In this document: one piece after another, positions 1 to 64,000 of the stretch
How the letters are laid out: each line of letters starts with the position of its first letter
Position numbering within the stretch: the first letter of the stretch is position 1
NCBI GenBank assembly: GCA_037481835.1
Contig: JBBFKW010000013.1
Location: forward strand, 84,576 to 148,575
Length of the DNA stretch: 64,000 nt
DNA from: Desulfosoma sp.
GTDB taxonomy: Bacteria; Desulfobacterota; Syntrophobacteria; Syntrophobacterales; DSM-9756
Direction of reading: 5' to 3'
Program-made: the position numbers and the translations under genes
The notes under the pieces: generated by a model
What the model saw: the letters and a program-made list of their open reading frames with translations, nothing else
The model's database searches: none
Told to the model about the DNA's origin: nothing

Positions 1-1095
1 GCCATGGGACTGGCCACGCCGACCGCCGTCATGGTGGGGACGGGTTTGGGGGCCGAAGCGGGCATCCTCATCAAGAACGGCGAAACCCTGGAAAAGGCGC
101 ATCAGGTGAACATGGTCCTTTTCGACAAGACCGGGACCCTCACCGAGGGCCGTCCCGTGGTCACCGATGTGGCGGCGGCTTCGGGCATGGATCCCAGGGA
201 GGTCCTGCACCTTGCGGCGTCCTTGGAATCGGCGTCGGAGCACCCCTTGGGTCGGGCCGTTGTGGAGCGGGCGCGCCGGGATGGCGTCGGCCTTGACGAA
301 ATCCGGAGTTTTCAAGCCCTTTCCGGGCTCGGCGCCAAAGGGATCCTCGACGGGACCGAAATCGTGGTGGGAAACCGCACACTAGTGGAAAGCCTGGGCG
401 CCGACGTCTCCGCCTTGGATGACGTGGCGCAGGCCATGGTCCGGGACGGCACGACGGTGGTGTACATCCTTCGGGACAAGAAGCCGGTGGGCCTTGTCGG
501 GCTTCGAGACAATCCGAGGGATCATGCATTCGAGGCGGTCCGGGCGCTCAAGGCCCTGGGCGTTCGCGTGGGCATGATCACGGGAGACAACAGCGCGACG
601 GCTCGGGCCGTGGCGGCCTTGGTGGGGATTGAAGAGGTCTTCGCGGAGGTGCTTCCGGAGCGCAAGGCGGAAGTCGTGCGCGAAGCACAGAGCCGGGGGT
701 GGGTGACGGCCATGGTGGGAGACGGCATCAACGACGCCCCCGCCCTGGCGGCGGCGGATGTGGGGATCGCCATGGGAGGCGGCACGGACGTGGCCGTGGA
801 AGCCGGTGATATCGCCCTCATGCGCCCCGACCTGCGCCTGGTGGCCGAAGCCATGATGTTGTCCCGCATGACTTTAAAAATCATCAAGCAGAACCTGTTT
901 TGGGCCTTCTTTTACAATTCGGCGGGCATTCCCCTTGCGGCGGGGGTGTTCTACCCGCTTTTCGGGCTCCTTCTCAATCCCATGGTGGCGGCGGCGGCCA
1001 TGGCCTTCAGCTCGGTGTCCGTCGTGGGTAACGCCCTGCGGCTGCGGCGCCTGTGGCAAAAGCGCCGGCCGACCGTTGCAATCCAAGGGAAATGA
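1..1095 (+). CDS. copA: Heavy-metal (Cu+-type, P1B) P-type ATPase, C-terminal part; 5' end lies outside the window
   Basis: AMGLATP (end of the CPC helix), DKTGT phosphorylation site, SEHPL, MITGD, GDGINDAPALA, YNxxGIP and MAFSS transmembrane motifs typical of Cu+ ATPases. Confidence 0.9.
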   Translation, partial: AMGLATPTAVMVGTGLGAEAGILIKNGETLEKAHQVNMVLFDKTGTLTEGRPVVTDVAAASGMDPREVLHLAASLESASEHPLGRAVVERARRDGVGLDEIRSFQALSGLGAKGILDGTEIVVGNRTLVESLGADVSALDDVAQAMVRDGTTVVYILRDKKPVGLVGLRDNPRDHAFEAVRALKALGVRVGMITGDNSATARAVAALVGIEEVFAEVLPERKAEVVREAQSRGWVTAMVGDGINDAPALAAADVGIAMGGGTDVAVEAGDIALMRPDLRLVAEAMMLSRMTLKIIKQNLFWAFFYNSAGIPLAAGVFYPLFGLLLNPMVAAAAMAFSSVSVVGNALRLRRLWQKRRPTVAIQGK

Positions 1096-1210
1096 ATTAT
1101 AGTGACTCCAACGTCGGTTTGTCGGCTCGTCCCCGAGCGGGGACGATGGGGGTCGCAGCGGTTTCGACCCGCCGAGGCAAAAAAAGCAGATACCACTGAA
1201 GGAGGATCCT

Positions 1211-1369
1211 ATGGCTCGGTACGTATGTCAGATCTGCGGTTACGTCTATGACCCTGAAAAGGGCGACCCCGACAACGGTGTGGCTCCGGGGACCCCGTTC
1301 GAAAAGCTTCCGGACGATTGGACCTGTCCGGTGTGCGGCGCATCCAAGAGCGATTTCGCAAAAGAATAG
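1211..1369 (+). CDS. rub: Rubredoxin, 52 aa (not in the ORF track)
   Basis: Hand translation [52 protein letters not shown]; two CxxCG knuckles; GGAGG RBS at 1201. Confidence 0.96.
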
Positions 1370-1403
1370 CCGTCCGGTTTTGGACGTCCCGAGGAGAACC
1401 TGC

Positions 1404-1898
1404 ATGATTTTCGGATTCAATGCGGCCGAGGTTTTCCAGATCGCCGTGGAAATTGAAGAAAACGGTAAGTCCTTTTACGAAAAGGCGGCGGCCAAAATCG
1501 ACGATCCCGATGTCCAGGCGATTTTTAAAGACCTGGCCCTGCAGGAAGTGGAACACAAGAAGAAGTTCATGGAACTCAAGGCCAAGCTTCCGCAACAGGC
1601 GTCGCAATCCACCGTCTTTGATCCCAACAACGAGATGGCCAACTATCTGAAGATGATGGCCGACGGCCACGTGTTTCGAACCAGCGACAACGTGGACCGT
1701 AAGCTCGCCCAGGTGAAAGACGCCGTGGACGCCCTGCGCATGGCCATGGAATTCGAAAAGGATTCGGTGATCTTCTTTCTGAGCATGCAGGATGCGACGG
1801 AAGAGGAAAAAGGCCGGCAGTTCATCGGGCTTTTGGTCAAGGAAGAACAGGAGCACCTGAGGCGCCTGGCGCTTCAGCTGAAAAAAATGGCCCACTGA
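1404..1898 (+). CDS. Ferritin-like / rubrerythrin-family di-iron protein
   Basis: IAVEIEENGKSFY...LALQEVEH and AMEFEKDSVIFF...LVKEEQEH, i.e. duplicated ExxH di-iron motifs; GAGGAG RBS before ATG 1404. Confidence 0.88.
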   Translation: MIFGFNAAEVFQIAVEIEENGKSFYEKAAAKIDDPDVQAIFKDLALQEVEHKKKFMELKAKLPQQASQSTVFDPNNEMANYLKMMADGHVFRTSDNVDRKLAQVKDAVDALRMAMEFEKDSVIFFLSMQDATEEEKGRQFIGLLVKEEQEHLRRLALQLKKMAH

Positions 1899-1914
1899 GG
1901 CCGTGGCTTCATGC

Positions 1915-1944
1915 AGCCGGATCCTCGAGGATCCGGCTTTTTTT
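1915..1944 (+). terminator. Rho-independent terminator
   Basis: Perfect hairpin AGCCGGATCC-TCGA-GGATCCGGCT followed by a T run, 16 nt after the stop at 1898. Confidence 0.8.
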
Positions 1945-2016
1945 CGCAACGAATCCGAAGGCCCTTCAGGCGGGCCGTTACGAACGTTTTTCTTTCGTTG
2001 CGGGGTGGAACCGAGC

Positions 2017-2223
2017 ATGCGTCGTCCGGAAGTGGATTTGAGCGGCTGTGTGGATTGCGACGGGTGCATCGCCCTGTGTCCCGAGGTTTTTGCCCGAAAC
2101 GAGGCAGGCTACATCGAAGTGCGGGAATGCGCCGTCTATCCCGAAGCTTTGGTGGATGAAGCCATCATGATGTGCCCTTCGGACTGCATCTTTTGGGAGG
2201 AAGACGAGGAGCCGTCGTCGTGA
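2017..2223 (+). CDS. Single-cluster ferredoxin, 68 aa
   Basis: CVDCDGCIALCPEVF ... CPSDCI pattern. Confidence 0.88.
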   Translation: MRRPEVDLSGCVDCDGCIALCPEVFARNEAGYIEVRECAVYPEALVDEAIMMCPSDCIFWEEDEEPSS

Positions 2224-2951
2224 TCGCAGGGGAGCCGGCTGTCCGGCGGATCGAAAAGAAAAGGGTGGAAGAACTCCTGCGTGCCTCCGATTTTTCCCGC
2301 AACCTCGCCGTGTGGCGGTCTTTGCCCGCCCGCAAAGTCATCAATCCCCTGGTGTCTTTTCTCTGCTCGGCGGACGAACGCCTTCGCTGGCACGCCGTGA
2401 CGGCGGCGGGGCTCGTCACTGCGACTCTGGCGGAAGAAGACCCGGAATCGGCCCGGGTGATCGTGCGCCGGTTTCTCTGGCAGCTAAACGACGAATCGGG
2501 TGGGATCGGTTGGGGCATTCCGGAAGCCTTGGGGGAATCCCTGGCCCGAAGTCCGCTCCTTGCCGGGGAATACGCCCGTCTTGTGCTTTCCTTTATCAAG
2601 GAAGACGAAAACTACTTGGAGCACCCGCCCCTTCTTGCCGGAGCTTTGTGGGGCCTTGCCCGGCTCCTCCAAACCCGCGCCCATCTTCTTGCGGAAAGTG
2701 AAAGCCCTTTGGCGGCCTATCTCCACCACCCCGATGCCCTGTTTCGGGCTCTGGCCCTGTGGGGCTTGGGAGCCGTCGCAACGGCGCGAACGCTCCCCCT
2801 CCTCCAACGCCTGAGCACCGATGCCAGTCCGGTTCGGCTCTACCGCAACGAATCCTTTGAAGAGACCACCGTGGCGGACGTGGCTCGCCAAGCCGCCGCC
2901 GCCGTCAGAACGCGCCTCGGCCTCAGGACGCCTCCAGCGGCAAACGAATGA
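2220..2951 (+). CDS. DVU0298-family HEAT-repeat protein
   Basis: RRFLWQLNDESGGIGWGIPEALGE signature plus HEAT-like helices; GTG start overlapping the ferredoxin stop (start uncertain). Confidence 0.75.
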   Translation: MIAGEPAVRRIEKKRVEELLRASDFSRNLAVWRSLPARKVINPLVSFLCSADERLRWHAVTAAGLVTATLAEEDPESARVIVRRFLWQLNDESGGIGWGIPEALGESLARSPLLAGEYARLVLSFIKEDENYLEHPPLLAGALWGLARLLQTRAHLLAESESPLAAYLHHPDALFRALALWGLGAVATARTLPLLQRLSTDASPVRLYRNESFEETTVADVARQAAAAVRTRLGLRTPPAANE

Positions 2952-5311
2952 TGAACGTGGTGCCTCGGCCTTCCTCGGTTTCGAAGGAGAGGGTCCCCTT
3001 GTGCTTTTCCACGACCACGTTGTGGGCGATGGCCAGGCCCTGTCCCGTGCCTTTGCCCACTTCCTTGGTGGTGAAAAAGGGATCGAAGATCCGGTGCCGG
3101 ATCTTTTCCGGGATGCCCGTACCGGTATCGGCGATGCGGATTTCGCACCACTCGTCCACCACCCGCGTGCGCACGGTGATGGTTCCTTTCTCGTCACCGC
3201 GCTCGTGCACGGCGTCCTTGATGGCGTGGGCGGCGTTGACGATGATGTTGAGGAAGACCTGGTTCACTTCGCCGGGGACACAGGGCACCGGCGGCATGTG
3301 GGGATCCAGGTCCGTGACCACGTCTGCCACGTATTTCCATTCGTTTCGAGCCACCGTCAGGGTGTTTTCCAAGGCCTTGTTGATGTCCGTCGGGACTTTT
3401 TCTTCCTGCCCGGGATGGGAAAACTCCTTCATGGCCAAGACGATCTTGGCCACCCGCTGGACCCCTTCCAACGTCTGACCGATGGCTCTTGGGATTTCCT
3501 CTGTAAGATATTCCAGGTCGACGGCTTCGGCCGTTTCTTCCACGGCACGCACGGCATCGGCCAAGGCGTCCACGGATCGAGCCCCTTCCAGGAGGTTCCG
3601 GTATTTATCCTGGAGTTCCTCCAAATCCCGGAAGGCGTCCTGAAGGAACCGGGTGTTGTCGCCGATGAATTGCACCGGCGTGTTGATTTCATGGGCGATG
3701 CCCGCCGCCAATTGGCCGATGGATTCCAGCTTCTGGGCCTGAGCCAGCTGCGCCTCCAAGAGCTTCCTCTGGGTGATCTCGGCGCCCATGATGAAGATAC
3801 CCACGTCCCGTTCGTGGTCCATGCCCACAGGGTTGACGGTCAAGCCGAGGAAGCCGGGTTGTCCGTCGAGGCGTGTGTATCGAAGGTCGTCCACGCGTTG
3901 GGGCTTTTTCTTTCGACGGCAGCACTCCAGGGCCGATGCCATCCGGTCCCGCTGCCACTCGAGGGGGAGCTCTTCCAGGGTCTTTCCCAGAACGTCTGCG
4001 GCACGCATGCCGAAAACATTCTCGGCCATGGCGTTCCATCGCACGATGCGCCCTTGGGGGTCCAATCCGATGAGCACGGAAGAGATGGCCGAAATGAGCT
4101 GTTCCAATTCCCAATGGGCTTTTCGGGCTTCTTCTTCGGCCTTTTTGAGATCGGTGATGTCGAGGGAGACGGAGACGCAGCCTGCGGGGGAGCCGTCGTC
4201 GGCAGAGTAGGGGGTGCTGGTTACTCGAAAATATGCGCCCAGATGGTCGTTGTAGACTTCCCTCTCCAAAAAACGGCTGGGGGGGGCCGCCCTCATCGTA
4301 GGGGCATTGAGGGCATTTTTCGGGTAGGCCGCGGAGCATCTCGTAACAGAAGCGCCCGATGATGTCTTCTCGACGCATTCCCAGGCGCCGGGCGAAAGCC
4401 GCGTTGACTTTGCGGATGCGAAAATCCTTGTCGGTGACGTCGATCATCGCCGGGACCGCATCGAAGGTCCGTTCCCATTCTTCCTTGGCCCGGCGGAGGG
4501 CCTCTCGGGCTTCCTTCCGTTCCGTGATGTCGAAAAGAACGCCGGAGACATGATGGAGAGTGCCGTCCGGGTTGCAAAGGAGGCGCCCGCGATCCTGGAT
4601 CCACCGAACGCGCCCTTGGGCATCCACGATGCGGTATTCTCGAATAAAGGCGCCGTCTCCGTTCTTGGCTTCCTTCAGGGTTGCCGTAACGCTGGGCATG
4701 TCCTCCGGCACGATGCACTCGTTCCAGCGCTTCCGCCCGGAAAGGAAAACTTCGGGCCCATACCCGGTGACGTCTCGGATCTGATCGGAAACAAAAATCA
4801 CGCTCCAGTCTTTCAGACCCGTATAGACCACGCACGGCAGGTTTTTGACCAGCGCCGCATAGTCCTCCTTTTGCCGGCGCAGTTCCCGGGTTCTTTCTTC
4901 CACTAGGTTTTCCAGGTCTTGGAGGTATCGGCGATTGGCGAGTTCCAGTTGGCGCCGCCGTAAAGCCGCTTCCACGTCGATACGCAGGCCCGAAACCTCG
5001 AAGGGCTTGACGATGTAGCCGTAGACGCCCATGTCCCAAGCCCTTTGAGTGATCTTCGGATCGTCCAAAACGGACAAAATGAGTGTCGCCGTATCGGGAC
5101 GGGTGCGGATCACATGCTCCAAAAAATCCAAGCCCGATTCTCCCGGCATGTTCACGTCGGATATCACCAGATCGAAAGCCTTCTTTTCCAAAAGGGCGCG
5201 CGCGGCCGCCGCATTGGGCGCCGTTTCGCATTCGTGGCCGAACCCGGCCAAGGCGGCCGAAACCAAATGGCGGATGGCGTGTTCATCGTCCACGATCAGG
5301 ATGCGTGCCAT
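2923..5311 (-). pseudogene. REC-PAS-PAS-PAS sensor histidine kinase interrupted by a 1-nt frameshift near 4279-4286
   Basis: The ORF from 5311 gives REC (ILIVDD, SDVNMP, KPF) and PAS domains, then non-homologous text after CPQCPY. ORF 2923-4296 continues the PAS and has the H-box AHEINTP and N/G boxes. Removing one base gives one 795-aa ORF. Confidence 0.82.
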
Positions 5312-5375
5312 GGTTTTCTCCCTTCCGTGCGTCGCCGTGTGGGCTGTCCATGATTCAAGGCTGCGTTTTTTTCAT

Positions 5376-5392
5376 CGGCAGGATTCATGCCG
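5376..5392. promoter_or_regulatory. Candidate sigma-54 -24/-12 element(s) in the divergent intergenic region
   Basis: Minus strand CGGCATGAATCCTGC and plus strand CGGCAGGATTCATGC both fit GG-N10-GC. Confidence 0.45.
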
Positions 5393-5486
5393 GGCTTGAA
5401 AAATGCCGATCGTCATCGTGATTGGTCCGCATCCTGCTTCTCGAAAAAAGCGATCCATCCGTCGAGGTGAAACAAGGAGTCCTTCC

Positions 5487-6011
5487 ATGATCGGCGAAGA
5501 ATATGTGGTCTTTGAAATCGACGGCCAAAGCTGTGCGGTTCCCCTGAGGGCGGTACGGCGTATCGTCCGCGCGGCGGCCCTTTCTCCTGTCCCCGATGCT
5601 CCGAGGGGCCTCCTGGGCCTCCTTAACCTCCACGGCTGTTTGATCCCCGTCTACGACATGAGAGAGGCGCTGGGATATCCGCCCAAGCCCCTGGCGCCGC
5701 AGGATCGTTTCCTCATCGTGGACGACGGCTCGGGCCCCGCCGCCCTGTGCGCCGACGAAGTGCGCCATATCGGTAACGTGCAGGTGGAACCCGACATCCA
5801 AGGCCGGCGCCTCTTGGGGCACCAGAGGCTCTTTGGCGCAGTGGGCCAATGCAACGGGAAAACGGTCTTCATCGTGGATCCGGCGTCCTTGGGAAAAGGA
5901 ACCACGCCATCACACCAGGGCGTCAAAGGAAACGACGACGGGGTCATGAAGCTGACGTTCCCAAATGTCGCGATGCTCAAGGACGGGGATGCCGTGGGAG
6001 TGTGTCTGTGA
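5487..6011 (+). CDS. cheW: CheW-family coupling protein (WspB-like)
   Basis: YVVFEIDG...VPDAPRGLLGLLNLHGCLIPVYD; AAGGAG RBS. Confidence 0.85.
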   Translation: MIGEEYVVFEIDGQSCAVPLRAVRRIVRAAALSPVPDAPRGLLGLLNLHGCLIPVYDMREALGYPPKPLAPQDRFLIVDDGSGPAALCADEVRHIGNVQVEPDIQGRRLLGHQRLFGAVGQCNGKTVFIVDPASLGKGTTPSHQGVKGNDDGVMKLTFPNVAMLKDGDAVGVCL

Positions 6012-6050
6012 AGTCTCTGTGCTTTCCGGTAAAAACCGGGACAGCATGGT

Positions 6051-7616
6051 GTGTGTAAGGTGCGTGAAGGAGGGGGTGTCATCGGCGGTATGGACGGGGT
6101 GCGACGGGTGGCCGCGTGGGCTCGGGAGCACTTGGGTCTGCTGGAGGACCCTTCGGCGGCATCGGAAATTGGCCTGAAACTCGGGGCGGCGGCCCGGGCG
6201 CACGGTTTTGCCGACGCGGAGGCTTTCGTGCGCCATCTTTTCGACGATCTTTCGCCTTCGGATCGACTGCGAACGCTCGCTTCCGTGCTCACCATCGGGG
6301 AGACCTATTTTTTTCGTGAGCCCCAAGCGCTGCAGATTTTCAAGCAGGACATCCTGCCGGAGATCATGCACTTTCGGGAAGATCGCGGTCAGAGGCGGCT
6401 TGTGCTGTGGAGCGCCGGGTGCAGCACCGGAGAGGAGGCCTATACTTTGGCCATGATCGTCAAAGAAGCCCTGCACGGCCGCCCCGAGTGGGATTTTTCC
6501 GTTTCGGCGACGGATATCAATGAGAAGGCGCTGGAGATGGCCCGAGAAGGGCTTTACCGGCCCTGGTCCTTTCGAAAACCGGTGCCCCCGGAGTACCGAA
6601 AATATTTTGTGCGGCTCGAGGCTGAGAACCTGTGGCGGGTTCGAGACGATATCAAGCGGCACGTCACCTTCTCCGTGTTGAATCTGGCCTCGGCACACTA
6701 CCCTTCACCGCAGACGCACACGATGGACGTGGACGCGTTGTTTTGCCGAAACGTGCTCATGTATTTCGACCCGAAGACCCGGGCGGAGGTTCTCCGGCGG
6801 TTCCACGGGGCTTTGAACGAGGCGGGGTGGCTGATTTTGGGGGCGTCCGAGATCCACACGGCTTCGGGCGGCCCGTGGGAGTCGGTGCGTTACCCGGAAG
6901 CCGTTTTTCTTCGAAAACGCCAGGGAGGGATTTCCAGGGAAAGAAGCCAAAACGTTCCGCCTTGCAAGAGGTTTCCCGAAAACGGTCGACTCCTGGAAAC
7001 ACCGGCCTTGTTCGCTTCAGCGAGCGCCGCGGAGAAGCGCTCAGCGGACCCGACCCTGTCCTCGAAAAGGGAGACCGGTCCGGTGTCTTCCGATCATGGG
7101 ATGTGCCGTCTTTTGGCTTCGGGGCGCTTGGAAGAGGCGGTGGCTTTGGTGGAACGGGATTTGGGCGGATCTGCAGACATGCCGCTCGGTGAAGGGTTTC
7201 GGGACGCGATCCTTCAGGTGGTTCAGGCCCTGGCGGCACGAGGCCGGGCGGAAAAAGCCCTGAATCTTTTGGATCGCGTCCTTGCCGTGCACAAGTTTGA
7301 TCCCGCCCTTTACCACATGAAGGGGGCCCTCCACGCCGAGCTCGGCCAAGGAGATGAAGCCGTGGCGGCTTTTCGCCAGATGCTCTATGTGGCGCCTCAA
7401 TCAGCGACGGCGCTCTTGTCCTTGGGGATGCTGAGCCGCCGGGAGGGACATCCGGACGCGGCCCGCCGTTATCTGGAAGGTGCCTTGAAGCTGCTTGAAG
7501 GAAAAGACGACCGGGAAGAAGTGCCGTACAGCGACGGCATGTCGGTCGGCCAGACGCGGCGCATGGTTGAAAGGTTTTTGAACGGCTTGCGTGAAAGGCC
7601 AGGGGAGGGATCCTGA
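6051..7616 (+). CDS. cheR: CheR methyltransferase with C-terminal TPRs (WspC-like); start uncertain, possibly 6090
   Basis: TIGETYFFRE, WSAGCSTGEEAYT, ATDIN, FCRNVLMYF; TPR-like C-terminus. Confidence 0.92.
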   Translation: MCKVREGGGVIGGMDGVRRVAAWAREHLGLLEDPSAASEIGLKLGAAARAHGFADAEAFVRHLFDDLSPSDRLRTLASVLTIGETYFFREPQALQIFKQDILPEIMHFREDRGQRRLVLWSAGCSTGEEAYTLAMIVKEALHGRPEWDFSVSATDINEKALEMAREGLYRPWSFRKPVPPEYRKYFVRLEAENLWRVRDDIKRHVTFSVLNLASAHYPSPQTHTMDVDALFCRNVLMYFDPKTRAEVLRRFHGALNEAGWLILGASEIHTASGGPWESVRYPEAVFLRKRQGGISRERSQNVPPCKRFPENGRLLETPALFASASAAEKRSADPTLSSKRETGPVSSDHGMCRLLASGRLEEAVALVERDLGGSADMPLGEGFRDAILQVVQALAARGRAEKALNLLDRVLAVHKFDPALYHMKGALHAELGQGDEAVAAFRQMLYVAPQSATALLSLGMLSRREGHPDAARRYLEGALKLLEGKDDREEVPYSDGMSVGQTRRMVERFLNGLRERPGEGS

Positions 7617-8137
7617 TGCTGAAGGCCGAAGAAAGAGATCGGGCGATCCTGGAAAGCCGCGCCCTGGAACTGGCAAAACCTTTGGAAGAAAACGGGCTTG
7701 AGGGCGGTACGGAGGTGGTTGTCTTCCATCTGTGCGGGGAACGCTATGCGGTGGAGTCCGCCGTGGTTCGGGAAATCCGAAGGCTGGACGGGGTGACGTC
7801 CCTTCCCGGAGTGCCGGATTTCGTCATGGGAATCATGAATGTTCGTGGGGAAATCCTTCCCGTGCTGGATCTGGGGACGCTCCTGGGCCTGCCCTCGGTC
7901 CCGTTTGATGAAGAGGCGCGGGTGGTGGTGCTGAGCGGCGCAGGGATGACTTTCGGCATCGCCGCCCATGGGCTCAAAGGAACAGAAAGGCTGTCCCTTC
8001 AGGGGCTGCAGGCGGCTCCGGTTTCCGGAAACGGGTTGGCCCAGGGCGTTGTGCGTGGAGTGACCTCCGATCGGCTGATCGTCTTGGACGGCAAGGCCCT
8101 TCTTACCGACAAGGGCCTTGTGGTGGGTGCGGCGTAG
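7616..8137 (+). CDS. cheW: Second CheW-family protein (WspD-like)
   Basis: ILESRALELA N-terminal helix; LPGVPDFVMGIMNVRGEILPVLDL; TGATG coupling to cheR. Confidence 0.9.
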   Translation: MLKAEERDRAILESRALELAKPLEENGLEGGTEVVVFHLCGERYAVESAVVREIRRLDGVTSLPGVPDFVMGIMNVRGEILPVLDLGTLLGLPSVPFDEEARVVVLSGAGMTFGIAAHGLKGTERLSLQGLQAAPVSGNGLAQGVVRGVTSDRLIVLDGKALLTDKGLVVGAA

Positions 8138-8185
8138 CGGATCGCGGCGCCGTGGACGTCGTGACTGCGGCGGAAAAAACGGGAG

Positions 8186-10222
8186 GTGTGGATGATTGAG
8201 CGGTTTCAAAAGAATCTGGCGTGGAGAATGGCGCTCTATTTCGGCATTTTGATGACCGTGTCCCTCGTCCTTTTGGCGCTGGTCAGCTTCATGTATGAGC
8301 GGCGGCATCTCCAGGAGGCGGTTTTTGAGAGGTTGAGCGGCCTTCGGGAGACGCAAAAAGAGCGGCTTCAGGAATACCTGAAAGAGCGCTTGGATTTCGT
8401 GCGCCTCATCGCCCGATCCCGTGAAGTGGCCGAATTGATGGCCTTTGCCGCCGAGCTGCAAAGCTCGGGGGGGACGGCTTCGGAAGATTTGTCCTCCCGC
8501 CGTTACGGGCTTTTGGCCCAAAGAGCCCACGCGCGTCTGAGTTCCGACGAAACCTCCGGGGGCTTTGAGGATCTCGTCCTTTTTTTGCCCGATAAACCGA
8601 AAATCGTGTACGCGGCCCGCGAGGGACTTAAGACCTCCTTGGAAGACGCAGCTTTTGCCAAGCGCCTGAAAACCTTGGAACCGGTCTGGAAACAGGCCGT
8701 GAAGAAAAACTCAGTCGTTTTGGCGGATCTAAGCTTTTACGACCCTGTGGGCAAGCCCTGCTTCTTCATCGGAACGCCCGTCAAGGACGAGCAGGGAACG
8801 GTGTCCGCGGTGCTCGTGGCGGCCCTGAACATCGAGCATCTCAAGCATATCGTTGAGCAGAAAAGCGGCCTGGGGCTGACGGGAGACACCTATGTGGTGG
8901 GATTTGACGGCTTATTACGCACGCCGTCCCGATTTCTTTCAGAAGGGGAGATTTTGAAAAAGAAGGTGGAAACGGAGGCCGTGCGACGGGCTTTAACCGG
9001 GCAAACGGGGCACATCACGGCGATGGACTACAGAGGCCAAGAGGTGCTCAGCGTTTTCGGCCCTGTGGGTTTGAAGGAAACGCTTTCCGCCGATTTCGAC
9101 TGGGTTCTTCTCGTGGAAATGGATGCGGCGGAAGCCTTTTCGGCCGTGAGGCAATCGGCGCTTCGGTACGGGCTGCTGACGGTTTTCCTGGTTGTGTGCG
9201 CCGTGGCGGCGGGATTTTTGACCGCCCGCGCCATCGTTTCCCCATTGAGGAGGCTCAGGGCCGTGATCGCGGACGTGGCCCAGGGGAACTTGAGCGTTTC
9301 CATCGAAGAAACCCTGCGTGCCGATGAAGTGGGAGACTTGATGCGTGGTTTCGGGGCCATGTTGGATTCCCTCAAGGGACAGACCCGCCAGATCGTAGGC
9401 GGAGTCAACGATTTGGCGGCCTCCATCAGCCAGATTTCCGCGACGGCGGCACAACTTGCCGCCAGCTCCGCCGAAACGGCCACTTCCATCAGCGAAATTA
9501 CGGCCACGGTGGAAGAAGTGCGGCAGACGGCGCGCTTGTCCCACGACAAGGCCAAACAGGTGGCCCAGCGCTCGGAAACGCTGGCCCAGACCTCCCACGA
9601 AGGGCGTCAGGTGACGGACGATGTTTTGAAGGGCCTGCAGCGCATTCGAGAAGAAATGGAATTTGTGGCGGAAAATGTCATGCGGCTGAGCGAACAGGGC
9701 CAAAGCATCGGCGATATTATCGACGTCGTAAGGGATCTGGCGGACCAGGTGAACCTCCTTTCGGTCAACGCGGCCATCGAAGCGGCCAAGGCGGGGGATC
9801 ACGGCAAGGGTTTCGCCGTGGTGGCCCAGGAAATGCGGTCCTTGGCGGATCAGTCCAAGGAGGCGACGGAGCAGGTCAAGCAGATTTTGTCCGAAATCCA
9901 GAAGGCTACCGGCGGGGCTGTCATGGCCATCGAAAGAGGGACCAAGGCTGTGGCGGCTGGGCTCGATTTGGGCCAACGGGCCGGGGACGCCATCGGTCGT
10001 TTGGCCCAAGGGGTTGAAGAAGCGTCCGATTCGGCCCTCCAGATCGCTTCCTCGAGTCAGGAGCAGTTGGTGGGGATGGAGCAGGTCGTGTTGGCGGTGC
10101 AAAACATACGAGAAGCCGGCGTGCAGAACACGGAGGCGGCGCGCCAGCTGGAGGCGGCCGTTCGGGATCTGGAACGGCTCAGCCGCACATTGACGGAGAT
10201 TGCTTCACGCCTTCGGGTCTGA
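8186..10222 (+). CDS. Methyl-accepting chemotaxis protein (TM, Cache-like domain, TM, HAMP, signalling domain)
   Basis: Two TM helices, HAMP (DEVGDL), [34 protein letters not shown] hairpin. Confidence 0.95.
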
Positions 10223-10289
10223 TGGGGGAAATGAAGGCCTGCGGGGGCGTGGAAGACTGTGAAAGATACGGAGGCCGAAAGGGCGGGCC

Positions 10290-12788
10290 ATGACCGAAGA
10301 AGAACTCATGGAAAGGCTCCGGCACGCTTTCTTGGGGGAAGCCCGGGAGCGGTTGGATTCCCTGACGGCGCATCTGGAAGCCTTGGAAAGACAGGACGAT
10401 TTTGCCCGGCGCAAGGAATCCCTGGAGGTCGCCTACCGGGAAGTCCACAGCCTGAAGGGCGCGGCCCGAGCCGTCGGCTTTTCCGATGTGGAGGCCGTGT
10501 GCCAGACGGCCGAAAGTGTCCTTTCGGCCTTAAAAAGGGAACAAATCCCCGTGTCTCGTGACGTCCTGGGCGCTCTGTACCAGGTGCTATCCTTCGTGGA
10601 AAAGGCCGTGCAAGGAGAACCCGACCGAGAATCCGTGTCGGCCCTGTGCCGCCGTTTGGAATCCCTGCTCCGCACTCCATCGCAAGAAAAGGCCTCCCTC
10701 CAAGAAGACTCGGTCTCTCCTCAGAAAGCTCGGCTGAGGGGGGCGGAGACGGCCGCGCCGGATCTCTGCCCTCCCCAGGCTTCAGGGGCTGGGACGGCAC
10801 CCGGGGCCGAGCCCTCTCAAGGGCCCATGGCAGAAGCGCCACGGGCCTTCTCGGAAACGGCTCTTTCTTCCGGGCCGGCTTCCGAAAAGCAAGCGGAACG
10901 GGCGGGTGACGGGGGTTCGGAACCGGATAAGGCCCCGGTCGGCCGAGGGCCCTCAGGGGCGCCTCAGGGAAGCTACGCCGTGCGCGTGGACGTGCATCGG
11001 CTGGATGTGTTTTTGAAAAGGGCCGAAGAGCTCATTTCCGCCAAGTTGGCCATGGCCCAGCATCTTGGGAGCCTCAAAGACCTGCGTCGTCGGTTCGATC
11101 ACATGAAAAAGCAATGCACCTCGGGGGCGAGGGAGCTCCGATGGCTGAAAGATTCGGCCCATCAGGACACCGGCGCAGCCGTTTCCGTCCCGGCGAAGAA
11201 GGTGTTGGAACTCAAACGTTTTATGGAAGAAAATCAAAAGACGTTGCACGCCCTCGGAGAAGAAGTGGCGCGGGCGGTGGCGTCCGCCGAGGACAACGCC
11301 CGGTATCTGGCCACCTTGGTGGATGAACTCATGGAAGGAGCCAAGGAGGTTCTGCTGCAGCCTTTCGCCTTGGTGCTCCGCGGGCTTTCCCGCATGGTTC
11401 GCGACCTGGCGGAAAACCTTGGAAAAGACGTGAGGCTCATCGTCGAGGGTGACGACGTGGAGGCGGACCGCAGGATCCTCGAGGAGCTGAAAGACCCCTT
11501 GGTGCACCTGCTCAGGAACGCCGTGGATCATGGGTTGGAAAAGCTCGATGTACGTGTCGCACAAGGCAAACCGCCTCAAGGGACCGTGAGGGTGTTTGTG
11601 GTTCAAGAAGATGCCCGGACTGTGCGGGTCGCCGTGGAAGACGACGGCCAGGGGATCGACCCCGATAGGCTCCGGGAGGAAGCCGTCCGCCGGGGACTGC
11701 TCAGCCGCGAGGAAGCGGACCAGATGGCGGATGAGGCGGCGGTGGAACTCATTTTCCGATCGGATCTTTCCACCAGTGCGATGGTCACCGAGGTCTCCGG
11801 AAGGGGATTGGGCATGGCCATCGTGAAGGAGAGGGTAGAAGGGCTTGGGGGGCGTCTGCACGTGCACACCGAAAAAGGGCGAGGCACCCGCATGGTCATG
11901 GAACTGCCGGTGTCCTTGGCGACCTTCCGGGGCATTCTAATTGGGGAAGCGGGCCGGTTGTTCGTCATGCCGACCCATGCGGTGGAAGCCGTGGTCAGGG
12001 TGCGGGACGGCGACTGTCAACGCGTGGAGGGGCGGGAGACCCTCACCCACATGGACCGGGTCATTTCCGTTGAACGCCTGCGGGACGTGCTGGGCCTTCC
12101 CGATTCCAATGCAGAGGCTCCGGTGGACCCGGACCATCGGCGAACCGCCTTGATTCTCAGGGCCGGCGATGGGGAAGCGGCGGTGGAAGTGGATGCCGTG
12201 CTCGGCGAACAGGAAGTGCTCATCAAAGGCTTGGGACCGCAGCTTCAAAAGGTACACCACATTTGGGGGGCGACGGTCTTGGGTTCCGGGCTGGTGGTCC
12301 CCGTTTTGAACGCCGCGGACATCATTCGATCGGTGCGCCACAAGCTTCGGCCGTCCTTGACTCCGGCGGGAGTGCCCAAAGGATCGGCGCCGAAATCCGC
12401 GGCACGCCCGCGAGCCGTTTTGGTGGCTGAAGATTCGGTGACGTCGCGGACGCTTCTCAAGAACATTTTGGAAGGGGCGGGTTATGCGGTCCAGACGGCC
12501 GTGGACGGTCAGGATGCCCTGGCCAAACTGAGAGAACAGCCCTTTGATGCCGTGGTTTCCGACGTGGAAATGCCGCGCATGAACGGGTTCGATCTCACTC
12601 GCTCCATCCGCCGGGAAGAAAAACTGAAGCACATGCCGGTGGTGCTCGTCACCAGCTTGGATTCCCGAGAGCACCGGGAACAAGGTTTGGAAGCCGGCGC
12701 CGACGCCTACATTGTGAAGAGCTCTTTTGATCAAACCACCCTGTTGGATGTCCTCGAGCGATTCACCGGGTCAAAAGGAGCGCCCTGA
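10290..12788 (+). CDS. cheA: Hybrid CheA kinase with C-terminal receiver (WspE-like)
   Basis: Hpt HSLKGAA, HLLRNAVDHG, DDGQGID, SGRGLGM, CheW-like domain, C-terminal REC (AEDS, SDVEMP, VKS). Confidence 0.95.
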   Translation: MTEEELMERLRHAFLGEARERLDSLTAHLEALERQDDFARRKESLEVAYREVHSLKGAARAVGFSDVEAVCQTAESVLSALKREQIPVSRDVLGALYQVLSFVEKAVQGEPDRESVSALCRRLESLLRTPSQEKASLQEDSVSPQKARLRGAETAAPDLCPPQASGAGTAPGAEPSQGPMAEAPRAFSETALSSGPASEKQAERAGDGGSEPDKAPVGRGPSGAPQGSYAVRVDVHRLDVFLKRAEELISAKLAMAQHLGSLKDLRRRFDHMKKQCTSGARELRWLKDSAHQDTGAAVSVPAKKVLELKRFMEENQKTLHALGEEVARAVASAEDNARYLATLVDELMEGAKEVLLQPFALVLRGLSRMVRDLAENLGKDVRLIVEGDDVEADRRILEELKDPLVHLLRNAVDHGLEKLDVRVAQGKPPQGTVRVFVVQEDARTVRVAVEDDGQGIDPDRLREEAVRRGLLSREEADQMADEAAVELIFRSDLSTSAMVTEVSGRGLGMAIVKERVEGLGGRLHVHTEKGRGTRMVMELPVSLATFRGILIGEAGRLFVMPTHAVEAVVRVRDGDCQRVEGRETLTHMDRVISVERLRDVLGLPDSNAEAPVDPDHRRTALILRAGDGEAAVEVDAVLGEQEVLIKGLGPQLQKVHHIWGATVLGSGLVVPVLNAADIIRSVRHKLRPSLTPAGVPKGSAPKSAARPRAVLVAEDSVTSRTLLKNILEGAGYAVQTAVDGQDALAKLREQPFDAVVSDVEMPRMNGFDLTRSIRREEKLKHMPVVLVTSLDSREHREQGLEAGADAYIVKSSFDQTTLLDVLERFTGSKGAP

Positions 12789-13879
12789 TGGCGGAACCGA
12801 AACGCGTCCTCATTGCCGACGACTCCATCACCTGCAGGGAGTATCTCCGATTTCTTCTGGAAAAAGAGGGGGGCTTTCAGGTGGTGGGCGTCGCCGCGGA
12901 CGGCGAGGACGCCGTCCGACAGGCCCTGGCTTTGAAGCCGGACCTCATCGCCATGGACATCCACATGCCCAAGATGAACGGCATCGAAGCCTCTCGAAAA
13001 ATCTTGGAAACCCTTCGCGTCCCCATCGTCATGGTGAGCGACGTGTGGCAGACGGCTGAGGTGCAAAAGGCTTTCGAAGCCATGGAAATCGGCGCCGTCG
13101 GAGGCGTGCAGAAACCGCCGGGACTGGGCCATCCCGAAGCCGAAATGTTCGCCCGGAAGCTCATTCGGACGATGAAACTCATGGCCGATTTGCCGGTCAT
13201 TCGGCGTACGGCCAGGCCGGAAGGGAAGAGTCCTCCTTCAGGCGGGCCGGCGCCCAACGACTGCCTGAGGCGACGGCCTCTGAAAGTTCCAATCCGCCTC
13301 ATTGCCATGGGCGCCTCTACGGGAGGTCCCCCCGTGCTCAAAGAGATCCTCCATTGCCTTCCCGCCGGCTTTTCCGTCCCGGTGCTCGTGGTGCAGCATA
13401 TCAGCGCGGGCTTTCTGCCGGGCATGGTGGAATGGATGCAGCGGGAATGTGCCGTGAGGCTCCGCATTCCGGCTTCCGGGGAAGCCGTGGAGCCGGGCAC
13501 GGTTTACTTCGCCCCGGACGGGGTGCACATGGGGATCGACCCGCGAGGTATGATCTTTTTCAGCAACGAGCGTTCGGAACACGGCGTCAAACCGTCCGTG
13601 TCGGTCTTGTTCAGGACCGTTGCGGCCTCCTACGGAGCCGCCGCGGTCGGAGTCCTGCTCACAGGAATGGGCAAGGACGGCGCCCAAGAACTGCTGCTCC
13701 TTCGGCAAAAGGGGGCTCTGACCGTGGTCCAGGATCAGGCGAGTTGCGTGGTGTTCGGCATGCCCGGCGAAGCGGTGCGGCTCGGGGCGGCCGAATGTGT
13801 GCTTCCCCCGGCGGAAATCGCCCGCACCCTCATCGAGGCGGTCAGCGGCCGATCCGCAGGCGGGCTGTCGGCGGTGTGA
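12788..13879 (+). CDS. cheB: CheB methylesterase (REC + esterase)
   Basis: REC domain, GASTGGP, VQHI, LTGMGKDGA, VVFGMP. Confidence 0.95.
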   Translation: MAEPKRVLIADDSITCREYLRFLLEKEGGFQVVGVAADGEDAVRQALALKPDLIAMDIHMPKMNGIEASRKILETLRVPIVMVSDVWQTAEVQKAFEAMEIGAVGGVQKPPGLGHPEAEMFARKLIRTMKLMADLPVIRRTARPEGKSPPSGGPAPNDCLRRRPLKVPIRLIAMGASTGGPPVLKEILHCLPAGFSVPVLVVQHISAGFLPGMVEWMQRECAVRLRIPASGEAVEPGTVYFAPDGVHMGIDPRGMIFFSNERSEHGVKPSVSVLFRTVAASYGAAAVGVLLTGMGKDGAQELLLLRQKGALTVVQDQASCVVFGMPGEAVRLGAAECVLPPAEIARTLIEAVSGRSAGGLSAV

Positions 13880-13912
13880 TGAAACTCATGAGGTGCAGGA
13901 AGGATTGGCACC

Positions 13913-14674
13913 ATGAACAATAATTCCGTAACATTTGAAGATAACGTGCACATTCTCGTGGTCGAGGACAGTTTGACCCAAGCCGTTCGGCTCCAAGGCC
14001 TCCTGGAACACAATGGATACCGGGTGACCACGGCGGCGGACGGCGCCGAGGCCCTTTCGCTGTTGGAACGCATGACCCCCACGCTGGTCATCAGCGATAT
14101 CGTCATGCCGGGGATGGACGGATACGAATTGTGCCGCCGCATCAAGAGCGAGCCCAAGACGACGGACATCCCGGTGATCCTGGTGACCCAGCTGTCGGAA
14201 CCCGAAGACATCCTCAAGGGCTTGGAATGCGGGGCGGACAACTTCATCACCAAGCCCTACGAGGAAAATTTTCTCCTTTCTCGCATCCAGTATATTCTCA
14301 TCAACCGCCGGCTGAGGACAAAGGTCTGCACGGACATGGGCCTGGAGGTGTTTTTTGCCAACCGCCGGCATTTCATCACCTCGGATCGGATCCAGATTCT
14401 GGACTTGCTCTTTTCCACGTACGAAAGCGCCCTGCAAAAGGCTCGCGAGCTGGAGCGGGCCAACAAAAAGCTCCAGGAGGCATTGGAAACCATCAAGACC
14501 CTGCAAGGGATTCTTCCCATTTGCGCCGGTTGCAAGAAGATCCGGGACGAATCGGGGGAATGGCAATCGCTGGAACGCTACATCGGGGATCGCTCAGAGG
14601 CCAAGTTCAGCCACGGACTGTGCCCCGATTGTGCCAAGAAGCTCTATCCCCAGTATTTCGACCGAAAGGCGTGA
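13913..14674 (+). CDS. Response regulator with Cys-rich C-terminal domain
   Basis: REC (VEDS, SDIVMP, KPY), coiled coil, LPICAGCKKIRD...SHGLCPDC. Confidence 0.88.
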   Translation: MNNNSVTFEDNVHILVVEDSLTQAVRLQGLLEHNGYRVTTAADGAEALSLLERMTPTLVISDIVMPGMDGYELCRRIKSEPKTTDIPVILVTQLSEPEDILKGLECGADNFITKPYEENFLLSRIQYILINRRLRTKVCTDMGLEVFFANRRHFITSDRIQILDLLFSTYESALQKARELERANKKLQEALETIKTLQGILPICAGCKKIRDESGEWQSLERYIGDRSEAKFSHGLCPDCAKKLYPQYFDRKA

Positions 14675-14694
14675 CGAAGGCGGGGAGTCACGGG

Positions 14695-15660
14695 ATGGAC
14701 GAGCCCCTGCGCGTGCTCATCGTGGAAGACAGCATGACCCAGGCCGTGCGGCTCCAGGCCGTTTTGGAATCTTTGGGCTACCGGGTCCACCACGCCGAAA
14801 ACGGCCGGAAGGCTTTGGAAGCGCTGGAAGAAACCTTCTGCCCTCTCGTGATCACCGACTGGGTCATGCCCGAAATGGATGGGGTCAGCTTCTGCCGCAC
14901 GGTGCGGTCCCGTTCTTATCCGGGGTACGTTTTTGTGATCCTTCTCACGGCCCGGGACGCCCTGGACGACATCGTGGAGGGGCTAGAAGCGGGTGCCGAC
15001 GACTACCTCGTCAAGCCCGTGCATCCGTCAGAACTGGCGGCTCGGCTGAAGACCGCCCGACGGATCTTGGCCCTGGAAGCCACGCTCAAGAAGCGCACGG
15101 AAGAAGTGCAACGTTTGTCCATCACCGACCCGCTGACGCAACTTTACAACCGCCGCTATTTCAACGAGCAGCTCCCCAAGCTCCTCCACGCGAGCCGCCG
15201 GCACGGCCGTCCCCTGTCACTCATCATGACGGACATCGACCATTTCAAGAAAATCAACGACACGTACGGCCATCAAACAGGAGATCGGGTTCTTGAGGCA
15301 TTCGCGGCCCAGATCCAAGGGTCCCTTCGGGTCGGTTTGGATTGGGCCGCTCGCTTCGGGGGCGAGGAATTTGTCGTGGTCCTTCCCGAAACGGACATGG
15401 ACAAGGCGGGTCTTGTGGCCGAACGCCTGCGCCTGCTCGTGGCCCACACCTCCGTCGAAAGCCCTCAAGGGCCCGTGCGCATCACGGCCAGTTTCGGCGT
15501 ATCCGGCGTCCCCGGGGGCGGGTACGATGGCCTTTCCATGGAAGCCCTTGTAGCCGCCGCCGACGCGGCGCTCTACCGAGCCAAGCAAAACGGCAGAAAT
15601 CGCACGGAAATGGCCGAAGATTGCTGGGCGCCTCAGGAAGCCCCATCGGCCATGATGTGA
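14695..15660 (+). CDS. REC-GGDEF diguanylate cyclase (WspR/PleD-like)
   Basis: REC, TDPLTQLYNRR, DIDHFKKINDTYGH, ARFGGEEF, ADAALYRAK. Confidence 0.94.
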   Translation: MDEPLRVLIVEDSMTQAVRLQAVLESLGYRVHHAENGRKALEALEETFCPLVITDWVMPEMDGVSFCRTVRSRSYPGYVFVILLTARDALDDIVEGLEAGADDYLVKPVHPSELAARLKTARRILALEATLKKRTEEVQRLSITDPLTQLYNRRYFNEQLPKLLHASRRHGRPLSLIMTDIDHFKKINDTYGHQTGDRVLEAFAAQIQGSLRVGLDWAARFGGEEFVVVLPETDMDKAGLVAERLRLLVAHTSVESPQGPVRITASFGVSGVPGGGYDGLSMEALVAAADAALYRAKQNGRNRTEMAEDCWAPQEAPSAMM

Positions 15661-16124
15661 TCCATGATTTCCTGGATCTTTTTCTCCACGAACGAAAGCC
15701 GCCTTGCGTCGCCTTCCGCATCGTCCAGGGAAAAGGCATGACTGGTCGGGCTGTGGACGGAAAGGAGCTCCAATCCGGTTTCTAAGGCATTGCGCACCCA
15801 GAGCCGAAAAGCCTCCATGGCTGAAGGTTCCCGCGCCTTGAGGCCCGCCAGGGTGACCTCCACGGCTTGTCCAGTCCATTGAAGGTCTTCGCGGATGGCG
15901 GCCACAAGCTCTCCATCCAGTCGTGGGCGCCTCACAGGAATGCACCGAGCGATGATCTCAGCATAGATCATGAAGGGATCCCCGCCGCCTTTTTCGGGAT
16001 AGCAGACCAGGCATCGTCCGGTGTCGTGGGGGATAGCGGCGTTTTCGGCAAAACGGTTGGTTCGAGCGATCCCCTGAAAATGGGCGATGGTGTATTCTCG
16101 AGGCGTTTCGTCGTTCCGTGTCAT
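15633..16124 (-). CDS. Hypothetical protein, 163 aa
   Basis: GAAGGA RBS and ATG, protein-like composition, CxxC (CLVC); family not recognised. Confidence 0.6.
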   Translation of the reverse strand: MTRNDETPREYTIAHFQGIARTNRFAENAAIPHDTGRCLVCYPEKGGGDPFMIYAEIIARCIPVRRPRLDGELVAAIREDLQWTGQAVEVTLAGLKAREPSAMEAFRLWVRNALETGLELLSVHSPTSHAFSLDDAEGDARRLSFVEKKIQEIMDHIMADGAS

Positions 16125-16313
16125 GAGTGTTTCCTTCGTCAGCCGAAAGGACTAGAATAAACTTCCGCCCCATGGGGCCGAACCCCCCGGAGGGCCAACA
16201 TGGCCCGAACATACCAGATAACCCGGGGCCAAGGTAAGCCCAACCGATGGCCCCCCGATAATACAGTTACCCATGTGGGTCATGCGAAACACATGCAAAA
16301 ATGTAGCAAAAAT

Positions 16314-16344
16314 GTAGGTTGGGGTGAGCGCAGCGAACCCCAAC
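16314..16344 (+). repeat. GTAG-type REP element (31 bp)
   Basis: GTAG-GTTGGGGT-GAGCGCAGCG-AACCCCAAC, a GTAG foot plus imperfect palindrome; near-identical copies at 17620-17791 and 63305. Confidence 0.88.
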
Positions 16345-16531
16345 ACTCGGGGAACGCCAACACTCTGGGAACCCCAACACTCAGGGAACCCCAACACCTG
16401 GAGCGCCCAACAGCCGGGGAATCCCATTCCGCGATGAAACCTCAAAACCTCGAAGCACGCTGAACGCCCGAAGGTCGAGAAACTGCAGCCCGCAATGAAC
16501 CCCCAACACCCCGTGAACCCCCAACACCCCG
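16335..16531 (+). repeat. Short tandem repeats resembling the REP 3' arm
   Basis: GAAC(C/G)CCAACAC units at 16335, 16352, 16369, 16386 (17-bp period) and two 18-bp units (T/C)GAACCCCCAACACCCCG-like at 16496 and 16514. Confidence 0.8.
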
Positions 16532-16575
16532 CGAAAACCCTGTCCCGTTACGCGGTGCGCCGTTGCCCATCCCCT

Positions 16576-17529
16576 ATGTCCCAGGCTCATTCGGCGAACC
16601 ATCCCGTTCCCGGCTACGTCCACGCCCTGCGAACCGGCGCCCTGGAGGCCAAGGCCGAAGCCCTCAAGGAGCGGCTCCGAGCGTGCGATCTGTGTCCTCG
16701 CCGCTGCGGCGTGGATCGCCTTTCCGGGCGGTTGGGGTTCTGCCGCACGGATGGGCGTTTGAAGGTCGCGGCTGTGAGCCTCCACCCGTGGGAGGAACCG
16801 CCCATTGCGGGCAGCCGCGGCTCGGGTACCGTGTTCTTTTCCGGCTGCACCTTGCACTGCCTCTTTTGCCAGAACTACCCCATCAGCCAGTTGGGCGTCG
16901 GCCGGGTGATGGAGCCGGACGAGTTAGCCGAAAAAATGCTTCGGCTTCAGCAGCGCGGCGCCCACAACATCAACCTGGTCACGCCGACCCACCAGGTGCC
17001 TCAATTCGTGGAGGCTTTGCTCATCGCGGCGCGGCGGGGGCTTCGCCTTCCCATTGTCTACAATTCCAGCGGATACGAAAGGGTTTCCCTGATCCACGAG
17101 CTGGACGACATTGTGGATATCTATCTGCCCGACATCAAATTTGCGTCCCCGGAAGCCGCCGCCTTTTGTTGCGGGCGATCGGACTACGTGCTCCAGAACC
17201 GCAGGGCCCTTCTCGCCATGTGGCGCCAGGTGGGGCCTCTGCAGTGCGATGCCGACGGGGTGGCCGTGCGGGGTCTCCTGGTCCGGCATTTGGTCCTTCC
17301 CGAAGGCCTTTCGGGAACGCCCCAGTGCCTGGCGTTTCTCCGGCGGGCCTTGGGAAAGGGCGTCTGGGTGAGCCTCATGGACCAATACTTCCCGGCGCAC
17401 AAAGCTTTGACGACGCCCCCCTTGGACCGGAAACCCACGGCGGAAGAAATCCAGGCGGCCGTGGAGGAGGCGTGGCGTTTGGGCTTGCGCCATGGCTTTA
17501 CCCAGGAAACATGCCCGTGCGGAGGCTGA
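16576..17529 (+). CDS. pflX: PflX-like radical SAM protein
   Basis: CDLCPRRCGVDR, WEEPPIAGSRGSGTVFFSGCTLHCLFCQNYPISQ (CxxxCxxC), NINLVTPTH, LLVRHLVLP, MDQYFP. Confidence 0.88.
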   Translation: MSQAHSANHPVPGYVHALRTGALEAKAEALKERLRACDLCPRRCGVDRLSGRLGFCRTDGRLKVAAVSLHPWEEPPIAGSRGSGTVFFSGCTLHCLFCQNYPISQLGVGRVMEPDELAEKMLRLQQRGAHNINLVTPTHQVPQFVEALLIAARRGLRLPIVYNSSGYERVSLIHELDDIVDIYLPDIKFASPEAAAFCCGRSDYVLQNRRALLAMWRQVGPLQCDADGVAVRGLLVRHLVLPEGLSGTPQCLAFLRRALGKGVWVSLMDQYFPAHKALTTPPLDRKPTAEEIQAAVEEAWRLGLRHGFTQETCPCGG

Positions 17530-17619
17530 AAGGCCCCGGGGGGAGATATTGGAGGGAGAGCGGCTTTTCCCGAGCCCGAAACCTTGTGGCGGGGCTGAAG
17601 GGGAAAAGGGGGGGGTAGT

Positions 17620-17791
17620 GTTGGGGTTCGCTTCGCTCACCCCAACCTACATTGGCAAGGTTATTGTGTTGGGGTTCGCTTCGCTCACCCCAACCTACAC
17701 TGGCAGTTGTTGCGTTGGGGGTTTGCTGCGCTCACCTCAACCTACACTGGCAGTTGTTGTGTTGGGGTTCGCTGCGCTCACCCCAACCTAC
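17620..17791 (-). repeat. Tandem array of four REP copies
   Basis: GTTGGGGTTCGCT(T/G)CGCTCACCCCAACCTAC at 17620, 17668, 17714 (degenerate) and 17761, with 15-17 bp related linkers. Confidence 0.9.
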
Positions 17792-18996
17792 ATTGGCGAC
17801 GTAGAGGGCGATTGCAACCGTTGGGCCAGGTTGGCGGATAAGAGGGCGCACTGTTCCAGATCCTCCGCGGTGCCGGCCCCCTTGACTTCCACGATGGGTT
17901 CCACCACTTCCAGTTTCATCCGTTCGGCGAAGGATTCCAGCGCCTTTCGCGCGCCGCCCGCCCAGGCATAGCTTGTGACAAGGCCGAGAAGGCGATTCTG
18001 CAGGAGCTTGTTTTCCAAGAAGCCCAAGAGGGTCTCCATGGGGGGAAACAGCCCCGTGTTGTAGGTGGGGCAGGCCAGGATCAGGCCCTTTGACGTCCAG
18101 ATGTCCGCAATGACGAAGGAGGCGTGGGTACGGGCCACGTCGTGCACAAGAGGCGAAACCCCGCGCTCGGTCAGGGCCCGTGCGACGGCTTCCGCGAGCC
18201 GATAGGTGTTGCCGTACATGGATCCGTACGCCACCACGACGGTCGGATCCGTCTCCTGCAAGCTCCACCGCTCATAAAGGCGCACCGGCAGGGACGGGTC
18301 CTTGCGCCACACGGCCCCGTGTGTCGGGGCCACCACATGGAAAGTTAGCTCACGCAGCTTGTCCACGGCCTTGAGGACCATCTTGCCGTAGCGGGCGACG
18401 ATGTTGGTGAAATAGCGCAGCATTTCCCCGTGCATGAGCTCCCCATCGATTTCGTCGTCAAAAAGGCCTTGGTCGACGGTGCCGAATCCCCCGAAAGCGT
18501 CACCGGAAAATAGCACGCCCGTGGTGAGGTCGAAGGTCATCATGGTTTCCGGCCAGTGGACCATGGGCGTCAGGAAAAACCGAAGCTTGTGGGCTCCCAG
18601 GTCCAAGACGTCTCCGTCGCCGACCTGACGGCACGGGGCGCACGTCCCGTAGAAGGCTTCCAGCATCTCCAGAGTCTTCTTGTTGCCCACCAGGGTCATG
18701 TCGGGAAAGACGGAACGAAGAATTTGGATGGCTCCCGTATGGTCGGGTTCCATGTGGTTGATGACCAGGTAGTCCACGGATTGACCCGGCCGAAGGACCT
18801 GGCGGATCCTATGGAGATGTTCGGCGAGGAAATGGCCTTTGACGGCATCGATGAGGGCGACCTTCTGGTCGACGACCAGGTAGGCGTTGTAGGAGACGCC
18901 GTAGGGAAGAGGCCAGAGGGCTTCGAAGAGGTCCGTTTCGTGATCGTTGACGCCGACCCAATAGGTTTCCGGGGCAATGACAGGGGGTCCGGCCAT
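17788..18996 (-). CDS. fprA: Flavodiiron (A-type flavo)protein
   Basis: GVSYNAYL, NHMEPDH, VHWPETM, FSGDAFG, PTHG and flavodoxin YGSMYGNT motifs; AAGGAG RBS. Confidence 0.93.
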   Translation of the reverse strand: MAGPPVIAPETYWVGVNDHETDLFEALWPLPYGVSYNAYLVVDQKVALIDAVKGHFLAEHLHRIRQVLRPGQSVDYLVINHMEPDHTGAIQILRSVFPDMTLVGNKKTLEMLEAFYGTCAPCRQVGDGDVLDLGAHKLRFFLTPMVHWPETMMTFDLTTGVLFSGDAFGGFGTVDQGLFDDEIDGELMHGEMLRYFTNIVARYGKMVLKAVDKLRELTFHVVAPTHGAVWRKDPSLPVRLYERWSLQETDPTVVVAYGSMYGNTYRLAEAVARALTERGVSPLVHDVARTHASFVIADIWTSKGLILACPTYNTGLFPPMETLLGFLENKLLQNRLLGLVTSYAWAGGARKALESFAERMKLEVVEPIVEVKGAGTAEDLEQCALLSANLAQRLQSPSTSPM

Positions 18997-19257
18997 GGCG
19001 GGCTCCTTTCTCTGCAGGCTCAGATGGCTGAAGCGATTCACGTGCTCATAACACAAAGGGTTCGGCGGAAAAAGGGTCGGCGAATTTTTCTTTCCCGAAA
19101 AGACAGGCTGTGGCAAAAAGGCCTGCCGATTTTACGGCGCTTCGGCCGCGCTCTTGCATCGCGGCCAAAGGGACTTAAGTTAGCGACCAGACCTTCCGAT
19201 CACATAGCTGAAGCGGCCATTCCCGCTCCAATCTCGGATGGTGGAAAGGAACACATC

Positions 19258-19989
19258 ATGCGCTCCGTCACGTGGATGATCACGGCGATGCTTGTCGTCT
19301 TCGGGGGTATTTCTTCCGCTCACGCCTTGCAGAGTGCCACGGACCTTGTCGAGAAGGCCCGGAAAGACTCCATCATGTACCGCAGGGTCGCCCTATACAG
19401 CGAAGCCCTGGTTTTGGATGCCGGCCTCGTGGACGCCTTGAGGGAAAGAGGAATTCTCTATTACTACCAGGGGAAACTCCGGGAAGCCTACGACGACCTC
19501 ACGGCCTATTTGGAAAAGGGGGGACAAGACGTCCGCGGCGTCCTCTTTCGTGCACTGGTGTCCGTGAAGCGCGAAGACTGGGAAAACGCTTTAACTGACC
19601 TGAATCGTGCGTGCGCTCTGGATCCCAAAAGGAGCGACATCCTCAGCCATCGCGCCGCGGTGCTGTACAAACTGGGACGGACCGCAGAGGCCGAAAAGGA
19701 CGCGGCGGCCGTCCTCGCCCTCCATGACGATCCGGCCGCCATGGCACGGGCCCTGACCGTGCGGGGAAACATCCACGCGGATCGCGGTAACGCGCTCTCG
19801 GCGCGGGAAGACCTCCGCCGGGCGGCGTCCATGGACCCCACTTTGGGCATTTTCGGCACTTGGGGGGACATTCTCAGTCCCGAACAGGCAAGCCGGATCG
19901 GTCTTCTGGGTTTGATCGTGCTGCCGGCCTTCCTCATCTTCCGGATCCGCCTGCCCAAGCCCACGCGCAAAGATCCGCCGCGGTTGTAA
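19258..19989 (+). CDS. Exported TPR-repeat protein with C-terminal membrane anchor
   Basis: Signal-peptide-like N-terminus (AHA), several TPR units, hydrophobic IGLLGLIVLPAFLIF followed by a basic tail; AAAGGA RBS. Confidence 0.8.
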   Translation: MRSVTWMITAMLVVFGGISSAHALQSATDLVEKARKDSIMYRRVALYSEALVLDAGLVDALRERGILYYYQGKLREAYDDLTAYLEKGGQDVRGVLFRALVSVKREDWENALTDLNRACALDPKRSDILSHRAAVLYKLGRTAEAEKDAAAVLALHDDPAAMARALTVRGNIHADRGNALSAREDLRRAASMDPTLGIFGTWGDILSPEQASRIGLLGLIVLPAFLIFRIRLPKPTRKDPPRL

Positions 19990-20129
19990 TCCACTATCCG
20001 GGCGGAGCCTCGAGCAGGGGTCACTCGAACCCGACGCTGAGGATCTCTCGGGAGCAGCCCCAGGGGCACCAGGGGACCCCCCTAAAGGGTGCACCGGATC
20101 GAGCCCGGTGTCGGAAAGGGGCGATCCGC

Positions 20130-23100
20130 TCATTGCCGAGCAGCGGAAGTGTCGGGCTGCTGTTCGGGAGCCGGCGGGTTTGGGATGACGACGTGGCGGC
20201 GCACAACGATGGCACAGGCTCTGGCCACGTTGGCTTTCATGGAGTGGAGCACGCGGATCGACCGCTCCACCCATTCCATGACCGAAGCGCGCGAGACCCC
20301 GGGGACGGGGCTCGCCAGGGACCGTTCCGCATTGGCCCGCGCGGCTCGTATCAGATCATCAATGGATTCATCAAGCTGGCGCCGGGCCGGGGCGATGAGG
20401 GTTTCCAAGTGGGCCGCGACACGTTCCGGATCCCTTCGGGCGGCAGACAGAATGCGCCACGCGTCTTCGAAGAGAGACCGTGCGGAATGAATCCGAGCGA
20501 GGTCTATCCCGTTTTGTCCGGCTGCCACCAAAAGCCGGTCACAGTATTTCATGAGGTCTTTGGCCGTTTTTCCGGTGAAGCCCCGGCTTGCAGCCTCGGC
20601 GGCGACATGGGAAATCATCGCCAAATCGTCCAGGAAAGACATGTAGTTCATGGCCGGAGAAAGCGGCGTAAAGGGGCCGAGCCGAACATGGGCAATATTT
20701 TCTCGTCGCGTCACATGGCGAGCGGCTCCGCCGGGGCTGGCGTAAGGGCCCTCCACGGCGGCATTGACCCGTGATTGGATTCGGGCCATCTCTTCCGCTA
20801 GAGCGGCTTTTCGGGCTGGATCCGTTTCCATGACGAACCGTCGGTGGATGTCGTCCAGCTGGAGTTCCAAGCGGGCTCGCAGTGTTGGGTCGGACGAGAG
20901 CCGGCGCAGTTCGTCCAGCCGTTCAGTGACCCTTTCCATGGGAACGCCCGCGTCCCGAGCGTAACGTTCCACGGTCTCCCGAGGGGTGCCTTCCCGGAGC
21001 ATCCGGGCCAGGGTATTGAGTTCCGTTTCTCGGACCATGCGCTGCTCCACTTCGCGGGCCGCACGGCCTGGAAGATCGGCAAAGAAGTGGAGACGCCGCG
21101 GGTCGGAAAAGATGTCGGCATCCAGCAGCTGACGCCATGCGGATCCATACCGTCTTTCCATTACGGTTATGGCGTAGTTGCGATAGAAGGTGGCGTCGGG
21201 TCCCAAGAAGCTGATATCCACATCGCTGGTCATGGCGTTGGTGCCGGTCCGTTGCATGTGGGGGGGCCCGATGGTCCGGCCCGTGAGTCCCGGGCCCAGT
21301 TCGCTTGCCGCATTTTGCATTTCCTCCCTCAACAATTCAACTTGGCGCAGCCGCCAGGCCTGCATCCGGTTCATGACTTCCACCCCTTGATCCCCGGACC
21401 GCGCCAAAGCGCGGGCCACATCGGACCATTTGCCGCCGTGGAGGACGATGACCGCACCGGCGTTCCCGCCCATTTCATTGAGCTGGCGGGCCACCAAGGC
21501 GGCGTATTCCTGAGCGGCCTGGCTTCCTTCCCCGAGAGCGCGCCGCATCAAAGCGGCGTGTTCCGCGATCTGAGCCGCGGCTCTGTGTCGAGTGATGTCG
21601 GGAAACAGGCGGGCGACGCTGTCTGAGTCCCGCATGAGCTCTCGAGAGAGGCGGCTTTGCATCTCCGGGGCGGCCCTTTGAAAAACCTCCGCGCCGGCAC
21701 GGCGCCCTCCGGATCGAAAAGCACTTTTGATAGCGTCCCCCAGTAGGGGCACAAAGCCCACGAGGGCCATGACCGTCTGAAGCTTCCCTTCGCGGCCTCC
21801 CGTCTGCCACATTTTGTGAATACCGGCGGCCACATCGCGGGCGTCTGCAATCTGCCCCACGATGGGAATGCATCCCACGAGAATCTGCCCGGTTGTTGCA
21901 GCGACTGAGGGTTCCTCGAACCAATCGCCGAAAATGGCGCCCACGGCGAATTCTTCCACAGGGTTCAGGCCCGTGGAGTATTCCGTGTGGCGCCACCCCT
22001 CGGGGGTGCTTTCAAGCCATGCCCCGTCGGATGTGAGGATCTGTTCCACCTCCACTTGGGTGCCGCGCCGGAGGATATAGCCGTACCCGTCATCGTTGGG
22101 GCTGGTCAGATCCCTGAGGTGCACCTGGGGATCCAGTTCGTAGATATGCAGCCAATTGTCCGGAGCGCGCAAAACGACACGAGCTCCACGGAGCCGGAAA
22201 AGCCTTGCGAGCATTTCCCGCCGGCCCCGACTGTCGTTGTAATATCCATGCAATTCGCCGATTTCCCATCCGACGCGCACCGTGGTGTTCCACAATCGGC
22301 CGTGGATTTCGCCGATCACGCGACCGCGCACATCATGGAAGTGCCCGCCCATCTGGCGCCTGAGCTCAAGCATTTCCTCGAGGGTTTTCAACTGGGCGTG
22401 GACCAAAACCCTCTCATAATCAAGCCAGAAGCGCTGGATGGACATCACGTCCCGGAACCGCACACGACCGTTTTCGTGGGGGAATTGCCATTGACCCGGG
22501 CCCCAGCGGTAAATGAGCAAGGGCTGTGGCGGGTATCCGTCGGGAATGGTGAGGATCATGGGAAAGCTGATGAGTTCCCGGTAAAGTCTCTGTTTGTAGA
22601 GGCGCACCTCGGCCGGTGCTTCGGCTTCGGTTCCCACGACGTCTTCCGCCAGAACGCGGTCGGTGGGGATGACGAGAAAGCGATTCTCCCGGTCGATGGC
22701 CATTTGGCGGCCCGCCTGTTCCAGGAGCCGTTCTCGACGACGGACGTCTGTGGACAAGATGGACGAACGGATCGGATCAATGAGTCGCTCAAGGCGTTCC
22801 ACTTCACGCCGCGCATCCAAGCCGCGTTGGATCTGCCGGACCTGGTCCTGGGAAAGGACGGAGACCAGGTGGGGAAAATCGCGGTTGAGGACTTCCTGTG
22901 CGTCGATTCGCGCCGGGGCGGGCGCCGCGCGCCCGGAGGATCGACGGCCGTGATCTTTCATCACGACCGAAGGCTTCCCTTCACCTAAAATGTTTTGCGC
23001 GACGGGCCTGTTTCCGGCCGAAAAAGACTTGTCCGGGATGGCGTGCGTTTCGTTCGAGCTCATGGCATCCAATGCCTCCGCGATATGCTCGGCTTGGATT

Positions 23101-24353
23101 TCCAAGGGGTCATCGGGGTGACTGACGGCAAGGTTCCATCCCAGGGTCCGGGCGGCGACGGATCCTTCCGCGTGCTGGACGACGTGGACGAGTTCGTGGG
23201 CCAGAAGCCGACGGCCTTGGGAATTTTGGGGAGTGTAGAGGCCGTTTCGAAAATAGATGTCTCTGCCCCACGTGAACGCTCGAGCTCCCACGGTTTGAGC
23301 CAAGGTGTCCGATCGGGCGTCCTGATGGATTCTGACGGGCGACAGGTCTGCACCTAGATGATCTTCCATGTCGTGACGCAGGCCCAGGTCCAAAGCCGAA
23401 CCACGCCCTTCGGACCACTCCAAGGCCCGCATCACGACGGCCGCGATGGGTGCCGACAGCTCCGGTGCGTTTTCCTTCTTTCGCTGCAAGGGGGCGAAGG
23501 GTTCCGGAGTGGGCGGGCCGCCGATGGGATGGGGCGAACCGGGCCCGAAGCCCCATTCGGAGGGAAGGAGGGCACCGAGGTCCACGTGGGCCCCAAACAT
23601 GACACTGTCCGGGCCGGTATAAAGTTCGACGTGAAGCCAATCCACACCGGGGATGGGCACAGGACGGCCGTTGAGGAGGGGGAGCACCCGGTTTCGTGCT
23701 GAAGGATTGGAAAGCACCCCCGCCAAGGTTCCCCCCCCGATTACGGCGAAGGCACTGACCACCATCGCCCTTTCTCCGGGAGAAGCATGGCCCCAGACCC
23801 CCAAGGCATGGTCTCTCGCCGATTCCTGCAAATTTTCCAGCATGCGGGCTACCGGCTCTGTAGCCGCCAAAGCGCGGGCCACGTCGCCCAACGTTCCTTC
23901 GCGGGGTGGGGACGGACCCGGGGAAGGCGCCCGCACGGAAGTGCCCTGAGACGGGGTTGGGGGCTGCGTGAGGGAAGGCAGCCATGGGGCGGTTTCCACC
24001 CTTTCGGCGCCTTCCATTACAAGGTTGTGCAGGCGTGTTGGATCCAGTTGCTCCGCCATGAGCCATTCAATGCGTCGCTCAATGTCCGGATCCAGCTCCA
24101 GTCTCAAGGATGAAAGCCCCAAATGATAACGGGAAAACGGTTCGGGGGGCTGCAGCACGGAGGAGACTCCCAAGGTCAGTCGCGGTGCAAAGGAAGCCGA
24201 TGTTGGTCCGTCGTCGGGCGAGCGCTGGAGGACCGCTCCGGGAGAGCCTGAAGCTCGGCACGGGCGACTGCCTTTCCGGCCGATTCCTAAAGCGGCGGTA
24301 TCTTTCGTTTGTGAGCCTCTCGTGGGTCTTTTGTCATGATTCAGGGAGGGCAT
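20130..24353 (-). CDS. DUF4157 (eCIS core domain) polymorphic effector, 1407 aa, with pre-toxin-like segment and putative nucleotidyltransferase C-terminus
   Basis: MEDHLGADLSPVRIH...ARAFTWGRDIYF...LLAHELVHVVQ (~23175-23395); GCIPIVGQIADARD...LVGFVPLLGDAIK; GTNAMTSDVDISF. Confidence 0.85.
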   Translation of the reverse strand: MPSLNHDKRPTRGSQTKDTAALGIGRKGSRPCRASGSPGAVLQRSPDDGPTSASFAPRLTLGVSSVLQPPEPFSRYHLGLSSLRLELDPDIERRIEWLMAEQLDPTRLHNLVMEGAERVETAPWLPSLTQPPTPSQGTSVRAPSPGPSPPREGTLGDVARALAATEPVARMLENLQESARDHALGVWGHASPGERAMVVSAFAVIGGGTLAGVLSNPSARNRVLPLLNGRPVPIPGVDWLHVELYTGPDSVMFGAHVDLGALLPSEWGFGPGSPHPIGGPPTPEPFAPLQRKKENAPELSAPIAAVVMRALEWSEGRGSALDLGLRHDMEDHLGADLSPVRIHQDARSDTLAQTVGARAFTWGRDIYFRNGLYTPQNSQGRRLLAHELVHVVQHAEGSVAARTLGWNLAVSHPDDPLEIQAEHIAEALDAMSSNETHAIPDKSFSAGNRPVAQNILGEGKPSVVMKDHGRRSSGRAAPAPARIDAQEVLNRDFPHLVSVLSQDQVRQIQRGLDARREVERLERLIDPIRSSILSTDVRRRERLLEQAGRQMAIDRENRFLVIPTDRVLAEDVVGTEAEAPAEVRLYKQRLYRELISFPMILTIPDGYPPQPLLIYRWGPGQWQFPHENGRVRFRDVMSIQRFWLDYERVLVHAQLKTLEEMLELRRQMGGHFHDVRGRVIGEIHGRLWNTTVRVGWEIGELHGYYNDSRGRREMLARLFRLRGARVVLRAPDNWLHIYELDPQVHLRDLTSPNDDGYGYILRRGTQVEVEQILTSDGAWLESTPEGWRHTEYSTGLNPVEEFAVGAIFGDWFEEPSVAATTGQILVGCIPIVGQIADARDVAAGIHKMWQTGGREGKLQTVMALVGFVPLLGDAIKSAFRSGGRRAGAEVFQRAAPEMQSRLSRELMRDSDSVARLFPDITRHRAAAQIAEHAALMRRALGEGSQAAQEYAALVARQLNEMGGNAGAVIVLHGGKWSDVARALARSGDQGVEVMNRMQAWRLRQVELLREEMQNAASELGPGLTGRTIGPPHMQRTGTNAMTSDVDISFLGPDATFYRNYAITVMERRYGSAWRQLLDADIFSDPRRLHFFADLPGRAAREVEQRMVRETELNTLARMLREGTPRETVERYARDAGVPMERVTERLDELRRLSSDPTLRARLELQLDDIHRRFVMETDPARKAALAEEMARIQSRVNAAVEGPYASPGGAARHVTRRENIAHVRLGPFTPLSPAMNYMSFLDDLAMISHVAAEAASRGFTGKTAKDLMKYCDRLLVAAGQNGIDLARIHSARSLFEDAWRILSAARRDPERVAAHLETLIAPARRQLDESIDDLIRAARANAERSLASPVPGVSRASVMEWVERSIRVLHSMKANVARACAIVVRRHVVIPNPPAPEQQPDTSAARQ

Positions 24354-24464
24354 GGAAAATCCTTATTGTGTGGATTCCGCCTCTCGGTTGGAGTCGAAGG
24401 CGGGAAAGATGTTTTCCGGCCGCGTGTGGCACCGAACGCGGGGCTTCCCCCAAAGGGGTCCCCG

Positions 24465-27404
24465 TCATTTCTTTTCCGGCTTCAGCCAAAGGCTGATTGC
24501 CATGACGGCCAAGGCGGCCAGAACAGGCAGCACAAACCAGAGGTTCCGGAAAAACAGCCCCGTAGCCCCACAGGCCAGCAAGGCCGCCACGCTCGAGACG
24601 ACGAAAATCGGATAGATTCGAGGTTCATGTCTTTGAGCGTGGATCAGGTGGTAGACGAAAGCCAACGGTGTTCGCAAAACCCAGCGCGGCATCCGCCGGG
24701 AGAAAAAGCCTCCCATGCGCTTTCGTCCCTGGAGGGCGTTCCGAAAGATGCCCCATACCAAGAGGTAGGTCTGGCAGGCGTATTCGGCGAGAATGTGCGC
24801 CGGTACGGCTGCGTTGGGGCCCACGACCGTCTGGGAACCCATGGCCTTTTCGTGGAGGTCGGCGCCGCAGTCTTTGACCGCCGCTCTTGCCTGGGCGGCC
24901 CTCTCTTTGGCTCGGGCTTCCACGGCCGTTTGGTTGGTGCCCGAATTCACGCCGGTTGCGTCCGAGATGGTCCCCCACGTGATTTCCTGGAAGTAGAGAT
25001 CCTCGTAGAGGGTTCCCAAGTCCCCACACACGGCGCTGTACTGGGCCGCCGTGATGAAACGGTCCCGAAAGGCCGTAAGCTTTTCCATCCAGGCGGTTTT
25101 CTCGATATCTTCACAGGGTGCCTGCGGCCGCGTATCCAGCAGGTCTCTCCAGGCGCGGAGCAACCCTTTCTTGTGCGGCAGGGGGCAGCCCTCAAAATGG
25201 GCGTCCAGGGTTTCCATGGTGATGACGTCGGGAAGGTTCCAGCGCTGCCGCCACAGGCGCTCCCGAGCGCTCGCGTCGAGAAGACTGCGCACGATTTGGC
25301 AAATTCCGTCCAGCCTTCCCCAAAGGATGTCATTGGCGCGCCAATCACGTCGGAAAAAGGCGGCGAAGTGAGCCATATCATCGCCTGTGACTTTCGACGC
25401 GGGAGCGAGGGCGCTCAGACCGATCTGGGCGTCTTTCGGGCTGATCCGTACGTATTCGATCTCGTCCAGTTCGTGGATCCGAGCGGCGAACTCCAACGGG
25501 TAAAAGGCGCGCTCCAAAATGACGAAATCGGCAATGGGGTCTCCGGCTTCGGGGATGGATCGAACAATCAGGGACAAAGCTTCATGAACCACCGTAAGGA
25601 TGGTCCTTTCAGTGCCTCGGGGCGCCGGGAGCCGCTCCAACCGGCTCGGTTCCGCCTGCGTGATCCAATGCCACGCATCAAATGCGGCTCGAGAGAGAAT
25701 TTCCGACCCGAGCGGTCCTGCTTGGCGGTCGGCGACGAGACGGACATGCATCGCGGGATCCGTTGCAGCGGGTGCCGAGGGGAGGCCGTCCACGAGGGGG
25801 CGCCAGATGGGGTTTTGCGCATCCACAAAAGCGGCGAAGGCTTTGAGCACAAGATCCGCCGTCATCCCTTCGCCGCCGTGTGTCCTTTCGAAGAGGGTGT
25901 CCCGGAGCAGGAAGAGCCGGTTTCGGATCATCTGGAGCGCCTTGATCACCCTGCCCACGGCTTGAACCGCTTCGAGCAGGCCCTGGGGAGCGGGGCCGCC
26001 TGCATCATCGAGGCGTTCGTAGAGGTGATAGAGCCCATGAAAGGCGCAGCGCACATGCCATTCCACGTCGTACGGAAGGAGCTGGGGCACGGACGCCGCC
26101 GTCAGGTCCCGGGGCGGTTCCAAAGTGTGGGTGAAGTGCAGAAGCATCTGCCGAAGAGCATCGAAAAGGCGCTTTCGAACGGGATCCTTGATTTCCGTTT
26201 TGGCCGAAGGGACGTCGTCGCTGTCCGAAACCATGAGCGTGCATAGGCCGTCGATACGGACCCTGCGGTAGACTTCAAAAGAGGTGCCGTCGGCGGTTGG
26301 ACCGGTCGAGGGAGTTTCTCCGCGGGCGATCTGAAGGTAGTTTTCCTTGATGCGCCGGAGCCAGCGGATTCGGGCATTGTGCGCTTTCAGGTTTTCCAGG
26401 TCTTCTCCGATGCTTTCATGGGACGGGATGGTGCTCAGCGAAGCCACGGCCACCCGGAAAGGGTTTTGAAGGCGCCGGGATGCGTCGTCGGTGAGCGCGG
26501 TGAAATGCTCGGGGTCGGGCTCCACGTAAAACAGGCGCCGATCCACGAGCCTATGGGGCATCCGGTAGAAGATGGCCTCCAGGACGGGACCGAAAGGTTT
26601 GTTGTCCAAAACGCCTCCATCCACGTACACATGATGGCGCGGTTTGAGACCGCTCGCCGCCTCCAGCGCGTCCCGAACTTTTTCGCGCCGGTCTTCGGGC
26701 AATTGGTCCAGGGAAAATGGAGGGAAAGCCACAGGAAACGTGGAGGTGATTCGGGCTACGGAGGCGAGGATGCAGGCCCGCAGGGACACATCGACTTCTT
26801 TGCCGGACGGCACGTGCCCTAGGCCGAGCATCTTCCGCCCCGGGCGGTGCTGCAGTCGGAAGACGGTGCGATGGGTCTTGTCGTCGATGCGTCCGCCCAG
26901 CGAATCCCAGGATGTGCTCACAATGCCTTCCAGGTTCGTCCCGGTGATGAAAACATCCATTTCGCCGGGGCTGGCATCACGGACATCGGTCGGGGTCAGG
27001 ATGCGCTGAAAGGCTTCTTCCAGCCTCTTTTGGTAATAACCCTCGCCGTCCAGAAGCGAGACGGCCTCGTCCGCTGCGGACACCGGGCGCATGAGTCGCC
27101 CGAGATCCCCGTGTTTTCTCCACAGATCGGCGGTTGAGGTGAAATCGCCTCCCGATTCCAGAGCGGCGGCGAGGAACAGACCGTTGATTCCTCCCGCCGA
27201 GGTTCCCGCCACCACATCCACAACGGCATCGGCGTCCAGCAGCTGGAGCAGAGGCCCGAAGGGCCCGTGCCCCCTCACCAGATCGAAGAAAGCCCGCGTG
27301 ACCCCGTTTTCATAGACGGCCAAGGAGACGCCGCCGTACAGCACCAGGGCGATGCGAATCTCCCGACTGCGGGTTCCCTGTGCTCGTGTGCCTTGAAGAG
27401 CCAT
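24465..27404 (-). CDS. Patatin-like phospholipase (DUF3376-type) with C-terminal TM helices
   Basis: LVLYGGVSLAVY glycine loop, GTSAG nucleophile elbow, DGG catalytic Asp, HFAAFFRRDWRANDILWGRLDG; hydrophobic C-terminus. Confidence 0.9.
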   Translation of the reverse strand: MALQGTRAQGTRSREIRIALVLYGGVSLAVYENGVTRAFFDLVRGHGPFGPLLQLLDADAVVDVVAGTSAGGINGLFLAAALESGGDFTSTADLWRKHGDLGRLMRPVSAADEAVSLLDGEGYYQKRLEEAFQRILTPTDVRDASPGEMDVFITGTNLEGIVSTSWDSLGGRIDDKTHRTVFRLQHRPGRKMLGLGHVPSGKEVDVSLRACILASVARITSTFPVAFPPFSLDQLPEDRREKVRDALEAASGLKPRHHVYVDGGVLDNKPFGPVLEAIFYRMPHRLVDRRLFYVEPDPEHFTALTDDASRRLQNPFRVAVASLSTIPSHESIGEDLENLKAHNARIRWLRRIKENYLQIARGETPSTGPTADGTSFEVYRRVRIDGLCTLMVSDSDDVPSAKTEIKDPVRKRLFDALRQMLLHFTHTLEPPRDLTAASVPQLLPYDVEWHVRCAFHGLYHLYERLDDAGGPAPQGLLEAVQAVGRVIKALQMIRNRLFLLRDTLFERTHGGEGMTADLVLKAFAAFVDAQNPIWRPLVDGLPSAPAATDPAMHVRLVADRQAGPLGSEILSRAAFDAWHWITQAEPSRLERLPAPRGTERTILTVVHEALSLIVRSIPEAGDPIADFVILERAFYPLEFAARIHELDEIEYVRISPKDAQIGLSALAPASKVTGDDMAHFAAFFRRDWRANDILWGRLDGICQIVRSLLDASARERLWRQRWNLPDVITMETLDAHFEGCPLPHKKGLLRAWRDLLDTRPQAPCEDIEKTAWMEKLTAFRDRFITAAQYSAVCGDLGTLYEDLYFQEITWGTISDATGVNSGTNQTAVEARAKERAAQARAAVKDCGADLHEKAMGSQTVVGPNAAVPAHILAEYACQTYLLVWGIFRNALQGRKRMGGFFSRRMPRWVLRTPLAFVYHLIHAQRHEPRIYPIFVVSSVAALLACGATGLFFRNLWFVLPVLAALAVMAISLWLKPEKK

Positions 27405-27418
27405 TTCTTCACTCCTTG

Positions 27419-29458
27419 TCACTCCGCCTCGAGAAGCACCGCGGGTATTTGGCGGCTCAGCTTTGTGTATTCCAGTTTCAGCCCTTCCATGACGTCTTGC
27501 CAGGATACGGGCCGGGCGGCTTCCAAGGCCAACACGGCGGCGGCCAGCACGGCGTTTCGGATATGACCGCCGCACACGTCCGCGTGGGCGGCCAAAAGGT
27601 TCATCTGAGCCGGGTGCAAGGCGTGTTTTTCGCCAAGGTGGGTTTTCCACAAGGCCCGGCGCTCTTCCGGACCGGGAGCCGGAAAATCCACCACGACGTC
27701 GATGCGGCGGCTGAAAGAGGAGTCGAATCGCGTGCGGCTGTTGCTCGTCAGAAGGATGATGCCTCTGTAGTCTTCGATCCTCTGCAGGAGGTAGTTGGTT
27801 TGCGCATTGGCGAACCGGTCGTTGGCGTCTTTCACGTCCGTCCGCTTGCCGAAAAGGGAATCGGCTTCATCGAAAAGCAGAATCACGTCCGCCTGTTCGG
27901 CGGCGGCAAGAAGCCGGGAAAGCTGTTTTTCCGTGTCGCCAACGTATTTGCTTGTTACGGCGGCAAGGTCCACGCGATACAAGGGGAACCCCAGGCGGGT
28001 GGCGAGCCAGGAGGCCGCCAGGGTTTTCCCCGTTCCGGAAGGACCCACGAAAAGGGCCCGGACCCCGGCTTTATAGGAGGCTTGCATGGTAATTCCCAGG
28101 ATGGGACCCAAGTCTTCCCGATGGCGGCACCGGGCTTCCAGAAGGTCGAGTTTGCGGCGCGTGGGTTCCGAAAGGACCAGAGCCGATTCCGGCACCCGAT
28201 CCGGAATGGGCTGCGCCAGAGTTTCCAGGCCGTCCCCGTGAAAAGCCGCTCGGCGGATGTCTTCCTTGTCGATTTGCGACCGCCCTCGCACCTGTGCTTC
28301 CATAAGGGCCAGTGCACTCAAACGGCGGATGCGATCGACGCCGTGCAGATGCGTCGCCGCGAGGGATTCCGCAGCCTCAGGATCGATACCGGATTCCAGC
28401 CACAGTCTCCGGCGTTCTTCCTTTCCCGGAAGAGGCGCCCACCATTGGGCCAGGGGGCCGCAGTCCGCCTCCGCAACCCCGTCCGGGCCGCAGACGGCCA
28501 AAACCGGCCCTGAATAGCCTTCAATGGAGGGCAGCCGGTGGACGAGTCCAGGTCCGGATTCCAAAACAAACACGGGAAGAAGCCGCTCCAGGCGGCAGTA
28601 AAGTCCGAAGCCGAGAAGCGGCAGGAAGCCTCCGGGAACATAGACGGCGCGCCGCCCCAAAGCCTGGGCGATGAGTTCCGCGGCCAATCGGGCATCGCCT
28701 CCCGACGAGGATCGGATGAGAAGTCCGGCGCTGGAGTGTTCCAATGCCCGGGCATGAGCCCGGGCTTCTCGCCGAAAGGTCTCCGGCATGTTTGGAGGCA
28801 GGGACGTGGGGGCAAGAGACGTTCCCGGCCAGGGTTTTCCAACGCCTCGCAGGGACAGGGCCAAAGGAAGGGGAATGGTCAACTGCTGATCGCACAGGGG
28901 CAGACTGTCGTCCGTTCGGTGCAATAAACCGTTTCTAGCGGCCGGTCCCGCCGCCAGAAGCGCCGTCGGGGAATCGCCTTCGGCAAGGTGCAGAAAAGCG
29001 CCCAAAGTCTGAGCCATCAATCCCACGCTGGGGCGGGCCGATCCGATGTGCGGCTGCAAAAAGGACACGATGTCAGCCGTATGGGGATCCTCCTCGCAAG
29101 CCAGACAGAGGGCGGCCGCAAGGGTTTCCAGAGGGGATAGAGACAGGTCTTCGCCGAGCGTCGCCAGCCGGGCGTCTTCAGGCCGTGGGCGCCGCAGGGA
29201 TTCCCGGATGGCCTCACGCCATTGGGCCACATAGGGAAACCGCTGTAAGACGCCGTGTAGCGCCGATTCCTGAGGGCGTTCCGGTGTTCGGCCCGTCTTT
29301 TCAAAATACAGAAATCCGCAGGGCCACAGGGCGAGGAAAGCCAGAGACGCTGATTCGGCGCCGACCGTGACGTGAGCATCGGGCAGGCCTTTTTCGGGCC
29401 GCTTCCAGCCCGAACCGCTTCCGACGTTATGATGGTTGGGAATGGTTTGAGGCCTCAT
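27419..29458 (-). CDS. eCIS AAA+ ATPase (Afp15/Pvc15-like); start uncertain
   Basis: GPSGTGKT Walker A, SKYVGDTEK, LLFDEADSLFGKR Walker B, DRFANAQTNYLLQRIE. Confidence 0.92.
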   Translation of the reverse strand: MRPQTIPNHHNVGSGSGWKRPEKGLPDAHVTVGAESASLAFLALWPCGFLYFEKTGRTPERPQESALHGVLQRFPYVAQWREAIRESLRRPRPEDARLATLGEDLSLSPLETLAAALCLACEEDPHTADIVSFLQPHIGSARPSVGLMAQTLGAFLHLAEGDSPTALLAAGPAARNGLLHRTDDSLPLCDQQLTIPLPLALSLRGVGKPWPGTSLAPTSLPPNMPETFRREARAHARALEHSSAGLLIRSSSGGDARLAAELIAQALGRRAVYVPGGFLPLLGFGLYCRLERLLPVFVLESGPGLVHRLPSIEGYSGPVLAVCGPDGVAEADCGPLAQWWAPLPGKEERRRLWLESGIDPEAAESLAATHLHGVDRIRRLSALALMEAQVRGRSQIDKEDIRRAAFHGDGLETLAQPIPDRVPESALVLSEPTRRKLDLLEARCRHREDLGPILGITMQASYKAGVRALFVGPSGTGKTLAASWLATRLGFPLYRVDLAAVTSKYVGDTEKQLSRLLAAAEQADVILLFDEADSLFGKRTDVKDANDRFANAQTNYLLQRIEDYRGIILLTSNSRTRFDSSFSRRIDVVVDFPAPGPEERRALWKTHLGEKHALHPAQMNLLAAHADVCGGHIRNAVLAAAVLALEAARPVSWQDVMEGLKLEYTKLSRQIPAVLLEAE

Positions 29459-29505
29459 GGCTTTACCTCGCAAGGGACCTTTCCCGACCGTGCGCGGGAG
29501 AATCT

Positions 29506-31746
29506 CTAGTCGCTGTAATGAAACGAAACCACACGGGCGAGCCACGGCACCCAGCCGGGATTGATGTCCAATCCCCACCGCCGGATAGCCGCATCCGCCT
29601 GTTCGAGACGAAAAAACACGTCCACATGGGTGGGACTCAGGACCACCCGGGCGGGCCGAAACACAAGCCGCCGCAGGGTCCATCCGACTCGACGGTGGAG
29701 AAACAAGGCGACGATGCACCGCACGGCCCTGAAGAAGCCTTCGAGGAGGGGCGTGAGGGGAATGTTCGGGACGTGTGCGCATTCGTCATCGGACCTGGCC
29801 GACAGGTCGTGTGATAGCCCGAAAACCAAGCGGCCCGTGCGATCGGCCAGAACGAAGGAACCCCTTTGGGTCCGAAAGGTTTGGAACCCCAGCCGCCTCA
29901 TTGTCTGCGCTCGTTCCGTCAGGAGATCCACCCACGGCTCCGGGGGATGGAAGGAAAAATCGTCTGGAAGATCTTCCCCAAGGCATGAACCGCTGGGGAC
30001 CAACGCCCAATGGGGATCGTCATGGGGAAGGGGAAGAATTCGGCCCAAGAACCCGAGAAGGCACTCGCCCACGGCATGCCCTGATGGAAGGGGCCAGTCG
30101 AGGGAATCCTTCAGGCCGAGGAGCTCGAAAAGTCCGAGGAGGAAAAGGAAACCGCCGCAGGGGCTCCGGAGTCCCCCAAGAGACGGGAGGATGTCTCGAG
30201 ATTTTGCACCGTCTTGGACAAAGATCCTGTCGTGAAATGCCGCGGCGGCAAAAACACGCTCCCGTGCCGGCGAAGATCTCAAGGTCGGAGGGTGCGCCGG
30301 GGGGGCTTCGCCAGGGTGATGCCCAGCTCCCTGAATGTCTCGGGGATGGATTGGCGGAGGTCCTGCGACGCTCGGGGGCCGAGGAAAAAGCCCTTGCTGT
30401 GGGTCGGTGCCTTGAGTTCCGGCTCCCTTTGAGGGCGAAGCCTTGAGGCTGTGTTCCATGGGAATAAAGCCCTCTTCCGTCGTCGTGTCAGCGGTGGATC
30501 CATGGGGATCGGTGTGTTCAAAAAGATCTTCGGTCTTGAGAAAACCCTCCTCGGCCTGGGAGACGGCGGGCAGAAGGGGGGCTTCTTTTCGGAGCCTGCC
30601 AATGCCGGGGGCGGCGTAGGTTTTCCTTTCCGCTTGTTTTCTTTGGAGGGCTCGGGTCCTCATTGGAGATGCGCGATCGGCCCCTATTACCGGGATGGGC
30701 GCCCCGGGTTGGGAAAAAGACGGCGCTCCCGGACCGTCCCAGTGTCCGTTTTGAGCCCCGTGGCCACAAGGCTGCGCCGTCATCGTAACGGGCGGGTGAT
30801 TGTGCTCGTTCGGGGGCGGAACCTGGTTGTTGGCCTTGTCCGGTAAAGGGCTTTTCGCAGGGAAGAGAGCCGGATCGGAAACTTCCGGCCTTTCCAAAAG
30901 AAAATCCTTCCATGATCCTTTCCGTGGCCGAAAAGCCGGGCCGTGCGGCGCGCCGTGATCGCTTGTCGCCCGCGGAGACAAGCTCTGGCGCTCGAACACG
31001 TTTTTTCGATGGGACGGGTGGCGAAGCCATAAGAGCAGCGCAAGGAGCCACAGGGTTCTCGGATCCCTAACACCCCACCGGCCGATTCGGCTTTGGATGC
31101 ACCGGCGTAGACTTTCGTCCAGACCCATGAGGAAACCCGCCAGGGTGGAACCTTTCGAGAACTGAAGGCTTTGCAGTTCCGGAGGATCTTGGAAACCGAA
31201 GAGGCCGAGCAGTTCCCGGCCGTCCTCGATTGACAAGGCGTCCAAGAGGCATTCCAGGCGATGGGCGGCGAGAAGAACCGCCAAGACACGGCCCATGGCG
31301 GCCTGCGGAAGGGAGCAGCGGCCCGCCGTTTTCATGAGCCGGGGGAGTTCGTGGGTGCCGTATCCCCCGTTCCAATCCGGCACGGCCCCTTTCCAGAACC
31401 ACTCCCGGGGAACCCGACCTCGGGCCAGTTGCAGGGCGAGGAAAGCCATGGGTTCCAGGGCATCTTGGAACCATACGACAGGAGATCGGGCGGCATCGGG
31501 GGAAGTCGCCGCAACGGCCTGCGCGGCCAAGAGCCGACCGGTTTCGTCCAGCTGCTGCGCCGTGGCGAGAAACCCTAAAGGCCCTTCGGGAAAACGGAGC
31601 CTCAAGGATCGCACAATCACCAGGGCGTTCGGGGGGATGCCGGGGAAAGACGCCGTGCGCAAGGCGTTTTCCACGCCGTGCACGATTCGAGACACGGCGG
31701 CCAATCGGGATCCCCGCACAGTGAGTTTCCGAATCCGGCAGTCCAT
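29506..31746 (-). CDS. eCIS protein, putative tape-measure-like (Afp14 position)
   Basis: Directly upstream of the ATPase; ordered N- and C-termini (RRWGLDINPGWVPWLARVVSFHY) around a Pro/Ala-rich low-complexity middle. Confidence 0.6.
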   Translation of the reverse strand: MDCRIRKLTVRGSRLAAVSRIVHGVENALRTASFPGIPPNALVIVRSLRLRFPEGPLGFLATAQQLDETGRLLAAQAVAATSPDAARSPVVWFQDALEPMAFLALQLARGRVPREWFWKGAVPDWNGGYGTHELPRLMKTAGRCSLPQAAMGRVLAVLLAAHRLECLLDALSIEDGRELLGLFGFQDPPELQSLQFSKGSTLAGFLMGLDESLRRCIQSRIGRWGVRDPRTLWLLALLLWLRHPSHRKNVFERQSLSPRATSDHGAPHGPAFRPRKGSWKDFLLERPEVSDPALFPAKSPLPDKANNQVPPPNEHNHPPVTMTAQPCGHGAQNGHWDGPGAPSFSQPGAPIPVIGADRASPMRTRALQRKQAERKTYAAPGIGRLRKEAPLLPAVSQAEEGFLKTEDLFEHTDPHGSTADTTTEEGFIPMEHSLKASPSKGAGTQGTDPQQGLFPRPPSVAGPPPIHPRDIQGAGHHPGEAPPAHPPTLRSSPARERVFAAAAFHDRIFVQDGAKSRDILPSLGGLRSPCGGFLFLLGLFELLGLKDSLDWPLPSGHAVGECLLGFLGRILPLPHDDPHWALVPSGSCLGEDLPDDFSFHPPEPWVDLLTERAQTMRRLGFQTFRTQRGSFVLADRTGRLVFGLSHDLSARSDDECAHVPNIPLTPLLEGFFRAVRCIVALFLHRRVGWTLRRLVFRPARVVLSPTHVDVFFRLEQADAAIRRWGLDINPGWVPWLARVVSFHYSD

Positions 31747-31819
31747 GGCAAACCGCCTGAAAAATCTTAGGGATATCTGTCAATCAAGGCGGAACCCCGC
31801 CTGACGCATGTCCCGCGGG

Positions 31820-34800
31820 CTATAGGATTCGGGCCTTGGCGCCGGCGGACACGGCGAAGGTCGGGGTGTCGCTTCCAGTGACCTTCACTCGCACTTCAAG
31901 ACCGCTCATATCGTCCACGATCCCGCGAATGGTTCCGCCGGCAGACGTTTCGACGGACACCTGCATGCCGAGACGCACCTGTCCCTTATCGATCACCAGG
32001 GTCAGGCGATCGCCGACGCGCCCTGTTGCGGCGACGGGGGCGTGTCCTGAAACGATTTGCCCCACCGGGGCATGGGCGGCCAAGAGCAGGGCCACGCGCA
32101 CCACATCGTTCATAAAGGCCAGGGCCTCGGGGATGAGGGCGTTGGTTTTGGAGAAGAGCCAATCCACGAAGCTTTGCAGGTCCCGGCGCAATTCCAGGGA
32201 CAGTTCTCCCCAGCGGGACAGGACGCTCAGCTGCCGTAAATCCGACGGGGCGTCGAATTGGCTGATCTTTTGAGCCCACAGAAGACGCACAGCCGGGGGC
32301 ACCCGGCCTGTTCGAGCGTAGAGGCAGGTCGCCACGTCCTCCATGGATGCCACTTCCTGGGCGGCCGCTCGAGCCGTTTGGGAGCGCCCTAACGCGCCAC
32401 CCAGCAGATCGTTGACCGACAGGGTGTGTTCGGCCTGTTCCCTGAGTTCTTTGAAGGACAAACGGTCTAAGGCCTCGAGGTCCAATGCCGCCTTGTTTTC
32501 CCAGCGGATCTGGGCGGCTTTGTCGTAGGCCGTCGTCACGTGGTGGGCCGCCGCCGTCACATCGGCTTTCCACACCGTTGAGGGGACCGCCGCGTGCGAC
32601 ACCGCTTTGGCGTCGTCCGAAGCGATGCCGGCCGCCTTTTTGGCCGAGACGAAAAGGTCCCGGATCTTTTCGGGGCGGTTCAAATCGCCCAAGAGCTTTT
32701 GCAGAGCGGGGAACCAGGCAAGGGGCATGGCGCGCAGGTGGCGAAACATGGTTTCCAAGTCGTCCGGAGCTTCTTGGTCGCCTCCAAGGCACGCCGGGAT
32801 CGCGGGAACCCACACGGAGCCCAGTTTGAGGCGGGGCTTGCCGTCCCGGGTGATGGAAGCGCGTCGGGGACGGGCATAGACGATGAACGGCACGTGGTGC
32901 TTGAGGATTTCCAGGCGACGGCTGTTGATATCCGCCACTCGCACGTTTTCTTCCTCCAAAAGCCATCGGGCCGTGACGAGATCATGGCGTTTTTCCGCCA
33001 GGGCATCGTCGACGGCTTTGAGGGCCTGGGCCCATTCCTGCGCGATGTCTTGGAGGGTTTTCAGGCATTGGACGCACTGTTCCCGAACCGCCTGGTAGTC
33101 CAAGATCCGCATTTCTATGCGCCGAAGGATACCCACGGCACTTTCCAGCGCCGTGACCCCGGCGGCCAGAAACGCAGGTTCGTCTGGCGAATCCGGGTCC
33201 GGGTCGAAGACTCCTGAAACGATCAAGAAGGGCAAGGATGTATCGCCCAACCGGACATTGCGGTGAGCCAGCAGAACGGGAAAAGCCTCCCCCAGGGCCT
33301 CCTGATCCTGGGCACTAAGTCCTTTCAAGCGCACAAGGATGTAAGAACCGTGGGATTCGATCCGCTTTTGCAGGCGTTCCACGGCGTTTGGGTACTTTTC
33401 CCTGAAGCGGTCGAATTCGGCGCGGGGGAACACAGCCGTGCTTGCGTCGGATACGGGAACTTCAACGTCCGAGAGCTCAATGGGGATTTCTTGGATGCGA
33501 TGGACGATATCGGCCTTGGTGGCTACGGCATAATTTTTTGCCTCCGGGGCCAAGGGGTCGGCGATCCTTTCGGCCACCGTGGTGGTGCGAAAATCCGGCA
33601 CCTTGCCCACAATGGGGTTTTTCAACTGCACGTCTTCCCGGGTCGCCCCCGCTTCGATGGACACGCTGTCCCTGAAGAGATCGAGAGCTTTGCGGGAGGT
33701 CACAGCGGTTTGGGCGGCACGGGACACCGGGTCCTCTCGAAATCCTGTCCCTTCCGCGCCGCTCAAGGCCGCCCTCGGAGACGCCGCCGACCTTGGGGAG
33801 GGTTCCGGGGATTGCGGCAATTTCATCTTTTCAAAAAACGTCTTGAGGTGCTGTTCCGTCGCGTAACTCGTTTCCCCTCTGGCGATGTCGGCGAGAATCG
33901 GGCTTGTGGCGAGTCTTGTCGCCTTTTCATCTCCCAGCAGAACTTGGCGCATGCGGTAGATATCCGTTTGCACCTTGAGGAACCCCAGGTCCACGGCATC
34001 GTTGCTGCGCTGGATTCCTTGGTCCAAGCCTTCGATGAAGGCGGCCAGATCCCGGTACTCGGGATCGTCCACCGATCCCGTTTTCAGTCGAGCCAGAGCC
34101 TGTGTTTCCGCAGGGGTCAAGGAGTAGGGCTTGAGGGTTTTATCCACGAGAACCCTCAATGCCTGGAGGGTTCTGTTCTTGTAGACGTCCCTGAGCATGG
34201 CCTCGGAAAGGACCGTTTCGCCGACTTGCGCGTCCGGGTCGGGATCTGGATAGACGGGAATCGCCCCCCTTTGGAAAGATCCGACGACGATAGGCGCTTG
34301 GTCTCGAAGATCGCTCCGGCGCCCCAAAAGCACACCGATTTCTTGCAGCAGGGCGTCGATGGTGCGCTGCAGGGAGGGGTCCGCCTGTTCCTTGACCAAG
34401 AGCTTGGGATCGTAGTGCTGTTGCGCAACGGGCAGATACAGCATGAGGGCGTCGGCCGTGTCCAGGTCCACGGGCTTTAAGGATGCCGCGGCTTCCACGA
34501 CCCACTCCACCTGTTCCATCGGAATCGGCGTCGCTTCCAATCGATAGGAACCGGGAAAGAAATCGCAGCGTCGGGTCTGGGCATCCAAGACGCTTATGGG
34601 CACGATCCCGACAGGCGGCAAGTAGCGCACATGGTTCGACACCTCAGTCAGAGCACACCCTGAAGCCAAAAGATCCCTAAGATGATCGTGGAGTTGTTCT
34701 ATCCGGGCCTGCCACAAAAAGGGCGTGCCCCGGCTTGGGAAAAGGGGCGGTTTCGGCCTCGGGGCGCCGCCTCGGCGCACCACGCTCCATCGGTCCACAA

Positions 34801-35575
34801 ACAGGACGGTTCCGTCCCGGGCCACGTGCATCAACGCGATGGGAAGGCCCAGCTCGTCCCAGGGGAACACGCCATCGGCTCCCGAGAATGCGGCTTCGTG
34901 GGAAAAGATCCGATAGGCCAGGGCGTTTCGGAATCGAGATCCGGCTGCGGGAAGCCGCCCCAGAGCCGTCGGCCAGGGCATCCACACCACGCGGCATCCG
35001 TCCACGCGACGATAGTCCTCGTAGGCCTCTTCAGCCGGATCCAGGGCGCAGGGGTCCAGTTCATCGGGCATGCCGGGAATTTCTCCAGAAATGGGCTGCA
35101 AAATGACAATCCCCACCCCTTGAGGCGGCGTGGCTTCTTTGCTCATCACGGCATCGTAGGAAGGGATTTCATCCACAAGGATCTTGAGAAGGCGGGGGAC
35201 GACCACATCCTCCCCGTTGGCGCATAAGCCTCGACCCGGAGAAATGGTGAGGCCATATCGTCGGCGAGGAGCACGGGTCACTTCCGTGGTCGAAGAGGCT
35301 TCCGAGCCGCCTCCCTCGGGACCTTCGGCTTGCGGGACAGGTTCGAGCCCCACTTCAAGGCCGAAAACCACGCCGGCAGACCGTTCCATGCCTGTCAGGG
35401 CCAGGTGCCGCATGCGGTGTGTGGCTTCCAAATCCAGGCTGCTTCGGGTGAGGGTCCTTCCGGGATAGTGGTTCAAACGGCGAAGGAAAGCGTCGCTCAC
35501 CCGTGCCGCCGGGGCGGGTTCGACGGCCACGGCGCGTTCTCTGGCAACCCGCTGGAAAGACGGGGCGATTTTCAT
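31820..35575 (-). CDS. Large eCIS accessory protein, 1251 aa (fibre/baseplate-attached type N-terminus, coiled coils)
   Basis: RRLNHYPGRTLT...GVVFGLEV N-terminus paralogous to the two upstream genes; ATGA overlap. Confidence 0.75.
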   Translation of the reverse strand: MKIAPSFQRVARERAVAVEPAPAARVSDAFLRRLNHYPGRTLTRSSLDLEATHRMRHLALTGMERSAGVVFGLEVGLEPVPQAEGPEGGGSEASSTTEVTRAPRRRYGLTISPGRGLCANGEDVVVPRLLKILVDEIPSYDAVMSKEATPPQGVGIVILQPISGEIPGMPDELDPCALDPAEEAYEDYRRVDGCRVVWMPWPTALGRLPAAGSRFRNALAYRIFSHEAAFSGADGVFPWDELGLPIALMHVARDGTVLFVDRWSVVRRGGAPRPKPPLFPSRGTPFLWQARIEQLHDHLRDLLASGCALTEVSNHVRYLPPVGIVPISVLDAQTRRCDFFPGSYRLEATPIPMEQVEWVVEAAASLKPVDLDTADALMLYLPVAQQHYDPKLLVKEQADPSLQRTIDALLQEIGVLLGRRSDLRDQAPIVVGSFQRGAIPVYPDPDPDAQVGETVLSEAMLRDVYKNRTLQALRVLVDKTLKPYSLTPAETQALARLKTGSVDDPEYRDLAAFIEGLDQGIQRSNDAVDLGFLKVQTDIYRMRQVLLGDEKATRLATSPILADIARGETSYATEQHLKTFFEKMKLPQSPEPSPRSAASPRAALSGAEGTGFREDPVSRAAQTAVTSRKALDLFRDSVSIEAGATREDVQLKNPIVGKVPDFRTTTVAERIADPLAPEAKNYAVATKADIVHRIQEIPIELSDVEVPVSDASTAVFPRAEFDRFREKYPNAVERLQKRIESHGSYILVRLKGLSAQDQEALGEAFPVLLAHRNVRLGDTSLPFLIVSGVFDPDPDSPDEPAFLAAGVTALESAVGILRRIEMRILDYQAVREQCVQCLKTLQDIAQEWAQALKAVDDALAEKRHDLVTARWLLEEENVRVADINSRRLEILKHHVPFIVYARPRRASITRDGKPRLKLGSVWVPAIPACLGGDQEAPDDLETMFRHLRAMPLAWFPALQKLLGDLNRPEKIRDLFVSAKKAAGIASDDAKAVSHAAVPSTVWKADVTAAAHHVTTAYDKAAQIRWENKAALDLEALDRLSFKELREQAEHTLSVNDLLGGALGRSQTARAAAQEVASMEDVATCLYARTGRVPPAVRLLWAQKISQFDAPSDLRQLSVLSRWGELSLELRRDLQSFVDWLFSKTNALIPEALAFMNDVVRVALLLAAHAPVGQIVSGHAPVAATGRVGDRLTLVIDKGQVRLGMQVSVETSAGGTIRGIVDDMSGLEVRVKVTGSDTPTFAVSAGAKARIL

Positions 35576-37467
35576 GATTCCACGCTCCTCATGACCTTTC
35601 GAACATATTCTGCGATGGCTTGGGGCTTCACGGCCGTGTCGACGACCATCCGTGTGAGCTCTCTCATGAACTTTTCTTGTTCCTCAGGTTTGAGACGCCG
35701 CATGAGCTGGTCAATTTCGGGGACGACCTGAGCCTCGGCCAGTTTCTTTCGAATGCCGTCATTTCTTCGCCGGGCCTCCGGATCCACCGAGCCGTCAGGA
35801 CGGGTTTCGGGTTCCAGAAGAGTTTCCTCCACCAACCGAAGACCTTCCCCCAAATTTTCGTCGTCGTAGCGTCTCATGATTTCCCGTGCCGCGCCTGCAT
35901 CGAGCCTTTTCACCTGTTCCAGTTCTCGAACAACGGCTTTCAGGAGGGTTTCAGATTCCCGGAATTTGCGGGATGTGAGCAGGCTTGCCATGACCAGGTC
36001 CGCTTCCGCACTGGCCCGCACCTTGAGCCGCGTGTATTTGTCGGCCAGTCCCTTTTCCTTGAGGTAGGCGCGCATGGCGCGTTCGTCCCGAAACTCGTCG
36101 GCCAGCACCGGCACCTTGGCGCCGACCACATCATCGCGGTAGTTGAGGTTTCTGCGGCGCACGTACCACAGCACCGACTGCTGGGCGATCAAGGAGGCCC
36201 ATCGGGATCCGGCCGTGAGAGAGACGGCCGCCGGGGTTTCTGTCGTTCGGGTCGTTTCGTGCAGCAGGGCCAGGTACGAGGCTCGGCTTTTCCGGGCCGT
36301 ATTCGCGGAAGGCAATGGGGTTTCCAGGGTTTCCAGTTCGGCGGCGGCCTGCCGGAACTTGTTTCTCGGCAAGGGAATGCAAACCAAGACGGATGTGGCC
36401 GCCAGAGCTTCTTCGGGAGCCGTGAGGTCAATGGGCGGCAGGAGGAAACTTTCTTCAACAAGGCATGGGAGTTCGTCTTCCGGAATAATGGACAGATCGA
36501 CCTGGACCGCCGGGGGAAAGAAGGTTTGAGTCAAGGTTTTGGCGTCGAGCGCGGCTGCAGGAAGGAGTCCCGCGGGAGGGAGGGATAGGAAATGATCGGA
36601 AGCCGCAAAAGCAGCCGGTTGCCCTGCCGAACGGCGCGCATCCGCGATGTCTTGGAACATCCGGCGGGCCTGTTGGAAATGGGCCGCACGAACAGGCCGC
36701 GGGGCCATGCCGAGGCCGAGGACATCGCTTTCGGCCGATCCCATGTCTTGGCGAACCATGGGGACGTCTACCCATCGGACGAAACCTCGGTCCAGTTCCA
36801 CCATGGCCAGGGGCAGTGCAGACGGGGGCGCGGCATAGCCGGTGCCTTTGACGAAAATATCGTGAGCGGCGGCCGCGCGGCGCAGCGCGGGATTTTCCGT
36901 GTTTTCACCGACATCGTAAGGGATCAGCGTCAAAAGGACCGCTTCCACGATCTCTCCGTCTTCAACCCGGCGCTCTTCGCCCAACCGTGTGGGGTAGGCC
37001 CCCGTGGGGTTGGCCGTAAATTCCACGGCTCGGGCGGCAAGCACAAAGAGTCCGCTCAAGGTGCGCCAAGGGGGTGCTGGAGTTTTGGAGAACCCCAGCA
37101 TGCGGTTGATGTGGTCCAGGGAGGGGAGGTTTCCCAGGTCCACATCCACGTCCTGGGCCAAGACGATCCGCTCCCCTCCGGACGCAATCCCGAAGCCCTT
37201 TTCCACGCGGAGGTTTGTCGCCTTGGATCCCGGGTAAACCCAAAGGCCGCGCACGACTCCGTACCCGACGGCTCCCGAGAGGTCCGCCTGGCGTGTCATG
37301 AAGTAGGTTTGCTCCCGTTGGAGATCCCGGGCCGTGAGGAAGCGGCCGTCGAACCACAGCGGGCGGGTTCTACGGGTGTCCGCCACGAGAAGCCCGGCAT
37401 CGGACAGCTGCTTCAATGTCTGCCCGTCCACGGGCACGCGTCCCAGTCTCGTCACCCAATCTGCCAT
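35572..37467 (-). CDS. eCIS accessory protein, 631 aa
   Basis: RPLWFDGRFLTARDLQREQTYF...GVVRGLWV motif; tight operon coupling. Confidence 0.75.
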   Translation of the reverse strand: MADWVTRLGRVPVDGQTLKQLSDAGLLVADTRRTRPLWFDGRFLTARDLQREQTYFMTRQADLSGAVGYGVVRGLWVYPGSKATNLRVEKGFGIASGGERIVLAQDVDVDLGNLPSLDHINRMLGFSKTPAPPWRTLSGLFVLAARAVEFTANPTGAYPTRLGEERRVEDGEIVEAVLLTLIPYDVGENTENPALRRAAAAHDIFVKGTGYAAPPSALPLAMVELDRGFVRWVDVPMVRQDMGSAESDVLGLGMAPRPVRAAHFQQARRMFQDIADARRSAGQPAAFAASDHFLSLPPAGLLPAAALDAKTLTQTFFPPAVQVDLSIIPEDELPCLVEESFLLPPIDLTAPEEALAATSVLVCIPLPRNKFRQAAAELETLETPLPSANTARKSRASYLALLHETTRTTETPAAVSLTAGSRWASLIAQQSVLWYVRRRNLNYRDDVVGAKVPVLADEFRDERAMRAYLKEKGLADKYTRLKVRASAEADLVMASLLTSRKFRESETLLKAVVRELEQVKRLDAGAAREIMRRYDDENLGEGLRLVEETLLEPETRPDGSVDPEARRRNDGIRKKLAEAQVVPEIDQLMRRLKPEEQEKFMRELTRMVVDTAVKPQAIAEYVRKVMRSVES

Positions 37468-37473
37468 GGCGCT

Positions 37474-38361
37474 TTACCTCATTGAGCCGGTCAACCAGAC
37501 CAGCTCGGCTGTGGAAAAGGAAAACAGGCGAAGGTCGTTGAAAACCTCCACATCCCGGGACGTGTCCCGGACCACCGGTGGCCCCGGATGGGCCGGGATG
37601 ACCACCCGCGCGAGGAAAAGCTCCGTCCCGTCTTGGTCCGGTGTGTGTTCGGGAAGACGGCGCAGCCGGGAGCCTCCATTGTCCCACAGGGTGGCTTCCG
37701 TCCAGGCTTCCCGTAGCTTGTAATCCACGATCCGTTGGCGCCGTTCGGCCGGGTCGGGGATGGCGTCCAGAGAAGGAAAGGGCCTTTGGGGAACGGCAGG
37801 GTCGGCTTCTTCCCGGAGGACAAGACTCAGTCGGGTGCCGTCTCGGATGCGGGACGGCGCCACCCCGTCCAATTGATCCAGATCGCCCGTGGCGAAAGCC
37901 GGTCGAGTGCCGTGGAGGCAACAGACGGCGGCGATGAAGACATCGGCCCACACGCCCGCCGGGAAATCTTCGGTCCCCTCGTGATAGGCGTTGGACAGTT
38001 TGTCCCGCCCGACGGCATCCGCCGCCTGTTGGTCGAACCACAAGCCCAGGCGCAGGCACAAGGGACGGCGCACCTCAATGAACCGTCCCAAACGGTCCAG
38101 GGCCAACCCGGGCGTCACCACAAGTTGTTCAGGATGCTCGCCTTCCGGCGGCGCGACGCGAGCCTGCCGGGCAGGAACCCATTGGACTTCAAGACCGGCG
38201 ACGGTGCCCGAACCGTGAAGGGAGGCGGCAAGGCGTGCGAGTCGACTGCGATGATAGGTCTGCTCGTCCTGAAAATCTTCCGCGTCCAGCAGCATGCCCG
38301 TGGCGTAATAAAGCCGATCCGGCACCACGGGGCGGATCAAAGGATCGTCCGTGCGGCTCAT
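37474..38361 (-). CDS. eCIS accessory protein, 295 aa
   Basis: RLYYATGMLLDAEDFQDEQTYH...GTVAGLEV...PGLALDRLGRFI motif; AAGGAGG RBS; ATGA overlap. Confidence 0.78.
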   Translation of the reverse strand: MSRTDDPLIRPVVPDRLYYATGMLLDAEDFQDEQTYHRSRLARLAASLHGSGTVAGLEVQWVPARQARVAPPEGEHPEQLVVTPGLALDRLGRFIEVRRPLCLRLGLWFDQQAADAVGRDKLSNAYHEGTEDFPAGVWADVFIAAVCCLHGTRPAFATGDLDQLDGVAPSRIRDGTRLSLVLREEADPAVPQRPFPSLDAIPDPAERRQRIVDYKLREAWTEATLWDNGGSRLRRLPEHTPDQDGTELFLARVVIPAHPGPPVVRDTSRDVEVFNDLRLFSFSTAELVWLTGSMR

Positions 38362-40724
38362 CCGTGACCTCCTTGTTCAAGCCGTGGATCCAGGCTGGGG
38401 GTGTCCAAAACCGTCGTATCCCTGCTGAGTCGGGATCGGTTTTCCGTGACCGGCCGGAGCGGCGGCCGCGATTCCAGGGCGGTGTCCACCGCCACAAGGG
38501 AGGCGATGCCCACCACGAGGTTTTGCGAGGCGGCGACGACACGGGTTTCCACGTGAGCGGGGGTCTCCCGGGCCGCCACGAGACGCACCAGGGCCGTCAA
38601 CTCTTCGGGCGTGTCTCGGCGCACCAGAACCGTCACCCGATGGGCGAATTGTTCGAAAAGGGCTGCCACGACGGCTTCCTCTTCGGCGCCTTCGGCAATC
38701 TGCGGCCGAAAAAGAGCGAGGAATTCCCGTTCTTCTTCGGCGCCGAGAAAAAGGCTGCGGCCCAGGACACTGTTCCCGCTCCCGGTGATTCCGGACGTCA
38801 GCGGATCTTCTTCGTCCGTGAGGTCGGCGCCCAAAATGGTGGCGAAGGTCCGCCGCATGCGAAAATCTTCGACGACGACGATTCTTCCCTGAGCGATGCC
38901 GCCGTCCGTGGCGATGTCCAGAGCCCGTCGCAGTCCGTCCACAGTGCCGTGGGAGCGGAAAAGGATCATGGCTTCCCGGATGAAGCGCCGTCTGGCCCGT
39001 TCCGAAAAGGCGGGTTCGAGGGTGAGTCCGAACCAGGAGGCGAGCCAAGGCAGGGCGTGGGAGGCGGCGGCATCGGGATCTGTGAGCCTGTGGGCGGCGG
39101 CCACCCGGTCTTCCATGGGGGTGAGGACCCCTTCGAAAAGGCACAGGAACCGTTCCAAAAAGTCCGGACCCGAAGGAGGTCCCGCCGCGTCGGCATCGGA
39201 CCCCGAAAGGGTTTCCTTGTAGTGGTCCGGCAGGTACCGATCCCGATACGAAAAACGCGGGGCGTAGACGCGTAGCGCCGCCACTTCCGGGCCGGCCTGG
39301 CCCGTGCCGAAAAGATCCAGGGCGAGCCAAAGAAAGCGGCCTTGAAGGGAGCGGACCCGGGTTCCGGGGCGTTGCACGAGGACCATGAAAAGACCGGCGC
39401 GGTCCCGGTCCAGGGGACAGTCCAGGAATCCTCGATGAAAGGGAATTTCCGAAGGGAAAGGAACCCAACTCCCCCTTGGAACGGCTGAGGACGACAGGGA
39501 GGGGTCGAGCTCGGGCACGGTTCCGAAATGGAAGGGGACAAAACGATCCCGAGGGGGCGGATCGGGATCGTCGCTGACGGCCAATCGAACCCGAACACCG
39601 GTTCCCGGGGGAAACGTCCCTTCCAGGTAAAGCCGGTGCCACACAGTTTTCGGCGAGCCGCTGTCGAACGGTCGGGCGGCGTCAACCGCGGCTTTCTTGA
39701 CGAGGCAGGGGTGAGACAGCCGATGCAGCGGTCTGGGTTTCGGGCTTTCTTGGGCCCCATCGGTGGGGCTCTCCAGGTAGTGCACCGGGGCATGAAGGCT
39801 GTTGCACAAGGGGCCGCCGTTCCAGCCGGGCAGTGGATAGTAGTCCCCAACCGGATCGACGGCGGTCCCGATTCCCGTGGGGAGGTGAAAGACGAAGGCG
39901 TTTTTGGCGTGTTCCACCACGACGGCCCATCGGTTTTCTCCCACCCAGCCGATGGAAAAGGGAGTGGAAAGGCCGCTGAGGATGTCCGGAGGGAAAAAGC
40001 GGGTTCCGTCCCACACGACTACCCGGGCGTCCCCGTCAGCCGTCCAGAAGAGAAAGGCCATATGCCCGAAGGAGGCGGCCGCGGCGGCGACGAGTTCCCA
40101 GGTTTCGGGAACGGGAAGGGCGATAGGGCAACCCATGACGGGAGGGTTGGGGTTTTCCGCGCATGGCCTTCCGATCTCGGGAGAAAAGGAGCGGGAAAGA
40201 TGTTTTGGAAAAGGGACGCCTTCGATGGGGGCCATGATCTTGTGTCGGCGCTCCAAGGCCCAGGCGCCGCCTTGAGGACGAGCCAGGACCCGGTCAGGCT
40301 GGATATCGGGGCGGCTCAAGGACACCGGCTGCCATCGTTCCAAGACGTCCGTCATGACCACCCATCGCCCTCCGCCGGATGTCTCAACGATAAGCCACAG
40401 AACCCCTTCCGGCCCGGCAGCGGCATCCCGCACGGTTTCGGTCTCTTCCACCCTGTGGATGACCACGGGCTGAGGGAATGCGCCCGCCGCTTCCACGGCT
40501 TTGCCGTCGCGGGAAATGACAGCCCAGGTTCCATAGGCGTCCACGGTCCCTCGAAGACTGTCGGCGGCCACCCTGGCCGAGGCCTTGTCCGGGTCGGAAA
40601 TTGTCACGGCCCGGCGTGAGGCCAGCCGCAGCACGCGCCGCTTGGAATCCCAGGTCGCATCGTCGCCGAGCACCCAGTCGCCAACGTCGCTACACATCCA
40701 GAAGCGCGCCCCGTTGGCATCCAT
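38358..40724 (-). CDS. Baseplate wedge / phage tail protein (P2 gpI-like C-terminal domain)
   Basis: YLPDHY...FLERFLCLFEG...LPWLASWFG...HGTVDGLRRAL...ETPAHV; TGATG coupling to baseplate J. Confidence 0.82.
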   Translation of the reverse strand: MDANGARFWMCSDVGDWVLGDDATWDSKRRVLRLASRRAVTISDPDKASARVAADSLRGTVDAYGTWAVISRDGKAVEAAGAFPQPVVIHRVEETETVRDAAAGPEGVLWLIVETSGGGRWVVMTDVLERWQPVSLSRPDIQPDRVLARPQGGAWALERRHKIMAPIEGVPFPKHLSRSFSPEIGRPCAENPNPPVMGCPIALPVPETWELVAAAAASFGHMAFLFWTADGDARVVVWDGTRFFPPDILSGLSTPFSIGWVGENRWAVVVEHAKNAFVFHLPTGIGTAVDPVGDYYPLPGWNGGPLCNSLHAPVHYLESPTDGAQESPKPRPLHRLSHPCLVKKAAVDAARPFDSGSPKTVWHRLYLEGTFPPGTGVRVRLAVSDDPDPPPRDRFVPFHFGTVPELDPSLSSSAVPRGSWVPFPSEIPFHRGFLDCPLDRDRAGLFMVLVQRPGTRVRSLQGRFLWLALDLFGTGQAGPEVAALRVYAPRFSYRDRYLPDHYKETLSGSDADAAGPPSGPDFLERFLCLFEGVLTPMEDRVAAAHRLTDPDAAASHALPWLASWFGLTLEPAFSERARRRFIREAMILFRSHGTVDGLRRALDIATDGGIAQGRIVVVEDFRMRRTFATILGADLTDEEDPLTSGITGSGNSVLGRSLFLGAEEEREFLALFRPQIAEGAEEEAVVAALFEQFAHRVTVLVRRDTPEELTALVRLVAARETPAHVETRVVAASQNLVVGIASLVAVDTALESRPPLRPVTENRSRLSRDTTVLDTPSLDPRLEQGGHG

Positions 40725-42934
40725 CAACACACCTCCGGCACCACAGGAATGGGAACGGCAAGTGCCTCTGAGCTCATCGCATCCAAGGGCGGCCGAAAGG
40801 CTGCAACGGCCTGATCCCCCTCGTCGCAAACGGCGTGGAGGAGCTCGGGAAGCTGCCATGGGTCCAGCGGGAAAACAGCGGGTTTTCCTTCAGCCACTGC
40901 TTCCACGGCTTTCCATCCGTCCGTTTCCAAGGAAAAGAGTCGGACCTCGCTGACGTGCCGAACGCCGGGAACCCGAGCGACCATGGTTTCCACGTCCCGA
41001 TCCACGACGGCCGCGCCCAGGGGCCATCCCGTGCCGGCCAGGCCGCCGGGAGGCAGAGGCCAGAGGAATCTTTGGAGTGCATGCCGCACGTTCTGGAGCA
41101 CCTGATCCCGAATATGGCCCGATTGAAGGTGCACCGCGGCGGCAACGGCCAGGGGCTTGTATTCCACGCCGATCACGTACAATTCCGTACCCACGGGCCG
41201 CCGGGCATCCAAATAAGCGTGGACCCGTTCCAGGGTGAGTCGATCGGGCCTGGGACACGGAGGGAGAAGGTCTTCTTTGGCAGGGAGCACAACGACACTG
41301 ACAACGCCGGGGACATCGAAGCGCCGCTGCTGCGGTTTGAAACGGGAGAGCACTTCCACGCGGCCGACACGAACGGCCGGAGTTTCCGCCGCCAGGCTCC
41401 TGTAGTCGTCTTCGGTGACGGCCCGGTCTTGATGACGCAAGGTTTCGGGGATGCGCTTTTCGGCCTGCGCCAAGGTTTCCGCGTCGTCCCCGCCGGATGT
41501 GGCCAGAGGCTGCCAGGCTTTACATTGGGGATGGGAGACGGCGTTCAAAGTCATAGGCGGGAGATTACCCCTCCGACCGCCGCCGAATCGCAGGGTATCG
41601 ACCCGAAGGCGCATCCCGGCTTCCGGAATGCGCCCCCTCACGCCGTCCCCAAAGCGGATCTTCCCGGCTTCTGCATCCAGTTCGTAGGCCCGATCGTCCC
41701 GGTCCGAAGTGTTCAGATCGTGCGTGCGGCGCCACACGACGAAACCGTCCACGGAATCTTCCACGGCTACCACGAGCGTTTCCGGATCCACCGATGTTCC
41801 GGGCAGTTGGAACTCTTGATCCGCCGTGCCGTCGGAAGTGCCGATGACGACGTTACGGATCGTTCTTCTTTGATCGATGGGGACGACGTTGACGCCCACC
41901 CAAGAAACGGACAGGCTTTCGAGAGGGCGTGTCGGTCGCATGCGAATCCAGGCGATAAGACGCGAGGCCTTTTCCGAATCGTCCAACCGCGGAGGCCTGT
42001 CTCCCACGCCGGCGAAAAGGTCCCGTTCCACATCGTTTTCGGGGGCGCTTATATCGTCCGCATCCGGTAAGATGAGCCGCAGGACGCCTTCCCGGACGAG
42101 CCCCGAGGTGCCGTCTTCGGCCATGTCCATAGTGAGATATTCCGGTTCGCCCGACGGAAAGCGCCGGCGGGACGTGATTTCCCACACGTGGGGCACCGCG
42201 GCCCGTGCGCCCAAGACCTCCAGGATGCCGGGGACTTTCAGGGCGGGAGACCACCCCACATTGAGAACCCTGGGACCCGCCGCGTCCCGGGACAAAGCCC
42301 TCCTTACTGCGGCGACGTCCGCCTTTTGAGGGGCGAAGAGGGCCAACCAGAGGCAGCCGTCGATGGTGCCCGCGGCGATATCCACACCGCTTGGGTCGGC
42401 TTGCCGGTTTGGGAAAAGAGGCGTCGTGATGTAAGGCACGGAGCCCGGAGCTTCTCGGGTTGCGCCCAAACCGTAGACGGATTCCAAGCCGGCGATGACG
42501 TCTTCAAGGCGCTTCATTTCCTCCGCGGACGGCCTCCTCTTGAGATAGGGCTCCCCTTCAAGGGGCAGCACCATGATCTCTCCCGTCGTTTCAAAGGGCA
42601 CGGGCCCGGTCACGGCCGTGCCCACTGGCACGGACAAGATGTCGGGTTTTTGGGGGTTGGACGATTCCAAGACGAGGAGTCCGCAGGCGGCCACCGCGGC
42701 TTTCAAGGGGATGTGAAGCAGTTTCAAAAAAGCCAGGCGCTGCCGCTCGGGGATGCGGTTGGCCCGATACAAGAGGGCGTCGGCGAGCCATGCGAAGAGT
42801 TCCAGGATCGTCCGGCCGGGATCCCCCAGAGCCGGATGGGTCCATTCCGGCGTGTGCCCAGGGATCCTGTCAAGCAGCTCGCGAACCCAATCGTCGAAAC
42901 CCCTGTCATCCAAAGACGGTACGGAAATGGGCAT
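40724..42934 (-). CDS. Baseplate J-like protein (Afp11-like)
   Basis: PSLDDRGFDD...PEWT...DPGRTILELFAW; IRFGDGVRGRIP; GGGRRGN; RAVTEDDY. Confidence 0.9.
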   Translation of the reverse strand: MPISVPSLDDRGFDDWVRELLDRIPGHTPEWTHPALGDPGRTILELFAWLADALLYRANRIPERQRLAFLKLLHIPLKAAVAACGLLVLESSNPQKPDILSVPVGTAVTGPVPFETTGEIMVLPLEGEPYLKRRPSAEEMKRLEDVIAGLESVYGLGATREAPGSVPYITTPLFPNRQADPSGVDIAAGTIDGCLWLALFAPQKADVAAVRRALSRDAAGPRVLNVGWSPALKVPGILEVLGARAAVPHVWEITSRRRFPSGEPEYLTMDMAEDGTSGLVREGVLRLILPDADDISAPENDVERDLFAGVGDRPPRLDDSEKASRLIAWIRMRPTRPLESLSVSWVGVNVVPIDQRRTIRNVVIGTSDGTADQEFQLPGTSVDPETLVVAVEDSVDGFVVWRRTHDLNTSDRDDRAYELDAEAGKIRFGDGVRGRIPEAGMRLRVDTLRFGGGRRGNLPPMTLNAVSHPQCKAWQPLATSGGDDAETLAQAEKRIPETLRHQDRAVTEDDYRSLAAETPAVRVGRVEVLSRFKPQQRRFDVPGVVSVVVLPAKEDLLPPCPRPDRLTLERVHAYLDARRPVGTELYVIGVEYKPLAVAAAVHLQSGHIRDQVLQNVRHALQRFLWPLPPGGLAGTGWPLGAAVVDRDVETMVARVPGVRHVSEVRLFSLETDGWKAVEAVAEGKPAVFPLDPWQLPELLHAVCDEGDQAVAAFRPPLDAMSSEALAVPIPVVPEVC

Positions 42935-42937
42935 GGC

Positions 42938-43342
42938 TCAGCTCTCCAAGGTCATGGTCAGGGCCGTCCGGGCCGGCCGATTGGTGCGCCGCAGCCTGTA
43001 GACGATTTCCACGCGGATTCGATCAGGGGTGTCGGCCACGGCTTCCACAAGCACATGATCCACCAGAATTCTCGGTTCCCATTTTTCCAGAGCGTCCAAG
43101 ACGGCATCGTGAATCCGCCGACGGGTGCTCAACGTGTTCGGTTCGTGAACAAAGCGGCCCAGACCTGCGCCGAAAGCCGGACGCATGAGAAGCTCCCCGG
43201 GTTGAGTGAGCAGCACGATGCGGATGCTCTGGCGGACGCTCTCCTCCAAAGAGGGGAAGTGGAGACGCCCGTCCGAATCGGGGACCGGAAGAAGGGGCCA
43301 GCCGATGGGTTCCGGCGGAAGATGGCTCGTCTTTCCAGGCAT
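42938..43342 (-). CDS. GPW/gp25 family baseplate protein (Afp9-like)
   Basis: VRQSIRIVLLTQPGELLMRPAFGAGL...LEKWEPRI. Confidence 0.92.
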   Translation of the reverse strand: MPGKTSHLPPEPIGWPLLPVPDSDGRLHFPSLEESVRQSIRIVLLTQPGELLMRPAFGAGLGRFVHEPNTLSTRRRIHDAVLDALEKWEPRILVDHVLVEAVADTPDRIRVEIVYRLRRTNRPARTALTMTLES

Positions 43343-43433
43343 GCGGATGCGTCCTCCTGAAATGTTGACATTCGCGACGTCAAGAAGCGCCAGACTTTCT
43401 GGTTAGCGCCCAAAAGACCGGCCTACGCCCCTT

Positions 43434-44927
43434 TCACCCTTCGGAGTCTGAGCCCGTGGAGCCAGACACGGGAAAGGGGATGCAAATGCGCACAAAAGGC
43501 AGCCAAAAAAAGACGATGTGGAGCAGCACCAAGAAAATCTGCAGGACGATGAAGGCGCACAGGGTGATGATGGGGATACTGAAGCCGCAAATCATGCCGA
43601 AAGAGCCCGCCCCTTCCTCGTGGGAACCGTCCAGGAGCTTGTTCATGTCCAGTTTTTCCAATGTCTTTCGAAGGGACGGCGGCACCGTGAAAGCGACGTT
43701 GGGCTTGAGCTTGGAAAGTGCCTTCTTGTCCAGTGCGGGAAGCGTGACGGAGACCGGGGGTTGCCCGCCGCTTTCGTACCAAGGGACGATTTCGAAAACT
43801 TCCGACGGCGCACCCCATACCGTCCGGCACGGGCATCCGTTTTCTCCTTTGATCCGCACGAACACGCAGACGACATAGGTGTCCCCGATTCCGTCGAAAC
43901 GGCGCTGTCGAGGGGCGGTGGCCTGCCAGCGTGCCGTCAGAGCCGCTTTGATCGCCGTGCGCACGGCTCGGGCCTGCGCGGTGGACAGAGCCGGCCAATG
44001 GGACGGTACGCTCCGAAGCCCCTTGTCCCCCACGCCGTCCATTTCGCCGTAGGCCTTTTCCACAACAGATCGAAGGCTGGATCCGGAGGAGCCGGCTGCC
44101 GAGGGGATCGTCTCCAAAATTTTCAGGACCTCTTGGCCCTCCTTGGATCCCGTGAACGCGCCCACGTCCCTTTCCAAAAAGTGAATCATGTCCACGAAGT
44201 CCTGCCGCGAAAGGACCGTCGAGCCGGACTGGGCCGAAGCCGCCTGGAACCCTCTGGGAATACGGCTCTGGAGAAGGGCGTCGTCGAAAGGCGGTGAAGA
44301 CGCCTGGGCCGCCATGTCGTCGCTTGTTAGAGGCAGCATTCCATAATAGAAGGTCTTGCCCCGCGCCGAGCACACATCCGGCGGCGCCGCGAAAAGGGGA
44401 TGGACGGATTCGCTGAGGCCCTGCAGTGGATCAGGACGGACGGCCTTGGCCAAGAGCCCATGGTTTTTCCCCAGGGACCTCCGTCGGCGGATTTCAGGAT
44501 CCGGATCGTAATTGCCATACGCGGCGGTCGCGTCTTGCGGCAGATCCTTCCATCCCAGCACGTCTTTTCCCTGTCCCATCCACCCCTGGAGCCCGCTTTT
44601 CACGGCCCGGCGAATGACGAAGCCGGCCTTTTCCACGCGCTTTGGATCGAGGCGGGGTTCGCCGGGACGGGTGCAGGCCGCATCGACGAGGACCAGGTGA
44701 AAAAGGCGATGGACGGGCTGGTAGAGCCGAAGACGCTTTTCCGGGGTGCGTTCGGCCGCAACCTTGTGGGAGAGAGCGGTTTTCCACTCGGGATGCTTGA
44801 GGATCTCCAGAAGCTTGGGCACGCAGTCCGGTTCGGAGAACTGGAGAATGGTCGGACGCGGTGCCGCGTCCAGGGCGCCGACGGCAGCAGACCCGACCAC
44901 GCGGATGGTGGGTTTGGCGGTTACCAT
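43434..44927 (-). CDS. Uncharacterised eCIS protein, 497 aa, with long hydrophobic C-terminus
   Basis: ATG overlaps the end of gpV; C-terminal MICGFSIPIITLCAFIVLQIFLVLLHIVFFWLPFVRICIPFP. Confidence 0.75.
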   Translation of the reverse strand: MVTAKPTIRVVGSAAVGALDAAPRPTILQFSEPDCVPKLLEILKHPEWKTALSHKVAAERTPEKRLRLYQPVHRLFHLVLVDAACTRPGEPRLDPKRVEKAGFVIRRAVKSGLQGWMGQGKDVLGWKDLPQDATAAYGNYDPDPEIRRRRSLGKNHGLLAKAVRPDPLQGLSESVHPLFAAPPDVCSARGKTFYYGMLPLTSDDMAAQASSPPFDDALLQSRIPRGFQAASAQSGSTVLSRQDFVDMIHFLERDVGAFTGSKEGQEVLKILETIPSAAGSSGSSLRSVVEKAYGEMDGVGDKGLRSVPSHWPALSTAQARAVRTAIKAALTARWQATAPRQRRFDGIGDTYVVCVFVRIKGENGCPCRTVWGAPSEVFEIVPWYESGGQPPVSVTLPALDKKALSKLKPNVAFTVPPSLRKTLEKLDMNKLLDGSHEEGAGSFGMICGFSIPIITLCAFIVLQIFLVLLHIVFFWLPFVRICIPFPVSGSTGSDSEG

Positions 44928-45610
44928 ATGTTTCCCGCTCCCGGCGTATAGGTCGAGGCGACCACGGTTGTGGAAATCAGCGTGTTGCATTGGACCACCC
45001 CGCTGAAACTCGCCATGGCCGTATCCACCTGGACCATGCCTGCAGAGATGCTCACCTGGGATGCTTCCACGGAGACGAGGGAGGGGGCTTGAACGGACAC
45101 GCCCGACGGGTCCACGGTGATCGTGTTGCCTGCGGCGCGGCAGGTGATGGTGCCCCCGCCGTTGTCCGTAAGTTCGGCTTCCACTCCGCCGGGTGTGGTG
45201 AGCCGTACCGTCGGGTTTCCCGATGCGGGCTCTTCAATGGCGATGCGCGTCCCGGCCTTTCCCACCAGAGTCCACCGGTCCACGGCGTCCCCGGAGCCGC
45301 CGAGGGTTTCGGGCGCTTCAGCGGCCCCGTTCCACATGGATCCCACCACCACGGGGTAACGCGGATCTCCCCCGATAAAGGTCACGACGACTTCATCGCC
45401 CACGTCCGGAAGGAAAAAGGCACCGCGGTTGGGGCCGGCGAAGGGGACGGCCACACGGGCCCAGACGGGCCCGTTCTGGTGATCGAAGCCGTCGAAGGAC
45501 AGCAGCCGCACCTGGACGCGGTTTCGTCCTTCAGGATCGTCCACCGAAGTCACGTGAGCCAAGTGAGATTGGAGCCACACCGAAGGCTTCCAACCGAGCG
45601 ATCCTTCCAT
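44921..45610 (-). CDS. Baseplate assembly protein V / gp5-like spike (OB fold + beta-repeat)
   Basis: DDPEGRNRVQV, WARVAVPFAG, FFLPDVGDEVVVTFIGGDPRYPVVVGSMWN; Val/Ser-rich beta repeats. Confidence 0.92.
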   Translation of the reverse strand: MEGSLGWKPSVWLQSHLAHVTSVDDPEGRNRVQVRLLSFDGFDHQNGPVWARVAVPFAGPNRGAFFLPDVGDEVVVTFIGGDPRYPVVVGSMWNGAAEAPETLGGSGDAVDRWTLVGKAGTRIAIEEPASGNPTVRLTTPGGVEAELTDNGGGTITCRAAGNTITVDPSGVSVQAPSLVSVEASQVSISAGMVQVDTAMASFSGVVQCNTLISTTVVASTYTPGAGNIW

Positions 45611-45614
45611 GGCG

Positions 45615-46709
45615 TTACCCTCCGAAACGGGCCCCTTCGGCCTCGAAGTCGGTTTCGTAGCCGTTGATGAGGTCGAACCGATGACGCGTGCGGGTGACCG
45701 TATAGGTGTTGTCGAATCGGGGCCCCAGTCCTTGAAGCCGAACCCGGGTGCCCACGCGAAGCCCAGGGTGCCCCGCCGCGCATCCGTCCACGATCACGAA
45801 CCGCCGGGCTCTTTGCAGATAAAGGCTATCCACCAAAGCCCGGGCTTCCCTGTCGTCTGCGGTCACAAAGGCCCCGGCGTGTTCCCGTCGGGGTCCAAAG
45901 GCCTCTTCCAGCACCTGGGTTCCCGTGCGGCCCGTTCCCGGTCCCAAAGGCAGAGCGCCGTTGCTTTCCACATGGATCACCGCTCCTTGGACCGCATCCC
46001 AGCCGCTGTAGGTCACGGCCGACACCTGATCCGCCAGATCGGCCGTCACCCGCACGCTTTTGAGAAGGCTGTGGAGTTCCAGGGTGATTTCTCGGAGCGA
46101 CCCTTGGGACCACGGGCCGGCTTCCAATTCCTGCCCGGAAATTTTCATCCAGCCGTCGAAGCGTTCCAGCACGCGCCGAAGGAAACCCAGGTCGGTTTCA
46201 TTGATCTGCACTTGAGTGCCGGGATCCTGGTCCAGGCCGCTCACGCGCGGGCGAAGCCCCAATTCGGCGGCGATCGTTTCCACGAGGCCGCCGAGTGTCC
46301 TTTCCGTATAGGTGCGCGTGCGGCGTCTCATTCGAGCCTTCCAAAGGGCGTCTTCAGCGAAGACGAGGAGTTCCGGGGGATGAGCCGGTTCGAAAGAAAT
46401 TTCCACGGCGCTGATGATTCCCTGAAAGATTTCTTGAGGGCTCGTTTCGTCTCCCATGAAAAGACGCACCGACGTCCCCAGCGAAAGCGGGCTTCCCCCT
46501 TCGGTTTCAAAGGCCCACCCGATACCCCGTTCTGAGGTTCGGACCGTGTCAGCGAAGCGCAGTTCCGCATGAGCGAGGCCATCGCGCTCTTCGTGCACTT
46601 CGGCGCACACGAGGAGTTCGTCCGCCGCCGGGCACCGCTGTCCGTTCAAAAGAAAGGACGGCCGCGCTGCGTACAGAGACGCTTGGGCGATGGGGGGTTC
46701 CGTGCTCAT
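45615..46709 (-). CDS. Phage late control D / gp27-like hub (N-terminal half of Afp8/VgrG)
   Basis: IFQGIISAVE, AEDAL, QINETDLGFLRR, GHPGLRVG...GLGPRFDNTYTVTRTRHRFD. Confidence 0.9.
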   Translation of the reverse strand: MSTEPPIAQASLYAARPSFLLNGQRCPAADELLVCAEVHEERDGLAHAELRFADTVRTSERGIGWAFETEGGSPLSLGTSVRLFMGDETSPQEIFQGIISAVEISFEPAHPPELLVFAEDALWKARMRRRTRTYTERTLGGLVETIAAELGLRPRVSGLDQDPGTQVQINETDLGFLRRVLERFDGWMKISGQELEAGPWSQGSLREITLELHSLLKSVRVTADLADQVSAVTYSGWDAVQGAVIHVESNGALPLGPGTGRTGTQVLEEAFGPRREHAGAFVTADDREARALVDSLYLQRARRFVIVDGCAAGHPGLRVGTRVRLQGLGPRFDNTYTVTRTRHRFDLINGYETDFEAEGARFGG

Positions 46710-46800
46710 CGCGGTTCTCTCATCTCAAAGACTTTCTTGCGCATGGGCCTGGGCCTTTGTTGCGATCGACAAAGATGCCGTGCCGAAACGCTGCGGTCCC

Positions 46801-46983
46801 TCATTGGGCAGAAAGGCGGGCGATGCGCCTTTGCCAGTCGAGCACCATTCGGCGCACACGCCGTGCTTCCCCTTCAGGGTCCCGAGGCGTCGTCGGCGCA
46901 GAGCGCGCCTCGGTTCTTTGCGAGCTCTCCGGTTCTTCCACGATTTCCGCCGTGACTTCTTCGAACACGATGGCCACCGTCAT
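46801..46983 (-). CDS. Small eCIS hypothetical protein, 60 aa
   Basis: ATGA overlap with the upstream gene, GAGGAGG RBS; acidic beta-strand N-terminus and Arg-rich helical end. Confidence 0.6.
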   Translation of the reverse strand: MTVAIVFEEVTAEIVEEPESSQRTEARSAPTTPRDPEGEARRVRRMVLDWQRRIARLSAQ

Positions 46984-47819
46984 CCCTCCTCAAAGCGAAT
47001 GAGGTCGCGAAGGCTTTTCCCCGATCCCACATCCGCTCGAAACCCTCCGGAAACGCCTGCTTTGACTTTGCCGCCCATGCCAAACTCCAGCCCCGTGGGC
47101 GCCGGAGTCGATACGGAAAAACCGGTTTTCAGGCTCACCTCCGCCCCGAAGGCCACAGTCCCGATGCCGGGACGCCGCAGGCTCTCCACGTCGTTTATCC
47201 GGGCAAGGTCCTTTGCCGCTCGAGGATCTCCCGCCTTGGCGGCACTTTGGGTGAGGCTTTCGTCGGGATCCACATCCATGAGCGTGGCCTGGGTGCGTTC
47301 CTGTACCGCCTCCCGCTGCGCGGCGCTCACCTCAGCCTCTTCGAACCGCCGTTCCTGCTGGCTCAGCGTGAGGGCTACCGAGGAGCGAAGCGGGATGCCT
47401 TCCGGGGCGAAGAAGTCCAGGGTCTCCTTGTAACTGGAGATGAACCCCGTAAATTTCACCGTGCCCCATTCGAAGACGACGACGGCGGGGATTTTCTTGT
47501 TTCGGTCCCGGGCCTGGCGGGCGCCCCGGTTGAGCACGGGATCCATCATGCGGGCGATGGGCTGCGTGTGTTCGCGAACATCGGTGCCGGTGAGGGTTGT
47601 GTCGAAGATCAGTTCCATGGAAAGTTCCGCCGTCGCGTCGGTCACATGCTGGGCGGCTTGGGCTCCCCGACCCTTTTGGACCCGGTTTGTCAGGGTCATC
47701 TGGAGTGTTTCCGGGTTGAAATGCACGGACACGCGTCGCGCCTCCTGATCGGATGCGGACAAGTTTCGGCCGTTTTCGTCGGTGAGCGGCGTCAGGACGG
47801 CTTTGACAGGTTCCGGCAC
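46980..47819 (-). CDS. Tube initiator (Afp7-like CIS tube protein)
   Basis: VHFNPETL, LSMELIFDT, VVFEWGTVKFTG...ETLDFFAPEGIPLRS; degenerate LysM-like segment. Confidence 0.85.
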   Translation of the reverse strand: MPEPVKAVLTPLTDENGRNLSASDQEARRVSVHFNPETLQMTLTNRVQKGRGAQAAQHVTDATAELSMELIFDTTLTGTDVREHTQPIARMMDPVLNRGARQARDRNKKIPAVVVFEWGTVKFTGFISSYKETLDFFAPEGIPLRSSVALTLSQQERRFEEAEVSAAQREAVQERTQATLMDVDPDESLTQSAAKAGDPRAAKDLARINDVESLRRPGIGTVAFGAEVSLKTGFSVSTPAPTGLEFGMGGKVKAGVSGGFRADVGSGKSLRDLIRFEEG

Positions 47820-47821
47820 GT

Positions 47822-48316
47822 TCAGCTCCCTTCCCGTTCCAACCCTTCGTGGACGAAATGCACTTCTTCAATGCCCACATCGGCGGCGCGGGCGTTGAAA
47901 TCCGGGGCCCTGAACTTGACGGGCAACGCCCGGCGCAGCCGCCATCGAAGGGCCCCTTCGTGGGATTCCGGGTCCATCCCCATGTCCAGGAGTGTGATGA
48001 CCACATCCAGCCGAAAGGCGTAGCCGCCCTTGGCCACCAGTTCGAACCAGCGCCAGAGATCCCGGGAGGATGTGATCCCCCGCCGAAGGATGACCGTTCC
48101 AAAAGATACGCGGCCGGCCCGGTGCACCGCCCCGTAATTTCGACCGCCTTCCTTGATGACCTTGGGTTCCATGGAGGCATCCAACCCGCTGCATTCGGCA
48201 AATCGGCCGCTGCACAAGGGCACGGGCTCCCCCCCGCCGTCGGCATCGGAAGCGCTGGTGAAAAAATCGACGCGGAAGCGAAAAACCGGCAAGGGGTATC
48301 CGGGATGAGACGCCAT
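47822..48316 (-). CDS. Tail tube protein 2 (T4 gp19-like, Afp5-like)
   Basis: FRFRVDF, FAECSGL, EGGRN, ILRRGI, ALPVKFRAPDFNA, IEEVHFVHEG. Confidence 0.92.
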   Translation of the reverse strand: MASHPGYPLPVFRFRVDFFTSASDADGGGEPVPLCSGRFAECSGLDASMEPKVIKEGGRNYGAVHRAGRVSFGTVILRRGITSSRDLWRWFELVAKGGYAFRLDVVITLLDMGMDPESHEGALRWRLRRALPVKFRAPDFNARAADVGIEEVHFVHEGLEREGS

Positions 48317-48330
48317 GACGACCTGTCTCC

Positions 48331-49884
48331 TTAAGAGGCCACCGAGACGGAGCCGGAAGGTTCCATGGCGAGGACCACCTGGATGGCTTCCACCGGCACG
48401 GCGGGTTGCACGACGATTCGGGCGATCAGGCGGCCGGAATCCACATCCTGCTGTGTCATGGTGTCGGTGCCGCAGGTCACGTGGAAAGCGTTTTGGACGT
48501 CCGTCCCGCCCAGCCCTCCGGCAAGGTACACGGCCTCGAGAAGGCTCGAGAGTCCCTGTTCCACGGTCCGCCACGACCGAGCCGATGCATTTTCAAAGAC
48601 GAGGCTCTCCCCGAGGCGTCGAGCGGCCTTCAAAATGAAACCCATGAGGCGACTCACGCAGCCGGGACCGTGCGCCGGCTCAAGGCTCGTCGTTCGATCG
48701 GAGGCGAGCTGGGTCCCTCGGGGAGTGGATTCAAAGAGGCAGAGGCGCCGTTTCATGGCATGAACGGAGTCTGGAACTTTTTCTTTTTCGTTCAGAGAAA
48801 GGACCGGATCCAGGCTGGAGACGGCCGCGGTGAGTGATCCTGCAGCGCTGCGGAACGTGCCCTTCTTGAGGGCGTTGGCGGCGAGAAGTCCCATGAGGGG
48901 CCCATCGGGAGCCAGGAGATTTTCCGCGTCTTCGGCATCTCCCAGCCATGGGAAAGCGCACTGGAAAAAGGCGCTGGCACATCCCCCTTCGTCCAGGCCG
49001 CGCCCGAGAATCGTCCCGCACAGTTCGGCCCACCAGAAAGGGCCGCACGCGGGATGAGGCGGCGGAAGGGCGCAGACGAGCTGCCATTCTCGGGCGTTTT
49101 CCACCATCCATGAAAGGAGGCAGTGGATCGCCCGCCCCCAGAGCGCGTAGCCCACGGGGTCATGCAGAGGGCGAAAAGGCGGGGCCGTTCGTCGATAAGG
49201 GGTCGGAACGTGAGGGGCGACACATTCCACAAAGGATTCCGGGGCGGGTCTTTCCGGCATGAGCACCGAAACGGGCTCCACCGGCGCGGCGCTCAGATAG
49301 GGAAGGTCGGGTAAGGCGACGAGGGCCGTATCCGCCAGAGCGGACCCGAGCTGGATCCCATGCTGGGAAAGCGGAGATTCCCCCGTCCTCGGCAGGGCGG
49401 CAAAGGGACGCTCGGCAAGTTGAGCCCGGTCGGCGGCCCCAACGAAAGGGCCGTTTCTCCCGTAAAGCAAACGCTCTAGTGTGGCCATGCGTTCGGCCTC
49501 CCCGGCGCCGGGGGATAACGGATCGGCCATGGAAACGACGTACGCTTTGATGCCGCCTTGGGCGAAAAAGGCTTTGACGGCTCGCCCCAGTGGATAGAAA
49601 GCCTCCCGAAGGGGGGTCGATTGCCCGGCTGCTTGCGGCCAGAGAAAAAACCGGCGAAAGGTTTCCCAGGAATCCACCGGTACGGGAACATCCCTAAGAT
49701 GGATTCCACCGGAAGGGGGACACACGCGATCCAACAAGCCCTGTTGCCGGTACCAGGGCTCCAGAGGATCGGGCAGGCGATCCAGGGAACGCAGCGGGGC
49801 CAGCCCCACAAAAAGCCCCACATCCATGCGGTAAGGGTGGACCGCCGGGTTTCCCGACTTTTCTTCAAACCAGATGGAGGGCAT
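48331..49884 (-). CDS. Divergent second tail sheath protein
   Basis: RMDVGLFVG...PVPVDSWETF...AVKAFFAQGG; C-terminal LVFE...AFHVTC...QDVDSGRLI sheath motifs. Confidence 0.8.
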   Translation of the reverse strand: MPSIWFEEKSGNPAVHPYRMDVGLFVGLAPLRSLDRLPDPLEPWYRQQGLLDRVCPPSGGIHLRDVPVPVDSWETFRRFFLWPQAAGQSTPLREAFYPLGRAVKAFFAQGGIKAYVVSMADPLSPGAGEAERMATLERLLYGRNGPFVGAADRAQLAERPFAALPRTGESPLSQHGIQLGSALADTALVALPDLPYLSAAPVEPVSVLMPERPAPESFVECVAPHVPTPYRRTAPPFRPLHDPVGYALWGRAIHCLLSWMVENAREWQLVCALPPPHPACGPFWWAELCGTILGRGLDEGGCASAFFQCAFPWLGDAEDAENLLAPDGPLMGLLAANALKKGTFRSAAGSLTAAVSSLDPVLSLNEKEKVPDSVHAMKRRLCLFESTPRGTQLASDRTTSLEPAHGPGCVSRLMGFILKAARRLGESLVFENASARSWRTVEQGLSSLLEAVYLAGGLGGTDVQNAFHVTCGTDTMTQQDVDSGRLIARIVVQPAVPVEAIQVVLAMEPSGSVSVAS

Positions 49885-49894
49885 CGGGAGCCCC

Positions 49895-50335
49895 TTAATC
49901 GAGTTCCAGAGCTTCGGCGGACAGCACCAATTCTTCCATGGCCACGTCCCCGCCCCCTTTGGCGGCCAGCGTGGGGCCGGTCCATTTGAGCGGGATGACG
50001 CCGCGCAGGTTCCACCGCTGCACTTCGTTGTGGCTTTCATCCATGAGGATCACGGATACGTTCCGCTGAGCGCGAACCCCTTCCTGGCGGACCTGCTTGA
50101 TCCAGTCCCAAAACTCCTTGGAATCGATGATCCCCCGTTTGAGGGTCACGTCCCCCACCTTGTGGATGCCGGGAACCTTGAGCACATGGTTCAAAGGGTA
50201 AGTCCCTTCGCGGTATTCGGAGATGGTGATTTCCGTATTGAGTCCAGACACATCGGAAAAGCCGGCAACGGCGATGCCGTCAATTTCAACGGCAAAGTTG
50301 AACGCTCCGTAAGGCACCAATCGATCTGCGGCCAT
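49895..50335 (-). CDS. Tail tube protein 1 (T4 gp19-like, Afp1-like)
   Basis: PYGAFNFAVEIDG, FSDVSGL, YREG, VTLKRGI, KWTGPTLAA. Confidence 0.95.
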   Translation of the reverse strand: MAADRLVPYGAFNFAVEIDGIAVAGFSDVSGLNTEITISEYREGTYPLNHVLKVPGIHKVGDVTLKRGIIDSKEFWDWIKQVRQEGVRAQRNVSVILMDESHNEVQRWNLRGVIPLKWTGPTLAAKGGGDVAMEELVLSAEALELD

Positions 50336-50478
50336 CGTCTTCCTCCCCTATCTGCCGAGCCCTCGTCCATGAAGGCGCCGGTCACTGCCGGCATCTTCGC
50401 GTTCAGTCCTTGGTCCCTCGTATCTTCCTCCCGTTCGGGCACGGGACGGTGTGCGAGTCGCCGCCTGAAATCGGGAAA

Positions 50479-52875
50479 TCATGCCCGGGCATCCGCCGTT
50501 TTTTGGCCGATGCGGAAGATGACGAATTCTGCAGGCTTAAGAACGGCGACCCCGATGAGGCAGATCAACCGGCCGTTGTCCAGATCGTCCTGGGTCATGG
50601 TCGATCGGTCACAGCGCACGAAATACGCTTCTTCCGGACTGGCTCCCAGCAGTGCGCCGCTTACCCATTGGTTGTAGAGGAAAGCGGAGACGGTGGCCCG
50701 CACATTGCCCCAGAGCCGTTCCCCGTTGGGTTCGAAGACGACCCACTGGGTGGAGCGGTCGATGGAATGTTCCAAGAAAATGAAGTAGCGGCGCACATTG
50801 ACGTATTTCCACTCAGGATCCGAAGAGGCGGTTCTCGCTCCCCACACCCGGAAGCCTCGGCCGGGAAAGAACCTCAGACAGTTGACCCCCAGGGGGTTGA
50901 GCACTTGCTGCTGCGCTTGGTTGATCTCCCGCTCCAAGCGGATGGCTCCGCGCACCACTTCGTTGGCGGGCGCTTTCCAGACGCCGCGCTGGACGTCGTT
51001 TCGGGCGTAGATGCCCGTAACGAAGCCGCTTGGTGGGACGGCGATTTCCTGGGGAATGCGGTCGTTGCCGGGACGGGCCAGGGGATTGGAGACCATGACC
51101 CACGGATAGTAGTAAGCGGCGTAGGTCGAGTCCATGGTTCCCCGGATTTCCCGCACCTCCTGCATGTCCACACCCGGCGGACTGTCCAGTACAGCGATCC
51201 GGTATCGCATGTTTTCCGCGTGGGTGATGAGGGACTGCTGAATGGCGCTGTATTGGGCCGTGTCGGAATATCCCGGAGCCGCCACGATGGCGATGTCGTC
51301 GATGGCTTCCAAGAGCTTGAGCGCATCGGTGTAAGCAACGGCCCCGGGGATGTTGGAGGTGTTTGTCGGCTCCGCGCCGTCGTTGCCGCCCCTTACGGCG
51401 ATATCTCGACTGGTGCCGGATCCCAGAAGACCCTGCCGGAGATCGAAAGGATGGACGTCTCCTTCGACCTGGAGCGCGTAAGGGTTTTGAAGCGCTTCCG
51501 ATCGCCGCGACGGCCTTTGGGCCAGGACGGATCCGATCCACCGGGGATGAAGGGGCGAAAAGCCCACATCCTCGTAGACCCGCACAGTGTTGTCGGCATC
51601 CCGACTTTCCAGGTTCATCAGGATGAGCGTTGACCCGGCGGGAAGGGGGGTGGAGGTGTTCAGGGCAGTGGCCCGGTCGGAGCCGCCGACCCACCCGGAA
51701 GGCCCCAGTGCGTGCCGCACATAATAGGCGGTCCCTTCGGCGGCACGGCCCCGGGCTTCTTCGGCCGGAAGTCCCAGAGCCGTCCGAGCCGGCGTTTCTT
51801 CGGCGCGCACGGCGGCGCCCGTTCCCGTTTCTGTGGTGCTCAAAAGAAGGCGTCCCGTTGCGGGATCAGTCGTGGCGCGCACGGCGATGCCGGCGTCCTG
51901 AAGCAGGGCGTCGATTTCGGCCGCCGAAACGTCATCCAGGTTCACCACATTTCCTGTGCCTACGGCGCTCTGATCCGCAGCAAAACCCAACGCTGAAAGG
52001 GCCGACACACTCACCATCGCCCCGGTGCCACGGGCGTCCGTCCCCAAAACGAGGCGGGGGCCCCCTGCCACGCGGGCGTAGCCTCGACGTATCCGCGTAT
52101 TTATGAAGGCGGCGAGATCCGCCAGCGTCGTAATCCCCGCAGGGATGGCAACGGCCTGGTCCAAACCGCCCAAGGTCACCCGAAGGACAGTATCTGCCGG
52201 AACGTCCACGGGGTCCGCCACGACCTCGCCTTGGATTTCCGCGGGAGTGCCGTGAAAAGAGACGCTGGAAGTGCCTGCGGCGGTGGTGAGGGTGAGTTGG
52301 TCCCCGTCGTTCAGGCGGAAGGGCGGACTGCCGCCCATGAGGACGGCAGGTTGAGGCGTCGTGCTCTGAATGCGCAGGAGCGATCCCAAGGGGGCTTTGT
52401 CCAAGGTGGCCGAAGTCACGGGCACGGCTTTTTCGGTGACGGTGATCCGCCCGTTTAGGCCCGAACCGGGCATGCGGGCTGTAAAACGCACCCGGACGGT
52501 TGCGAAGTCCACCACAAGGTCCGAGCGGGCGATTCCCGTAGAAGACACGGTCCCGCCCCCGTCGGTGCGCGGAACGAAGGTTCGAGCGATGTAGAGACGC
52601 GAACCTCCATTGTCGAAGAACGCCCGCACGGCATGAGCCACATAGTTGGTCTTTTGCGGGTCCTCGTCGGCGGCGGCCGAAAAGGAGAGGTTTTCCAATC
52701 CGCCGAAAATCCTCTCGAATTCGCCGAAGCTGGTGACCATGACCGGGGTTTCCGTCAGCGGCCCCTTGCGGGTTGGGCCGACGAAGGCCGTGGTGCTCGT
52801 GCCCACCCCTTCGATGGACTTGGGACGAAAGCTCACTTCTTCCACGTACACTCCGGGAGCTAAGTATTCCGGCAT
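50479..52875 (-). CDS. Major tail sheath protein, 798 aa
   Basis: MPEYLAPGVYVEE, FFDNGG, YYPW, PPSG...RGVWKAPAN, VWGART, YVNVRR, WVVFEPN, KPAEFVIFRI; AGGAGG RBS. Confidence 0.96.
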   Translation of the reverse strand: MPEYLAPGVYVEEVSFRPKSIEGVGTSTTAFVGPTRKGPLTETPVMVTSFGEFERIFGGLENLSFSAAADEDPQKTNYVAHAVRAFFDNGGSRLYIARTFVPRTDGGGTVSSTGIARSDLVVDFATVRVRFTARMPGSGLNGRITVTEKAVPVTSATLDKAPLGSLLRIQSTTPQPAVLMGGSPPFRLNDGDQLTLTTAAGTSSVSFHGTPAEIQGEVVADPVDVPADTVLRVTLGGLDQAVAIPAGITTLADLAAFINTRIRRGYARVAGGPRLVLGTDARGTGAMVSVSALSALGFAADQSAVGTGNVVNLDDVSAAEIDALLQDAGIAVRATTDPATGRLLLSTTETGTGAAVRAEETPARTALGLPAEEARGRAAEGTAYYVRHALGPSGWVGGSDRATALNTSTPLPAGSTLILMNLESRDADNTVRVYEDVGFSPLHPRWIGSVLAQRPSRRSEALQNPYALQVEGDVHPFDLRQGLLGSGTSRDIAVRGGNDGAEPTNTSNIPGAVAYTDALKLLEAIDDIAIVAAPGYSDTAQYSAIQQSLITHAENMRYRIAVLDSPPGVDMQEVREIRGTMDSTYAAYYYPWVMVSNPLARPGNDRIPQEIAVPPSGFVTGIYARNDVQRGVWKAPANEVVRGAIRLEREINQAQQQVLNPLGVNCLRFFPGRGFRVWGARTASSDPEWKYVNVRRYFIFLEHSIDRSTQWVVFEPNGERLWGNVRATVSAFLYNQWVSGALLGASPEEAYFVRCDRSTMTQDDLDNGRLICLIGVAVLKPAEFVIFRIGQKTADARA

Positions 52876-52912
52876 GGTTCCGCCTCCTGGTTGATGGTGA
52901 TCCCTCATGTCC

Positions 52913-53752
52913 TTATGTCGTTGAAACGGTTTTTCGGATCCTTTCCGTTCGCCCGGCCTTGAGCGTCAGGGCATGCTCGCTTCGAAGAAAACTTTCGTGT
53001 TCCTTTTCCAGCCGGTCCGGATCGGGGAAGCCCACCGCCTCGGCATCCCACACCACCTGCATTCGCGCCGGGGTCTCGTAAACCAAGACGGGTTCTTCCG
53101 TATCGTCTCCATGGCCGTCTCCGGTGCCGTTGGTCCCGCCTTCCGAAGAGCGGGCAAAAGGGATGGCCGGGACGACCACGAGACCCTCGCCGCGGGCGTC
53201 CGTCATGCCGCTGGCCAAAAGGACGGCTCCCGAGCTGTCCGTGATTCGAAGGAGGGCTCCCGATAAGGGCACGGATCGGCCGTCCACCGAGCGATCCAGC
53301 GAGACACGCACGAGGCTCCACCGAATGCCGGGCACTGATGCGGCCGGGGCCGGAAAGAGCGACACCCGGGCGGGCTGAAAGAGGGAATGCTCCACATCGG
53401 GGTGCGCCGGGTCGGGGTCTCGGGGAAGCAAAAGGGTGAAGGATCGGGCAAGGTAACGGCGGGAAGGGTCTTCGACAGTGCCGCGAAAGGGAAGGGCTTG
53501 GAGCGGCGGGTCTTGCGGAGGAGCCCGAAAGGCCTGACCGTGATGTTCAAGGCCCGCGGCTTTCTGGATGATGTATCGACCGGAAGGTTTTCTCATGAGC
53601 CCCACCCCGGGAATATCGACGCATAAGGTCCTGTTTACGGGAAAACCCGTGGTGAGGTCGACGAAATCCAAGGCGCCGAGAATGCGTCGAATGCGCCATT
53701 CCACGAAACGGAGGCGGGAAAGCCCCTGGGGATCCACGCTCATGGACGGCAT
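52913..53752 (-). CDS. eCIS hypothetical protein (beta-sandwich / carboxypeptidase-regulatory-like)
   Basis: TGATG-coupled to DUF4255 and directly upstream of the sheath; GMTDARGEG motif. Confidence 0.65.
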   Translation of the reverse strand: MPSMSVDPQGLSRLRFVEWRIRRILGALDFVDLTTGFPVNRTLCVDIPGVGLMRKPSGRYIIQKAAGLEHHGQAFRAPPQDPPLQALPFRGTVEDPSRRYLARSFTLLLPRDPDPAHPDVEHSLFQPARVSLFPAPAASVPGIRWSLVRVSLDRSVDGRSVPLSGALLRITDSSGAVLLASGMTDARGEGLVVVPAIPFARSSEGGTNGTGDGHGDDTEEPVLVYETPARMQVVWDAEAVGFPDPDRLEKEHESFLRSEHALTLKAGRTERIRKTVSTT

Positions 53753-54348
53753 CAGCGCGCCTCCTTTTCACCGAATCCAAAGGCCGATACCGCGACCGGC
53801 CGCCCCTCAGGCTGCGAAACACCCTCGATGGCCACGGGCCGGACCACATAGGCCAAGGACAGACGATAGGGTGGAGCCAGAGCGTCCCACAGGCGCATCA
53901 TGTCTTCGGGGGCGAGATCTTCGGGAAGGATCTGGAGCATGTCTCCCGGGTCCCAGCCGGCTTCGGCCGAGAGCACCGAAACGTCCAAGACGGCGTGCGT
54001 TTCCAAGGTGTGCAGGACCCATGCCGCCAGGATGTGCTCTGTCAAAGGGCTGTCGGCCCAAAAGGTGATGAGATAATGCAGGTCCAGGACAACCGCGGCT
54101 TTCTGCGGTGCGCCATCCGCCCTGATGGGTCTGTTGCGGTGGTGTTCGTTCCAGGTGATGCGATAAAGGTAGAGGCCGACGGTGGGTTCCATGTCGCCGT
54201 CCTGGAGTCTTGCCAATTCGTTGCTTGAAAACACACGAAAGCGACAATCGTGGGGCTGTCGAATCCCTTCGGGCAGCGTTCGAAACGCCCGATCCAAAAA
54301 CGTGGCCAGCGAAGCTCCCACCGAATGGATGGCACTGAAATTGGCCAT
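53752..54348 (-). CDS. DUF4255 tail terminator/cap (Afp16/Pvc16-like)
   Basis: AIHSVGASL, VGLYLYRITWN, LDLHYLIT, LWDAL...YRLSLAYVVRPV. Confidence 0.9.
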   Translation of the reverse strand: MANFSAIHSVGASLATFLDRAFRTLPEGIRQPHDCRFRVFSSNELARLQDGDMEPTVGLYLYRITWNEHHRNRPIRADGAPQKAAVVLDLHYLITFWADSPLTEHILAAWVLHTLETHAVLDVSVLSAEAGWDPGDMLQILPEDLAPEDMMRLWDALAPPYRLSLAYVVRPVAIEGVSQPEGRPVAVSAFGFGEKEAR

Positions 54349-54676
54349 GAGGTGCTCCGTTGCGACCTTGGCGTTTTATGGACTCGTTCGGGAGCGCCTG
54401 GGGGTTTTCCGTTTTGCCGAAGCGAAGGCCTCCGGCCTGCCGAAGCATCGGCCGCAAGGTGTGCGCTCCCGAGTCACAGCCCGCCGTCTCGCACCGTCCT
54501 CCATCCCCCTGAGTGGGCTTTTCCCACGGGGAAAAAACAAACACCCTGAATGCAAGAACTCATAGCGCGACGGCATCACCGCCGGATCACCGCGGCATCA
54601 CAGACACTTAAAGCGGGAAAAAATGGAAGACTGAATCGGTGTTCTCGACAGGTCGGGGGGTGTTCGGCGCTCGAGA

Positions 54677-54702
54677 GGGGGAGAGGATGCGACCTCTCCC
54701 CC
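54677..54702 (-). terminator. GC-rich hairpin just after the inferred true mvhA stop (possible terminator)
   Basis: GGGGGAGAGG-N6-CCTCTCCCCC 10-bp stem about 20 nt past the stop at 54722; U-tract is weak. Confidence 0.45.
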
Positions 54703-54721
54703 GGCGCCTCAGACTTACCGC

Positions 54722-56176
54722 TCAGGCGGTTTCACGAGGCCACTGGCCGACGATGCGGCCGGCGGCGTCGGTGATGGTGATCTCAATGGAGGGATCGCCG
54801 TCCAGGCGATGGGTGGCGCAGGAAATTCAGGGATCGTAGGCGCGCACCGCCATTTCCACCCGGTTGAGCAGTCCCTGGTCCACGGTGCCCTTATGGATGA
54901 TGGATTTTGCGGCCTGTTTGACGCTGAGGTTCATGGGGGCGATGTTGTGGGTGGTTCCCACGATGAGGTTCGCCCGGGTGATCAGGCCGTTGTCGTCCGT
55001 GGAGTAATCGTGGATCAATGTGCCTCGCGGGGCTTCCACGCTGCCCACCCCCCGGCCGGCTTTCGGTTCCACCTCGGCCCGGACCCGGGGATCGCAGATC
55101 TCGGGGTCTTTCAAAAGCTCCATGGCGTGCTCGCACGCATAGACTTCTTCGATGAGCCGAGCCCAGTGGTAGAGCAGGGTCGCCTGGGCGGGCCGTCCGA
55201 ATTTCTCCCGGAACTCTTCCAGCTCCGCCTGCGCGCGCGGGGTGGGGATGCGATCCGCCACATTGATGCGCGCCAGGGTGTTGGCCCGATAGATGCCTTT
55301 GGGATTGGTTTCGTCCAAGGAAAACCCTTCGTTCCACACCTTGGCGTAAGGCATCTTGGCGTAGGAATAGGGTTCCACGTGTTCGCCCAAATAGTCCGCA
55401 TAATCCTGGACATCGAACTCGGTGAAGGTCCCATCGGGTTTCATGAGACGGATGCGGCCGTCGTAAAGGTTCAGGGCTCCCGTCTCGTCCACCGTGCCGA
55501 TGAAGCCCGTGCGGATCACCCCCAGGGATTGGATTGTTTCCAGGTAGGGTGGAAAAACCTTGGTTTTGGCGAATTCGAGGGTGAACAAAGCGAAATCCAG
55601 AAGCTCACCCATCTGGGCAAGGATGTCCCGCCGTTCCTCCTCGAGCATGGGCTTGGAAAAGCCTCCCACGACCCCGGCGATGGGGTGGATGGCCTTGCCG
55701 GCGAAGCGCTCCAGAATCATCTTGGCGCGATGGCGCATCTGCACGACCTTCTGGGCCAGTTCCGGATGGGCCTTGGCAATGCCGATGACGTTGCGCACCG
55801 AATAGTCGGCATCGGGGCCGATGACGAAATCGGCTGCAGCGAGGAAGAAAAAGTGCAGGAGTTTGTCTTCCGCATGGGCGATGGTCTGCATGAGCTCCCG
55901 CAGCTTTTGGGCGGCGGGCGGCGGCGTGACGCCGAAACATCGGTCCACCGCCTTGTTGGACGCCAGATGATGCATCCACGGGCAGATGCCGCAAATGCGG
56001 TTGACGATCCGGGGGACTTCTTCGGCGGGTTTTCCTTCGATGAATTTTTCAAACCCGCGAAGGGACAGGATGTTCACGCGCGCATCCCGCACTTCGCCCG
56101 CATCGTCCAGTTGGATCTGGATCGACGCGTGCCCTTCGATGCGCGTGATGGGCTGGATATGGATGACCCGACTCAT
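54722..56176 (-). CDS. mvhA: [NiFeSe] Mvh-type (group 3c) hydrogenase large subunit, 484 aa, Sec at codon 450
   Basis: TRIEGH, RICGIC; C-terminal RAYDP-UGA(54827-54829)-ISCATH matches DPCxxCxxH, followed by a 28-aa extension and a SECIS-like hairpin. Confidence 0.93.
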
Positions 56177-56178
56177 CA

Positions 56179-57117
56179 CTAAGACTCCTTTCGCGGCCGT
56201 GTGGGCCGAAGCAACCGGTGAGCTCCCGCAAAGCGCAGAAGCGAGGGGAATTCCGGAAGCGATTTCACGTCGATCCCGTTGGAAGCCAGGGCGTTCAGCA
56301 TGTCCAGCAGGGGATTGCCGTCGTGCCGAACCGGCCCGTAACAGCCTCGACAGGGCACCCGTGCGGCAAGACAGCGCGGCGTCTTGACGTCCCCGCCGCA
56401 TCCGGCGCGGGTGACCGGTCCCATGCACAGGAAACCCTGTTCCAGCAGGCACCGCATCTTATCCAGAGGTTCGTCAGGGCTGTGATAGAAGGGATTTTGC
56501 AAGAAGCGGCGCAAGGTCTTGAGTTTTCCTTTGCCTTCGCGCACCGTGGGACAGGTGTCGCACACACTCTTTGTGGGAAGATCCGGGGCCTTCCCTTCCA
56601 GCAGGGCGCTCAGAGCCGTAAAGAGCTGGTCCGGATGGGGCGGACAGCCCGGCAGGTACACATCCACCGCAATGTGCTCGTCCAAAGCGGAACACACCTC
56701 CAGCAGCCGAGGCACCGGGGGTTCGAAGGTGCGGGGGTTTTCGTCGGTGGTTTCCGTGGAAAAGCACCGGTCCAGAAGCTCGGACACGGGAAAGCCGTTG
56801 GCCAAAGCGGGTATGCCGCCGTGGGTGGCGCATGTGCCCAAGGCGATGATCACCTTGCAGCGCGATCGCATGTGGGCGGCGATTTCCGCATGTTCTTCGT
56901 TTCGGATGCCTCCGCTGATGATCCCCACGTCGGCTTCCGGAATGTCCAGATGATCCTTTTCCCCCGTCTGCCCGAAGTACTTGTGGTCCAAAAGCACGGG
57001 GATGTGCACGAATTCCACGAGATTGAGCACGTCCAGGAGCCGTTCCCCCAGATCCACCAGGGAGATTTCACACCCGGAACACGAATTGAGCCATTCGCTG
57101 GCTACGGTCACTGGCAT
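56179..57117 (-). CDS. mvhG: Mvh hydrogenase small subunit
   Basis: WLNSCSGCE, GTCATHGG, PGCPP, VCDTC, CLLEQGFLCMGPVTRAGC, CRGCYGP. Confidence 0.92.
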   Translation of the reverse strand: MPVTVASEWLNSCSGCEISLVDLGERLLDVLNLVEFVHIPVLLDHKYFGQTGEKDHLDIPEADVGIISGGIRNEEHAEIAAHMRSRCKVIIALGTCATHGGIPALANGFPVSELLDRCFSTETTDENPRTFEPPVPRLLEVCSALDEHIAVDVYLPGCPPHPDQLFTALSALLEGKAPDLPTKSVCDTCPTVREGKGKLKTLRRFLQNPFYHSPDEPLDKMRCLLEQGFLCMGPVTRAGCGGDVKTPRCLAARVPCRGCYGPVRHDGNPLLDMLNALASNGIDVKSLPEFPSLLRFAGAHRLLRPTRPRKES

Positions 57118-57150
57118 GGCTGATCCTCCTCATGGGGCACGGACCGCGCG

Positions 57151-58263
57151 TCACAGGGCGACGACGACCGGTTTGCCCAGTTCCCGGCGATGGTTTCTGG
57201 CCTCGGAGCGTTTCTGCGCCGCCGCCCGCATGACCGTTTCCAGGACCTTTTCGGACACCGCGGGATCCTCCCGCCGATCCTTCTCTTCCACCGTCCGTCC
57301 TCGAGCGTCCAAATAGGCGGCGCGTCCCTTGGGGGTTCTCGTGATGTAGGATGTCCAGCCTTCGGGGGCCCCAAGACCGCCAAAGGAGATGTCCGCCAGT
57401 TCCGCGCTGTAGTCTTCACAGTATCGGCAGGCATGGCGCTTGAGGCGGTCCAGCAAGTGGATGTCCAGTCGCCGAACGGAGCCGTCCTTGAGGTGCACCT
57501 GGAAGGATTCCTTGACGTTGATCTTGACCACGTCGTCCCAGGAAAAGTTGCCGGATCGGGCCAGTTCCATGCGATGGGGTTCGTCGAAGAGGAAGTTCCC
57601 CGAACAGTAAAGGCCCAGGCAGAAGGAGACAGACTCCGAGGGCATGACGCCGAGGGTTTCCATGCGCCGGAACGCCTGAATCTGACACGGGGTGCCCACG
57701 AGCGCCACGCGGCGAAGGCCCTTGCTCATGAGCGGCTTCAGGGCCTCCACACTGGCCCGGGCCATATAGGCCTCCCCCAGCCCGACGACGCCGTGGCTGG
57801 TATCGAAAAAGAAGCCGGCGCTTTCCTTGATTTCATCAATCGATGTGGCGAGAAAGGGTTCCCTTTGAAAGCGCCCGATCCTCCGGGCCACGATGGCCCC
57901 GTCGATATGCCCCGTGTGGAAGAGGTGGAGCAGGAGCGCCGTAACCAGGCCCCCGTCCGTCGCGTGCCGGCGCACCTCCGGGTCCAGGGCCCGGGCAACG
58001 CCGGCGCTCAGCACCCTGCCGATGGGGGCGCTCCAGCTCAGCCGATGCCGTGTTTCCGGCTCCAGTTCGTCGATTTCCGGGCACACGGCATGGCACAGGC
58101 CGCATTCGATGCACTTTTCCACGTCTTTATAGCGAGGGCGGCCGTCTTCGCCGATTTCCAAGGCGCCGTAGTTGACGGACGTGCACAGGGAGACGCAGCC
58201 GCCGCAGCGATGGCACAGCCCCGGCTTGATCACCTCTTGGAGCAAATGGAAAAAGGTCTTCAT
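57151..58263 (-). CDS. Coenzyme F420 hydrogenase/dehydrogenase beta-subunit (FrhB/FdhB) family protein with N-terminal 2x[4Fe-4S]
   Basis: CHRCGGCVSLC / CIECGLCHAVCP, DGGLVTALL, VGTPCQI, GLYC, CRYCEDYSAELADISFG; AAGGAGGAG RBS. Confidence 0.88.
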   Translation of the reverse strand: MKTFFHLLQEVIKPGLCHRCGGCVSLCTSVNYGALEIGEDGRPRYKDVEKCIECGLCHAVCPEIDELEPETRHRLSWSAPIGRVLSAGVARALDPEVRRHATDGGLVTALLLHLFHTGHIDGAIVARRIGRFQREPFLATSIDEIKESAGFFFDTSHGVVGLGEAYMARASVEALKPLMSKGLRRVALVGTPCQIQAFRRMETLGVMPSESVSFCLGLYCSGNFLFDEPHRMELARSGNFSWDDVVKINVKESFQVHLKDGSVRRLDIHLLDRLKRHACRYCEDYSAELADISFGGLGAPEGWTSYITRTPKGRAAYLDARGRTVEEKDRREDPAVSEKVLETVMRAAAQKRSEARNHRRELGKPVVVAL

Positions 58264-58277
58264 CTTCGCTCCTCCTT

Positions 58278-58718
58278 TCAGGCGGACCGGGCCTGTGCGG
58301 ATTCCCGCCCTTTTAGAGGGTTGGGTCCGAGGGCTCGGATTTTTTCCGTAAACCGGGTGACCAGCTGGGCGAACCGAGGCGCTTCGGCCGAAGACACCCA
58401 TTCGATGGCGAACCGTTCCGGGTCGATCCCGACGTTTTCCAAGGCGATGCGCACGGCATGGCTTCGGGCCAGGGCTTTGTGATTACCGTCCAGGTAATGA
58501 CATTCGCCCAGGTGTCAGCCCATGACGAGGACGCCGTCGGCTCCCTTGAGCAGCGCCTTGGTGATCAATTCCGGATGGACCATGCCGGAACACATGACTC
58601 GAATGGGCCTCATGTTAGGGGGATACTGCAACCGCGATACGCCGGCCAGGTCTCCCCCCGCATAGGCGCACCAGTTGCACAAAAAGCCGACGATGACGGG
58701 TTCGAAAACTTCGCTCAT
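58278..58718 (-). CDS. mvhD: MvhD [2Fe-2S] subunit, 146 aa, Sec at codon 68
   Basis: [30 protein letters not shown](58515-58517)[11 protein letters not shown]...WVSSAE; the frame stays open to TGA 58278. Confidence 0.93.
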
Positions 58719-58732
58719 GGGATCAGCTCCTC

Positions 58733-61700
58733 TTAGGCCAGCAAGGCATTGATTTGGGCTTCCAATTGGTTCAGGGTAAAGCCGTGAACCATGACACCGC
58801 CTTTCGGGCACGTGGCTTCACACAGCCCGCAGCCTTTGCACAGGGCGGGGTCGGTGCGAATCCGCTTTTTCCCCGGCTCTCCGTCTTCCTCTTCCAGACG
58901 AATGGCCCGGTAGGGACAGACATCCACGCACAGGGCGCAGCCGTCGCACCGTTCCGTGACGTAGGACTTGATGGCGTCCAGTTGCATCTCTTCCTTGGAA
59001 AGGACCACGGCCGCTCGGGACGCCGCCGCTCGCGCCTGGGCGATGGTCTCGTCCACAGGCTTGGGATAGTGGCACAAGCCCGCCACAAAGAGGCCGTCCA
59101 CGGAAAGATCCACGGGGCGCAGTTTGGGGTGAGCCTCCGTCAGGAACCCGTCGGCGTTGACGCCGCACTTGAAAAGATCCACCACATCCTGCCCCACGTT
59201 GGGTTCCACCGCCGCGGCCAGGACGACGAAATCGGCGGGGATGCGAAGCGTTCTCGACAGGATGGGATCCACCACGTCCACGTGCAAGGCGCCGTTCTCG
59301 GCGGATACCCGAGGTTTGGTCTCCAGAGTATACCGGACGAACAAAACCCCCAGAGCCCGCGCCTTCTGGTAGAGCTCTTCCCGCATCCCGTAGGTGCGCA
59401 TATCCCGATAAAGGACGTAGACGTCCACATCCGGGTTCAGGGCTTTCATGCGGATGGCGCTCTTGACCGTGTGCGTGCAGCAGAGCCTGGAGCAGTAAGG
59501 CCGGCGGGGCTCCCGGGACCCCACGCACTGGATGAAGACCACATTTCGGGCATGGCGGATCTTGTCCGGGTCTCGATCCAGCAGGGCGTCACACTGAAGG
59601 TGCGTCATGACGCGGGGATCTTGGCCGTAGAGGTATTCATCCGGTTCGGCCTGGCGACCTCCCAGGGCCAGCACGGCGGCGCCGTAAAAGATTTCCCGTT
59701 CCGAACCGTCCACGTCCACAAGGCTTCGGAAACTGCCCACGGAACCGTCCACCGTTTTCAGCCGGGCGGAGGTGAGAACCGTGATGTTCGGGTGGTTTTC
59801 CACGCTGCGGATAAGATCTTCCAGCATGGGCCGGATGGGCTCTCCCTGGTCGTTTTCCAGAAGATGCCACGCATTGCCGCCCAGGCGGGCCTCCTTTTCC
59901 ACGAGGACGGCCTCAAAGCCCTGATCGGCCAGATAGAGGGCCGCGTTCATGCCAGCCACACCGCCTCCGAGGACCAAAGCCTTCTGGATGACGTTTACTT
60001 TGAGGCGCGTTAAGGGGGCGTTGAGCGCCGCTTTGGCCACGGCCATGCGCACCTGGTCCTTGGCTTTTTCCGTGGCTTTCACGGGATCCTGCTGGTGGAC
60101 CCAGGCGTTCTGGTTGCGAATGTTGGCCATTTCCACCAGGAAGGGATTGAGCCCGGCTTCTCTCAGAGTGTCCTGAAAGAGGGGTTCGTGGGTGCGGGGA
60201 GTGCAGGCCGCCACGACGATCCGGTTCAAGCCGAGTTCCTTGATCTTCTGGGCGATGAGGATCTGGGTGTCCGCCGAACAGGTGAACAGGTTGTTTTCCA
60301 CGTGAACCACGTGGGGAAGCGTCTTGGCGTATTCGGCGACGGCTTTCACGTCCACCGTGTTGGCGATATTGATGCCGCAGGAACAGACAAAGACCCCGAT
60401 CCTCGGCTTTTCAGAGGAAATGTCGTGTTCCTGAGGGTATGTCTTGGTTCGGGCGAGCTTTCCCCGGGCCGAGCACAGGGTGCGGGCCGCTTCGGCGGCG
60501 GCCGTGGAAGCTTCCGTCACGGCATGGGGGATGGCCTTCGGCCCGTGGAACGCTCCGGTGGCGTAAATTCCAGGCCGCGTCGTGGTCACGGGATTGAAGC
60601 CGGACGTGCGAGCGAACCGATGGGGCGTCAGGTCGATGCCGAGGGCGGCGGCCAGGGTTTCCGCGTCCTTTGGCGCTTCCAGGCCGATGGACAGGACCAC
60701 CAAGTCGAAGGGTTCGACGACGGAGCGCCCTTCATCGTCCACATACTGGATCACGGCACCCTTGTTGTCCGGGCCGGGTTCGATGGAATGGGGGCGTGCC
60801 CGCACGAAGCGGATGCCGTGCTCCTGGGCGTTCATGAGGTAGCGTTCAAAGTCTTTTCCGTGGGTGCGCATATCCATGTAGAAAACGGCCTGTTCCAGAC
60901 CGCCGCCGCTGCAATGTTCGGCCGTGACCAACGCCTGCTTGATGGCATACATGCAGCAGACGCTGGAACAATAGCCGTTGCTGCACTGATGAATGTTGCG
61001 CGATCCCACGCACTGGATCCAGGCGATCCGCCGGGGTTCTTCCTCATCGGACGGGCGGACGAGATGGCCCATGTAGGGGCCGTTTGAAGCCAAAAGCCTT
61101 TCGTATTCCAGGCTGGTCACGACGTCGCGGATATGGCCGTAGCCGTAGACGTCCAAACGGGAAGGATCAAAGGCTTCAAAACCCGAGGCCGTGATCACGG
61201 CCCCCACCTCCAGGGTGAAGGTCTTTTCCGCGTCCTGGAAATTGATGGCGCCGGTGGGGCAGAACTTTTCGCAGGCCCGGCATTTGCCTCGGGTGAGGTA
61301 GAGACAATGGGCGGGGTCGATGGCGTATTTCAAAGGGACGGCTTGGCCGTATTTGATATAAGCGGCCTTGCGCTTTCCCCGACCCATGTTGAAGGGGTCG
61401 TCGACTTTCTTGGGGCATTTTTCGGCGCACAGCCCGCAGGCGATACACTTGTCCATGTCCACGTATCGCGGTTTTTGACGGACGGTGACGTGAAAGTGCC
61501 CGAGGGATCCGGAGACATCGACAATTTCGGAAAGGGTGAGAAGTTCGATGTTGAGATGGCGGCCGACCTCGACCAGCTTGGGGGCGATGATTCACATGGC
61601 ACAATCGTTGGTGGGAAAGGTCTTGTCCAGCTGGGCCATGACCCCGCCGATGCCCGACGTCTTCTCCACAAGGACCACCTTGTAGCCGGAGTCGGCCAAA

Positions 61701-61771
61701 TCCAACGTGGCCTGTATCCCGGCGATGCCGCCTCCCACCACCAGGATGGAACCGATGGGTTCTTTGCTCAT
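58733..61771 (-). CDS. hdrA: HdrA-like flavoprotein with two FAD modules, 1012 aa, Sec at codon 60
   Basis: VVGGGIAG...[15 protein letters not shown](61592-61594)-IIAPKL is in frame with ORF 58733-61462; two IQCVGSR/YCSxxCC sets, second GGGVAG, ferredoxin motifs; GGAGGAG RBS. Confidence 0.93.
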
Positions 61772-61904
61772 GGATTCTCCTCCGTGTGTGCCGTGACGTT
61801 GTGGAATGGGCCTTCCTGCCCCCGGCCGTGGCGCATGGGCCCTGAAAAGGCCCCACACTCCCAATGGGGTTCGCTCTCGGGCGTCTTTACGCCGGGGCGA
61901 AAAA

Positions 61905-61927
61905 TTGTGCAAGAACTTTTTGCACAA
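61905..61927. promoter_or_regulatory. Candidate operator upstream of the hdrA-mvh operon
   Basis: Perfect inverted repeat TTGTGCAA-N7-TTGCACAA in an AT-rich patch, with an extra TGCACAA half-site at 61930. Confidence 0.5.
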
Positions 61928-61937
61928 AATGCACAAT

Positions 61938-62771
61938 TCATGAAACAGCCCGCCACCAGCGCACCTCCAGGGCGTTGCGCTCGGGAAGCCTCCGGTAGGT
62001 CACCTCGGGGAAGCCCGCCATGAGGCAGCCCGTAACGATGTGGTCGTGGGGAAGGTCGAGGAATCGGGCCAAATCCGGCCGCTCCAAAGCGAAGGCGTTG
62101 ACGTAGCCGGCCCAGCAGGTTCCCAGGCCCAGGGCCGTGGCGTAGAGTTCCACGTATTCCAGAGCGAGGAAGGTGGTGACCCGGGCGGCCTTGTGGGTGT
62201 TGGGGGCCGAGGCCACGAGAAGGTGGGGAGCGTTTCTCAGGATGCGGTCTTCACCCTTTTCGTGGGCGCGAACGATCCCTTCCATGTGCCATTGGGCGGC
62301 GAGGGGCGATCCGGCTTCAATGAGGGAGCGCATCCAGCCCACGACCATCTCGCGCACGGCGCTCATGCCGTCTCGAGACATGACCACCGTGAAGGTGAGT
62401 CCTTGGGAATTGTGCCCCGACGGGGCATAGCGCGCCGCCTGGAGGAGTTTTTCCAAAAGATCCCGGGCAACGCTTTCCGGCCGGTAGCAGCGGATGGATC
62501 GCCGGGATCGCAGGAAAAGGAGCGCCGTTTCCGGATCCAGCACGGGAAAGCGAGGCAGCGGGCTTTGCACGGCGAGGGGGGCCCGCGCGTGGTCCAGGGC
62601 GCCGTGAGGGCACACGGCGACGCAATGGCCGCAACCGATGCACCACGGGGCCATGACCCGGCGCACCGTTGGTCCCCCCTGAGGGTCCAAGGCCAGGATG
62701 CCCGCGGGGCACACGCGAGCGCACAACCCGTCCCGATCGCACTTTTCCATATCCACACGAATCAACGCCAT
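61938..62771 (-). CDS. Nitroreductase family protein with N-terminal ferredoxin domain
   Basis: [49 protein letters not shown]. Confidence 0.92.
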
Positions 62772-62899
62772 TCTTTCCTCCCTGAATTCATGAAAGAAAA
62801 CCTATCCATAACACGACCATAGGCCATGTAACATTATGACTTCACTGGCCTTTTATGGCATAGAAGGTCCTCTCGTCAACTCGCTCGGCAGGTGCAGCG

Positions 62900-63304
62900 A
62901 TGGAAAAGATCGAGATCGAACAATCCTCCAAGGCCATCTACATCTACAGTGAACAATCAAGTCTCGCCCTGGTCGGGGCTCTGGTCAATAAGTCCACGAC
63001 GCCCATCCTACACCTGGATGAGGTTGGGGGCCATTCCAAGATCTCGCACAAGGACGTGGTGAAAACCTCCGTCGGGGTGTTGGCGACGGGGAAGAGGGAC
63101 CTTGAGGCCGTCCGTGGCTTGGAGCTGCTGGAGAACGTGCAGGTTCCCGTAACGGAGCTTCCCACGGACCACGTGGCTTTGGACGTGGATGTTTTCGGCT
63201 CGGACAAGTCCAAGACCCAAAAAGAGGGCGTTTCCCGAACCTCCCAGAGCTATGAAGGCTAGGCGCCTATTGGGGCCTCCCTGGGATCGGAGCGATGGTG
63301 CCTT
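62900..63304 (+). pseudogene. IS1380-family transposase remnant
   Basis: IEQS...SSLALVGALV...ISHKDVVK...GKRDLEAV and LDVDVFGSDKSKTQKEGVSRTSQSYEG*APIGASLGSERWCL resemble IS1380 motifs (from memory); in-frame TAG, apparent internal deletion, ends at a REP. Confidence 0.7.
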
Positions 63305-63335
63305 GTAGGTTGGGGTGAGCGTAGCGAACCCCAAC
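63305..63335 (+). repeat. GTAG-type REP element
   Basis: GTAGGTTGGGGTGAGCGTAGCGAACCCCAAC, one mismatch to the copy at 16314. Confidence 0.88.
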
Positions 63336-63544
63336 AAAGATCGGGGATACGCTCGCACGTCGCGGTGTCGCAACGAGGATGAAACCCGAACCCCCGGGAA
63401 CTCGTGCGCGAATCTTCTATGAAAGTCTTATTAACATACCGTAACTAGAAGACGTGTGTCCTTCGTTGTCTCACGCCGCCTGATGGGGGTTATTGTCAAA
63501 AGGAATCCTCGAAGCGCGAATCGCGCCTCTTGGGCCCAGAAAGC

Positions 63545-63860
63545 GAAACAATTTTCGAGCACAATCGAATCGGTCCTTCTCCCGGATTTGGCCATCGATC
63601 CCGGACCCGTGAGACTCCGACCCGCCCATCCCCAAGGCCCGTTTGGTCGTTTCGCTTCGGCACGTCACCATTTCGCACCACCCTGGGCCGACCCTGCGGA
63701 TCCCGAAATTCCTGCATCCCGGCGAGAAATGCCTCTCGCTTCATCTTGATGGCTTCCGCCAATGGCTTTCGGGTTCCATTGCGAAAGATCCCCCTCAAAG
63801 GGTCCCGGACCGATGAAGCTGGATTTCTCAATGCAGCAAGGCGACCTTCCTTGATGTGGC
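63545..63860 (-). pseudogene. IS256-family transposase N-terminal remnant
   Basis: DPLRGIFRNGTRKPLAEAI...GRPRVVRNGDVPKRNDQTGLGDGRVGVSRVRDR...IRLCSKIV resembles the IS256 RNG...QTGxG...PRVRDR region; no DDE core follows. Confidence 0.7.
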
Positions 63861-64000
63861 TTATCCTTGGCCTGCTCCATTCCCGCGGGACCGTCAACAC
63901 GAACACAAAAAGGACCTATACTTGCCCCCGGCGGCCCTGTAAACGCAATGCTGTTGACTTAAGAGCGAACAACATGGGGGTGCATTTCGCAAGATGCCGA

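Follow-up and report, generated by a model that had tools for sequence, protein, structure and literature searches.

The window, that is, the whole 64-kb stretch of DNA that was analyzed (64,000 nucleotides), carries on its minus strand, between positions 20130 and 54348, 21 co-directional genes that make up a complete contractile injection system (CIS; coordinates with refined gene starts). All 21 ORFs are intact, and family matches in Pfam, PHROG or NCBIfam were obtained for 15 of the 21 genes. Neighboring genes overlap at 6 of the 20 junctions, and a further seven junctions have gaps of 0–15 nt, in agreement with the roughly 20 co-directional, often coupled genes of the initial annotation. 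The complete CIS that it had described was recovered on the minus strand with every part that it had named and at the coordinates that it had given (by Pfam and, for the second sheath, by PHROG and BLASTP). A patatin-like gene (24465–27404), a conserved small ORF (46801–46983) and a gene in the tape-measure slot (29506–31746) were absent from it. The 21 genes are as follows.

g01, 53752..54348, minus strand: cap or tail terminator (Afp16/Pvc16, DUF4255); Pvc16_N 5.6e-32; in 50 of the 51 related loci with full flanks.
g02, 52913..53752, minus strand: conserved 279-aa protein adjoining the cap; overlaps the stop of g01 by 1 nt; in 50 of 51 loci.
g03, 50479..52875, minus strand: large sheath, 798 aa; refined start (ORF 50479–52908); Phage_sheath_1 4e-27, Phage_sheath_1C 1.5e-14.
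g04, 49895..50335, minus strand: inner tube protein 1 (gp19/Afp1-5 type); Phage_T4_gp19 5.7e-41, CIS5_fam 1.8e-27, CIS1_fam 1e-15.
g05, 48331..49884, minus strand: second, divergent sheath paralogue, 517 aa; inferred start; PHROG tail sheath 5.8e-12; in 51 of 51 loci.
g06, 47822..48316, minus strand: tube protein 2, 164 aa; inferred start (ORF 47822–48574); Phage_T4_gp19 2.4e-26, CIS5_fam 2.9e-13.
g07, 46980..47819, minus strand: tube initiator; Pfam CIS_tube 1.8e-19.
g08, 46801..46983, minus strand: 60-aa ORF that directly precedes the hub gene (slot of Afp6); conserved position.
g09, 45615..46709, minus strand: gp27-like hub, first half of a split VgrG; Phage_GPD 4.7e-12; VgrG_rel positions 18–350, 1.5e-24.
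g10, 44921..45610, minus strand: gp5/gpV-like spike, second half of the split VgrG; Phage_base_V 3.6e-24; VgrG_rel positions 379–541.
g11, 43434..44927, minus strand: tail-anchored membrane protein by hydropathy, 497 aa (518-aa ORF before start refinement).
g12, 42938..43342, minus strand: gp25/Afp9 baseplate wedge; GPW_gp25 9.1e-24.
g13, 40724..42934, minus strand: sole baseplate J/Afp11 gene; Baseplate_J 1.2e-16, TIGR02243 5.7e-82, PDB 9gtp 4.9e-43.
g14, 38358..40724, minus strand: Tail_P2_I/CIS12-like baseplate protein, 788 aa; refined start (ORF 38358–40859); Tail_P2_I 2.9e-10.
g15, 37474..38361, minus strand: fiber-like protein 1, CIS13-type N-terminus; CIS13_fam 3.8e-12, under cut-off.
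g16, 35572..37467, minus strand: fiber-like protein 2; CIS13_fam 6.1e-6, under cut-off; BLASTP to g17 4e-14.
g17, 31820..35575, minus strand: fiber-like protein 3, 1251 aa; BLASTP to g16; in 50 of 51 loci.
g18, 29506..31746, minus strand: protein of 746 aa at the position of Afp14, the tape measure; ends conserved, middle rich in Pro/Ser/Gly.
g19, 27419..29458, minus strand: Afp15-type AAA+ ATPase with a winged-helix domain (ORF 27419–29782); AAA 6.7e-23, WHD 1.4e-8.
g20, 24465..27404, minus strand: patatin-like phospholipase with DUF3376; Patatin 1.5e-15, DUF3376 1.9e-24, TIGR03607 7.3e-113.
g21, 20130..24353, minus strand: 1407-aa DUF4157/eCIS_core protein; eCIS_core 5.4e-28 at residues 321–397.

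The large sheath protein g03 matched the PDB entries 8bky (4e-105) and 9ezm (2e-104), Afp3 (2.3e-50) and Pvc2 (8.5e-47). Its paralogue g05, for which no Pfam match was found, is linked to it by BLASTP (7e-13), and g06 is probably a tube adaptor. No sequence match to g02 was found in Pfam, PHROG, NCBIfam or the PDB; its predicted fold (AF2, pLDDT 84.8) consists of two transthyretin/CnaB-like beta-sandwiches, and the fold matches were generic only (Foldseek 3.7e-5; VIA Z 9.9 over 91 residues, rmsd 2.3). The small ORF g08 matched no family in Pfam, PHROG or NCBIfam; many of the 61 loci inspected have, at the corresponding position, an ORF of 54–64 aa with a similar basic C-terminal pattern.

At the C-terminus of the spike protein g10, the motif YTPGAGN was invariant in an alignment of 32 sequences. 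The match of g14 to CIS12_fam (4.7e-36) lies under the curated cut-off of the model, and those of g15 and g16 to CIS13_fam cover the N-terminus of that NCBIfam model. Three paralogous fiber-like genes had been proposed, which was borne out in part: g15 and g16 both match CIS13_fam, and g16 and g17 are related by BLASTP (25% identity across 388 residues, E 4e-14), while g15 could not be linked to g16 or g17 by BLASTP. Among 49 distant loci, g15 was conserved along its full length (median coverage 0.95, 39% identity). The last fifth of g16 was variable, aligning in a share of 0.36 of 49 loci compared with 0.84–1.0 for the remainder of the protein, and the C-terminal part of g17 aligned in four out of five extended loci. 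None of the three proteins has a hydropathy window of 1.8 or more; the transmembrane helix in Cis13 that is the mark of a tCIS-type system is therefore lacking here.

Downstream of the fiber-like genes, the ends of g18 aligned in four of the five extended loci. The protein gave no Pfam match even at E≤1 and no PDB match, and CIS_TMP (PF19268) had zero matches both in g18 at E≤1 and genome-wide. A weak Atlas lead (feature score 0.83) connects it to a CIS_TMP cluster, and it is presumably the tape measure. A homologue of g19 adjoins the locus in all five relatives searched. The patatin-like protein g20 has a hydrophobic C-terminus (windows beginning at ORF residues 1012–1040); among the five extended loci it was found at the same place only in Desulfacinum infernum, and it is a candidate cargo or accessory lipase. 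The probable cargo is g21, which is the sole DUF4157 protein of the genome and has an HExxH motif (HELVH at residue 386); no domain was found in its C-terminal 1007 residues.

The locus is flanked by hydrogenase/Hdr-like genes and by genes for a TPR protein, a flavodiiron protein and chemotaxis, and has a GC content of 0.61–0.645 compared with 0.60–0.625 in its flanks. The nearest relatives of the source belong to Desulfacinum (Syntrophobacteraceae, Thermodesulfobacteriota), in keeping with the earlier guess of Desulfobacterota, and the producer is a Desulfacinum-like sulfate reducer. When 25 ORFs of the locus and 18 of its flanks, all within the 64-kb window, were scanned with Pfam, no head, packaging/terminase or integrase genes came up, as had been claimed; with capsid and terminase genes absent from the window, the view that this is not a prophage stands. 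The genome-wide search for PAAR that the initial annotation had called for yielded zero matches to PF05488 in a genome that is 99.37% complete. There were likewise zero genome-wide matches to PF06761 (IcmF-related; TssM) and PF09850 (DotU), so that its statement on the lack of PAAR and, as regards TssM and DotU, that on the lack of T6SS membrane-complex genes extend to the whole genome. Its report that holin and endolysin genes are missing holds as far as the searches reach, namely Pfam scans of the locus ORFs, which found no lysis genes, and a genome-wide search for phage lysozyme (PF00959, zero matches).

These genes place the locus in the Afp/PVC superfamily. It has a contractile sheath with a gp19-type tube; a baseplate with gp25, baseplate J and a gpD/gpV spike; and a DUF4255/Pvc16 cap with an AAA+ ATPase, which separate CIS from phage tails and tailocins; all this without capsid, packaging or integrase genes within the 64-kb window. 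Canonical T6SS (subtypes i–iii) are recognized by the TssJLM trans-envelope complex, of which TssM and DotU were not found here.

Chen et al. (2019; PMC6899500), in the part of their account that deals with subtype IIb, diagnose it by separate gp27 and gp5 ORFs in place of a whole afp8, by one copy of afp11, by divergent afp12 and afp13, and by the lack of afp10/PAAR. Each of these traits recurs in the locus. The two halves of afp8 are g09 (VgrG_rel positions 18–350) and g10 (positions 379–541). There is a single Baseplate_J/TIGR02243 gene, while the IIa-labelled plasmid pWB1 has two. The matches to CIS12_fam (4.7e-36) and CIS13_fam (3.8e-12 and 6.1e-6) all lie below the curated cut-offs, and afp10/PAAR is absent from the genome (PF05488, zero matches). 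The afp6 slot, recognized by position, holds a conserved ORF of 54–64 aa. The Afp11 protein g13 scored 290 bits to the similarly built locus of Rhodococcus opacus versus 190 to pWB1 (IIa), which stands on a 3.8-long branch, and 180 to pSCL4 (IId). Judged by these gene-content traits, and with IIa and IId as the only labelled sequences compared, the locus is almost certainly one complete, single-copy, PAAR-less, split-spike CIS with the architecture of dbeCIS subtype IIb.

The identical gene order, including the membrane-tailed protein, the three fiber-like genes and the lack of PAAR, was found in all 51 related loci with full flanks, which span about ten phyla; cultivable carriers of the same gene set include strains of Thauera, Variovorax, Myxococcus, Polyangium and Aliikangiella. 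Thus, the traits that had been called atypical are not peculiar to this locus. The distinct subtype that had been proposed is separate from Afp/PVC but not new, since its traits are those of the published IIb diagnosis and the D. infernum orthologue is already catalogued. The initial annotation would have given way if the locus shared its gene content with an already characterized subtype, and this is very nearly the case: the content matches, and the locus is an ordinary member of a subtype that is catalogued but not experimentally characterized.

The hydrophobic-tailed protein that had been noticed beside the spike is g11 (Kyte-Doolittle maximum 2.84, residues 463–507 of the 518-aa ORF). Its start overlaps the spike gene g10 by 7 nt. 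The protein marks out the subtype among its relatives' architectures; it has no signal peptide and a hydrophobic C-terminus of about 45 residues. No match was found in Pfam, even at E≤1, among PHROG and NCBIfam models, or among PDB and viral folds. At a 50% identity level the family has no fewer than 1,511 clusters, and in most of the 150 best representatives listed the part that matches the profile's hydrophobic end extends to within about 10 residues of the C-terminus. Across 24 sequences the membrane segment is the best-conserved part, with a mean pairwise identity of 0.74 versus 0.36 for residues 22–462, and has 14 invariant positions. This conservation points to specific contacts of the tail within the membrane rather than passive anchoring. 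Since basic residues follow the hydrophobic segment, a single pass and a hairpin are both possible topologies. The soluble domain of about 440 residues has a median identity of 37% in 49 distant loci, compared with 39–56% for the neighboring genes.

Throughout the loci examined, the g11 gene comes after that of the spike and before that of gp25. On plasmid pWB1 (IIa in Table S3 of Chen et al.) a PAAR gene occupies exactly this slot, between the gpV and gp25 genes. The candidate identity of g11 as a PAAR protein was rejected (hhalign probability versus a PAAR protein 0.35%; no Pfam match at E≤1). In tblastn searches, a g11 homologue was absent from plasmids pWB1, pHBOR03 and pSCL4, and 1 out of 72,556 plasmids matched; a plasmid variant from R. 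opacus keeps the g11 homologue, with the three-fiber block absent. It is possible, at a confidence somewhat short of even, that the g11 family is an undescribed core part that replaces PAAR across a CIS subtype and links the spike end to a bilayer by its exceptionally conserved tail anchor.

We tentatively favor, with very nearly even confidence, the reading that g11 docks the spike end onto the cytoplasmic membrane of the producer. By homology, the baseplate consists of gp25, one J protein, the P2-I/CIS12-like protein and three CIS13-type fiber-like proteins around the two-gene hub/spike. The cytoplasmic domain of g11 would lie at that end of the baseplate where the spike or hub is, and its tail would be embedded in the cytoplasmic membrane of the producing cell itself. 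Once assembled, the machine would be docked there before firing and would not be a free-floating particle. Going by the biology of the family, sheath contraction would then drive tube and spike across a membrane, and the delivered cargo would be the 1407-aa DUF4157 protein g21, perhaps along with the patatin-like lipase g20.

Docking is supported by the membrane character of g11 and the exceptional conservation of its membrane segment, by its place in the slot of PAAR on pWB1 with a 7-nt overlap with the gpV gene, and by the Pfam scan of the locus ORFs, in which no chaperone-like gene for the hydrophobic tail was seen. Among solved structures, the sheath and baseplate proteins of the cytoplasmic CIS-Sc and of a haloarchaeal system come closest. 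The membrane-tethered or intracellular mode suggested in the initial annotation is plausible, and tCIS, CIS-Sc with CisA and the haloarchaeal T6SS are precedents for it. However, the producer is a diderm in which TssM and DotU were not found, leaving no evident path through the outer membrane, and the fold of the N-terminal domain of g11 gives no functional clue. Three fiber-like genes, with a variable tip in g16, would be required by an eCIS that is released and binds to targets, and the orthologous operon was filed as an eCIS in the catalogue files of Geller et al. The main alternative, possible but doubtful in our view, is a classical extracellular CIS whose particles would form free in the cytoplasm, be released by lysis and bind to targets by their fibers, with g11 fired as a membrane-inserting spike tip that replaces PAAR. 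In such a particle the hydrophobic segment would be shielded, and in the target membrane it would help penetration or form a conduit for cargo. The PAAR slot and the overlap of g11 with the spike gene would suit a fired tip as well, the invariant YTPGAGN end of the spike being a possible docking site, and the genome-wide lack of matches to TssM and DotU also fits release. Yet, no chaperone being evident, the hydrophobic C-terminal segment would be expected to enter the membrane of the producer itself, and g11 does not resemble a PAAR protein (hhalign probability 0.35%; no Pfam match). Moreover, no lysis gene was found by the Pfam scan of the locus ORFs or the genome-wide PF00959 search, and the Rhodococcus variant retains g11 and lacks the fiber block; both observations speak for docking too, the missing lysozyme weakly.

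It is unlikely that g11 acts outside the particle as a membrane accessory factor for firing, release or lysis, in the manner of CisA or a holin. Such a role would fit a membrane segment as highly conserved as those of pore-forming or oligomeric membrane proteins, and a locus in which Pfam scans, together with the genome-wide PF00959 search, found no lysis cassette. It sits less well with the spike and gp25 genes as the invariable neighbors of g11 in the loci examined, with the coupling of g11 to the spike gene, and with a soluble domain of about 440 residues that is about as conserved as the structural proteins (37% versus 39–56%). A decayed myovirus prophage or R-type tailocin is highly improbable. 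The argument for it is the phage ancestry of the sheath, tube, gp25, J, I and V genes, but the locus also encodes a Pvc16 cap, an AAA+ ATPase of the Afp15 type and a DUF4157 protein, and the window is without head, terminase, integrase and lysis genes. The 21 ORFs are intact, their order from cap to fibers is kept across phyla, and the GC content is 0.61–0.645 in the locus versus 0.60–0.625 in the flanks.

Taken alone, the locus adds little, since a public eCIS catalogue already lists the operon of a sister species; it is of use because it draws attention to the subtype. No PAAR-less CIS of this kind has been characterized in the literature searched, whose coverage excludes subscription journals, and g11 is a concrete handle on how machines of the PAAR-less subtype sharpen or place the spike. 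If docking by g11 is true, the protein would be a further route of membrane attachment beside the T6SS membrane complex, the Cis13 helix of tCIS and CisA, and hundreds of loci filed as 'extracellular' could work from a membrane.

Among known systems, Afp/PVC (subtype Ia) shares with the locus the core set of sheath, tube, gp25, baseplate J, cap and AAA+ ATPase. It differs in its one-piece VgrG, and lineage I, as described in the relevant part of PMC6899500, has PAAR and an Afp14 tape measure, whereas CIS_TMP had zero matches here. The tCIS of Anabaena is held at the thylakoid membrane by a transmembrane helix of the structural, fiber-like Cis13, according to the sections available of PMC8894136; here, the hydrophobic segment is in a spike-adjacent protein of another family, and g15–g17 have none. 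The haloarchaeal T6SS-like CIS (clade IIa) provides a close sheath match (9ezm, 2e-104). From what is accessible of PMC11566945, it has a split spike and DUF4157 cargo and is attached to the cytoplasmic membrane; a split spike and a DUF4157 gene are present here too. By the same portion of that source, IIa loci differ in having two Cis11 genes, and the IIa-labelled pWB1 also has PAAR. CIS-Sc of Streptomyces coelicolor (IId) provides the nearest solved sheath (8bky, 4e-105) and baseplate J (9gtp, 4.9e-43). In the text available of PMC12237407, it depends on a dedicated cluster-encoded membrane protein, CisA; it differs by a one-piece VgrG, no fibers, and the position of CisA downstream of the baseplate genes.

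The subtype account of dbeCIS IIb in PMC6899500 likewise has extra conserved genes without known domains, and it has a small ORF in the afp6 slot, with g08 as the putative counterpart here; the membrane-tailed protein is not mentioned in that account. The nearest known operon is eCIS operon 11444 of D. infernum DSM 9756, a cultured strain, which is listed in supplementary files 8 and 9 of Geller et al. (2021; PMC8213781). In those files the orthologues of g11 and g02 (EJ47DRAFT_00902 and 00911) are unannotated, and two extra genes lie between the patatin and AAA genes, which are 14 nt apart in the window. D. infernum is another species, and its g11 is 60% identical. The operon is otherwise an orthologue with the same order from cap to fibers, protein identities of 56–90%, and downstream AAA+, patatin and DUF4157 genes at 65–69% identity.

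The contractile injection system (CIS) locus comprises 21 co-directional genes on the minus strand (20130-54348), 15 of which received names from Pfam, PHROGs and NCBIfam. The claim of the initial annotation that this is a complete CIS locus without head, terminase or integrase genes was borne out, both for the locus and for its flanks. They include the following.

Genes of the CIS locus.
minus strand: cap, Pvc16/DUF4255
minus strand: g02, 279-aa protein beside the cap
minus strand: large sheath
minus strand: second sheath, divergent (tail sheath in PHROG, 5.8e-12; BLASTP against the large sheath, 7e-13)
minus strand: two tube proteins of the gp19 type
minus strand: tube initiator, CIS_tube
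minus strand: hub, gp27-like, a gene separate from the gpV-like spike
minus strand: spike, gpV-like
43434-44927, minus strand: g11, tail-anchored protein
minus strand: gp25
minus strand: baseplate-J protein, one gene
minus strand: P2-I/CIS12-like protein
minus strand: g15 and g16, fibre-like, with an N-terminus of the CIS13 type
minus strand: g17, fibre-like, 1251 aa
29506-31746, minus strand: g18, in the Afp14 (tape-measure) slot
minus strand: AAA+ ATPase with a winged-helix domain
24465-27404, minus strand: g20, patatin-like protein with DUF3376
minus strand: g21, DUF4157/eCIS_core protein, 1407 aa, with an HELVH motif

Gene starts were set anew from Shine-Dalgarno-like context and alignments to relatives. 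With the refined starts, 6 of the 20 junctions overlap, and at another 7 the gap does not exceed 15 nt. In DNA of 62% GC, GC3 did not help to tell spurious ORFs from real ones, and the GC content of the locus was not distinct from that of its surroundings. Rfam gave zero matches within the window, and scans for promoters and terminators at the ends of the locus were either no better than shuffles or uninformative. One flank holds hydrogenase/heterodisulfide-reductase-like genes: directly upstream of the cap gene, on the minus strand at 54827-62771, lie NiFe-hydrogenase large- and small-subunit-like, FrhB-like, HdrA-like (Pyr_redox_2 with 4Fe-4S) and nitroreductase/ferredoxin genes. This block is ordinary anaerobe energy metabolism, and the CIS locus ends there. 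The other flank carries a TPR-repeat protein (18556-19989, plus strand, convergent with the DUF4157 gene's end), one flavodiiron and one radical-SAM protein, and a chemotaxis cluster (6051-15660, plus strand: CheR-TPR, an MCP with dCache, CheA-like and CheB, then a response regulator and a response-regulator-GGDEF protein). Head, terminase and integrase genes are absent from both flanks. Across the genome as a whole (38 contigs, 99.37% complete) there is a single DUF4157 gene and a single Pfam-detectable sheath, and no match to PAAR, phage lysozyme, IcmF-related proteins or DotU; the lack of PAAR noted in the initial annotation extends to this assembly.

PDB sequence searches with g11, g18, g02, g16, g14 (the P2-I/CIS12-like protein) and g21 returned nothing significant. 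Fold matches of g02 were generic only, of the transthyretin/CnaB-like kind. The protein g18 is perhaps the tape measure. CIS_TMP does not match it, and the assignment draws on gene position, conserved ends and an Atlas lead of 0.83. g16 resembles g17 (25% over 388 residues, E 4e-14, BLASTP). Since the C-terminus of g20 is hydrophobic, with windows that begin at residues 1012-1040 of the long ORF, this patatin-like protein may be membrane-bound rather than soluble cargo.

The protein g11 has no signal peptide, and its C-terminal end is a hydrophobic stretch some 45 residues long. This stretch is its best-conserved part, with a mean pairwise identity of 0.74 versus 0.36 for the rest and 14 invariant positions, two cysteines and three prolines among them. 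The profile match to it lies within about ten residues of the end of the protein in most of the best 150 representatives (of 1,511 clusters), and the Rhodococcus homologue has about 110 extra residues past it. At the other terminus (window about 44900-44927), most of 24 aligned sequences share an M-V-x-H pattern, which hints that the extreme N-terminus may matter for function. The adjoining spike has an invariant C-terminal YTPGAGN motif. The core of the g11 model is confident (pLDDT of about 75-95 by block across residues 45-410; the model as a whole averages 76, with pTM 0.65). No family model matched g11 in Pfam, PHROG or NCBIfam, Foldseek found no PDB structure at E<=0.001 (best 0.25), and the highest Z in a wide VIA-align comparison was 7.0 (119 aligned, rmsd 3.6), inside the usual background. 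One row of that comparison, at Z 6.9, is chain 9jg8_C from a T6SS cargo complex bound to VgrG, which is not set apart from the neighbouring rows. BFVD gave no viral fold match (best E 0.032), and matches in the Atlas fell into unnamed clusters only. Likeness to PAAR was sought and none was found. No fused or longer forms of g11 turned up in 7,999 candidates (908-2590 residues), which is weak evidence by the tool's own rating.

We used g11 as the probe for related loci. At E<=1e-3, 231 relatives were obtained from 8,000 scored candidates, and a profile search of 1.84 billion representatives returned 1,511 clusters (50% identity), 602 of them at E<=1e-30. In a one-genome-per-species collection, 224 of 251 pattern matches encoded a relative, and the best 80 were carried forward. 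The phyla represented are Pseudomonadota (alpha, beta, gamma), Myxococcota, Acidobacteriota, Verrucomicrobiota, Cyanobacteriota, Gemmatimonadota, Planctomycetota, Chloroflexota and Thermodesulfobacteriota. All loci with full 10-kb flanks (51/51) have the run from the large sheath to hub, spike, g11, gp25, J, I, g15 and g16, and 50 of these 51 also have the cap, g02 and g17. Gene order was identical in the 12 loci inspected (12/12). In relatives with extended DNA, the AAA+ ATPase lies just past the fibre block in 5/5 and the ends of g18 can be aligned in 4/5. The cargo end is thus variable and the structural part constant, since among the five extended relatives only Desulfacinum infernum has the patatin and the long DUF4157 protein downstream; Aliikangiella has two other DUF4157 genes instead. 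In Aliikangiella maris two copies of the locus appear on two scaffolds (L005, L006) with identical Afp11 (baseplate J), and in Desulfacinum MAG-79 the locus lies on two scaffolds (L001, L002) with near-identical Afp11; these may be true duplications or artefacts of assembly.

The closest relatives of every gene of the locus are in Desulfacinum. The identity of g11 is 87% to a protein labelled Desulfacinum infernum in UniRef and 60% to a protein of strain DSM 9756, and in the Afp11 tree the window groups with three Desulfacinum rows (100% SH-aLRT). In an even sample of 301 genomes of the window's phylum, the g11 family occurs in two, the window's genome and another from its family, and a same-genus genome is without it. 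The mixed phyla inside clades of the Afp11 tree are compatible with horizontal spread. Sequencing runs that contain the stretch are hot-spring and sediment metagenomes, and the runs listed for 43434-46709 include none of RNA.

The data show the parts list of the locus, its conserved order, the membrane segment and the PAAR slot. By analogy with the family, the machine would assemble on its baseplate, and an internal protein, perhaps g18, would set its length. The AAA+ ATPase would assist, the DUF4157 domain would mark cargo, and contraction would drive the spike through a membrane. Our preferred reading, to which we give not quite even odds, is that g11 docks the machine on the producer's cytoplasmic membrane, because that is where a tail anchor with no chaperone should insert and because the closest solved relatives are cytoplasmic or membrane-bound systems. 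The tCIS (PMC8894136) adds a precedent, as it shows that one transmembrane helix in a CIS protein can keep the machine on a membrane. Alternatively, the locus might encode an eCIS that is released, with g11 on its spike as a tip that inserts into membranes. The presence of fibre genes, the variable tip of g16 and the absence of a trans-envelope complex all speak for release, and we regard it as a serious possibility, albeit probably not the correct one. That g11 acts in the manner of CisA, as an accessory factor for firing or release, seems improbable. It is the g11 family that deserves further study.

The locus is genuine and complete, an ordinary example of its kind. The features that had been called atypical are present, but they are not peculiar to it, as the block is common to all 51 full-flank relatives; they define a widespread, catalogued subtype without experimental study. 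Operon 11444 in the supplementary tables of Geller et al. 2021 (PMC8213781) belongs to D. infernum DSM 9756 and includes the patatin gene. The afp labels in these tables agree with those given to the window's genes, and the tables leave the g11 and g02 orthologues unannotated. In supplementary file 9, EJ47DRAFT_00891 and 00892 stand between the patatin and AAA genes of D. infernum, whereas the window has 14 nt only. The same tables score D. hydrothermale as without eCIS. Passages of Murali et al. 2023 record eCIS in some Desulfobacterota, and passages of Nachmias et al. 2026 describe multi-fibre loci and P2-I-type baseplates that may accept up to four fibres, and report multi-fibre loci as depleted in Desulfobacterota.

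According to extracts of Chen et al. 2019 (PMC6899500), a single afp11 occurs in Ia and Ib as well as in IIb and IId, afp6 within lineage II is found in IIb only, and IIa and IIb have divergent afp12/13. The locus has the first four testable IIb traits given there, and a 60-aa ORF (g08, 46801-46983) occupies its afp6 slot. The subtype is distinct from Afp/PVC but not new, so that the interpretation in the initial annotation is supported in part, and g02, g11 and g18 are good candidates for unnamed subtype-specific genes. Subtype labels were taken from Table S3 of Chen et al. only, and plasmid pWB1 was read as IIa from tab positions in its columns. pWB1 has one sheath and two baseplate-J genes, while the locus has two sheaths and a single J; its PAAR gene lies exactly between gpV and gp25, the slot that g11 occupies here, and it has no g11 homologue. 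Only one of 72,556 plasmids matched g11, a linear plasmid of Rhodococcus opacus (L096; NZ_CP095404.2, 652413-688865). This plasmid was also the best plasmid match of Afp11, with 290 bits over 96% of the query, compared with 190 for pWB1 and 180 for pSCL4 (IId). HEAT-repeat and DUF4157 genes lie between its second sheath and second tube genes. Like the window, it has two sheaths, a split spike, a g11 homologue (552 aa) and a single J; unlike the window, it is without the three-fibre block. The R. opacus locus is a monoderm variant of the subtype.

Follow-up and report, generated by a model that had tools for sequence, protein, structure and literature searches.

A DUF4157 cargo protein at the end of a Desulfosoma eCIS cluster carries a candidate enzyme domain most resembling AMP-transferring nucleotidyltransferases

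In Desulfosoma sp., a complete gene cluster for an extracellular contractile injection system (eCIS), a phage-tail-like apparatus, closes with a gene for a DUF4157 cargo protein, and we report here that this protein ends in a candidate enzyme domain whose greatest resemblance is to AMP-transferring nucleotidyltransferases (NTases). The cluster lies in the window, the whole stretch of 64,000 nucleotides that was analysed. Judged from its homologues, the domain belongs to a family that is uncatalogued in Pfam, NCBIfam or PADLOC, and what is new here is its joint occurrence with a conserved middle domain and a glycine-rich, hydrophobic hairpin. We give an even chance to the reading that it is a GlnE/DrrA-like transferase of nucleotidyl groups, probably AMP, carried as eCIS cargo, and rate the protein a sound, though unexceptional, candidate for an injected toxin of a new type.

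The cargo protein and its N-terminal half

Recomputed coordinates placed the cargo reading frame and all of its motifs at the positions first claimed for them, and a 1,407-residue protein identical to the cargo is present in the database.

20130..24353, minus strand: whole cargo gene, an open reading frame with an ATG start encoding 1,407 aa plus stop
23394..24353, minus strand: N-terminal domain rich in Pro, Ser, Gly and Ala, aa 1-320 (composition; comparison of relatives)
23163..23393, minus strand: DUF4157 (eCIS_core) domain with HELVH, aa 321-397 (PF13699, E 5.4e-28)
23184..23198, minus strand: HELVH, aa 386-390 (motif search)
23088..23126, minus strand: VSHPDDPLEIQAE, aa 410-422

The DUF4157 core reported in the original prediction was recovered by PF13699 at 97.4 bits against a Pfam cut-off of 22, with the HExxH present, and this match together with the position of the gene as the 3′-terminal member of a complete cluster bears out its description as DUF4157-type eCIS cargo. 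It is the sole PF13699 match in the whole genome. By composition only, residues 1-320 are 60% disorder-promoting and 13% Pro; they include a hydrophobic stretch at aa 196-215, and among the 110 other proteins compared this domain is common only to 5 close relatives. It is likely to be a disordered loading signal, by likeness to AlgoCIS Cgo1 and Cgo2, which are the basis for a loading role of the disordered N-terminal region (bioRxiv 10.64898/2026.05.27.728243). The overall layout also resembles that of Cgo1/Cgo2 and the DUF4157-bearing eCIS-associated toxins (EATs) of Geller et al. (2021), with a disordered N-terminus, a DUF4157 HExxH, a long linker and a C-terminal effector of variable type; such genes close the eCIS operon at its 3′ end, often with no immunity gene. 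Unlike in those proteins, the “linker” here is made up of a conserved middle domain and a hairpin that are kept with the enzyme domain whether DUF4157 is present or not.

Conservation, fold and relationships of the enzyme domain

The C-terminal domain had no match in sequence searches of Pfam, NCBIfam, PADLOC and PDB. Its family comprises 103 cluster representatives at E<=1e-3, and the enzyme core is common to 106 of the 110 proteins compared, the helical lead-in to 24 of them.

21405..21686, minus strand: helical segment leading into the enzyme domain, aa 890-983 (all-helical in model m93ca18e81553)
20487..21404, minus strand: conserved enzyme core, aa 984-1289 (model md5533d20e4cb; comparison of relatives)
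21201..21248, minus strand: putative active-site motif T1036-G-T-x4-S-D1044-V-D1046-x-S-F-x-G1051, end of strand 1 and strand 2 (conservation)
21207..21245, minus strand: GTNAMTSDVDISF, aa 1037-1049, DxD region
aa 1076-1082: LLDADIF
21102..21104, minus strand: D1084, candidate third metal ligand (D or E in 97/98; 40 residues past D1044)
aa 1201-1214: EGPYASPGGAARHV
20535..20549, minus strand: K1269-Y1270-x-x-R1273 of the helical subdomain, within KYCDR, aa 1269-1273 (family conservation)

The SDVD on which the original prediction depended is conserved in homologues, D1044 and D1046 being D in all 93 that cover them. Around it, G1037 is kept in 79/93 (A in 12), position 1038 is T or S in 88/93, position 1043 is S or N in 91/93, and G1051 is conserved in 94/94. 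Besides the DxD, about 10 further polar residues are near-invariant in the family. The invariant or near-invariant set of the helical subdomain consists of D1167, Q1193 (100/101), N1197, Y1204 (99/101), K1269 (98/100), Y1270 (92/100) and R1273 (97/98). Because D1044, D1046 and other residues are conserved across homologues, the C-terminal motifs represent more than chance resemblance at the level of sequence. In LLDADIF, a motif listed in the original prediction, both Asp residues proved variable (D1078 is D in 40/98; D1080, on strand 3, is D in 50/98 and E in a further 6), and the near-invariant acid is instead D1084, directly past strand 3 in the model and alignment.

AlphaFold2 modelled the enzyme domain with pLDDT values of 90.1 and 94.6, the latter belonging to model md5533d20e4cb (pTM 0.91). 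In the core, a helical subdomain comes after an NTase-like alpha/beta subdomain (about aa 988-1089). The predicted elements run helix, strand, strand, helix, strand and on into helices; the second strand carries the DxD as D1044-V-D1046-I, in keeping with a [DE]h[DE]h motif on a strand. Foldseek comparison of both models with PDB and BFVD gave no match at E<=0.001. VIA-align returned weak matches to NTase palms and to DrrA, the latter retrieved over the whole enzyme domain, while the top structural neighbours of the alpha/beta core were the palms of CutA, Cid1 and GLD-2, in which a palm is likewise followed by a helical domain. OsmC-like folds matched the same alpha/beta region nearly as well. 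The NTase fold of the original prediction is thus backed in part, by the predicted alpha-beta-beta-alpha-beta core, the weak VIA-align matches and the profile comparisons below, and not by any significant Foldseek, Pfam or PDB match.

Aligned by hhalign, the family scored 27.7 against NTP_transf_2 (P 0.0018) with DxD on DxD, a score reached by none of 100 column-shuffled NTP_transf_2 templates (mean 9.4, maximum 15.7), and 28.0 against GlnE (P 0.004), again with the DxD in register; these signals come from a short motif of 18-39 columns, and the test families were chosen with the motif known. Pairs of true NTase families, compared in the same way, scored 10-39, and the decoys OsmC and the middle domain scored 12.4 and 20.4, with decoy P values of 0.1-0.42. 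Comparisons with AbiEii (P 0.54), RelA_SpoT (P 0.41), SMODS (P 0.14) and PolyA_pol (P 0.14) did not rise above the decoys. No NTase family was among the best 25 of the 72 families retrieved by hmmscan at E<=10 for 28 family members, and profile searches of the enzyme domain in PADLOC, NCBIfam and PDB yielded no NTase.

Members of the Pol-beta NTase superfamily have an alpha-beta-alpha-beta-alpha-beta-alpha core, a third carboxylate on strand 3 or close to it, and hG[GS] 9-13 residues ahead of the DxD. In the family described here the conserved T1036-G1037-[TS]1038 sits 5 residues ahead of D1044, and the alignment contains no well-conserved G or S further upstream (G1029 is G in 19/49; P1031 is P in 31/65). 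Of the proposed signature G[S/T]-x(n)-DxD, the invariant DxD therefore stands and the spacing of the glycine does not. The G-x5-S-D-x-D, followed by a hydrophobic strand and helix, is in register with minimal NTases of the NTP_transf_2 or MNT type, and hhalign aligns G1037 on the RG of their GSxxRG motif. Minimal NTases are about 100-130 aa long with F-G-S-x-x-R-G, whereas the present family lacks the G-S, has its T-G on the R-G and, unlike them, carries some 200 further aa of helices that have invariant residues of their own. With DrrA/SidM of Legionella and GlnE the modelled domain shares a predicted Pol-beta-like core within a large helical domain and an S-D-x-D-x-x-F on predicted strand 2. 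The published account of DrrA gives its motif as G98-S99-L100-X11-D110 and its catalytic acids as D110, D112 and D150 (PMC7815794), the spacing of which is identical to that of D1044, D1046 and D1084, the third acid following the first by 40 residues in both. DrrA is itself an injected effector. Taken together, sequence and model are consistent with a Pol-beta-type NTase relationship, for which the evidence is modest.

Among alternative readings we give a real, if small, chance to an NTase-like fold acting on a substrate other than protein: the enzyme would add nucleotides to RNA 3′ ends or tRNA (as in MenT/AbiEii and terminal nucleotidyltransferases) or produce a nucleotide second messenger or alarmone. 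The palms of CutA, Cid1 and GLD-2 as best core neighbours and the minimal NTases as strongest profile match speak for it; the failure of AbiEii, SMODS, RelA_SpoT and PolyA_pol to exceed decoys tells against it, and the whole-domain match and the spacing of the third acid favour DrrA/GlnE. It is improbable, in our estimation, that the domain is a Mg2+-dependent enzyme of another or new fold (a phosphotransferase, phosphodiesterase or glycosyltransferase) with a convergent DxD. Such an enzyme would account for the lack of a significant fold match over the whole domain, the non-canonical glycine spacing, the variable D1080 of strand 3 and the nearly equal fit of OsmC-like folds, but the order of helices and strands is that of the NTase core, the DxD falls on that of two NTase families with P 0.002-0.004, compared with 0.1-0.42 for the decoys, and DrrA is retrieved over the whole domain.

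Hairpin, cluster context and immunity

21906..22913, minus strand: conserved middle domain, about aa 481-816 (comparison of relatives)
21726..21905, minus strand: Gly-rich hydrophobic helical hairpin, aa 817-876 (comparison of relatives; hydropathy)
21834..21875, minus strand: GCIPIVGQIADARD, aa 827-840, in the hairpin
21726..21764, minus strand: LVGFVPLLGDAIK, aa 864-876, in the hairpin

The middle domain, common to 30 of the 110 other proteins compared, has conserved WG, GxxGE, GY..D, PD..LH and GW motifs and no Pfam or PDB match in sequence searches. The hairpin is strongly conserved and common to 28/110. It had been likened to a pre-toxin element, a class whose hairpin families include DUF4112 and PT-TG. 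It is no generic linker of that class but is co-conserved with the enzyme domain. Its resemblance to DUF4112 stayed below threshold (E 0.0098; 16.5 bits, the cut-off being 23.3), with no other Pfam family at E<=10 across aa 419-889. Immediately upstream of the enzyme core, 63/76 family members have a hydrophobic stretch, compared with 1/74 and 5/60 for control regions. This enrichment could suggest that the hairpin, possibly with the middle domain, does the harm on membranes while the C-terminal domain is regulatory or non-catalytic, a reading we hold to be highly unlikely given that the invariant acidic and basic C-terminal residues are typical of a catalytic site and that the arms are short by the measure of a membrane span, their 17-residue Kyte-Doolittle means being only 1.66 and 1.57. 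T6SS effectors of the prePAAR/Tse6 type have N-terminal transmembrane helices with which the toxin domain travels and which could insert in the target membrane; by analogy the present hairpin may act similarly, differing in that it lies mid-protein, directly ahead of the enzyme, and in that the carrier is an eCIS.

The cluster occupies 20130-54348 on the minus strand, with the cargo gene last.

24465..27650, minus strand: patatin-like phospholipase with DUF3376, probable second cargo (PF01734, PF11856; TIGR03607, E 7.3e-113)
27419..29782, minus strand: AAA+ ATPase with winged-helix domain, Afp15/Pvc15-like loader (PF00004, E 6.7e-23; PF22977)
38358..54348, minus strand: eCIS structural genes, namely P2_I, Baseplate_J, gp25, spike OB, GPD hub, three tube genes, sheath and Pvc16 cap (domain searches)
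18556..19989, plus strand: convergent TPR gene at the cluster end (TPR families, E down to 9.5e-15)

The cargo gene starts 111 bp after the patatin gene on the same strand, and the patatin gene is syntenic in Desulfacinum infernum. DUF4157, sheath, Pvc16 or AAA genes adjoin the homologues in 4/6 related loci; no eCIS gene occurs within 8 kb of the homologue L007. As first described, only 140 bp separate the cargo gene from the convergent gene and no immunity gene is adjacent, nor is one conserved downstream of the cargo homologues in 7 loci; the TPR gene, which has no similarity to the reading frame compared downstream in D. infernum, is no immunity candidate. A role inside the producer, in assembly, regulation, lysis or programmed death, has been proposed for some cytoplasmic contractile injection systems and would suit the missing immunity gene, L007 and a closest named host living at 60 C in an oil reservoir, but is very improbable for this protein, whose N-terminal domain-DUF4157-C-terminal domain layout and 3′-terminal place match cargo loaded in AlgoCIS and whose related loci are mostly eCIS-linked.

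The absence of an immunity gene had been thought to fit a eukaryotic target. We do not read it as a sign of one, because many tested eCIS toxins are without immunity genes (PMC8213781) and because D. infernum DSM 9756, the closest named host, is listed in the supplement of that survey as an anaerobic oil-reservoir sulfate reducer of 60 C. The D. infernum orthologue, the closest named one, falls just outside the operon boundaries of this 2021 catalogue, and the neighbouring locus tag was not found in the portion of supplement text available, so the enzyme family may have escaped that survey.

Proposed mode of action and significance

In the reading of the domain as a GlnE/DrrA-like transferase, the N-terminal 320 residues would serve, as for Cgo1/Cgo2, as the signal by which the AAA+ ATPase encoded nearby loads the cargo into the tube, and the DUF4157 HExxH domain would be an accessory part of the cargo. 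The payload would be a three-part module of middle domain (about aa 481-816), hairpin (aa 817-876) and enzyme domain (aa 890-1340). Its core may be a minimal Pol-beta-type NTase in which T-G-T closes helix 1 and strand 1, D1044-x-D1046 sits on strand 2, and D1084 comes after helix 3 and strand 3, the whole wrapped by a helical subdomain that would supply D1167, Q1193, N1197, Y1204, K1269, Y1270 and R1273. The three acids D1044, D1046 and D1084 would hold Mg2+ and NTP, and the NMP would be moved onto a macromolecule of the injected cell, most probably a protein side chain (AMPylation, as with GlnE and DrrA). The hairpin may anchor the enzyme to the target membrane or carry it across.

A bolder version, which we regard as unlikely, makes this protein the founding member of a family of injection cargo in at least four phyla, a GlnE/DrrA-like AMPylase fused to its own membrane-insertion hairpin, directed at a prokaryotic target and active only on meeting it. 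The particle would then deliver to the envelope, and the hairpin would bring the enzyme onto the cytoplasmic membrane or through it. The producers include thermophilic anaerobes, for which eukaryotic prey is implausible, and activation only on the target, as in DrrA, would make an immunity gene unnecessary.

Unknown eCIS toxins come mainly from DUF4157 cargo, and the engineering of eCIS particles for protein delivery is under way. What is gained here is a well-modelled, uncatalogued enzyme family with a clear putative active site at D1044, D1046 and D1084, possibly the first AMPylase-type effector in the eCIS class, and the hydrophobic element beside the enzyme may show the route by which injected cargo reaches its compartment.

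The cargo gene, its cluster and its domain anatomy

The open reading frame at 20130-24353 (-) was confirmed, with an ATG start and a 1,407-aa product identical to a protein already present in the database, and the motifs quoted in the original prediction were all found, each within a few bases of where it had been placed. Pfam recognises a single domain across the entire protein, PF13699 (eCIS_core, formerly DUF4157; aa 321-397, E 5.4e-28; HELVH at aa 386-390), and the 3.63-Mb genome contains no second match to PF13699. The gene is the final one of a complete eCIS cluster on the minus strand.

Genes of the eCIS cluster
53752-54348 (-), Pvc16-type cap
50479-52908 (-), sheath
49895-50335 and 47822-48574 (-), tube, gp19 type, two genes
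46980-47819 (-), CIS_tube
45615-46709 (-), GPD hub
44921-45610 (-), spike OB domain
42938-43342 (-), gp25
40724-42934 (-), Baseplate J
38358-40859 (-), P2_I
29506-37467 (-), large ORFs without a Pfam family
27419-29782 (-), AAA+ ATPase with winged helix
24465-27650 (-), patatin/DUF3376 protein
20130-24353 (-), cargo gene

The gene at 24465-27650 (-), flanked by those for the AAA+ ATPase and the DUF4157 protein, encodes a patatin-like phospholipase of 1,061 aa that includes DUF3376 (TIGR03607, E 7.3e-113); it is syntenic in Desulfacinum infernum, has no DUF4157 domain of its own and is probably a second cargo protein. Between the ATPase and baseplate genes, three large ORFs of 746, 1,251 and 631 aa (29506-37467, -) match no Pfam family, the 631-aa ORF having a sub-threshold CIS13 match (25.7 bits, cut-off 370); a tail fibre or receptor-binding protein, with a bearing on the target, may be among the three. 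Downstream, the cargo gene is separated by 140 bp from a convergent gene with strong TPR matches (18556-19989, +), and neither an intrinsic terminator nor a sigma-70 promoter was detected in 19700-20400. Beyond the TPR gene lie genes for a flavodiiron-type ODP/flavodoxin protein (17788-19116, -) and a radical SAM protein (16495-17529, +), and these metabolic genes at 16495-19116 mark the end of the island.

The cargo protein was divided into segments, each of which was searched against the 110 other proteins gathered. Sharing was as follows.

Segments of the cargo protein and the number of proteins, out of 110, that share them
aa 1-320, N-terminal region, 5
aa 321-425, DUF4157 segment, 20
aa 426-820, middle region, 30
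aa 821-889, hairpin, 28
aa 890-983, helical lead-in, 24
aa 984-1289, core, 106
aa 1290-1407, tail, 10

The middle domain, hairpin and enzyme thus form a module in the closer relatives. A Pfam scan of 40 homologues found an N-terminal DUF4157 domain in 11, no family in 28 and only a weak PI3/PI4-kinase match in one. [quoted passage not shown] Within this otherwise Pro/Ser/Gly-rich segment, aa 196-215 (23709-23768, -) exceed every other part of the protein in hydrophobicity (17-aa Kyte-Doolittle mean 2.0).

A conserved C-terminal family

An exhaustive HMMER search of 1.84 billion cluster representatives with aa 890-1407 returned 103 proteins at E<=1e-3, of which 54 also passed E<=1e-10 and 32 passed E<=1e-30, with a common core at about residues 144-400 of the query. 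Named members and loci belong to Thermodesulfobacteriota, Chloroflexota (Anaerolineales, Chloroflexia, Dehalococcoidia), Actinomycetota (Acidimicrobiia) and Bacteroidota (Portibacter), and all named members are labelled hypothetical or DUF4157.

Conservation was counted in a 101-sequence alignment, with the sequences covering each position as denominator. The original prediction had staked itself on conservation of its SDVD motif, and this was borne out: D1044 and D1046 are Asp in 93/93 sequences. Around this pair, G1051 is conserved in 94/94, T1036 in 76/93, G1037 in 79/93 (Ala in 12), T/S1038 in 88/93 and S/N1043 in 91/93; further along the core the same holds for D/E1084 (97/98), R1087 (95/98), D1167 (98/101), Q1193 (100/101), N1197 (97/101), Y1204 (99/101), G1208 (97/101), K1269 (98/100), Y1270 (92/100) and R1273 (97/98). 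Judged from the alignment, this is the pattern of a putative enzyme active site. The Asp pair of the LLDADIF motif, also part of the original prediction, is much less conserved (D1078 is Asp in 40/98; D1080 is Asp in 50/98 and Glu in 6).

Database comparisons of the C-terminal domain gave little by way of annotation. Pfam at E<=10 returned only DUF5817_CT (0.011) and AAA_lid_7 (0.061), NCBIfam and PADLOC returned nothing useful, and phmmer and profile searches of PDB sequences found designed helical proteins only. The best ESM Atlas score was 0.85, under the level that the tool counts as more than a lead, and an NTP_transf_2 cluster first appeared at rank 25 (score 0.83). An alignment search of a 5.8-billion protein set recovered only nine proteins, none with a nucleotidyltransferase (NTase) Pfam label.

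Searching its own genome and those of 20 relatives with the enzyme core as query recovered the cargo gene in 3 of the 21, with no match in the remaining 18, which is how accessory cargo behaves. Among named homologues the closest, an 'eCIS core domain-containing protein' from D. infernum, is 75% identical over aa 984-1407 and 80% over the core. A search with a 10-sequence alignment recovered only six related loci. At L003:1266-9332 (+), from an Anaerolineales MAG, the enzyme domain of a 2,688-aa homologue is preceded by two DUF4157 domains and a weak Peptidase_M91 match, and the neighbours are a DUF922 gene, a further DUF4157 gene, Pvc16 and sheath. At L004:1482-10566 (+), from a Chloroflexia MAG, a 1,425-aa homologue without DUF4157 is flanked by three DUF4157 genes (672, 364 and 547 aa), so DUF4157 and the payload module can be split between genes. 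No gene for eCIS parts or DUF4157 lies within 8 kb of the 1,160-aa homologue at L007:5823-9305 (+), from an Acidimicrobiales MAG, whose neighbours are genes for UvrD helicase, S41 peptidase, PriA and SAM synthetase. In the 4,086-aa metagenomic protein P0024 the enzyme domain lies mid-protein (aa 1791-2140), and a weak PI3/PI4-kinase match (23.5 bits) falls under the cut-off.

Probable relationship to nucleotidyltransferases

Small alignments of six known NTase families, and of OsmC as a decoy, were built from relatives' genomes and compared by hhalign with the 101-sequence alignment of the enzyme family; the cargo's own middle domain served as a second decoy.

hhalign comparison with the enzyme-family alignment
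NTP_transf_2, score 27.7, P 0.0018, 39 columns; S-D-x-D on S-D-x-D, flanking helices aligned
GlnE, score 28.0, P 0.004, 18 columns
SMODS, score 17.0, P 0.14
PolyA_pol, score 16.1, P 0.14
RelA_SpoT, score 13.0, P 0.41
AbiEii, score 12.2, P 0.54
OsmC (decoy), score 12.4, P 0.42
Middle domain of the cargo (decoy), score 20.4, P 0.1

The comparisons with AbiEii, PolyA_pol, RelA_SpoT and SMODS did not rise above the decoys. Genuine NTase family pairs gave scores of 10.1 to 39.0 in the same set-up (NTP_transf_2 against GlnE 39.0, SMODS 30.4, PolyA_pol 20.1 and AbiEii 10.1). Column-shuffled NTP_transf_2 templates averaged 9.4 (sd 1.7, maximum 15.7) and none of 100 reached 27.7, nor did any of 60 shuffles of the enzyme-family columns, while the reversed template scored 12.0; the signal is that of a short motif, the test families were picked with the motif already known, and the probabilities printed by hhalign stay low (15% and 8.5%). 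When the GlnE alignment was lengthened (mact 0.01), the third acid could not be placed reliably. The T-G of the family is set by hhalign on the R-G of F-G-S-x-x-R-G in minimal NTases, not on their G-S, and no G/S at the canonical distance is conserved in the 101-sequence alignment. By these alignments the family departs from canonical NTase motif spacing. Membership of the NTase superfamily is unproven, because this one defining feature is absent and the others gave no firm outcome.

AlphaFold2 models built with a 67-row alignment reached pLDDT 90.1 and pTM 0.85 for aa 890-1407, and pLDDT 94.6 and pTM 0.91 for aa 984-1289. In the shorter model (model numbering), a long helix (5-36) is followed by a strand (49-53) ending at T-G-T, a short loop, a strand (62-67) to which D61 and D63 (D1044 and D1046) are assigned, a helix (71-86) and a strand (96-99) carrying D1080; D1084 lies directly past this strand, and all later elements are helical. 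We take this order to be that of the minimal Pol-beta-type NTase core, with a loop replacing the short second helix. Foldseek searches with both models gave best E values of 0.28 and 0.5 against PDB; against BFVD the best was 0.085, and a phage 'polymerase nucleotidyl transferase' protein at rank 6 was not significant (E 0.5).

Of the 1,000 best-ranked Foldseek chains for the 306-aa model, 13 align with its alpha/beta part, all with scores within the range that the tool calls common: Cid1 (4nku_A, 5.8, 79 aligned; 4nkt_A, 5.7, 76 aligned, model 10-101 on chain 57-164), GLD-2 (6lbj_A and 6lbk_A, 4.8 each), a Sulfolobus putative NTase (2rff, 4.7, 17% identity), three OsmC/Ohr proteins (4.6-5.4), four ribosomal proteins (4.5-4.7) and one designed protein (4.5). 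Singly these neighbours are no proof; jointly they name the NTase superfamily repeatedly.

The AMPylation domain of DrrA is described as a DNA polymerase beta-like enzyme that resembles glutamine synthetase adenylyltransferase; two of its catalytic residues, D110 and D112, lie on strand 2, and the third, D150, is a loop residue (PMC7815794). The 40 residues between D1044 and D1084 equal the D110-D150 spacing, and in our model D1084 is likewise predicted in a loop, just past a strand. This spacing, the GlnE profile match and the retrieval of DrrA with the whole domain, at a poor rmsd, lead us to lean towards a GlnE/DrrA-like protein AMPylase. We consider it likely that the C-terminal domain works like an NTase, and AMPylation, the most likely kind of activity, has about an even chance of being the correct one; an enzyme directed at RNA instead of protein seems less likely.

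Delivery, target and novelty

A hydrophobic element, taken as any 17 consecutive residues whose Kyte-Doolittle hydropathy averages at least 1.6, occurs in the 300 residues directly upstream of the core in 63 of the 76 family members with at least 260 residues there. The corresponding controls were 1/74 for the first 300 residues of the core and 5/60 for the 300 residues further upstream. Closer relatives carry a Gly-rich hairpin, and a distant subgroup (about 1,050 aa) has a different, Ala/Gly-rich hydrophobic segment in the equivalent place. By this measure the hairpin (aa 817-876; 21726-21905, -) is more than a generic linker. T6SS effectors bearing transmembrane helices offer an analogy, by which the element would insert into the target membrane and anchor or translocate the enzyme.

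Within 3.5 kb downstream of the gene, the window and the six related loci contain 171 ORFs of at least 50 aa, and the only ones common between loci are sheath and DUF4157 genes; no conserved immunity gene was found among them. Two minus-strand ORFs (19506-20069 and 19591-20274) were considered as immunity genes and judged spurious, being antisense to the Pfam-supported TPR gene, which itself had no counterpart in the D. infernum ORF compared. The original prediction that no immunity gene is adjacent therefore stands. Its further step, from the missing gene to a eukaryotic target, fails, because Geller et al. report that immunity genes are missing for many of the eCIS toxins tested, some of them toxic to E. 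coli (PMC8213781), because cargo is probably loaded unfolded by the ATPase, and because D. infernum DSM 9756 is described as a sulfate-reducing, thermophilic (60 C) anaerobe originating from a marine petroleum reservoir (PMC8213781 supplement). The DrrA active site is reported to become ordered only upon target binding (PMC7815794); by analogy this sets a precedent, though nothing beyond that, for an effector that would be harmless in its producer.

Among the titles and abstracts listed on contractile injection and nucleotidyltransferase effectors, none concerned an eCIS NTase or AMPylase effector, and the main text of the 2024 machine-learning EAT paper contains none of the terms nucleotidyl-, NTase, AMPylat- or adenylyl-. 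The 2021 catalogue places the D. infernum operon at 128640-161993, with the patatin gene EJ47DRAFT_00890 first (PMC8213781 supplement), and converting the coordinates of our D. infernum locus puts the orthologue of the cargo gene at about 124427-128608 on that 161,993-base contig. EJ47DRAFT_00889, the adjacent tag, is absent from the part of the supplement text examined, and we are not sure that the catalogue missed the orthologue. DUF4157 cargo genes that close an eCIS operon and encode a variable toxin tip are a known class; here the tip constitutes a new family, one that Pfam, NCBIfam and PADLOC do not contain and that has no sequence-detectable solved relative. The gene, unsurprising to specialists, is a good experimental candidate.
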